Source: a virus (lineage: Duplodnaviria; Caudoviricetes). Taken from it: a DNA stretch of 30,767 nt. The stretch lies in the IMG/VR virus record IMGVR_UViG_3300020045_002281, positions 1 to 30,767 of that record. One strand, given 5' to 3'. The notes under the pieces are model-generated. The model saw only the letters and a list, made by a program, of their open reading frames with translations. It did no database searches and had not been told where the DNA came from. The position numbers were made by a program, and so were the translations under genes. Shown in pieces: positions 1 through 30,767 of this stretch. The first letter of the stretch is position 1. Every line of letters starts with the position of its first letter.

Positions 1-2
1 CC

Positions 3-770
3 ATCAGTATCAAAGCCGACAATCTCAAGCCATAGTTTGCGCTCAATCATAATGCACCATCCACTGAAATGCCTGCCACATTCAAAGCCTAGCTGATTAT
101 CCAGTATGCCCTTTTGCCTTACATCAGTTGGCTCATGTGGGCTAACTACAGGATTGTCAGCAGCAAGTAGGTTATGTAGCCAGCCATTGGTAAACTCTAG
201 GTCATTATTGGCTATCATAATCCACTCAGCAGTACCCATTGCAGCGCCGTCATTGGCAAACTTATTGTAATTAAACTTTTCGCGAGTATAGACGGTCTTA
301 GCATCATGGTACTGCCCTACACCGCCCTCAATGACAATGATGTTGATAGGCAAGCCATTAGCACCATCTAAAGCAGTATCAATAGCCTTTTGGGTCATTT
401 GACTGTCGCGGTAGCTCTTTATCTTGCTCAGTATGATTAGGTCTAGCACTGGCTTACCTTGGCGCTGCTTTGCCCGGTTGTATTTCCATGCTTGGGTTTC
501 GGTAGTCTCAGCATTGTAGTCATAGTAGTAAAGCACCTTATCTATTTTGTGTTCAGTCTTTAAATGCGGCAGTAATACCTTGCCATAGCCTGCATCCTCA
601 CCATAAAGTAGGTGTGGAAAGCTAGACTTAAGCGACACAGCGCGCTTTACGCAGCAAATATGGTTAGGGATGCGAAAGTAACCATCTTTATGGTTGTAAT
701 CACGCCTATGGTCCTTAGAATAGTCACAAATCTTTGCCGGCTGGCGCTGGCTGGCAGGCGTAAGCAACAT
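3..770 (-). CDS. GT2-like glycosyltransferase, open at the window edge and probably N-terminally truncated (not in ORF track)
   Basis: Manual translation from ATG 770 is open to the edge: MLLTPASQRQPAKICDYSKD...YFRIPNHICCVKR...YGEDAGYGKVLLPHLKTEHKIDKVLYYYDY (C-terminal half of a GT-A fold), then a second GT2-like domain (LDLIILSK...NIIVIEG...FNYNKFANDGA...WIMIANNDLEF...GWCIMIERKLWLEIVGFD). Confidence 0.75.
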   Translation of the reverse strand, partial: MLLTPASQRQPAKICDYSKDHRRDYNHKDGYFRIPNHICCVKRAVSLKSSFPHLLYGEDAGYGKVLLPHLKTEHKIDKVLYYYDYNAETTETQAWKYNRAKQRQGKPVLDLIILSKIKSYRDSQMTQKAIDTALDGANGLPINIIVIEGGVGQYHDAKTVYTREKFNYNKFANDGAAMGTAEWIMIANNDLEFTNGWLHNLLAADNPVVSPHEPTDVRQKGILDNQLGFECGRHFSGWCIMIERKLWLEIVGFDTD

Positions 771-778
771 GATATAAT
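770..778 (+). promoter_or_regulatory. Extended -10 promoter for the glycosyltransferase operon
   Basis: TGATATAAT (TGn-TATAAT), followed by AT-rich DNA and a GGAG Shine-Dalgarno before ATG 806. Confidence 0.55.
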
Positions 779-805
779 TATTTTAAATAAAAGAATTGGA
801 GTAGC

Positions 806-2188
806 ATGGATGTCTTAATAAATGGTGAGCAGTACGTTAAAGCAAACACTAAGCCCTACTCAATAGGCATTGGTATAACAACACATAACCGTAACCCAAT
901 GGTACGCGACACGGTAGCCAAGCTGCAGCAGCACACACCAGGTGCAAAGATAGTTGTTGTTGATGATGCCAGCCAGATGCCGGTTAAGATCAATGGCGTG
1001 CAGGTCTATAGGTTCAATGAAAATGTAGGCATTGCCCGTGCTAAAAACAAATGCCTTGAGTTACTAAGCGACTGTGACCACCTGTTTTTGTTTGATGATG
1101 ATACTTACCCTATAGCAGATGATTGGTATAAGCCTTACGTTGAAAGCCCTGAGCATCACTTGATGTATCTGTTTACCAGCTGGGCAAATGGTACGCCGGT
1201 TGGTGACGATGCAATACTGTACCAGGATAGCCAGCATAGGGCGCACCAACATGCCAGGGGCTGCATGATGTACGTTGATAGCGTGGCATTGGCTACTGTA
1301 GGCGGCATGGATGTGCGGTATGGCAAGGCTATGAATGAACACCTTGACTGGTCAATACGCATTCACAATGCCGGTCTTACTACCTTTAGATATATGGACG
1401 TTGCAGATAGTGAACAACTTATTTATTCAATGGACCAGCACCAAGAAGCCCGTACCAGTATAGAGAATAGGCAGCAATATAATGAGGGTAACAAGCACCT
1501 ATTGGCTGAGGCTGAGGGGTCTGCTGCATTCATGCCCTATGGCAAAGATGTGGTGATTGCCTGCTACTTTGCCAATGTGTTTGATGTGCAGCGTGATACC
1601 ACATGGAAGCCTGAGCTTGATGCTATTGAAAAGCTTAAGCAATCAGTTGAGGCACATGGTGTTGAGTTTGTGCTAATCCATAACTGCTTTGACCTGCCTA
1701 ATAAGGTAGACATCACAACTACCCCATACTTTGAACGCTGGCTTAAAGAATGGCAGTATTTGCGTGACCGGCGCGACATTAACAATGTATTTGTGGTAGA
1801 TGCCACTGATGTTGATATGGTGAACAATCCATTTGCTCACCTTGAGCCAAGCAAGCTATATGTTGGTGATGAGCCAGGTAACACACTCAATAGCCGGTGG
1901 ATGGTTACCAGACACCTTGAGCCAAGCGTTAATAGATACCTAAGAGACAATGGCGCATTGCCATTGCTCAACTGTGGCGTTGTTGGTGGCAGCCGTAAGA
2001 TGGTTATGGACTTATGCCGCGAAATGTACAGCTATCATGTTAATAACCCTCAAGACCTTACTGAAATGGGCATATTCAATAAGCTTGTATACACCAAGTA
2101 TGCTGACGTTGTTGAGTATGGCAGGCATGTAACATCACTATTTAAGAAATTTGAGGTAAAAACAGATGCTTGGTTTAGACACAAGTAA
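806..2188 (+). CDS. Two-domain glycosyltransferase (N-terminal GT2 plus C-terminal GT-A-like domain)
   Basis: IGITTHNR, IVVVDDAS, NVGIARAKNKCL, LFLFDDDTYP (DxD), GGMD..YG; second domain with FVVDATDV and LLNCGVVGG. Confidence 0.85.
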   Translation: MDVLINGEQYVKANTKPYSIGIGITTHNRNPMVRDTVAKLQQHTPGAKIVVVDDASQMPVKINGVQVYRFNENVGIARAKNKCLELLSDCDHLFLFDDDTYPIADDWYKPYVESPEHHLMYLFTSWANGTPVGDDAILYQDSQHRAHQHARGCMMYVDSVALATVGGMDVRYGKAMNEHLDWSIRIHNAGLTTFRYMDVADSEQLIYSMDQHQEARTSIENRQQYNEGNKHLLAEAEGSAAFMPYGKDVVIACYFANVFDVQRDTTWKPELDAIEKLKQSVEAHGVEFVLIHNCFDLPNKVDITTTPYFERWLKEWQYLRDRRDINNVFVVDATDVDMVNNPFAHLEPSKLYVGDEPGNTLNSRWMVTRHLEPSVNRYLRDNGALPLLNCGVVGGSRKMVMDLCREMYSYHVNNPQDLTEMGIFNKLVYTKYADVVEYGRHVTSLFKKFEVKTDAWFRHK

Positions 2189-2828
2189 AACAATCAATGC
2201 GTATTGGTGGAGACCACGCACTGGACCGCACAACTTTGGTGATGAGCTTGGTGCTATCATCTTGCGTAAGCTAGGCTTCAAGGTGCGCCGCACATCGTTT
2301 ATTAAGGCTGAATACCTGCTGACCGGCACAGTGCTTGACCCTGCTGAAATAAAAAACCCTAATGCCGTTGTTATAGGCTCTGGTTCTGGGTATACCCATG
2401 ATGCTGAACACAACTTTAAAGTATTAGCGGTACGCGGCAAGCTTACTGCAGACTGCCTTAAGGTAGATGCACCACTTGGTGACTTGGGGCTATTAGCCAG
2501 CCGTATATGGGTTAAGCAGCCAGCACAGTACAATATCGGCGTTGTGCGGCACTATGTTGACCAGGATGAGTACCCGTTTGCTGACATCGTTATTGATGCG
2601 ACTGAGCCAGCAGAAGAGGTGATTAAGAAAATCAGCAGCTGTAGGGTTATTATGTCAAGCTCACTGCACGGTATCATCATTGCTGATAGCTACGGCATAC
2701 CAAATATGCGTATTGCCAGGGATGATGTAATTACTGGTGATTGGAAGTGGCTGGATCATAAAAGCGCTCTAGTGAAGCCGTTGAATGATGTGCAAGATGG
2801 GCTAATAGAGGCATTGCGGCAGATATGA
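2166..2828 (+). CDS. Polysaccharide pyruvyl transferase-like (ExoV-like) protein
   Basis: HNFGDEL, LAVRGKLT, LGDLGLL, SSSLHGIIIADSYGIP motifs. Confidence 0.75.
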   Translation: MLGLDTSKTINAYWWRPRTGPHNFGDELGAIILRKLGFKVRRTSFIKAEYLLTGTVLDPAEIKNPNAVVIGSGSGYTHDAEHNFKVLAVRGKLTADCLKVDAPLGDLGLLASRIWVKQPAQYNIGVVRHYVDQDEYPFADIVIDATEPAEEVIKKISSCRVIMSSSLHGIIIADSYGIPNMRIARDDVITGDWKWLDHKSALVKPLNDVQDGLIEALRQI

Positions 2829-3466
2829 GAATATCAATAACCATAATGGCACACCCTAAGCGCCGTAAGCAGGCTGAGGCTCTATTAGTGCAGCTGGCAC
2901 AGTACCCTTTCATACAGTGCTATATAACTTGGGATGAGGTAGGCGTTGAATGGCATACCGGCAAGAGGGCATTGCAAAAGGGAATTGGCATAGCTGATTG
3001 GCATGTAGTCATTCAGGATGATGCGCTGCTGACACCAGACTTTTACGCTAACATTGAGGGCGCTATAAAAGCCCTGCCGGTCAAAACACTGTTTTCACTA
3101 TATACCGGTACAGCAAGACCGCTGCAGCGCCGTGTTAGTGACGCTGTGGCAAAATGCCGTGATGGTGAGTGGCTGCAGTCACATCAGCTGTATTGGGGCG
3201 TAGGCATCGTTATACCATCGGACCATATAGCACCAATGCTTGAATTTGTTGAGCCTATTGAGCTGCAGTATGACAATAAGGTGGGTGAGTTCTATTGCCA
3301 GAATGGGTTGCCGGTGTATTACTGCATTCCTAGCCTGGTCAACCATGATGATGATTTGGGTACGCTTTTAGCCGGTCACGGCAAAGATGTAAGCCCTGAG
3401 CCGCGTGTTGCCCATAGGCTTGCTACTGGACCGGTTACTTGGACCAGCAAAACACACTACATCTAA
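2825..3466 (+). CDS. Phage glycosyltransferase-like protein (GT-A fold)
   Basis: IMAHPKR, WHVVIQDDALL (xDD motif), SLYTG, PSLVNHDD; ATGA overlap with the previous gene. Confidence 0.65.
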   Translation: MRISITIMAHPKRRKQAEALLVQLAQYPFIQCYITWDEVGVEWHTGKRALQKGIGIADWHVVIQDDALLTPDFYANIEGAIKALPVKTLFSLYTGTARPLQRRVSDAVAKCRDGEWLQSHQLYWGVGIVIPSDHIAPMLEFVEPIELQYDNKVGEFYCQNGLPVYYCIPSLVNHDDDLGTLLAGHGKDVSPEPRVAHRLATGPVTWTSKTHYI

Positions 3467-3470
3467 CAAC

Positions 3471-3512
3471 CACAAAAGCCGCGCCAGATGCCTCACGCGG
3501 CTTTTGTGTTTT
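3471..3512. terminator. Bidirectional intrinsic terminator between convergent gene blocks
   Basis: CACAAAAGCCGCG-N12-CGCGGCTTTTGTG perfect 13-bp stem with A/T tracts on both sides. Confidence 0.8.
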
Positions 3513-3587
3513 AAACTGCACCTCACGTGCAATTGCTGGGCTGATGCTCATAACCACTTTGGCTGACACCCAGCATATTTTACGACA

Positions 3588-4109
3588 TTAAGATTTTTTG
3601 CCAAACAGGGGTTCAAGTACCTTTGCCGCCTCTGTTTTTTCGGCTTTTTTCTTACATTGATAGCAAGTTGCCGGATCGTGGTGGTGAGCGCGTGCTGATA
3701 CTTTTGCCAGGCACTCAGAATGGTATAGTTTTATTTCACTGCACCACAATGGCGTTTTTGGCGCACCATCCCAGCCAGCGTTGCTGTGATTGACCTGCTT
3801 GCCTTTACGACTTGGACCACCACACTCAGCACACCGCGTAAATAAGCGCCTGCGCCATTTGTATAGTATGGTTGGTGATATTTGCCAATGATGGATATGC
3901 CAAGCCCATGAGCGTGTGAAGCGCACAAAATTACCCTCATCGTCATAAATCTTGTTTTTGCATACAGTCAGCGCGTCTTTGTTGCCTGGCTCAATATGCC
4001 ATATTTCAATTATTGAGTTATGGACACGGTGTTTAGTGCCATTGGCAAACTTAAGTGTTCGCCAGAATGGTGATTTTACTCTAAATGCTAATACTTCTGG
4101 GCTGTGCAT
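3588..4109 (-). CDS. Hypothetical phage protein, Cys/His-rich (probable Zn binding)
   Basis: 173-aa ORF; WHIHHWQI, CAECGG, CYQC; GAGG RBS. Confidence 0.7.
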   Translation of the reverse strand: MHSPEVLAFRVKSPFWRTLKFANGTKHRVHNSIIEIWHIEPGNKDALTVCKNKIYDDEGNFVRFTRSWAWHIHHWQISPTILYKWRRRLFTRCAECGGPSRKGKQVNHSNAGWDGAPKTPLWCSEIKLYHSECLAKVSARAHHHDPATCYQCKKKAEKTEAAKVLEPLFGKKS

Positions 4110-4118
4110 GTTATTACC

Positions 4119-4337
4119 TCATCTATTCCTATATTGTTTTTCAAGTTCAGCGCCAACAGTGCCTGGTGGGTATGGTGTCTTGCCCTCACTAAAGCCGTAA
4201 TCTGGCTTTTTGGCAGGTTGATATACAAACCAGATAAACTGCCCATCATACGCCCATTGCGGCGCACCAGGATGCTTGCGTAAAGCTTCTGGCGTACTCA
4301 GCTGGGCGTATAGGCTCATTGGTGGGAAGTCGTACAT
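4119..4337 (-). CDS. Hypothetical protein
   Basis: 72-aa ORF tightly packed in the operon. Confidence 0.6.
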   Translation of the reverse strand: MYDFPPMSLYAQLSTPEALRKHPGAPQWAYDGQFIWFVYQPAKKPDYGFSEGKTPYPPGTVGAELEKQYRNR

Positions 4338-4338
4338 A

Positions 4339-4473
4339 TTAGGCGTGCCAATAATGATTAGGTGATAGTGTGTAGTAAATTGCCGGTAGCCATAATACTA
4401 AGCCGCCAAACAATGCCCATAGTATGACACTGTGACCTTTTTGTATTCTGCTATAGTTTGCTTGCTTATTCAT
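4339..4473 (-). CDS. Small membrane protein (44 aa)
   Basis: ATG 4473 after a GGAG-containing RBS; MNKQANYSRIQKGHSVILWALFGGLVLWLPAIYYTLSPNHYWHA has one hydrophobic segment. Confidence 0.6.
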   Translation of the reverse strand: MNKQANYSRIQKGHSVILWALFGGLVLWLPAIYYTLSPNHYWHA

Positions 4474-4475
4474 CG

Positions 4476-4994
4476 TTAAAATTCTCCCTCTTTGATTATT
4501 AGCGGTATTTGATATGTCCATGAATGGGTATCTTGAGCGCGTGGTATCGGGTCTGCACCGTTAATGCTGATTGTGCCAACATCCAGGGCTTTTAGTTCAT
4601 CCAAACGCTCTATCCATTCCGGTATTAGCTTAAGTAGCCTAATGCAGCGCCCACGATCCGCCGCGTCACTTGGTGCTTGGCTGCCAAATGGACCGCCTTT
4701 TTTAACACCAGTGAAATACGCGCACATTGTCTCAGATGATATGCCGGTGTCACCACTCAGCGCCCATGCCAATGCACGTTTTTGTATGCTGCCGGTTGGT
4801 AACGGGTCTAAGCCACGCTTCAAGTATGCCATTGCTACTTTATAGGCAGTTGTTTTACCTGCAGCCTTTGGGGTAGGGTAGTGTAGCACAAAATCCTTTT
4901 CAGGGTTTTCAGTAATAAACTTAATTAGATTGACTTGGTACTCTGTGAGCTTTATGCCAAAATACTGCTCTGCAAAGCGCTCAATGTCATTCAT
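4476..4994 (-). CDS. Hypothetical phage protein, apparent two-module fusion
   Basis: N-terminal FAEQYFGIKLTEYQ...AAGKTT; C-terminal GDTGISSETM...PSDAADRGRCIRLLKLIPEW. Confidence 0.7.
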   Translation of the reverse strand: MNDIERFAEQYFGIKLTEYQVNLIKFITENPEKDFVLHYPTPKAAGKTTAYKVAMAYLKRGLDPLPTGSIQKRALAWALSGDTGISSETMCAYFTGVKKGGPFGSQAPSDAADRGRCIRLLKLIPEWIERLDELKALDVGTISINGADPIPRAQDTHSWTYQIPLIIKEGEF

Positions 4995-5527
4995 CAGATC
5001 AGCCTACTCTGCTGCGCTGCAGCTGCGTTTACTGAGTAATTAGGGCGGATGCCAACCGGCTTGCCGTCAATGTCAAAATACTCAAAGCTTGTTTGCATAG
5101 TATCTTCACCGCGACAGACTTGCCCAAAGTTCACCAGCTCATCAGACTTGCTGACAATGCTGTTATTGCGGACCAGGACATAGGCAGCCAATTGCTTTTC
5201 ACCACGTAAGAATGCCCAGCCGTTGCGTGTGATGCCCCAGCGCCCACGTATTTCTTTGCCATCATCGTCTAGCTGCTTAAAGATCAGCCCGTGTAATCGT
5301 AAATGGCTAAACCAGTTGTATTGCTTAAATTCGCTAGGCTCTGTGAAATCACGCACCATAAAGTCATTCTGCATGGTGGTCATTACGTGACCGGCGGCGC
5401 GTTTCAACATCTTAATCATCTGTTTATTAAGTAGCTCTTTGCGTGCCTGTGGTATACGTTGCCCACAGTGGTCACATTTTTCAATCTTGTTTGCCGGACT
5501 TGCTGCCGGTGGTATTACTTGTGGCAT
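4994..5527 (-). CDS. Hypothetical protein (CxxC followed by a possible winged helix)
   Basis: 177-aa ORF; CDHCGQ, LRLHGLI...WGITRNGWAFL. Confidence 0.65.
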   Translation of the reverse strand: MPQVIPPAASPANKIEKCDHCGQRIPQARKELLNKQMIKMLKRAAGHVMTTMQNDFMVRDFTEPSEFKQYNWFSHLRLHGLIFKQLDDDGKEIRGRWGITRNGWAFLRGEKQLAAYVLVRNNSIVSKSDELVNFGQVCRGEDTMQTSFEYFDIDGKPVGIRPNYSVNAAAAQQSRLI

Positions 5528-5529
5528 TT

Positions 5530-5904
5530 CTATAAACTCCTAATCTCTTTTTTAAGTTTGACCCTATCAGCGGTTGAGCTAACAAATTCATCTTTTAGCA
5601 GGCTGTAAGGTGTGCGGTATTCACCGTCTTTTTTAGTCTCTTCATCAATTACCTCTTGGTAGGCATCAGGTGTGGCGTATTTAAGCCCACCATCGTCAAC
5701 AAACGGTATTTCAGCGTATTCAACACGCTCAACATGTTCAGCAATTTGGTCTTTATCCATAGTGCCTTTGGACCAGCGCCCATAGCGCCAGCTGGCATAC
5801 TCACTTGCATGGGTAGCCCAAGACTTATAGTTGTTGCCTACGATGATCTTCACACCGTCTTTGAATATAATTTGGTACGTGCCGCGCTTTACGTTTTTAC
5901 CCAT
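5530..5904 (-). CDS. Hypothetical protein
   Basis: ORF; likely start ATG 5904 (MGKNVKR) just after the previous stop. Confidence 0.6.
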   Translation of the reverse strand: MGKNVKRGTYQIIFKDGVKIIVGNNYKSWATHASEYASWRYGRWSKGTMDKDQIAEHVERVEYAEIPFVDDGGLKYATPDAYQEVIDEETKKDGEYRTPYSLLKDEFVSSTADRVKLKKEIRSL

Positions 5905-5905
5905 A

Positions 5906-6121
5906 TCAGTCCACAATCTTTCGTGTTAGCGTTTGAAAATCTTTAGTAAGCTCATCAGCCTGCACGTAGAATGCAGCCAGCTTTTCAGATAGCTCTTTAT
6001 CCTCTGCCACAATAGCAACCTTAACGCCATCTTTGAGGTAGTGCGACACTTTCATTAAGTCGCTCTCAATCATGGTTAGGTATTTTGGCATTATGGCAAT
6101 AGCATCGTCTTTTTTACTCAT
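5906..6121 (-). CDS. Hypothetical protein
   Basis: 71-aa ORF with GGAG RBS and TAATG overlap. Confidence 0.6.
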   Translation of the reverse strand: MSKKDDAIAIMPKYLTMIESDLMKVSHYLKDGVKVAIVAEDKELSEKLAAFYVQADELTKDFQTLTRKIVD

Positions 6122-6216
6122 TACTTAATACTCCGTATAAAGTCAGTTATCTTAAACCACACTCTATCAAACAGCATTTGAGCTTTCCACATCCAATAGC
6201 CAACCTTACGCATCAT
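6121..6216 (-). CDS. Small hypothetical protein (31 aa)
   Basis: MMRKVGYWMWKAQMLFDRVWFKITDFIRSIK fills the gap between neighbours. Confidence 0.4.
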   Translation of the reverse strand: MMRKVGYWMWKAQMLFDRVWFKITDFIRSIK

Positions 6217-6463
6217 GGTTGCACCTGACGTAAATATTGCTTTTCCATAGGGCTTGCTTGCGGTTGCTGTCAATACGGCTGATGATGCCACGCTTGGCTG
6301 TACGCTTGAATACGCCACCTAGTGCTGTGTAATCGTTTAAGCCATAGCCAGCGCTCTCTAAAAAGATAATGAGAATGTCACCAACAATATACTGGTTATC
6401 ACGTGCCAGGGCTTCTACAAGCCTATCAGCGGCATCACGCCATGCTTGGCTTTTACCGTCCAT
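6206..6463 (-). CDS. Hypothetical protein, possibly DNA-binding
   Basis: ATG 6463 after GGAGGG; ALGGVFKRTAKRGII motif. Confidence 0.6.
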   Translation of the reverse strand: MDGKSQAWRDAADRLVEALARDNQYIVGDILIIFLESAGYGLNDYTALGGVFKRTAKRGIISRIDSNRKQALWKSNIYVRCNHDA

Positions 6464-6815
6464 CTGGCAGACCCTCCGCAAGTTTAATGACTGCATCAAC
6501 ATCATCACCAAATTTTACAGTGAGTAGTGTTTTGCCATTCCAATCACTATCATCAACCCAAAATGCTGCCACTTTGCCGTCAATCATGTCTTGCTTGCAC
6601 CATTCGCTATTTAGCTGATTATCACATGGCTCAATAACGTGCAGATCAAACGGCACTACTAAATCAATGGTACGCTCAACATATTCTGGGTATACCGTGC
6701 CTGCATTATGCTCATAAGGTGCATCATCCCAGTCATCACCCCACTGTTTGCCGTTTTCACCAACATACAGCCGGACCAGGTTACCTTTACGTTCAATATC
6801 AATAATCTGGTTCAT
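6453..6815 (-). CDS. Hypothetical phage protein
   Basis: WGDDWDDAPYEHNAG motif seen in small phage proteins. Confidence 0.7.
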   Translation of the reverse strand: MNQIIDIERKGNLVRLYVGENGKQWGDDWDDAPYEHNAGTVYPEYVERTIDLVVPFDLHVIEPCDNQLNSEWCKQDMIDGKVAAFWVDDSDWNGKTLLTVKFGDDVDAVIKLAEGLPDGR

Positions 6816-7093
6816 TCTATATCATCCTGTTGGCGGCGCACGCTGCCCTGCCATAGCACTTTGTTATCTTTGACGATCCTGCCGGACAGTATGTTTGTTG
6901 CTGGGTTTAAGTTCAGCTCAACATCATCAAATGGTGGCAACTTCTTAATCTCTTCAACCTTTGCCTCAAGACCGGCGGCTAGGGCTTTCATGGCGTTGCC
7001 AAATGAGCCAATAAAGGCAATCAATAGGACCGGTGACAAAATACCACCTACTATAGCCAGAGTGATTAGGAATGCTTGTAGTGCAGCATCCAT
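6812..7093 (-). CDS. Membrane-anchored hypothetical protein
   Basis: N-terminal hydrophobic helix FLITLAIVGGILSPVLLIAFIG. Confidence 0.6.
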   Translation of the reverse strand: MDAALQAFLITLAIVGGILSPVLLIAFIGSFGNAMKALAAGLEAKVEEIKKLPPFDDVELNLNPATNILSGRIVKDNKVLWQGSVRRQQDDIE

Positions 7094-7094
7094 A

Positions 7095-7331
7095 TTACTT
7101 TTTACCTTTCGGCTTCGTTACGGTTGGTGCTTTGGCATCATCCATCAGGCGGCGTACAACTAGCTCAACCTGATCCATGTCTACTTTGGGCTTATTGTTA
7201 ATGTTTTCAGCTATGTGCAATAGGCTGCAGGCAATGCTATCAAGTGAATGTGCTTGGCTAGACACTGAGTTGCGGCTGCTTAAAGCAATGTTTAATGATT
7301 TACGTGCCTGTTCTAATGGACTAGTTGCCAT
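7095..7331 (-). CDS. Hypothetical protein
   Basis: 78-aa ORF with GAGGAG RBS. Confidence 0.6.
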   Translation of the reverse strand: MATSPLEQARKSLNIALSSRNSVSSQAHSLDSIACSLLHIAENINNKPKVDMDQVELVVRRLMDDAKAPTVTKPKGKK

Positions 7332-7494
7332 AACGTGCTAACTCCTCTTCTGTGGCTAGTGCCAGTAAATATGCTTCATCGCCGGTGTGTAGGTAGCCAT
7401 CAATAGCGGTTAGGTTGCTCTTAATCAATGGGTACTGAACACCGTTATGCTGGACCACAAGCCTGCCGTCAATTACTTTGCCTGAAATGCCCAT
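7321..7494 (-). CDS. Small hypothetical protein (57 aa, not in ORF track)
   Basis: Manual translation MGISGKVIDGRLVVQHNGVQYPLIKSNLTAIDGYLHTGDEAYLLALATEEELARYGN; GGGAG RBS; fills an operon gap. Confidence 0.6.
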   Translation of the reverse strand: MGISGKVIDGRLVVQHNGVQYPLIKSNLTAIDGYLHTGDEAYLLALATEEELARYGN

Positions 7495-7495
7495 G

Positions 7496-7765
7496 TTACT
7501 TACTCCCTTTTTTGAGCTGCCTAAATGCAGCGTTTAGTGCCGCATCCTCTTTGAGTAGCACGCGGCGGTTTTTAATATCAGTTGCGCTGGTCACGTTTGC
7601 ATCTGCAAGTAGTTTGACCAGCCTGGTTGCTTTGAAATAGCCAATACCCATAGCGCGGCTCAAATGTGCTGGGTATGGGTTGCCACTTCGGACCGTATGA
7701 ATTACAGCCTGGGTGACATCCTGTTTGTTAAGCTTCTTGCCAAATAAATCTCTATAAGCTTTCAT
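7496..7765 (-). CDS. Stand-alone FtsK gamma-domain-like winged-helix protein
   Basis: PAHLSRAMGIGYFKATRLVKLLADANV...RRVLL resembles the FtsK-gamma pattern SxLQRxLxIGYNRAARLIDxLExxG...REVL. Confidence 0.6.
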   Translation of the reverse strand: MKAYRDLFGKKLNKQDVTQAVIHTVRSGNPYPAHLSRAMGIGYFKATRLVKLLADANVTSATDIKNRRVLLKEDAALNAAFRQLKKGSK

Positions 7766-7883
7766 TGGTTGCCCTATCTAAAAATGTTGGATCAGTCAAT
7801 GCTTCTAGCTTAATCGTCAGCTCTCGCAAATGCTGACGATTTTCGCGCCATTGCTTGAACAACTTTTTTATTCGGGCAGCCAT
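7752..7883 (-). CDS. Small hypothetical protein (43 aa)
   Basis: ATG 7883 downstream of GGAGG; MAARIKKLFKQW... Confidence 0.5.
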   Translation of the reverse strand: MAARIKKLFKQWRENRQHLRELTIKLEALTDPTFLDRATNESL

Positions 7884-7884
7884 A

Positions 7885-8271
7885 TTAGTCTTTGACCTCC
7901 ACCTTTTTATCAGTTGATTGTGCTTTTTTTGGCTTGACTGTTTGTATATCATCTTCAATGAATGCAGCAGCCAATTCACCGGCAGGCGCATTAAGCATAT
8001 CGTCTAACTCATCGTCAGACAGCTCAGGCTTTTCAGTTGTTATTGATGTGGTTGGCTCATCTTTAACGCCAATCAAGCGTGCAACCTCTTTATTTGCCTT
8101 GCGGTAAATCTCAGCGCTGCCGGTCATTTTCTTATAATCCTTGTCACTCAGACCAACTAAGTAGTCAAGCACTGAATTATAATTTACTGGATCTTCCGGC
8201 TGCATAGCTGCTGGTATTTCGGGCAAAACCTTTGGTTTGCTTTCACCTTTAAATTTGTCTAGTAATCCCAC
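7885..8271 (-). CDS. Hypothetical acidic protein, first gene of an early operon
   Basis: 128-aa ORF with GTG start, GGAGGG RBS and an upstream sigma70 promoter. Confidence 0.65.
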   Translation of the reverse strand: MGLLDKFKGESKPKVLPEIPAAMQPEDPVNYNSVLDYLVGLSDKDYKKMTGSAEIYRKANKEVARLIGVKDEPTTSITTEKPELSDDELDDMLNAPAGELAAAFIEDDIQTVKPKKAQSTDKKVEVKD

Positions 8272-8303
8272 AACTTCCCTCCAATTCGTTTGTTGTTATG
8301 TCT

Positions 8304-8332
8304 ATATTATTAAACTCCCTACAGTTTGTCAA
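8304..8332 (-). promoter_or_regulatory. Sigma70-type promoter
   Basis: TTGACA-17 nt-TAATAT on the minus strand. Confidence 0.7.
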
Positions 8333-8346
8333 CAACTTTATCAAAC

Positions 8347-8370
8347 AAAAAAGCGCCGGTTATGGCGCTC
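8347..8370 (-). terminator. Intrinsic terminator
   Basis: Minus strand AGCGCC-ATAACC-GGCGCT followed by a T tract. Confidence 0.75.
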
Positions 8371-8386
8371 ATCTGTTAATGCTTGC

Positions 8387-8488
8387 TTAGAATACTACTT
8401 TGCCGCTTGCATCTATTGCACCCATCTGGTGTGCGTTTTTGACGCGTAGGCTTAAGTAGAATACTACTATTCGCTTCAAGACTTTCAT
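8387..8488 (-). CDS. 33-aa peptide in its own transcription unit
   Basis: MKVLKRIVVFYLSLRVKNAHQMGAIDASGKVVF; GGAGGG RBS; promoter upstream and terminator downstream. Confidence 0.55.
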   Translation of the reverse strand: MKVLKRIVVFYLSLRVKNAHQMGAIDASGKVVF

Positions 8489-8542
8489 ATTGACCCTCCA
8501 AGATCGTTGATTTTTTGTTTATAAGACTTGCTTACATTCGTC

Positions 8543-8571
8543 ACTGTATGATGCTTGTGGTTTTATGTCAA
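8543..8571 (-). promoter_or_regulatory. Sigma70-type promoter
   Basis: TTGACA-17 nt-TACAGT. Confidence 0.5.
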
Positions 8572-8678
8572 CCCCCTAATTCTGGTGGGTCTAAATGAGG
8601 CTCTGGCAGCATACAATCATCACAAGTATGGTCAAACGCATTATCTTCATGTGCGCCGCAAGGCTGCCGTTCATCCAT
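8568..8678 (-). CDS. Small Cys/His peptide (36 aa)
   Basis: MDERQPCGAHEDNAFDHTCDDCMLPEPHLDPPELGG; overlaps the HAD stop codon. Confidence 0.35.
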   Translation of the reverse strand: MDERQPCGAHEDNAFDHTCDDCMLPEPHLDPPELGG

Positions 8679-9096
8679 TGAGGTGCTGGGTCACCGCTGC
8701 AGCAATTTCTTCTAAAAGTCCATTCTGAAATGTGGTTTTAAAAAAGTTTGGCAGTTGTTCTGGCAGCATGTCACTATCATCATCAAGTATTGCATAACGC
8801 TCAACCTCTGGGTGCTTATCCAGCCAGGCTTGAATTTCGTGACCACGCACACCGGCAGTAATCATTGGTGTTACGTCATGGACCGGCACAATAGATTTTT
8901 CAACTGCAGCAACGCCGTCTGGGTGATGCCGCCAACTAGAACTAAGTACAATTTTGCAATCAGTATCAAGCTGAATTTTGCCAACCATAAATGCCATGTG
9001 CGGATCAATAGGGTATAGCTTGTTTTTAAAGCTGGTTGTTGCCCTTGAATTAACCACGCCATCAATATCTAAAAATAATACTTTCACTACTCCCAC
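8671..9096 (-). CDS. HAD-superfamily protein (Swiss-army-knife RNA-repair HAD type)
   Basis: LFLDIDGVVN, IVLSSSWR, RGHEIQAWL, YAILDDDSDM. Confidence 0.85.
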   Translation of the reverse strand: MGVVKVLFLDIDGVVNSRATTSFKNKLYPIDPHMAFMVGKIQLDTDCKIVLSSSWRHHPDGVAAVEKSIVPVHDVTPMITAGVRGHEIQAWLDKHPEVERYAILDDDSDMLPEQLPNFFKTTFQNGLLEEIAAAVTQHLNG

Positions 9097-9884
9097 CTTT
9101 CATCATTCATGGACCAGGCGTAAGCTAATGCGCCCATTCCAGCCAATACCACTATCCACCAAAACACCAAAAATACTATGCCAGGCGTGTGGTAGTTGTT
9201 TGCATCTTTTACCATCTGTTCAACGCTCTTGCGCTCTAGGCTGATAAAACTGCCGGTCAGTGGCGCTAGTGTGCCATTACTCACATCTGCTATGAATGCG
9301 GCGCTAAAGCCGCTGGGCGCAATAACATCATAACCATACCGCGTATCACCATCTATGTAGTAATAGCCGCCTGTGCAGCCTTTGGCGCTGCTAAACCATC
9401 CACCGGCATTGCCAGCGTCCATGAACTCACTGCAGTCAGCGCTACTTGAAAACACTGCAGCATTGAATAGGCTGGCTGGGTAATCTCTACCGTGCAACTT
9501 ATAGCTGGGCGTTTCAAGCGTGTCTGATCCGGCATAATCCCATGTGTAGTACGTGGTGCAGGTCTCATTGCCATCATCGTCAGTAGTGCAGCTTTCATGC
9601 TCTGTGTATTCTTCTTTGGTTTTTTGCACACAGCCATACTCTTTTGACATTTCAGGGAATTTGACCAGCTGGGTAGGTTTGAACTCACCGCTGCCCAGTA
9701 GCTTGCCCTGGTGACTATCTATAGCGTAATTAAAGCGATCCTGCTCAGTAGCCTGTATAGCGGTGTTGTACGTTCGGGCAGTCTTAGCACCACCGGCATC
9801 AATTGCGCCTTTGGCAGCAAAGCCAACCGGTATAAGTAGAATTGCACCCAGCACTACAAGCAGGACACGCTTATAATCATTCAT
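9087..9884 (-). CDS. Membrane protein with N- and C-terminal TM helices and a Cys-containing extracytoplasmic domain (LemA partner)
   Basis: Hydrophobic termini; KEEYTEHESCTTDDDGNETCTTYYTWD; directly downstream of lemA. Confidence 0.7.
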   Translation of the reverse strand: MNDYKRVLLVVLGAILLIPVGFAAKGAIDAGGAKTARTYNTAIQATEQDRFNYAIDSHQGKLLGSGEFKPTQLVKFPEMSKEYGCVQKTKEEYTEHESCTTDDDGNETCTTYYTWDYAGSDTLETPSYKLHGRDYPASLFNAAVFSSSADCSEFMDAGNAGGWFSSAKGCTGGYYYIDGDTRYGYDVIAPSGFSAAFIADVSNGTLAPLTGSFISLERKSVEQMVKDANNYHTPGIVFLVFWWIVVLAGMGALAYAWSMNDERWE

Positions 9885-9885
9885 G

Positions 9886-10455
9886 CTAGTTAAATAGGTT
9901 TCTCGCCTCAGCGTTATCTACGTTGAAATCTAGGTACTTGTAATCTTTAACGTCATAGCCCATGATGCCCAAAATCATGCTGCGTGGGAATGAGCGCACT
10001 GTTTGGCTGTACTCTTTGACATCTGCGTTATATTGCTCACGGTATGATGCCAAGCGGTTTTCAGTAATGCTGAACTCAAGCATAGATTGCTTATAGAGGT
10101 CAATGCTTTTGATTTGTGGGTAGGCTTCTGCCACTGCCTGGATGGTAAGCATTGCCTGGTCAACATTGCCGCTGTTGCCCTGGCTGCGTGCCTCAGCAAT
10201 CTTTGTTTGGGTTGCTTGCTCAAATGTGGTTGCAGACTGGACCGCATCAACTAGGTTGTTGAATAGATCAACGCGGCGCTGCTCTTCTTTGCTGATATTG
10301 CTTTGGCTGGTGTTAATCGTCTCTTCTTGCCGGACCGCTGTATTGTTGGCGCTGGCAAAGGTGATGATTATGATGGTGACTAATACCACTGCAACGGCTG
10401 CTGCAATGAGTAAATTAGTTGTTCGCTTTGATAGTGTTGGTACTGATGGTGACAT
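9886..10455 (-). CDS. lemA: LemA family protein
   Basis: N-terminal TM; QRRVDLFNNLVDAV, AVAEAYPQIKS, TENRLASYREQYN, VRSFP. Confidence 0.9.
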   Translation of the reverse strand: MSPSVPTLSKRTTNLLIAAAVAVVLVTIIIITFASANNTAVRQEETINTSQSNISKEEQRRVDLFNNLVDAVQSATTFEQATQTKIAEARSQGNSGNVDQAMLTIQAVAEAYPQIKSIDLYKQSMLEFSITENRLASYREQYNADVKEYSQTVRSFPRSMILGIMGYDVKDYKYLDFNVDNAEARNLFN

Positions 10456-10467
10456 GGTTTTTACTCC

Positions 10468-10677
10468 TTAAATATATTTGCTTATGTACTTATCATTTGG
10501 GTCAAGCCGTTTGTGCAGCTTAAACAAATGGTCTTGGTAAAATTCAACCGCACGCTTTTGGGCATTGGTTGTTACTGGTCTCTGGGTATTTATGCTGACA
10601 TTTTGGCGCTCTGCTTTTACCAGATTAAGCAGGGTCTTGCGGTCTTGGTCTTTAACTTCAACTTTTACGCTACTCAT
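10468..10677 (-). CDS. Hypothetical protein
   Basis: 69-aa ORF with ATGA overlap to the MTase gene. Confidence 0.55.
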   Translation of the reverse strand: MSSVKVEVKDQDRKTLLNLVKAERQNVSINTQRPVTTNAQKRAVEFYQDHLFKLHKRLDPNDKYISKYI

Positions 10678-11615
10678 GCTGACAATATCCTTTCAAACAC
10701 TGATTGTATTACGTTTGTAGTAACAGCGTTGCCAAGCATCTTGTAGCGCTGCCGGTCAGTATACTCTTCATTGTTGACACCGTTTGCCGTCCAGCCGTCT
10801 GGGAATGCCTGCAGGCGCTCACATTCAGTTGGTGTGAGGCGGCGCAATCTGCCATCTGCAGCTACGGTGTATATCCACATGCCGGTATCAAGGGTTGGTG
10901 ACACATCGCTTACCCTGCCGCGCCTGGACCGGCTGTTTGGCATTGATAGGTTGACTGCCTGACCTGGTGAAGCCATTGCAAAGCCTGCAACCGTAGCCTC
11001 TGGTATTCTTACTTGCGGCTGGCTGGCACGCGCTTTGGAATTATCACGTTGTTGGTTATCTTTGCCTGTTGCTCTGCTGAAAGGAAATACTTGGGGTCTA
11101 CCTGATCCTCTAAGATGTCCGACAATAATAATCCGGTCTCTGTTGTGCGGTACTGCGTGATTTGTGCTGTTAATAACTTGCCATTGGCAATCATACCCCA
11201 GCTCATCAATGGTTTTGATGATGGTTCTGAAAGTTCGTTTGTTGTCGTGTAGTGTAAGCCCCTTGACGTTTTCAAATACGAATAGTTTAGGTTGTTTTGC
11301 TTGCAAAATTCTTGCAAGGTCAAAGAATAATGTGCCTCTGGTATCTTCAAATCCTTTGCCGCGTCCAAGTATGCTGAATGATTGGCACGGAAAGCCGCCC
11401 ACCAAGCAATCAAAGTCTGGTAGCTCTGCCGCATCAATTTTTGTAATATCCCCATAATTCTTTACCCCCTTAAAGTGTCGCTCATACACGGCAATTGCGT
11501 TTTTATCTATTTCACTGTAGCCAACATACTCAACTTTTGCGCCGGATCGATCCGCTGCATGGTCTATACCTAGCTCAAAGCCACCAATGCCGGTGAACGT
11601 ACTAAATACTTTCAT
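10674..11615 (-). CDS. DNA (cytosine-5) methyltransferase
   Basis: Motif I FTGIGG, IV GGFPCQ, VI ENVKGL, VIII HNRDRI, IX RRLTPTECERLQAFPD, X YKMLGNAV. Confidence 0.95.
   Translation of the reverse strand: MKVFSTFTGIGGFELGIDHAADRSGAKVEYVGYSEIDKNAIAVYERHFKGVKNYGDITKIDAAELPDFDCLVGGFPCQSFSILGRGKGFEDTRGTLFFDLARILQAKQPKLFVFENVKGLTLHDNKRTFRTIIKTIDELGYDCQWQVINSTNHAVPHNRDRIIIVGHLRGSGRPQVFPFSRATGKDNQQRDNSKARASQPQVRIPEATVAGFAMASPGQAVNLSMPNSRSRRGRVSDVSPTLDTGMWIYTVAADGRLRRLTPTECERLQAFPDGWTANGVNNEEYTDRQRYKMLGNAVTTNVIQSVFERILSA
11009..11455 (-). CDS. Nested alternative-frame ORF, similar to the beta polypeptide of split C5 methyltransferases
   Basis: 148 open codons inside the MTase in another frame on the same strand, with SWGMIANG...LLSDILEDQVDPKYFLS near its end. 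Confidence 0.55.
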   Translation of the reverse strand: MGILQKLMRQSYQTLIAWWAAFRANHSAYLDAAKDLKIPEAHYSLTLQEFCKQNNLNYSYLKTSRGLHYTTTNELSEPSSKPLMSWGMIANGKLLTAQITQYRTTETGLLLSDILEDQVDPKYFLSAEQQAKITNNVIIPKRVPASRK

Positions 11616-11875
11616 CGCACTTTAGCCTTGAGTGCTGCGGCTTGCTCATCTGAAATTATAAACTCTGTACGAATAGCAATCTGACCGGTTGACTTAAGAT
11701 CACCCAAGCTAATCCTGTCTGGTATGCCGTCAGTAATTACCATTTGTTGCAGGTCAGCTGCGCCAGGGTAGTTTTTTAGTACCTGTTCACGCTCTTGCTT
11801 TTTGAGCTTGGCGTAATAAGATTGGTCATTGTCACCAAAGTCTTTATACCGTGTGGTTACTTCTGCTTTAGGCAT
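11612..11875 (-). CDS. Hypothetical protein
   Basis: Likely start ATG 11875 (MPKAEV); ATGA overlap with the MTase gene. Confidence 0.55.
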   Translation of the reverse strand: MPKAEVTTRYKDFGDNDQSYYAKLKKQEREQVLKNYPGAADLQQMVITDGIPDRISLGDLKSTGQIAIRTEFIISDEQAAALKAKVR

Positions 11876-12377
11876 TACTAGCACCCCCAATTACATTTTC
11901 TTTGTAGTATTTGCCAGGCGCTTTGCAGTTTTTGAGCGCGGTTGCCATGTATTTTTGGTTGATGCCTTTACGTTCTGCATATTCCAGCAGCTCAACCATA
12001 CCGGCTTGCCCATTCACATTGACAAATTCCTGCGCTTTTCGCACCCAGAACTTGTGATATTTACCAAAACCAAATTTAATCAGCTTGTCATTTAGCCATA
12101 GGGCAGCTTCACCAGCCACCTCTTTAACAGCCTCAACAAACTTATATGTTTCATCGCGTACCATCTTGCACAGCTTTGCAAAGTAACGGCTAGGCTGCTC
12201 TTTGGTGAGCGCCAGGGCAATCATTTTACCCCATTCCTCAGCCTTACCAGCCTTTTCAAGCTTGATTTGTACGGAACGGTAGAATGGCAAAAAGCTCTGA
12301 TTGTCTATCAGTTGGGCTGCTTCCCCTATTCTGTCCAGCATTGTTTGAGTCCGCTGGTCACTCACTGTGTAAGACAT
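11868..12377 (-). CDS. Hypothetical helical protein next to the origin-like region (candidate replication protein)
   Basis: ATG 12377 after GGAGGG; two similar halves (ALTKEQPSRYFAKLCK / AERKGINQKYMATALK). Confidence 0.6.
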   Translation of the reverse strand: MSYTVSDQRTQTMLDRIGEAAQLIDNQSFLPFYRSVQIKLEKAGKAEEWGKMIALALTKEQPSRYFAKLCKMVRDETYKFVEAVKEVAGEAALWLNDKLIKFGFGKYHKFWVRKAQEFVNVNGQAGMVELLEYAERKGINQKYMATALKNCKAPGKYYKENVIGGASNA

Positions 12378-12408
12378 AAGTACCCTCCAATTCATTTGTC
12401 TGTACTTC

Positions 12409-12438
12409 AATATAGCACTAAGTAATTTGATTTGCCAA
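12409..12438 (-). promoter_or_regulatory. Promoter
   Basis: TTGGCA-18 nt-TATATT with a TG extension. Confidence 0.5.
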
Positions 12439-12444
12439 GTCGCT

Positions 12445-12551
12445 TGTGCAAAAACCTGTGAATAACGTGTGCAAAAGCAGCTTCATTACCGGTTGCTTCT
12501 ATATAGTGTATAAAATTGTTCTTAAAGAACATTTCTATATAGTATGTAAAA
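12445..12551. other. Putative replication origin (DnaA-box-like triplet plus AT-rich repeats)
   Basis: TGTGCAAAA (12445), TGTGAATAA (12457, equal to TTATTCACA), TGTGCAAAA (12468); two TTCTATATAGT copies flanking the palindrome TGTTCTTAAAGAACA. Confidence 0.5.
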
Positions 12552-12568
12552 AGACTTTGTGACCTCTG

Positions 12569-12757
12569 TTAATGGTTTACAAAAAAGCTATCAATACGGT
12601 TGCCCATTGGCGCAAGTGCAACACCAATAGCCTTAATTGCCTTTTTGGTTTTGTAAGCATGGAACTCTTTACGGTTGGACAATACGCCCTCATAAAAGAT
12701 TGGCATAAATTCGTTTGGGTTGTATTCGTAGTATTTGTTTGTGATTGACTTAATCAT
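12569..12757 (-). CDS. Hypothetical protein, probably leaderless
   Basis: 62-aa ORF whose ATG lies 6 nt after the -10 box. Confidence 0.55.
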   Translation of the reverse strand: MIKSITNKYYEYNPNEFMPIFYEGVLSNRKEFHAYKTKKAIKAIGVALAPMGNRIDSFFVNH

Positions 12758-12763
12758 AAGTAC

Positions 12764-12792
12764 ATATTAGCACATCAACGCTATTTTGTCAA
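12764..12792 (-). promoter_or_regulatory. Sigma70-type promoter
   Basis: TTGACA-17 nt-TAATAT with a TG extension. Confidence 0.75.
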
Positions 12793-12796
12793 TAGC

Positions 12797-12964
12797 TCAA
12801 GTGGTTTCAGGCTCTGTACGGCGCGGTAAAACAAATACGCTGCAATATACCGCTTCGCTGCCTAATCGCCTACCCTGCGCCATCCTACGCAATCTCAGGC
12901 GCTCTTCTAGCTCTGGGTACTCATCAATGTAAACCACGTTTTCTGTATTTGGTTCTAAATCCAT
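12797..12964 (-). CDS. Hypothetical protein, probably leaderless
   Basis: MDLEPNTENVVYIDEYPELEERLRLRR...; TGTTATAAT at 12972-12980, 7 nt before the ATG. Confidence 0.55.
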   Translation of the reverse strand: MDLEPNTENVVYIDEYPELEERLRLRRMAQGRRLGSEAVYCSVFVLPRRTEPETT

Positions 12965-12980
12965 AAGCATGATTATAACA

Positions 12981-13019
12981 AAAGCAAAACCGCCCTGCTG
13001 CTTTCGCATTCTGGGCGGT
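12981..13019 (-). terminator. Terminator-like hairpin after terL
   Basis: ACCGCCC-AGAA-TGC-GAAA-GCA-GCA-GGGCGGT-TTTGCTTTT. Confidence 0.65.
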
Positions 13020-13081
13020 CATATATGCCGAATTGGAGTTCTGAGCTAAAGGGTGTCTTACTGCCCTAAAGCCTACCTTGA

Positions 13082-14578
13082 CTATATCATAACCTTTTGG
13101 GTGCTACTACCGGTAGGTTTATATGTTTTTGCATATCGCATTGCCCCGTAGTTACAGAATGCCGCACACTCAGTTGGGTCAATCTGAAAATCTGGGTTCA
13201 TGCTGGCGTACCCAAACATGCCGTCTTTACCAATGCTGCGCTTTTTGGCTGTCTTAATACTGCCATTCAATGCTGGTTGATCGTAGTGGGTCATGGTGCG
13301 CTGCACAATTGCCGTGTCAAACGCTGCGTAAGCCGCCCCAGCCTCTTTTGCATTGGGTGTTAGTATCTTCTTACTAATTCGCTTGTCAGTGCGTACCAGC
13401 TCTTCTACAAGTAGCTGCGTGCCGCTTGCGCCGTCAATGATGATTTTGGCAGCCTTGCGCCACCGGTCTTTGGTTTTATCAAATAGCCAGTTGGTTATCC
13501 AGTACGTGCCTGCGCTCATTGGCTTGCGCTCAACCAACTCAACATGGACCGTATCATTAGGCATGTATACACCCACTCCCAGGCTCACAGCGCTGCCGTC
13601 CGGCGCAAACTTGATGCAATACACCAAACGTGGCTCAGGCTCTAGTGTGACCTTTTTAACGGCTAATTGCGCCCAATGCTCATCACTAATGGCACGCTTG
13701 CTTTCAATGCCTGCTATCCAGCCCAGGCGCATTTTGTTGAAGCTGTCTATTGCCATGTCTTTGGCTTCATTGCGGACCGCCATAATCATCAGGTGGTAGC
13801 CCAGTGATGGGTTTGCAGCATACCATGCCTCTTCATCGCTAGGATCGGTAAGCAACTCAACTGACCACTCTTGCCAACAGGTATCATGGTCTTTGCCGGT
13901 AATGACGTTGTAGCGTATACGGATGAACACAGTACCATTGCCGCCACCGCTTGGTGGTGTACCGGCACGTATGATCTGCTGATTTTGTGACTTACCGGCT
14001 GAAATGGTTGGTAGCAATGCCTCTTGCTGCGCGTCAGTCTCTTCTTGCGCCTCATCCAGTATCAGGGTGTCATTGGTAGTACCCAGCCCACCGGTACGGG
14101 TTCGCGTCCTGAACACACAGCGCCCACCGCCACGCGTCTCAAGGTAATCAAGGCTCTTGGGGTCTTTATCAAACTCTGCAGTAAGCAGGTTGCGTATCTC
14201 TTCTTTGGCATTGTAAAAAAAGTTTTGAACGCGGCGCTTCACTTCGTCAACAGTCTTATCAGAGTGGGCAGTATAAATTAGCGCTTCATCCATGAATATC
14301 ATGCCGCCAATAATACGGGCAATAATAATCTCTGTCTTACCATTCTGGCGTGGCACAAGCAGACCGGCTTTTGGGTTGGACCACATCCACTTTTCTAAAT
14401 CATCATCCCAGTACACTGCCAGCCAGCGGTAAATAACAATCTTCTGCCATAGCAATAGGTGAATGCCATAGGCTTCCATCAGCTGTATGGTTTTATCAGC
14501 AAGCCAAATATCGCCATTATTCCATTGGTCTAAACGGGGCTTCTGATTGCCGTAACGCTTCTTTTTATTATTTGCCAT
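13082..14578 (-). CDS. terL: Terminase large subunit
   Basis: LLLWQK, Walker A VPRQNGKTE, YTAH, Walker B LILDEAQE, GTPP, ANPSLG, C-terminal nuclease domain; start ATG 14578 after GGAGG. Confidence 0.95.
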   Translation of the reverse strand: MANNKKKRYGNQKPRLDQWNNGDIWLADKTIQLMEAYGIHLLLWQKIVIYRWLAVYWDDDLEKWMWSNPKAGLLVPRQNGKTEIIIARIIGGMIFMDEALIYTAHSDKTVDEVKRRVQNFFYNAKEEIRNLLTAEFDKDPKSLDYLETRGGGRCVFRTRTRTGGLGTTNDTLILDEAQEETDAQQEALLPTISAGKSQNQQIIRAGTPPSGGGNGTVFIRIRYNVITGKDHDTCWQEWSVELLTDPSDEEAWYAANPSLGYHLMIMAVRNEAKDMAIDSFNKMRLGWIAGIESKRAISDEHWAQLAVKKVTLEPEPRLVYCIKFAPDGSAVSLGVGVYMPNDTVHVELVERKPMSAGTYWITNWLFDKTKDRWRKAAKIIIDGASGTQLLVEELVRTDKRISKKILTPNAKEAGAAYAAFDTAIVQRTMTHYDQPALNGSIKTAKKRSIGKDGMFGYASMNPDFQIDPTECAAFCNYGAMRYAKTYKPTGSSTQKVMI

Positions 14579-15404
14579 CTGCCGCCTCCAAATCCTCAAT
14601 TGTTACTCTTGATGCAAAACTAGTATGCCGTGCGCCTTTGCCGTTTTCGCTGGGGCGTTTGCGCTTAATGTCCGGCATGTCTGACAGCAATGCACCCAAT
14701 GGCGTTTCAGCCTTTGGCTCTAGCCTGCGCTTGTATACATCAATCTGGGTCATAACTTCCATCATTTGAGCTGATAGCTGCCCTGCATCGCGTGCGCCAG
14801 CACCTTGCTGCAGTTTACTTGCCAGCTCATCACGGATAGCCTCAAGCACGCCCATGCGGTTGTTTTCTTTGGCATGATCCACAATAGTCTTTTCTGATTT
14901 GCCGCCATTTGTGAGACCGGCGCGGTGAATGTTTTTAATGCGGCTTGGGTTACTGATAATGTCATGCCAGAATGCCAGCGCTGCATAGCCCTCAGTTGGC
15001 AGCACATCAAGCCCAGTGGTTGCAAGTAAGCGTATCACGTTTGGTGACAGGGTTTTGAAATAGTTTAGCCAGCCATCGTAATTGTCTTGCTTGGTGAGCC
15101 GTACTTTTAGGTTCTCTTCATTCCAGTCTTTTGTCAGCTGAACAAATTGTTTGTTCGTTCGTTTCATAAACCACTTTTCAAACATTTCATCAGTGATTTT
15201 AGGCTGAACAACTTTTTTAATTACCTTTTTGGTAATCTTTTTGCTTGCCTTAGCAGCTGGCTTTTTACCCTTAATGGGTTTGCTAACAGTAGTAGGCTTG
15301 GCAGCTTTTGGGGTTGCCTTAACAGCCGCCTTACTTTTCTTAGCGGTTTTTTCTGGGGTTATATCCTCAGCTTCACCACTAGGCTTACTACTCTTTTTGG
15401 GCAT
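14568..15404 (-). CDS. Terminase small subunit-like protein with a Lys/Ala-rich N-terminal extension
   Basis: Overlaps the terL start; C-terminal helical RMGVLEAIRDELASKLQQGAGARDAGQLSAQMMEVMTQID; N-terminal ~70 aa rich in K/A/P. Confidence 0.55.
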   Translation of the reverse strand: MPKKSSKPSGEAEDITPEKTAKKSKAAVKATPKAAKPTTVSKPIKGKKPAAKASKKITKKVIKKVVQPKITDEMFEKWFMKRTNKQFVQLTKDWNEENLKVRLTKQDNYDGWLNYFKTLSPNVIRLLATTGLDVLPTEGYAALAFWHDIISNPSRIKNIHRAGLTNGGKSEKTIVDHAKENNRMGVLEAIRDELASKLQQGAGARDAGQLSAQMMEVMTQIDVYKRRLEPKAETPLGALLSDMPDIKRKRPSENGKGARHTSFASRVTIEDLEAADGK

Positions 15405-15417
15405 AGTAAAAACCTAG

Positions 15418-15909
15418 TTATTCTTGGCTACCAAGTTCAAAGTGATGCCCACACTCTGGGCAAGTTACCTCATGGTTTTTATATCCGGCATCAGTATTAC
15501 TGTCACCGCCGCTGCCGCCTGAGCCTGGCAGCTTGAATGCAGGCACGCCAAATTGCTCTAATTCGTCAAGATCCCATAGGTTGGCAATAATGTCAGTATC
15601 CCAGTCACCGGCACTTACGTTGTCTTTTACCATGAACTCACGCTTTTGCTTCTTGGTGAGACCGGTGACCTGCAGCACGTTCACATCTGCATATTGTAAG
15701 TCTTGCAGCGCATAGAGGCGCTGGTGTCCGGCTAGTATGTTCATATCCTCATCAATAACGATGGGGCGTATTTGCTTCATTTCAGGGAACTCAGCCAGTG
15801 ATTTTTTCAAAGCCTCATAAGCTTTACGCCCAATTTTGCGTGGGTTTTCTTCGCTGGGTATTAAGTCGCTGATCTTAGCAACAAACTCTTTTGTAGTAAC
15901 TTCTGCCAT
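15418..15909 (-). CDS. ParB/Srx N-terminal-domain protein with a C-terminal CxxC
   Basis: ISDLIPSEENPRKI, PIVIDEDMNILAGHQRL, KDN, CPECGH; start MAEVTT at 15909. Confidence 0.85.
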   Translation of the reverse strand: MAEVTTKEFVAKISDLIPSEENPRKIGRKAYEALKKSLAEFPEMKQIRPIVIDEDMNILAGHQRLYALQDLQYADVNVLQVTGLTKKQKREFMVKDNVSAGDWDTDIIANLWDLDELEQFGVPAFKLPGSGGSGGDSNTDAGYKNHEVTCPECGHHFELGSQE

Positions 15910-15966
15910 CCTCATCTTCTCCTTTTTTTCCGTGTAGTCCACGTATATGGGTTGGTTTATGGTGTA

Positions 15967-15975
15967 ATTATAACA
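15967..15975 (-). promoter_or_regulatory. Extended -10 promoter for parB-terS-terL
   Basis: TGTTATAAT. Confidence 0.55.
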
Positions 15976-15986
15976 TAACCACTTAG

Positions 15987-16006
15987 TGTACAATAAATGT
16001 ATACAG
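15987..16006 (+). repeat. 20-bp direct repeat, copy 1 (left of the HNH gene)
   Basis: TGTACAATAAATGTATACAG. Confidence 0.8.
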
Positions 16007-16025
16007 ATTGGAGGCAGCAACACTT

Positions 16026-16445
16026 ATGGACCGGACACCAAAAAAGCCTTGCAAGCATTGCGGGCTGATGGGGCATTACGCTTACGCATGTTATCAAAAT
16101 CCAAAACGCGCACTCAAAGCACTCAAGCGCACTGAGCTTAAACGATCAACAAAGCCAATAAATAAGATAGGCAAAACAACCAAGCAATGGTTTATCACGC
16201 GTGCCAGCTGGATCAGAAAAAACCCACCTGATGCCAATGGCTACTGGGAATGCTATTTAAAGATACATCCCTGGTGTCCTGGTCGCGTTGATATTAAGCA
16301 CCTCACACTGGACCATGTAGTAAGCCGGTCACGTGACCCCAGCCTGCGTTTCAACCTCAGCAACTTAAAGCCTGCCTGCAGCTACTGCAACACCGAAAAG
16401 GGCAGCAAGTCGCTTGACTATGTGAAGCAAGCGCCTGTACAATAA
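16026..16445 (+). CDS. HNH endonuclease (NinG-like) with an N-terminal Zn knuckle
   Basis: CKHCGLMGHYAYAC; LTLDHVVSRS...FNLSNLKPACSYCNTEKG; GGAGG before ATG 16026. Confidence 0.85.
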   Translation: MDRTPKKPCKHCGLMGHYAYACYQNPKRALKALKRTELKRSTKPINKIGKTTKQWFITRASWIRKNPPDANGYWECYLKIHPWCPGRVDIKHLTLDHVVSRSRDPSLRFNLSNLKPACSYCNTEKGSKSLDYVKQAPVQ

Positions 16446-16455
16446 ATGTATTCAG
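16436..16455 (+). repeat. 20-bp direct repeat, copy 2 (overlaps the HNH stop)
   Basis: TGTACAATAAATGTATTCAG, 19/20 identical to copy 1. Confidence 0.8.
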
Positions 16456-16480
16456 TAACACAAAACAAACACTGACCAAT

Positions 16481-16513
16481 AAAAATAGCCCCACTTGCGA
16501 GAGGGGCTATTTT
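16481..16513. terminator. Bidirectional terminator
   Basis: AAAAATAGCCCC-ACTTGCGAGA-GGGGCTATTTT between convergent genes. Confidence 0.8.
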
Positions 16514-16524
16514 GGTTATTGCGG

Positions 16525-16887
16525 TTATCTGAACTTAGGCAGCGTAGTGGCTTCAACGTCTTGCATCTTTTCACCAACACCGGTTGGCTTCCATAGCCCG
16601 TAATACGTGGCTACAGATATTGCAAATGCTGGAATGACCGCAAGTAGCGCCAGCCCCAAGTCAAACGGTGCGCCGGTGCTTATAGCAGTTGCCAGCTGGG
16701 TTACCAATGAGGTGACCAGCGTAAGCCCTGCAAGCAGCCAAGCTTTGGTTGAGCCTGCGGTTACCCGTGTAGTCACCAGACCCACTAGGATAGGCAGCAC
16801 AACCGCTAAAACGATTTGGACCACTATTGCCCAGTCAAGTGAAAATACCACTGCTGGGGCGTTTATAATGACGGCAAACAAATTCAT
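16525..16887 (-). CDS. Holin
   Basis: About three TM helices; directly after the endolysin; VLPILVGLVTTRVT...YYGLWKPTGV. Confidence 0.75.
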   Translation of the reverse strand: MNLFAVIINAPAVVFSLDWAIVVQIVLAVVLPILVGLVTTRVTAGSTKAWLLAGLTLVTSLVTQLATAISTGAPFDLGLALLAVIPAFAISVATYYGLWKPTGVGEKMQDVEATTLPKFR

Positions 16888-16889
16888 GT

Positions 16890-18014
16890 TTAAAGTCCTA
16901 ACTTACGATTTACTATTGCTTGCACTGCCGCGTAATCGTAACCGGCTGCAGTGATGCGCTGTTTGCGCTCTGGACCATTGCCCCATGAGCCTTGCAGCAC
17001 TTGGTTGGCAATCTCTTCATTGGACTTTTTGCCCAAGTTGGTTTGACCCAGTTTTTGATTAACAATTGATTGAACAGCGTTATAGTCATAGCCTGCGCCA
17101 ACCAAACGATTGCGCCGGTCAGGACCGTTACCCCAAGCACCAGCCAATACCTGTTCAGCAACTTGCTCATTGCTCAGGCGTGCTGGCTGGGCAGGCTTTG
17201 CAGGTGCTACACCATTAACGATGTTCTGAACAGCCTGGTAGTCATAACCTGCGGCTTCTAGGCGCTGCTTACGCTCTGGGTTGTTGCCCCATGCACCGGC
17301 AAGCACTTCTTGTGCCACAACCGCGTTAGACTTGCGTGCAGGCGCTTCTACTGGGTTGCCTACGCTACCATTAACGATAGCTTGAATGGCATTGTAGTCA
17401 TACCCTGCAGCAATGAGGCTATCACGGCGCTGTGGGTTATTACCCCACTTGCCTGCTAATACTTCGTTGGCAATCTCTTGGTTGCTCTTTTTGCCTGGCT
17501 GTGGGGCAGGGGCAGGTGATCCGCCATCAAGTAGGGCATTAACACGGTTTGCAAGCTCTGGCAGCCATCCTAATAGCTGAACAGGACAGGCGGTAGGCTT
17601 CTGCGATACCTGGCTGTGACCAAATAGGTTTACGCCTGGCACAAGCTTACCAATGCTTGGGTTGCGCCGTACAATGTCAGCACACAGCTCAACAAGCGTG
17701 TTGCGTGTTTCAGCTGCTACATCCCAGTTTGGTGCGCCGGATGAGTTGACGTTTTCAATACCAATTGACTCTTGGTTGACAGGGTAATTGCCACAGTGGT
17801 AAGCCGTGTGGCTTTCAGACACGTATTTGTCTACATTGTTATTGCGCCCTACGCCATAGTGCGCTGATGCGCCGCGTCCAGGGTTAGCAAAAACAGCACC
17901 AATGCTATCAAAGCTAGTGCTTGCAGCGTGGTGAATGATAATCTTTTTGATTGTCTTACGGCTGGTGTCGTAATTCGCTGGGTTAGCTGGGTTTTGACGT
18001 ACTGTATAAGACAT
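16890..18014 (-). CDS. Endolysin: N-acetylmuramoyl-L-alanine amidase (Amidase_2) with four CW_7 repeats
   Basis: IIIHHAA, ASAHYGV, AYHCG, SIGIE, GH...TACP; four copies of xSNxxxAxxVLxGxWGNxPxRxxxxxxAGYDYxAxQxIVN. Confidence 0.92.
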   Translation of the reverse strand: MSYTVRQNPANPANYDTSRKTIKKIIIHHAASTSFDSIGAVFANPGRGASAHYGVGRNNNVDKYVSESHTAYHCGNYPVNQESIGIENVNSSGAPNWDVAAETRNTLVELCADIVRRNPSIGKLVPGVNLFGHSQVSQKPTACPVQLLGWLPELANRVNALLDGGSPAPAPQPGKKSNQEIANEVLAGKWGNNPQRRDSLIAAGYDYNAIQAIVNGSVGNPVEAPARKSNAVVAQEVLAGAWGNNPERKQRLEAAGYDYQAVQNIVNGVAPAKPAQPARLSNEQVAEQVLAGAWGNGPDRRNRLVGAGYDYNAVQSIVNQKLGQTNLGKKSNEEIANQVLQGSWGNGPERKQRITAAGYDYAAVQAIVNRKLGL

Positions 18015-18089
18015 TTATTCATCCCCCTTGCCGCTACCCATAGCGTCTAGCTCTTCTTGGTGTTCTGGTGTGACTTCTACCTCTGACAT
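18015..18089 (-). CDS. 24-aa acidic peptide in frame with, and abutting, the endolysin
   Basis: AAGGAG RBS; MSEVEVTPEHQEELDAMGSGKGDE-TAA immediately followed by the lysin ATG. Confidence 0.55.
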   Translation of the reverse strand: MSEVEVTPEHQEELDAMGSGKGDE

Positions 18090-18115
18090 AGAAAACTCCT
18101 TTTCTTTATGACTCA

Positions 18116-18124
18116 ATTATAACA
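18116..18124 (-). promoter_or_regulatory. Extended -10 promoter for the lysis cassette
   Basis: TGTTATAAT. Confidence 0.55.
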
Positions 18125-18131
18125 TAAGCAC

Positions 18132-18464
18132 CTACCATGAATTTGATAGTGGTACTTGGTTGATTGCTAAGTTGCTTTCATAATCTGACTCCATACGCGC
18201 ACCCTTTTTGCGGTTGCATACGCTATGAGACAGCTGCAGGTTTTCTAGGGCGTACAGTGAGCCGCCACGCGCACGCGGCACTATGTGGTCAATTTCTACT
18301 GCCAAGCCATTGTAAGCGCCTGTTGTGGGGTCTTTCATGGGCAGCTGCACATCAATGTACTTGTGACATATAGCACACACTGGATCAAGCGTAGCAAGCG
18401 CACGCTTGCGCGTTGCAGCCCATTCAGTCTTGTTGAACTTCTGGGTTCGCGGTAAACCGTCCAT
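18132..18464 (-). CDS. HNH endonuclease (HK97 gp74-like)
   Basis: WAATRKRAL, CAIC, EIDHIVPRARGG, NLQLSHSVCNRKKG. Confidence 0.85.
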   Translation of the reverse strand: MDGLPRTQKFNKTEWAATRKRALATLDPVCAICHKYIDVQLPMKDPTTGAYNGLAVEIDHIVPRARGGSLYALENLQLSHSVCNRKKGARMESDYESNLAINQVPLSNSW

Positions 18465-18467
18465 AGG

Positions 18468-19616
18468 CTATGGCTTAGTGTAGTAAATCGTGACGTATGT
18501 AATTTCAAATGCAGTACGGTCAGTATAGGTTGTAATAACAATATCTGTGCTAGTAATTTCTAGCTTAAACTGACGGGTAGAGCCTGTATCCCATGACAAT
18601 ATCGGACCCCATGAGCTTCCAACAGATACCATACTAAAGCCCTCATGCTTGATGATGTGGTTATAGCCACCGGCAAGACCATGTGAGACAGATTTAGCGG
18701 TTGTATTTGGCAGTGCGCCAAAGTTGATAGTTTTTTTGTAAATTACTTTTCCATCAACCCACCTAGTGCCGGTGTCGGTTTCAGAGGTAGAATAGTTGTT
18801 TGGTATGTTCAATAGTGCTGCCGGATAGCCAGACGGTGTGTTGTCATAGCTATATGCTGGGCGGTCAAGTGGTACGTTTGCAACGGTGTATGTGCCGCCA
18901 CCGCTTACGGTGACAGTCGTGTTAGTTGAGAATGCTGAACTAAGCACATAGAAGTATTTGACTGATCCACTTTGATAAATTCGTAGTTTTGTACCTACTG
19001 GGAATTGCGCGGTTAAATCAACACCGGCAATTGTGAACGTGGTAGCGCTACCGTACACCCAAGTATATGTTGCATCATGCAGCCAGCCACCTTGAGGCTG
19101 TGCTGTAGCCATAAGGCGTAAATCATCAATCACAGAGTTGCTTATTGATGTTGCGCCTGCAGCAACGCGCACACGCGCCAATTTGACGTATGGGTTACCT
19201 GAGCCAACTGCAGCCTGGATGGTTGCATTACTTGGGTCTACTGGGCTACCGGCAGCTGTGCCAGGTACGCTGATAATCTTGACCACACCGTTAGTGTTGT
19301 TTGCAACACCGGTGCTTGGGGTTTGCCCGTAGTCAATGTACATCACAACAATGTCACGGCGTGGGTTTGACCCGTCAGCTGTAGCAATAGTGCGGTTGTA
19401 TACGGCATCATTCCATGCTGGGTGTCCATAAGTACCATCTGAACGCTGTATGATTGCGTCACCAATAGCAACGTCAACGCTCATGTTTGCGCCAGCGCCG
19501 CGTTGGCTTACTGTAAGCCCGTTAAGCACTTCACCAATAAAACCTTTAGTAACACCTCTTAGGTGTCCTGCTTCGTTAGTTCGTCCGCCGTCTCTGTTGC
19601 TAGTTGCTAAACTCAT
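18468..19616 (-). CDS. Minor tail / tail fibre (receptor-binding) protein
   Basis: GANMSVDVAIG, ADGSNPRRDIVV, LARVRVAAGATSISNSVIDDLR; C-terminal YSTSETDTGTRWVDGKVIYKKT...YVTIYYTK. Confidence 0.75.
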   Translation of the reverse strand: MSLATSNRDGGRTNEAGHLRGVTKGFIGEVLNGLTVSQRGAGANMSVDVAIGDAIIQRSDGTYGHPAWNDAVYNRTIATADGSNPRRDIVVMYIDYGQTPSTGVANNTNGVVKIISVPGTAAGSPVDPSNATIQAAVGSGNPYVKLARVRVAAGATSISNSVIDDLRLMATAQPQGGWLHDATYTWVYGSATTFTIAGVDLTAQFPVGTKLRIYQSGSVKYFYVLSSAFSTNTTVTVSGGGTYTVANVPLDRPAYSYDNTPSGYPAALLNIPNNYSTSETDTGTRWVDGKVIYKKTINFGALPNTTAKSVSHGLAGGYNHIIKHEGFSMVSVGSSWGPILSWDTGSTRQFKLEITSTDIVITTYTDRTAFEITYVTIYYTKP

Positions 19617-19640
19617 GCTTATAATCCTTTTGCTTTAATT

Positions 19641-20072
19641 TTACAATACTTGCTCTTCAATTACTAGTTCACCTTTTTGGGTTGCAAAGGTATAAAACCT
19701 GAGCCGTATACCTGCTGGATCACTGTTATAGTCAACGTGCTTTACCTTAAGCCACCAACTATATGGATCATCACCCACCGGCTCTAAATCGTATGACATG
19801 CCTTGATAGGCAAACTGAAAGCCAGTCTCAAAAAATATGTTCATAAAGCCACGTGTTGGCTCTGGCACTTGGTAGGTAATCTTGTATAGTTTTTTCCACG
19901 TTGGATCAGTGATATTAAGTATTTCATAATCCCAGCCTGGGCGCGCATCATGGCGGTAAAATACCCAGCTGTCACCGGCAATTGGCTGTGGGGTTGTTTT
20001 CATCTCTTCAAGCACACGCTTTGCAGCGTATACCCTATCTTGCAATGTCTCTATATCACTTCTGCCAGCCAT
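19641..20072 (-). CDS. Minor tail protein, paralogue 3
   Basis: Position; N-terminal coiled coil LEEMKTTPQPIAGD followed by a beta-rich domain. Confidence 0.6.
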   Translation of the reverse strand: MAGRSDIETLQDRVYAAKRVLEEMKTTPQPIAGDSWVFYRHDARPGWDYEILNITDPTWKKLYKITYQVPEPTRGFMNIFFETGFQFAYQGMSYDLEPVGDDPYSWWLKVKHVDYNSDPAGIRLRFYTFATQKGELVIEEQVL

Positions 20073-20073
20073 T

Positions 20074-20562
20074 TTATATATACTTCCAGGTTACAGTGCC
20101 AGTATCTGTGCTATCCACTATAAACTTAACTTTAAGATTTATACCACTACGGTAAGCTGTAAGGTTGAAATACCAGCCATCAAGCTTTGGTGTTGGCTGC
20201 AGACCGGCGTAAGCCAAAAAGCTGTCATGCACATAACCATTTACTGCAGCGTCCTGCACATGATCGTCAAATGAGTTAATCGTGTAATAGGTGGTGTTAT
20301 CAATCAGAATAATATAGCGCATGTTGTTTACGGCTGCCAGCTGGGTTGCTGCTTCAAATAAAACGCTTACATCTATCTGGCGGCTTGAAAATGGTGTATA
20401 AGCCCAAACTGGTGTCCAATCAATATCCCAGCCCCCGTTTTCATTAACGTATGTTTGGACCGTATCAGTGCCAGTAAATTGCTTTTGTTTCAGCTCACGT
20501 ATCTGATCCTCAATCTGCTTGAGTTCGTATGCCAAATTATTATAAATAATGTCTGGGTTCAT
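20074..20562 (-). CDS. Minor tail protein, paralogue 2
   Basis: IRELKQKQFTGTD followed by a beta-rich domain. Confidence 0.6.
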   Translation of the reverse strand: MNPDIIYNNLAYELKQIEDQIRELKQKQFTGTDTVQTYVNENGGWDIDWTPVWAYTPFSSRQIDVSVLFEAATQLAAVNNMRYIILIDNTTYYTINSFDDHVQDAAVNGYVHDSFLAYAGLQPTPKLDGWYFNLTAYRSGINLKVKFIVDSTDTGTVTWKYI

Positions 20563-21044
20563 TAGTCTATATATCCTGCCTCTAATAATAGTGTACCGCT
20601 GTCAGTAGCATAAAAATATACCTTTACATAAAGCACTGTGGTGTCTGGGAATGTCGCGGTTTGCACATAGCCCTTGTACGCAATGGTTTTTTCACCTGTG
20701 CGCGAAAAGCTAATGTAATTAAAGCCGCTTACTTGGTTTGGTGTCGCTGGGTTATTTGGGTTGCCATAGAATACTTGGTAAAAAGGTGTTGCCCAGGGTT
20801 CAAGCTGATTATCTGCAGTGAATGTAATCGTAAAGTCAGCGCGTGTGCCGTCACCCCATTCATTCAAGGCAGTAACGATGTCATAGGGCGTAGGGTTGCC
20901 GCCACCATCTAAAAACTGAACAACATTTGGGCGCATGATGTCGCGCCCAATTCGCTGGGCGTTTTTAATCTCATCAATGTCACGGCGTAGTTGCTTAAAA
21001 TCTTCCGCAAACTGCTGGTCTGGTAGCATCGCTAATCTTGTCAT
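20562..21044 (-). CDS. Minor tail protein, paralogue 1
   Basis: IDEIKNAQRIGRD followed by a beta-rich domain. Confidence 0.6.
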   Translation of the reverse strand: MTRLAMLPDQQFAEDFKQLRRDIDEIKNAQRIGRDIMRPNVVQFLDGGGNPTPYDIVTALNEWGDGTRADFTITFTADNQLEPWATPFYQVFYGNPNNPATPNQVSGFNYISFSRTGEKTIAYKGYVQTATFPDTTVLYVKVYFYATDSGTLLLEAGYID

Positions 21045-22087
21045 AAGCCATAGTTATCCACCACTAAATCAATATCCTCAGCGTCATTGGCATCAAGTGA
21101 ACAAGTTATTTGTTCAATCCTAAACATGCCATCAAGTGGTAGGGATGTGAAGCCCTGAGTGTTGACCGGTATGATGTCACCAACCCATACGGTGTTGAGG
21201 TCACAAAATTCACCATCAACCTTTAGCTTTGGCAGCATCACAATATCTTTGCGTAGCAGCACTTCACTGACTGCCTGCTGGTCAAGGGTCTGTTGCACTG
21301 CTATTGAGTTAAAGCTAAGTATCTTCTGGCGCGTGCCGTAATTGGCGCGGCTGGCAGTGTCACCGGCTTCACTGCGTAGTGTCTCTTCACCAAAGCCTGA
21401 GCCTAGCGCAATAATATAGTTGTACAGATTGAGCGCCGTGCGCGGCACTGTCATGCTCTTGATGTTATACGGGTATGTAAAGCGTAGATTGTCACGGGTT
21501 GCGCCCATCTGGGTATAAGTCTCAAATGTCCGGTCAGCTAAAAACTTAAAGTCAAATGTGCCGTCAAGTAGGTTGGTCATATTAACAATGGCATCTTTTA
21601 CGTTCTGGTCAATGTAAGTACGATCACGCAACACGCCGCTGTCTTGTGACACGCCGTTTGTTATTCCAAAGCTGCCCATTACGGTTTGTGTCTCAGCAAT
21701 CAAATCACGGGCAATTACTGCAGCATCTACTTGGCTATAGTTTTTGGTAACGTAGCGATCCATCATCAAGTCTAAGAAGCCGCTACACTTCACCTGCACG
21801 CCTGCACCACTTTCATCAAAGGTATATTGCATATCAACCACCTGCACGCCAAATAGGTATGCACCATTGCGCCGTACACGCACATCAGTAACGTAAGCCT
21901 CAAGCACCTCAATTGGCTCACTGCCCAGGCTGGCACAATATGCCTCAAATGCCTTAACATCCAGGCTAAAGGTCAGCTCTTCACGGTCATTGCGCTTAAT
22001 GGTGTATGAGCGATTTTGAGCAAGCCCAGTGATGTCACCCACAAGTACGTTATTTATCCATAGTTCAAATTGGTATTTTGGTTGCAT
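21041..22087 (-). CDS. Baseplate hub / Tal-like protein (ReqiPepy6 Gp37-like)
   Basis: Follows Dit; NYIIALGSGFG, VWVGDIIPV, FRIEQI. Confidence 0.7.
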   Translation of the reverse strand: MQPKYQFELWINNVLVGDITGLAQNRSYTIKRNDREELTFSLDVKAFEAYCASLGSEPIEVLEAYVTDVRVRRNGAYLFGVQVVDMQYTFDESGAGVQVKCSGFLDLMMDRYVTKNYSQVDAAVIARDLIAETQTVMGSFGITNGVSQDSGVLRDRTYIDQNVKDAIVNMTNLLDGTFDFKFLADRTFETYTQMGATRDNLRFTYPYNIKSMTVPRTALNLYNYIIALGSGFGEETLRSEAGDTASRANYGTRQKILSFNSIAVQQTLDQQAVSEVLLRKDIVMLPKLKVDGEFCDLNTVWVGDIIPVNTQGFTSLPLDGMFRIEQITCSLDANDAEDIDLVVDNYGL

Positions 22088-22088
22088 A

Positions 22089-22934
22089 TTAAATACCTGT
22101 TACCCCGTTACGCCACTGCAGTTCAGCATATACGGTATCATCACTTGTATCACTGGTAAGCACAATTGAGTTGTCACCAGGCGTTAGACCCCACCAAGTG
22201 CTATCATCTGTGCGGTTGCCCATGATGTTGCTGCCGTTGAGCGTTACCGTGCGGTTTGACATATCAATTTCAATTACGTCACCATCAGCCGTGCTAATCT
22301 CTAGCGCAAATGTCTCACCGGTTGTTTGGTTGGTAATTATTGGGTCATGGGCTTCATCAAATAGCTGAATAACTGGGAATACGGTGGCATTACCAGAGTT
22401 GGTTACGATTGTTGGCTGTGCGCCGGTAGCCCAGTCAACAGGCAAGTCATAAGGCGTAACATAGCCGCCGGTCTGCGCCTGCAGGTTGACTGTGGCGGTT
22501 TGGATGTCACCACCATCAGTTGAGTAAAATAATGGGTCACCAGCCGTTAGCTGTATCAAGAAGTCACTGGTATGACCGCGCTGGCGGTATTCTACTTTGG
22601 CATCTGTCACGTTGGCATCTGTGCGGTATGTCTCACCGCTGAATGTAGTGATGTACACCGGTATGGTTGTGCCAATAGGCAGTGCAGCAATCAGTGCCTG
22701 ACGATCAAGTGCGTGTTGCTCAACAGTACCGGCATTTTCACCAATGATACCGTTGATGGTAATTATGCGAAAACCAAGCAGCTGGTCACTGACCACGCCG
22801 CCGGACCGTCCACTAAATAAGAAGCTTGAGGTGCGAATATCTGCAACACCTAAACCGGTAACACCTTGAATGATGAAATGGCTGCCGTTTGCTAGGGCGC
22901 TTAGGGTTAGTATGTTGTTCAGATTTATATTCAT
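22089..22934 (-). CDS. Distal tail protein (Dit)
   Basis: Follows the tape measure gene; LTAGDPLFYS, NSGNATVFPVI, IDMSNRTVTLNG, WWGLTPGDN. Confidence 0.8.
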   Translation of the reverse strand: MNINLNNILTLSALANGSHFIIQGVTGLGVADIRTSSFLFSGRSGGVVSDQLLGFRIITINGIIGENAGTVEQHALDRQALIAALPIGTTIPVYITTFSGETYRTDANVTDAKVEYRQRGHTSDFLIQLTAGDPLFYSTDGGDIQTATVNLQAQTGGYVTPYDLPVDWATGAQPTIVTNSGNATVFPVIQLFDEAHDPIITNQTTGETFALEISTADGDVIEIDMSNRTVTLNGSNIMGNRTDDSTWWGLTPGDNSIVLTSDTSDDTVYAELQWRNGVTGI

Positions 22935-22935
22935 G

Positions 22936-24816
22936 TTATCGCCTTACCTGCCACGCTAAATCACGTGTTACTGCATCCAAGTCAACTTGGTTGTAGATGT
23001 CATTATTTTGTACTATCTGCGGACCTGCTGCAATAGCGCCGTTTGCGCTGCTTGGTACGGTACTCATTGGCGTTGTAGTCATGCTGGCAGTCAGATTAGG
23101 GTTAGCAGTCATTGCACCCAGTGCATCACTTGACATAGCATCAACAGCTTTTGTGACTAATCCAGCGCTGCCCTCAATACCCTTTGCAAGCCCCCTGTCC
23201 AGGTCACGACCAATACCGGCAAACACCGTTGATGGTGAATGGATGCCAAAAAAGCCCTTGATGCCATCCAGGATGCCTTGCCCAAAGCCTTTAATTTTAT
23301 CAATTACCCAGCCGCCTAAGTCCTTAATACCATTCCACAAGCCTTTAATCATATCGCCACCAATACGCGCCAGGTTGCTAGGTGATAGTGTTTCACCAAT
23401 GATACGCATGATGTTGCCCAGTGCGCCAACCAATGAGCCAATGATTTGTGGTATTGCTTTCACCAGCGCCATGAATAGCTGAATGGTTGCATTTATCATC
23501 ATGTTGATGAACTTGGTGCTTGTAATCGTTTTAACAATGTTTTCAATGATGGTTGGCAGTGCGTTGACCAGCGCAACGATAATGACCGGCAAAGCCTTAA
23601 TAATGGCTAGGAATAGCTGTATAGCGCCCATGATGAGGGCGGTAAGTGCTTCTGGGCTGGTAAGACCGTTTACGATAGCCTCAATGATGGTAGGCAGCGC
23701 ATTTGCAATCATAGTAACGATTTCAGGCAGCGCCATGACGATTGCCAAGAATAGTTGTATAAATCCATCAATAAGCAGTGGCAGGGCTGCTAGAAGCGCT
23801 GCAATGATGGTAGGCATAGCCTTTACAATTGCTTGGACCAGGCTAACTACTGCGCCAATAAGTGCAGGTATGAGAGTTGGTAGCGCGGCAGATAATGCCG
23901 GTACGACTGCTTGAACAATCTGCACAATACCATCAACCAATTTAGGTAGCAGTGCAATGATCTGCGGCACAGCAATTTTGATGGTGCTGACCAGGCTATT
24001 AACAAAGCCGGTGACGTTGCCGGTTGCCATAAAGTCTTGGAATGCTTTTTTAGTAGTGTTGATTGAGCCAGCAAGCGTGTCATTTTCTTTTGCATAGTTA
24101 CCGGCATATTTGGCGGTCTTTTCCATGAACATCTGCTGGGCAAGTCCAACCTTTTCTTGTATGGACATTTCAGAGGTTGTTTTGTTGATGCCCTTAGCTG
24201 CAGCATACGCGCCAATGGCGGTATCATTCATTGCAACACCAAGATTATCCATCATGGTGAAGTTACCCTTAGCCATACCAGTCACAGCTTCAAGCGCACT
24301 GGTGGTATCAATACCCATGATTGATGCAACGTCTGAGGCGCGTTGCATTGACTCTTCTGACATTTGCATGGACTTTTGAACGTCAAAGCCTGCGCCCTGG
24401 AATAGTGACCCCATTTTGTTTGCGCCCTGCAAGAACTCATTTTGGCTTAAGCCCATGTTGGTATAAGCATCATCTGCAGTGGCTTTAATCTTTGCAGCGT
24501 ACTCACCAAATACCGCCTCAGCACCGCCTAGCTGCTGCTCAAGCTCTGCACCGGCAGTAAGTGCCTTAGTTGTCAGTGCAACCATTCCAGCAGCGCCTGC
24601 AGCCATTCCAGCGGCAATAGCAATACCTGCGCCCTTAGCAAAGCCACCTAGTTTACCTAGTGCGCTTTGGAATGGACCGCTATTTTTTTCAACCTCATCA
24701 CCAAGTGCTGCAGTAGCTGGACCGGCAGCGCCCTTAAAACCAGCGGCAATTTTGCCCTGGATGCCGGTCATATTCGGCGTTACGCGTACTGTTGCTGATC
24801 CAATGTCACCTGCCAT
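22936..24816 (-). CDS. Tape measure protein
   Basis: 626 aa, Ala-rich helical; ELEQQLGGAEAVF, NFTMMDNL, amphipathic repeats, FFGIHSPSTVF. Confidence 0.9.
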   Translation of the reverse strand: MAGDIGSATVRVTPNMTGIQGKIAAGFKGAAGPATAALGDEVEKNSGPFQSALGKLGGFAKGAGIAIAAGMAAGAAGMVALTTKALTAGAELEQQLGGAEAVFGEYAAKIKATADDAYTNMGLSQNEFLQGANKMGSLFQGAGFDVQKSMQMSEESMQRASDVASIMGIDTTSALEAVTGMAKGNFTMMDNLGVAMNDTAIGAYAAAKGINKTTSEMSIQEKVGLAQQMFMEKTAKYAGNYAKENDTLAGSINTTKKAFQDFMATGNVTGFVNSLVSTIKIAVPQIIALLPKLVDGIVQIVQAVVPALSAALPTLIPALIGAVVSLVQAIVKAMPTIIAALLAALPLLIDGFIQLFLAIVMALPEIVTMIANALPTIIEAIVNGLTSPEALTALIMGAIQLFLAIIKALPVIIVALVNALPTIIENIVKTITSTKFINMMINATIQLFMALVKAIPQIIGSLVGALGNIMRIIGETLSPSNLARIGGDMIKGLWNGIKDLGGWVIDKIKGFGQGILDGIKGFFGIHSPSTVFAGIGRDLDRGLAKGIEGSAGLVTKAVDAMSSDALGAMTANPNLTASMTTTPMSTVPSSANGAIAAGPQIVQNNDIYNQVDLDAVTRDLAWQVRR

Positions 24817-24848
24817 GTGGTTGCTGCTACTTTCGGAGTTTTATTAAA

Positions 24849-24896
24849 CCAGTTTTGCCGCAACCGTAGCGTATGTTTATATTGCAAATTATACCA
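24849..24896 (-). promoter_or_regulatory. Extended -10 promoter plus conserved leader motif, copy upstream of the tape measure gene
   Basis: TGGTATAAT-N14-TACGCTACGGTTGCGGCAAAACTGG; near-identical copy at 29586-29636. Confidence 0.7.
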
Positions 24897-24903
24897 TAAG
24901 CTG

Positions 24904-25194
24904 TTACACGCGCCCAGCATCTCTTGCTTTGATTAAAGCCATGTGTCCAATGTAATTCTGGTGGGCATCTTTACCCCGTGCCGTGATGGTGGCAATTGCA
25001 CGCCTACCTTTTTTGACCGTGCCAACTGAATGGGTAACGGTTATTTCAGGTGGGTCACTGCTCATGCTGGCTGCCATTGATTGTGCGCGTGCTGCAATGG
25101 CATCACCGGACTGCTTAATTAGCGGCGCTACCATGTCCGTAAGGATCACAGCGGCTGCTTGTGTGTCCAGTGAAAATGATACGTCTCTGCTCAT
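24904..25194 (-). CDS. HK97 gp10-like neck/tail-completion protein, probably leaderless
   Basis: MSRDVSFSLDTQAAAVIL...GDAIAARA...RAIATI...ALIKA; TATACT 7 nt upstream of ATG 25194. Confidence 0.6.
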   Translation of the reverse strand: MSRDVSFSLDTQAAAVILTDMVAPLIKQSGDAIAARAQSMAASMSSDPPEITVTHSVGTVKKGRRAIATITARGKDAHQNYIGHMALIKARDAGRV

Positions 25195-25266
25195 ACCACT
25201 TAGTATAGCGCACGCGTATGGGTGGTTACTATAGCTCACTCCCCTACTCTGCCGTGTGTGTCGCAT

Positions 25267-25296
25267 AAAAAAAGCCGTCAAGGTGTTTGACAGGCT
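25267..25296 (-). terminator. Intrinsic terminator after the tail chaperones
   Basis: AGCCTGTCAA-ACACC-TTGACGGCT followed by a T tract. Confidence 0.7.
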
Positions 25297-25405
25297 GTAA
25301 ATTTTATTATGATAGGGCAGGGGAGTGGTAGCCACCCCTGTTAAGCGTTGTATCGCCTACAATGCCACTTTTTGGCTAAAAAGCCAGCAGGGGAGTGCTA
25401 TTTTA

Positions 25406-25810
25406 CTACTTACGGGGTTTGGCAAGCAGCTCTTTAATGGTGTCAATGTCTGCAGCTTGGGTATCTTTTTTAATGCCGTTATCACCCATAGCCTTTTGCA
25501 TAAAGTCCGGTACAAATAACTTGGGTCTAGCAGCCATGTGCGCTGCTTTTTTCTTTGGATCAAAGCTTTTTTGCCACACAAGCGTTTCAAGTAGCCATAC
25601 CATCTTGTTCTGAAATATCTCACCATAGCCCCACTCAGTGGCTGGCTGTATTCGCTTAAACACACGGCAGTCACGCGGTAACTGCCATAGCAACCGCGCT
25701 GCACGTTTGCGATCAACCGCCGCGATGTCTAAGCCATAATACTGCTGAAAGTCCGCCTCTAATTCGTCAAAATACTCACGGCGTATTTTGATTAAGGCTA
25801 GTCTTTTGGG
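25406..25810 (-). CDS. Tail assembly chaperone, C-terminal part reached by -1 frameshift (gpGT-like)
   Basis: The -1 frame is open from the slippery site: PKRLALIKIRREYFDELEADFQQYYGLDIAAVDRKRAARLLWQLPRDCRV... Confidence 0.8.
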   Translation of the reverse strand, partial: PKRLALIKIRREYFDELEADFQQYYGLDIAAVDRKRAARLLWQLPRDCRVFKRIQPATEWGYGEIFQNKMVWLLETLVWQKSFDPKKKAAHMAARPKLFVPDFMQKAMGDNGIKKDTQAADIDTIKELLAKPRK

Positions 25811-26127
25811 TCAAAATTCTTAATGATTACCTGGTAGATGTCACCAAGTTTGCCAATGCGTAGGCGTGGCTTATAGCCCTTTTCATCTTTATGCTCTTCT
25901 GCGTCCAGCTTGGTAAAGTGATCCTTGATTTTTTCAAACTCTTCTTTGCCTACCAAAAAGTGCATCAGTGGCACTACGGCTGTAATTTGGTTTTCGTTTT
26001 CAATCTTATTGATGAGCGCAAACGCGTCAACATCGTCTAGCAGGTCAGTGTCTACTTTGAATTTGTAGCCCTCAATCTCTAGCTCTTTTGTTGTGCTGGT
26101 CTCTACTGGTGGCGTTGTATCTGCCAT
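25798..26127 (-). CDS. Tail assembly chaperone (gpG-like)
   Basis: Between the major tail and tape measure genes; slippery site at its 3' end. Confidence 0.8.
   Translation of the reverse strand: MADTTPPVETSTTKELEIEGYKFKVDTDLLDDVDAFALINKIENENQITAVVPLMHFLVGKEEFEKIKDHFTKLDAEEHKDEKGYKPRLRIGKLGDIYQVIIKNFDPKD
25804..25810 (-). promoter_or_regulatory. -1 programmed ribosomal frameshift site
   Basis: C CCA AAA heptamer (X XXY YYZ) one codon before the TAG. Confidence 0.8.
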
Positions 26128-26165
26128 GTTGTTTTCTCCAATTCTAGTTTGTTATCGTAAGCACA

Positions 26166-26206
26166 ATTATAGCATAAAGAAAAGCGCCCAGACTAGCCAG
26201 GCGCTT
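26166..26206 (-). terminator. Terminator after the major tail gene, followed at once by an extended -10 promoter (TGCTATAAT, 26166-26174)
   Basis: AAGCGCC-TGGCTAGTCTG-GGCGCTT-TTCTTT. Confidence 0.7.
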
Positions 26207-26225
26207 AACTCCGAATTACCGCTTA

Positions 26226-26786
26226 CTAAGAAGCGATTGCCGCAATGTACTCTTTGTGAGAGTCACCGTCATCAGCTGGGAATGCCTTAAGGTTGATTGG
26301 GTAAGCAACAGGCTCACCGTCAACATAAGAGATTTCCGCGCTACGGTCAGCGATGCGACCCCGTTCAACCACGATACGCTTCACGCGTCCGCCGGTCATA
26401 ACGAGTTCTGCAACAAACACGATTTCAGGCAATGTTTTACTATTGACCTTAATTGTGATGTTTTCACCGTCAACTGTGACGTTATCCTCACCATAGTACA
26501 GCTTGGCAACTTCTGCGTTCGTCTCAATGAGGTTGAACGTAAACATTTCCATGAATGTGGTTTGGTCTGACAACACGTTGTCACCGCCCCAAGCAAACAC
26601 ATCTTCTACGTCAGCCTCAATGTTGTTCACCAAGCCTTCATCAGACACATAGCCTAGATTTGCAAAAGCAGCGTCTAGGTCAGATGTGGCGTTTGTTGGT
26701 ACTGTCGTACCGGCAGGGGCTACGAATAGCGCACCTAAAGCTTTTGGCTTACCAAATGAGACGTTTTGAGAGTCGTTATTAGCCAT
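26226..26786 (-). CDS. Major tail (tube) protein
   Basis: NVSFGKP, APAGTTVPT, LGYVSDEGL, AWGGD, FNLIET. Confidence 0.9.
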   Translation of the reverse strand: MANNDSQNVSFGKPKALGALFVAPAGTTVPTNATSDLDAAFANLGYVSDEGLVNNIEADVEDVFAWGGDNVLSDQTTFMEMFTFNLIETNAEVAKLYYGEDNVTVDGENITIKVNSKTLPEIVFVAELVMTGGRVKRIVVERGRIADRSAEISYVDGEPVAYPINLKAFPADDGDSHKEYIAAIAS

Positions 26787-26854
26787 AATGGTTTTTTACT
26801 CCGTAAACTTGTTGGCACAACTACCGTGTTTCAGGCGCTCTGCTTATGGTTTAG

Positions 26855-26863
26855 ATTATAGCA
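26855..26863 (-). promoter_or_regulatory. Extended -10 promoter for the major tail gene
   Basis: TGCTATAAT. Confidence 0.55.
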
Positions 26864-27223
26864 CTATTTTTCTTGATCGTTAAAGTTTTCACTTGCAAGT
26901 TTATAAATACGCCATAACAAGTACGATAATAGCAGCGTTTGCAGGTGTACAGTCATTGAGTATATAAAACTAAGCAGCTGCACAGTGCCTGGTCTGCCGG
27001 TCTCATGGAATAGTGTAACAATGTTGATGCCAATAGGTATCAAGCCCATGATGATGATAGTCAGCGATATTGCAAACAGCGTATTACGAAAACGGCGCAC
27101 GTGCCGGTCAGTGATAGGGTACTTAAATAAGCTCACCTGTTTCACTATAACTTTGATAATAAAATACATTGCCACTGCGCTGATGGCAAGTAAAATCAGT
27201 ATGTACGGTATTAAATCTATCAT
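26864..27223 (-). CDS. Three-TM membrane protein
   Basis: Three hydrophobic segments; ATGA overlap. Confidence 0.7.
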   Translation of the reverse strand: MIDLIPYILILLAISAVAMYFIIKVIVKQVSLFKYPITDRHVRRFRNTLFAISLTIIIMGLIPIGINIVTLFHETGRPGTVQLLSFIYSMTVHLQTLLLSYLLWRIYKLASENFNDQEK

Positions 27224-27450
27224 TTTTTCCCACTTCTCTTGTTTGTTGGCTGATGCCCACCAGCCGCTAGGTATATTTTAAGCGTAAACCCATTTTCTAC
27301 CAATAGGTCATTTAGGTGTTTATTTGTCTCTTGCGCTTTTTGCGCGGCATCTTCACTGGCTGATTTATGCAGCTCTATCTCAACACGGCTAGAGACAGCC
27401 GGTTTGACTACAATAGGCTCTTCTTGTGGCTTTCGCCTAAACCATCCCAT
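27220..27450 (-). CDS. Small hypothetical protein
   Basis: 76-aa ORF coupled to both neighbours. Confidence 0.65.
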   Translation of the reverse strand: MGWFRRKPQEEPIVVKPAVSSRVEIELHKSASEDAAQKAQETNKHLNDLLVENGFTLKIYLAAGGHQPTNKRSGKK

Positions 27451-27452
27451 AA

Positions 27453-27764
27453 TTATCGCCTACCTTTCACAGCTTCTATCTTGCCTGCCATTAACTCTTG
27501 CGACTGTGCAACGCCTAGTAACACCGTTTGGTCATTCTTAGCCATTTCACGATAGTCTGTTGTATGTATTTTATTATCTTCTAGCCGCGCGTTCTGTAAT
27601 AAATCTATCTTAATGTCCTTTTCGTCAATCTTTTTAGTGAAGTAGTTCCACATAAAGCGAATGACGATAATGAGGGCAATGACAGTTACACCAAGCACAC
27701 CTTGAGTGAAGTAATAACTGATTGGGTCATTAGGTGGCGTGACTGCCGCAAGGTAACTCAACAT
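27453..27764 (-). CDS. Single-TM plus coiled-coil protein (BhlA/UviB-like architecture)
   Basis: FTQGVLGVTVIALIIVIRFMW followed by a charged coiled coil. Confidence 0.55.
   Translation of the reverse strand: MLSYLAAVTPPNDPISYYFTQGVLGVTVIALIIVIRFMWNYFTKKIDEKDIKIDLLQNARLEDNKIHTTDYREMAKNDQTVLLGVAQSQELMAGKIEAVKGRR
27482..27598 (-). repeat. Internal copy of a 117-bp segment that is inverted-duplicated at the window end
   Basis: Its reverse complement equals 30651-30767. Confidence 0.95.
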
Positions 27765-27766
27765 GG

Positions 27767-28216
27767 CTATGAACTTTCATAAGGGTCATACATGCTGCTG
27801 CCAGGCACGGTGCTTATGCTGGTGAGGCGTTGCGTACCGTAAAGCCCCAGGTCATGCAGCTCAGACTTTTTAAACCACAAATCACCGGCAGGGTTGGTAA
27901 ATACAATGTTTTCAGAGTATGGACCGGCTGTTTGCTGGATGCTGTTTGCTGGTGGCGCGTCAATAGGTGTGAGCATGGCACGCTTTGCAGCTTCCATGAC
28001 TACCCACTGGGCTGTTGAAAAGTATGCAGGGCTTGCATTTACTTTAGCGTCCAGGTCAACGCCCACATTGTCAGCAATGATGCGTAAGCGGTTGCTGGCG
28101 CGTGTTAGCAGATCAAGCGCACGGGTTGTATTATCCGGTGCTTTCCAAAACGCGGTTAAATCATCCACATTTGCGTATGGGTTAGGTGACACTACTGGTG
28201 TTGTTACGCCTGCCAT
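27767..28216 (-). CDS. Head-to-tail adaptor (Gp19/Gp15/Gp42-like)
   Basis: YANVDDL, LLTRASNRLR, QQTAGPYSE, NPAGDLWFKKSELHDLGL. Confidence 0.85.
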   Translation of the reverse strand: MAGVTTPVVSPNPYANVDDLTAFWKAPDNTTRALDLLTRASNRLRIIADNVGVDLDAKVNASPAYFSTAQWVVMEAAKRAMLTPIDAPPANSIQQTAGPYSENIVFTNPAGDLWFKKSELHDLGLYGTQRLTSISTVPGSSMYDPYESS

Positions 28217-29562
28217 TACTGTGTACCTCCATTATTCATAAAGCTGCCGCCAGAAGCCGCCAGGCGGCGTTTAACAAGCTCTTCTGCCTGTCTGATGCCA
28301 ATACCCATCATACGGTAGCCCTCAACAGTACCAACAAGCTCTGGCATTGCCTGGAATAGCTTAAACATAGCGTCACCAACCTGCCCAATGTCTGCCTGAA
28401 ATATAGGCTTCCATGCAGGTATCAATTGGCGTAATTGCGCCGGTACATTGTCATTGCCGTCAAGCGCTAGGCGTAGGGTTATCATCAGCTCTTTAAATTG
28501 CTTGCCCATTTCGTCTTGGCAGTTCTGCGCTTCAAGTAGTAGATCATCTGACATTGCAGCAAGGCTTTCAGCGCTGCTTGGGTTGCCGGTCTCATAGCCC
28601 AGGTTGCGTAGTGTCAATGCAGTCTCAGCACAGAAGTCACGGGCTTTATCTTTTTTGGCTGTCTCAAAGCCGGTGATGCTCATTTGCTGTAGCTGACCAA
28701 TTTCAGGGTGGTTACCCTCTTCATCTACATTGATTGCCCAGACCTTACCAATGGCACTATCAAGTGCTGGGTCTTTTTCAGCGCCCTCAGCAAGTCCACT
28801 AATGTAGCGCTGTGGCAGTGCATAAAACTCTTCTGCAATCTCTTCACGGCGCTTGAGCCGTCCAACTTCATTGATGATGCGGCGTGCTGTGTTGCTCAGG
28901 CGTGACTTACCAAGTGGGCGGTCAGCGCTCTGGCGGTGGGTAACTGGGTGCAATAATGTGCGACCCGTAGGGTTTGGCTCAATTCGGGCAAGTACCCTAT
29001 TCTCAAAGATTGCGGTAAATTCAGGGGTGAACAGGATATAATCTTTAGGCGCAAAGTTGATGCCAGCCTTTTTAGGCTTTGGCACATGCCACTTAGTAAC
29101 AGCCAGACCCCACTTAAGTAAGCCTGTGCGCTGGTCAACTTCACCGGTAGCCTCAAGTGCTGTAAACGGTACAAGCACCTTTGGCGTGCTTGATGGCAAT
29201 GGTGCATCAGATACGGCAATAAAGGCACAACCGGCAATAAAGGCATCATGCTTGGCTTTGCTCAGTACGCTAAAGCCGCCAATGCTATCCATGTAGTCAT
29301 TGATGCCAGCAGTGTCACCAGCAAAACCGTCAAACGCTACACGATCAGATAGCGTGTTTACGGCGCGACCAGCCCAGCCAATACCAGGGCGCAAATTACG
29401 CATTCTTATAGGGGTAGAAATGCCCAAGTCAGGCAAGTCATTATCAGCATTGTAATAGTCGTATTTGTCTTGTACTTTTACTTGCTTTGAGGTAAGGCAA
29501 TAAATCTGCCTGCTGGCTAGAGAATTTGCGATGTCTACGATGGGGTTTTGTTCCGGCTGCAT
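28216..29562 (-). CDS. Portal protein (SPP1 gp6-like)
   Basis: 448 aa; YDYY, GWAGRAVNTLSDR, RPLGKSR, EFYALPQRYISG, NPSSAESL. Confidence 0.88.
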   Translation of the reverse strand: MQPEQNPIVDIANSLASRQIYCLTSKQVKVQDKYDYYNADNDLPDLGISTPIRMRNLRPGIGWAGRAVNTLSDRVAFDGFAGDTAGINDYMDSIGGFSVLSKAKHDAFIAGCAFIAVSDAPLPSSTPKVLVPFTALEATGEVDQRTGLLKWGLAVTKWHVPKPKKAGINFAPKDYILFTPEFTAIFENRVLARIEPNPTGRTLLHPVTHRQSADRPLGKSRLSNTARRIINEVGRLKRREEIAEEFYALPQRYISGLAEGAEKDPALDSAIGKVWAINVDEEGNHPEIGQLQQMSITGFETAKKDKARDFCAETALTLRNLGYETGNPSSAESLAAMSDDLLLEAQNCQDEMGKQFKELMITLRLALDGNDNVPAQLRQLIPAWKPIFQADIGQVGDAMFKLFQAMPELVGTVEGYRMMGIGIRQAEELVKRRLAASGGSFMNNGGTQ

Positions 29563-29585
29563 TGCTTATTGCTTGTCCTTTTAAG

Positions 29586-29636
29586 CCAGTTTTACCGCAA
29601 CCGTCAGCGTAGTTGTTATTGGTTGTTATTATACCA
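29586..29636 (-). promoter_or_regulatory. Extended -10 promoter plus conserved leader motif, copy upstream of the portal gene
   Basis: TGGTATAAT-N16-TACGCTGACGGTTGCGGTAAAACTGG. Confidence 0.7.
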
Positions 29637-29662
29637 GATATTGTAATTGTAGCATAAGTGCT

Positions 29663-30100
29663 TTATGATGTGCGCTTTGCTCTGCGTTTTGCATCAGCTT
29701 TATTATACTCCTCACCTAAAAAGCCCTCTGGTAGCTCTTCAACTCTTACGAATGCGCCAGGCTGACCGGCGCGGTATTCTGCTTGCACTTTCATTAGCGG
29801 CACGTGCTGCCACTTATCATCAGGGATCAGCAGCGCCTCACTGAACATGTCAAGCAGGCTAGTCACCTTATTATCAATGTCGGCTTTGCCAATAGTGCCA
29901 AAATATATAATCACCTCTAGGCTGACCGGCTTAAAGAAGCGGTGGCGCGTCTGGCGGCGCAACTCAACAATTGACTCATCTTGCCACTGAACAAATTTTT
30001 TGTTCGGGAATGACAGCCCATCTTTGGTATTTATACGTGAGTTCTTTTTGCTGGGTATTGTACCCTTAAAGATTAGCTCAACGGTCTTTGGGTTTGACAT
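29663..30100 (-). CDS. RusA-like Holliday junction resolvase
   Basis: GTIPSKKNS, ADIDNKVTSLLD, IPDDKW; start MSNPKT at 30100. Confidence 0.8.
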   Translation of the reverse strand: MSNPKTVELIFKGTIPSKKNSRINTKDGLSFPNKKFVQWQDESIVELRRQTRHRFFKPVSLEVIIYFGTIGKADIDNKVTSLLDMFSEALLIPDDKWQHVPLMKVQAEYRAGQPGAFVRVEELPEGFLGEEYNKADAKRRAKRTS

Positions 30101-30620
30101 AGTTGTTAAGCAACCCATTACGCGATTTATAGCCCTCAGTGCGTATATTGCAGTCACAACCGCCGTGCCGGTGAAATACCTCAGCCGGTGGGTTAGTATA
30201 TTCACCTGCTTTGGATGTACACCATTTGCAGGTCTTGCCATTGGTTGTACGGATCACTCTGGTATACTTGCCGCTCTCACGGGCGTATTTGGCAGCATCA
30301 TGCTGCGCCTGGCTTGCTGCGTAGTCTAAGTAATTCTTAACGTACTCCTGCAGCCCCAGTGCGCCGGTGGCAACGCTGGCGGATGCTACTTTTGCCAGCC
30401 CATAGTAACGCTCATCAATTCCTGGACCGGTAGTATAGTCAATTTCAAAGTCAAAGGCATTCATGTCATAGACTTTGGTATAAACTGCCGCGCCCACTTC
30501 CCTAAATAATATCTCTTGGTTGAGCTGGCGTATTTCTGGGTCAATTTCAGGGTTGTTAATCAGCTTGAGCGCTGCCATGACCTTATCAATGATAGTGCGG
30601 TTTAATTTAGCGTAGTCCAT
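30078..30620 (-). CDS. MuF-like minor head / head morphogenesis protein
   Basis: RTTNGKTCKWC...FHRHGGCDC; likely start MDYAK at 30620. Confidence 0.7.
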   Translation of the reverse strand: MDYAKLNRTIIDKVMAALKLINNPEIDPEIRQLNQEILFREVGAAVYTKVYDMNAFDFEIDYTTGPGIDERYYGLAKVASASVATGALGLQEYVKNYLDYAASQAQHDAAKYARESGKYTRVIRTTNGKTCKWCTSKAGEYTNPPAEVFHRHGGCDCNIRTEGYKSRNGLLNNYVKPKDR

Positions 30621-30650
30621 CAAAGCCCCAATCATCTATGGTTGATTTAA

Positions 30651-30767
30651 TACAGAACGCGCGGCTAGAAGATAATAAAATACATACAACAGACTATCGT
30701 GAAATGGCTAAGAATGACCAAACGGTGTTACTAGGCGTTGCACAGTCGCAAGAGTTAATGGCAGGCA
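30651..30767 (+). repeat. Terminal inverted duplicate of 27482-27598 (likely chimera)
   Basis: Exact 117-bp reverse-complement match, extending 7 more bp with one mismatch. Confidence 0.95.

Follow-up and report, generated by a model that had tools for sequence, protein, structure and literature searches.

A one-way GGTCC word in a tailed phage probably infecting Saccharibacteria: a candidate Chi-type signal

The 30,767-nt stretch analyzed here (the window) belongs to a tailed phage of ~33 kb, the host of which is probably a member of the Saccharibacteria, and it carries the word GGTCC almost exclusively on one strand, which raises the question of what maintains such a polarity. An earlier note on this DNA reported about 35 GGACC words on the plus strand and a single GGTCC, and the recount gives 35 against 1 (binomial P = 1.1e-9). 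The GGACC words start at positions 1432, 2223, 3220, 3428, 3441, 3814, 4690, 5170, 5770, 6773, 7027, 7452, 7690, 8880, 9111, 10239, 10332, 10926, 13546, 13774, 14378, 16028, 16310, 16818, 16972, 17122, 18604, 20457, 22803, 23021, 23835, 24674, 24719, 27921, and 30424; the positions quoted earlier were correct except for 13545, which is properly 13546. On the minus strand, these are 35 co-oriented GGTCC sites (1432 to 30428), all of which are intragenic and together use all three frames, and 31 of them lie in the context YGGTCCR (YGGACCR on the plus strand), in line with the context described before. The control words GGATC (16) and GATCC (15) are balanced, as had been stated. The sites are spaced ~0.85 kb apart and slightly evenly (mean CV, 0.85 versus 0.96).

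Codon usage had been set aside as the cause on the basis of seven GGACC and no GGTCC in the plus-strand genes at 806 to 3466 and 16026 to 16445, and these counts hold. The former region comprises three glycan-modifying genes (five sites) and the latter lies in an HNH endonuclease gene (16008 to 16445; two sites); all are antisense to the structural genes and provide two gene-strand controls. Under synonymous-codon shuffling, minus-strand genes contain 28 sites in the favored orientation versus 7.3 expected and 1 in the opposite orientation versus 15.1 expected, and plus-strand genes contain 7 versus 2.9 and 0 versus 0.9, respectively. Polarity and enrichment thus hold in genes of both directions, and a codon or gene-strand artifact was rejected. 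The earlier note had allowed that equal skew in many other 5-mers would undo its reading, and this applies in part, as five 5-mer pairs have a smaller raw P value in the window (GCTCT, 56:1; CTCTT, 65:5; TCTTT, 80:16; TCTTC, 44:2; and CTGCG, 36:1). In the pooled clade, GGTCC alone combines, in both gene classes, a purged strand with strong enrichment on the other.

The sole opposite GGTCC (710 to 714, plus strand) lies within a truncated glycosyltransferase gene at the left end (3 to 770, minus strand). The suspicion that this end is inverted is borne out by six of six relatives, in which the homologs are antisense to the terminase and portal genes, whereas the gene has the same sense as these in the window. 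The inversion is either an assembly chimera or natural, and the two are not separable because the reads mapped to positions 1 to 6000 were relatives' contigs, which left positions 1 to 741 without coverage. At the other end, positions 30637 to 30767 are a site-free inverted copy (97%) of 27482 to 27612 and are likely a chimeric contig end.

Relatives were collected and oriented by the terminase large subunit gene (13082 to 14599, minus strand). A close isolate phage was not found (best terminase identity, 33%), a single-sequence terminase scan of GTDB contigs gave no match, and we infer the host class of the window and of its own clade. Across 69 dereplicated contigs, counted as YGGTCCR in the terminase sense, the favored strand carries 1,308 words versus 451 expected (about threefold) and the opposite strand carries 52 versus 530, although these pooled counts overstate independence because the contigs are related. 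The terminase tree is a quick version. Sixty-two of the 69 contigs are polar, with purge and enrichment in genes of both directions, so the skew recurs in most relatives and does not track the coding strand. GGTCC ranks first of 1,024 5-mers in sense genes (226 versus 56.7 expected) and reaches 53 versus 14.7 in antisense genes, with all frames used. Where Asp is encoded within G|GAY|C, GAC is used in 0 of 54 cases in sense genes and in 28 of 33 in antisense genes, 15 of these 28 coming from two recurring codon contexts. The phages favor YGGTCCR, with AGGTCC, GGGTCC, and GGTCCC outside this flank rule, and site density climbs rightwards from about 1.0 to 1.5 to 1.7 per kb. The clade also bears many words that are purged from one strand without enrichment, such as CGCAG, CGAAG, and CACAG; these remain near expectation (CGCAG, 284 versus 276), whereas GGTCC reaches three to four times its expectation. 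Compensation for GGCC avoidance was rejected, as enrichment persists in GGCC-tolerant genomes (28 versus 6.3), and genomes that make free use of the alternative word GGATC show it too. A second rejected cause is deamination of GGCC to GGTC, as GGTC words besides GGTCC are at expectation. Phage methyltransferases are unnecessary as a cause, the C5 DNA methyltransferase gene (10674 to 11615, minus strand) being patchy within the clade. In one relative (G001), GCGCG replaces GGTCC as its word, and another, partial relative (L116+L043) is unpolarized (12:13), with no recombinase seen.

The polarity extends to unrelated phages. A prophage in the host genome G248, from an unrelated family residing in Saccharibacteria-class chromosomes, shows 23:0 (23 versus 11.9 expected in the favored orientation and 0 versus 20.3 in the opposite; rank 1 both ways), and a phage of G286 with a terminase identity of 46% shows 31:0. 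The only phage loci found with recombination genes, namely, L081 (Rad52/22), L062 (YqaJ and a putative annealing protein), and the G270 phage (a putative annealing protein), have the lowest enrichment, although this group is small (three phages, of which two are distant). The observed/expected ratio is 0 in L062, 0.15 in L081, and 0.89 in L106+L061, the sister of L062, and the G270 contig shows 6:6; the median in 65 other contigs is 3.0.

The host chromosomes are skewed unevenly. In 513 kb of G347, YGGTCCR is distributed 118:33 toward the leading strand (78%; leading-strand density, 1 per 2.7 kb), its skew independent of gene strand ranks first of 1,024, and its orientation switches where the GC skew does; AGGTCC, GGGTCC, and GGTCCC are unskewed, matching the phage flank rule. 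The word occurs 76 times versus 41.1 expected in leading-strand genes and 35 versus 28.9 in lagging-strand genes, and the observed/expected ratio of GGTCC is about 1.0. Lagging-strand genes pooled from six host sets give 89 versus 44 (P = 0.003), none of the sets being significant singly (P = 0.07 to 0.37), and leading-strand genes of G006 show no skew (33/58.6 versus 35/57.0). The skew is weaker in G286 than in G347 and weak in the G248 chromosome and in rRNA flanks (80 loci; raw count, 619:532), and GGTCC is the most underrepresented 5-mer pair of G248 (106 versus 307, both strands). An initial, unstratified survey had found no chromosome polarity; both results stand, because the signal emerged only with gene-strand stratification and after most of G347 had been read. 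In G248, a 23:1 stretch (L359) was rejected as a collagen Gly-Pro repeat, and later counts omit genes with >8 Gly-Pro pairs and 11 of the 80 rRNA loci (ten whose records name a different group and L206, which was included under G006). The profile search covered one bacterial class. In known hosts, Chi is overrepresented in the chromosome, with about 75% of copies on the leading strand.

The combination of a one-way word in the phages and a replication-direction skew in at least one Saccharibacteria chromosome makes a Chi-type signal likely, and our preferred reading, which we hold to be on balance probable, is a Chi-like host signal that is kept by phages lacking a recombinase, with inverted copies removed by restriction. 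A helicase-nuclease would enter a free DNA end, by inference the right genome end, and would meet YGGTCCR from its 3' side, whereupon degradation would stop and the end would be passed to recombination; phages without their own recombinase would retain about one correctly oriented copy per kb, and inverted copies, being of no benefit, would probably be removed by restriction. The candidate reader would be a single UvrD/PD-(D/E)XK chain of about 1,100 amino acids, an AddA/RecB-shaped protein present in five of five host genomes tested and scoring below all AddA/RecB cutoffs. No second PF12705 match was present in these five genomes, and with one PD-(D/E)XK match per host, no AddB/RecC-like Chi-scanning partner was found. 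Passages of PMC3784561 give a median Chi enrichment of 3.12 in recombinase-less phages, and those of PMC12315714 describe top-strand Chi concentrated rightwards (MD8, 32:0). The purge is not predicted by Chi alone, the host skew is uneven, and the word is not clearly overrepresented in hosts. A bolder version, possible but tentative, is a newly built Chi system in Saccharibacteria, in which a single chain without a RecC/AddB subunit would read the quasi-palindrome via its central base; phages would need the word, hosts would target it by restriction, phages would delete inverted copies, and a host change would rewrite the word (GCGCG in G001).

The earlier note had offered either evasion of a host defense or an oriented signal. 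Evasion is consistent with the purge and leaves unexplained the roughly threefold enrichment and the leading-strand skew of G347, both of which an oriented signal accommodates. Restriction evasion alone, in which a type III-like enzyme needing two inverted GGACC sites purges one orientation and the excess arises as a side effect of avoiding other words, is unlikely. Type III Mod and Res genes do occur in G248, G286, and G347, and G332 has a split Mod and a fragmented Res, compared with 33 of 301 genomes across the class (PF12564 and PF19778 underdetect host type III genes, at 1 and 7 of 151). In addition, the many purge-only words of the clade point the same way, CGCAG and CGAAG fitting type III restriction, and avoidance of the word in G248 extends to both strands. 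Table 4 of PMC8259958, from the portion available, includes a predicted type III motif GGACCG, and excerpts of the MANTIS preprint describe type III sites as being enriched on one strand as well; no literature on GGACC methylation in Saccharibacteria methylomes was found. However, such evasion leaves unexplained why GGTCC, unlike the purge-only words, is in excess, also in GGCC-tolerant and GGATC-using genomes, and it predicts neither the host replichore skew nor the loss of enrichment in phages with recombination genes. Host target-recognition domains fall into 19 types in 20, so a single allele is unlikely to cover 62 of 69 contigs together with a family that is not related to them. The earlier argument from a methylatable A on one strand alone can be dispensed with, as m4C type III systems exist (described in parts of PMC8259958) and GCGCG, the substitute word, lacks an A.

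A primase start site, by which the word would mark lagging-strand priming by host DnaG in one-way phage replication, is improbable. The ~0.85-kb, slightly even spacing and the host leading-strand density would suit it, no phage primase was detected, and the T7 primase site TGGTC resembles the word. However, known DnaG sites are trinucleotides, the purge is not predicted, the word is depleted in the G248 chromosome, and G001, with GCGCG instead, would demand a quite different primase. Priming is not fully separable from the Chi-like reading, because the replication initiator is also changed in L062 and L081.

A KOPS-like site that loads a DNA pump such as FtsK, with permissive sites favored and nonpermissive ones harmful, would explain both halves at once, and is distinctly improbable. 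Two-sided selection and the leading-strand skew of G347 agree with it, FtsK occurs in the hosts, and a stand-alone FtsK-gamma-like protein (7496 to 7765, minus strand), the profile of which matches host FtsK, is frequent in the clade. However, its gene is absent from 10 polar contigs covering its locus and did not turn up in the phages of G248 and G286, and it is thus unnecessary as the cause of polarity. Against the 90% criterion in the available part of PMC3384302, the skew does not increase toward the dif-like site of G347. Near this site, defined by the dif motif, the ratio is 5:2 (up to 30 kb) and 14:5 (30 to 60 kb), with 30:4 and 18:4 far away. More than 20 sites in the prophage of G347 and G248 point against the direction of the replichore. 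These two observations, with the missing enrichment in phages with recombination genes, favor the Chi-like reading over KOPS or packaging variants.

A phage-encoded reader would be either the packaging motor or the clade-wide, all-helical and probably replicative protein at 11868 to 12410 (minus strand), and it is very improbable. In its favor, a homolog of this protein sits next to the integrase in the G248 prophage, whereas L062, L081, and the G270 phage yielded no member of the family. However, the family was not detected in the G286 phage, which is polar; G001 keeps the protein (77%) and the terminase (87%) yet has a different word; and the host chromosome obeys the same flank rule. An atlas search with this protein gave no match, and its model (pLDDT, 75) had no structural match above Z 6.0, only a DnaD domain at Z 4.2.

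The analysis provides a concrete candidate Chi-type site for Patescibacteria, for which none was found in the literature searched, and a candidate reader seemingly without the usual Chi-scanning subunit; both are testable because a Saccharibacteria genetic system has been reported (excerpts of PMC10633639). The word is also usable for assigning hosts to orphan metagenomic phages and might aid linear-DNA transformation, and comparing purge-only with purge-plus-enrichment words on one genome is a general way to separate restriction avoidance from functional signals.

As far as the portions consulted of the sources describe them, three known systems resemble this one. KOPS/SRS of FtsK/SpoIIIE (PMC3384302) share a short, leading-strand-skewed word with both orientations selected, whereas here the skew does not increase toward dif and prophage copies run against the replichore. 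The T7/EcoP15I type III evasion (MANTIS preprint and PMC8259958) shares the genome-wide absence of one orientation regardless of gene strand, and hosts here encode type III systems, with CGCAG, CGAAG, and CACAG behaving in this way; unlike there, GGTCC is enriched at silent sites, is shared by phage families that are not related, and has a strand skew in a host chromosome. The Chi-rich, recombinase-less lambdoid phages LLS and MD8 (PMC12315714 and PMC3784561) differ in having a G-rich octamer rather than a 5- to 7-mer quasi-palindrome, and here the opposite orientation is purged, the host is of a Patescibacteria class, a RecC/AddB partner was not found, and host overrepresentation is weak. The likeness to these phages lies in a genome with no recombination module detected, one word enriched about threefold on the terminase-sense strand, denser rightwards and lost with an own recombinase, and probable cos-type fixed ends.

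The window carries 35 GGACC and one GGTCC, confirming the roughly 35:1 polarity claimed in an earlier note, and 31 of the 35 GGACC sites lie in a YGGACCR context. All sites are inside genes and are spread over all three frames. Relative to a synonymous-codon shuffle, the favored orientation is in excess in both minus-strand genes (28 versus 7.3 expected) and plus-strand genes (7 versus 2.9), so the bias is independent of gene strand, as had been proposed, and the reverse orientation occurs once versus 15.1 expected and 0 times versus 0.9, respectively. The lone GGTCC falls in a gene (positions 3 to 770) whose homologs are oppositely oriented in six of six relatives, in agreement with the suspected inversion of the left end. 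The right contig end (30637 to 30767) is an inverted copy, and both ends (1 to about 780 and 30637 to 30767) look inverted or chimeric. One outcome that the note named as a refutation, equal skew in many other 5-mers, holds in part: five further 5-mer pairs match the word in raw counts, and raw skew alone therefore cannot single out GGTCC. Among 28 contigs, GGTCC and, in the sister phage G001, GCGCG are set apart by their enrichment.

IMG/VR yielded 161 loci of relatives, the full-length ones being about 33 to 35 kb. When 69 dereplicated contigs of at least 10 kb (1.37 Mb in total, with the trimmed window and the phage contig of G286 among them) were oriented by terminase, the word read GGTCC on the top strand, occurring in genes 1308 times versus 451 expected there and 52 times versus 530 in reverse; 62 of the 69 contigs follow the polarity rule, and these pooled counts are not independent because the genomes are related. 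In 16 early loci, GGTCC ranks 1 of 1024 in sense genes (226 versus 56.7 expected), the favored orientation is also in excess in antisense genes (53 versus 14.7), and the reverse orientation is absent (0 versus 79.5 and 0 versus 4.9, split by gene strand). Where an Asp codon is flanked by G and C, GAC is used in none of 54 sense cases and in 28 of 33 antisense ones, 15 of the 28 coming from two recurring codon contexts. GGCC-tolerant genomes still show the excess (28 versus 6.3 expected), and in 19 contigs the sites spread genome-wide, their density being about 1.0 per kb over the left half and 1.5 to 1.7 over the right. The polarity pattern is real and under selection.

Enrichment and loss of reverse copies (purge) are distinct. 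In 28 contigs of at least 21 kb, many words are absent from one strand yet occur about as often as expected on the other (CGCAG in 15, CGAAG in 6, and CACAG in 5 contigs; median, about 1), and the words enriched as well as polar are GGTCC (flagged in 20 of 28; median, 2.95) and GCGCG in G001. One-strand-purged 5-mers are lineage specific in the window and its relatives (CGCAG, AGAGC, GAAGA, GGACG, CGAAG, CACAG, ACAGC, and others, with about 20 in the relative L076) and possibly record the type III specificities encountered. G001 (L162 plus L022), a complete phage with a terminase 87% identical to those of its sisters, no longer shows the GGTCC pattern (7:10); its GCGCG occurs 28 times versus 7.7 expected one way and 0 versus 7.1 the other, and CGCG is retained almost only as GCGCGG or GCGCGT in a single orientation (29:0), being purged in nearly all other contexts. 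This swap and the presence of four unique genes close to the left end suggest a different host. The partial contigs L116 plus L043 are unpolarized (12:13) and L048 is relaxed (17:7), with no recombinase seen in them.

A scan of 120 accessory proteins and BLAST over all phage loci placed recombination genes only in L081 (Rad52/22, above cutoff), L062 (YqaJ, above cutoff, along with an Atlas lead for a putative annealing protein), and the phage of G270 (which has a homolog of that annealing protein). Word enrichment is lowest in L081 (0.15), L062 (0), and the sister of L062 (0.89), versus a median of 3.0 in the 65 others, a test confounded because L062 and L081 differ in replication initiator as well. 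These three still lack the reverse orientation, so the purge is separable from enrichment.

The window is from a tailed phage and carries genes for terminase, portal, tail, and lysis proteins and for glycosyltransferases. Searches of its 53 ORFs turned up no integrase, recombinase, Gam, primase, or polymerase, and the nearest isolate phages are distant (33% identity). A common start point is shared by 9 of the 28 contig starts listed, with other contigs reading through it; from these shared starts and the HNH genes adjoining terminase, we infer fixed, cos-type ends. Contigs L088, L089, L090, L122, and L127 share a start directly behind a short conserved sequence; as with the right end of G005, this point is probably a cos end that carries a 3' overhang. 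A stand-alone FtsK-gamma-like protein (7496 to 7765, minus strand) is present in 39 loci and has a profile that matches host FtsK; it might compete with segregation of the host chromosome. A two-domain helical protein (11868 to 12410, minus strand; L353:12121-12510) is conserved in the clade and adjoins the integrase of the G248 prophage; no homolog of it was detected in L062 or L081, whose initiators are of known types.

Saccharibacteria genomes were reached via a 16S primer listed in PMC6073563 (Table 1). The clade terminase profile matches 2 of 401 genomes of this class, in the phage contigs of G286 (46% identity; word, 31:0) and G270 (44%; 6:6), and clade profiles for FtsK-gamma and LysM-CHAP match host genes. 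Terminase matches numbered 29, spread over 24 of the 401 genomes; of the 20 retrieved, 3 are polar (13:0, 12:0, and 12:0) and belong to a single family of related prophages located on long contigs of chromosomal origin, and 17 are not polar. The G248 prophage, which has tRNA attachment sites and a terminase of another family, shows the same polarity (GGTCC, 23 versus 11.9 expected; GGACC, 0 versus 20.3; rank 1 both ways), so a phage unrelated to the clade also carries the word in this class. From this profile search of a single bacterial class, the host of the window would be a member of the Saccharibacteria.

In host chromosomes, any overrepresentation of the word is weak. Raw GGTCC counts near rRNA operons are 619:532, with G006 unskewed; stratification by gene strand places GGTCC third of 1024 words in leading-strand preference across the pooled hosts and first of 1024 in G347, where it flips with GC skew. 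In 513 kb of G347, YGGTCCR is 118:33 and AGGTCC, GGGTCC, and GGTCCC are even, which is the flank rule of the phages. For lagging-strand genes, no single host set is significant (P = 0.07 to 0.37), and the pooled counts are 89 versus 44 (P = 0.003). Prophage sites are oriented against the replichore. A 23:1 polarity at L359:18041-19435 proved false, reflecting Gly-Pro repeats of a host collagen-like gene. Each of five host genomes encodes one AddA/RecB-shaped UvrD/PD-(D/E)XK chain of 1100 to 1185 amino acids (e.g., L362:14882-18436, minus strand); neither a second nuclease match nor an AddB-like partner was found in them. The word is probably read by the host.

The earlier note offered restriction evasion or an oriented translocase or packaging signal. 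The oriented-signal half survives through the enrichment and the probable host reading, probably in a Chi-like rather than KOPS form, and restriction survives as the presumed cause of the purge, which Chi does not predict. Type III enzymes that need inverted site pairs are described in PMC8259958 and the MANTIS preprint (section 10), and Table 4 of the former lists a predicted GGACCG motif. Intact type III Mod/Res systems occur in G248, G286, and G347, with a split one in G332 and no such Mod in G006; the class-wide rate is 33 of 301 genomes, and target-recognition domains are diverse (19 types among 20 cut out of 32). The Mod proteins of G248 and G332 (L389 and L392) have flanks 87 to 90% identical and different target-recognition domains, the G332 gene being split. 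In G248 chromosome samples, GGACC/GGTCC is avoided on both strands (106 versus 307 expected), the most underrepresented 5-mer pair. A primase site is also possible. A KOPS-like word for FtsK loading is unlikely by the dif standard of PMC3384302, as the skew of the word does not rise toward the dif-like site. The top-ranked words for leading-strand preference in the pooled host samples are GAGGG and AGGGG, hinting at canonical GGGNAGGG-type KOPS, with small octamer counts (5:2 in G347).

The word behaves like Chi and is a likely candidate for that class of signals, which halt degradation and start repair. YGGTCCR would tame the host helicase-nuclease, protecting phage ends and supplying concatemers for packaging, and useless inverted copies would be removed by restriction at GGACC or GGWCC, most simply by a type III enzyme requiring inverted pairs. 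Phages rich in Chi have been described before, as has evasion of type III restriction; among the top-listed matches in openly available main texts, none reported the GGTCC word or Chi in Patescibacteria. Recombinase-less lambdoid phages overrepresent Chi (median, 3.12; PMC3784561), on the top strand and with density increasing rightward, as in MD8, where the strand ratio is 32:0 (PMC12315714). The geometry here is the same, with the word on the host leading strand and the phage terminase-sense strand, where an enzyme entering a free end would meet it from the 3' side.
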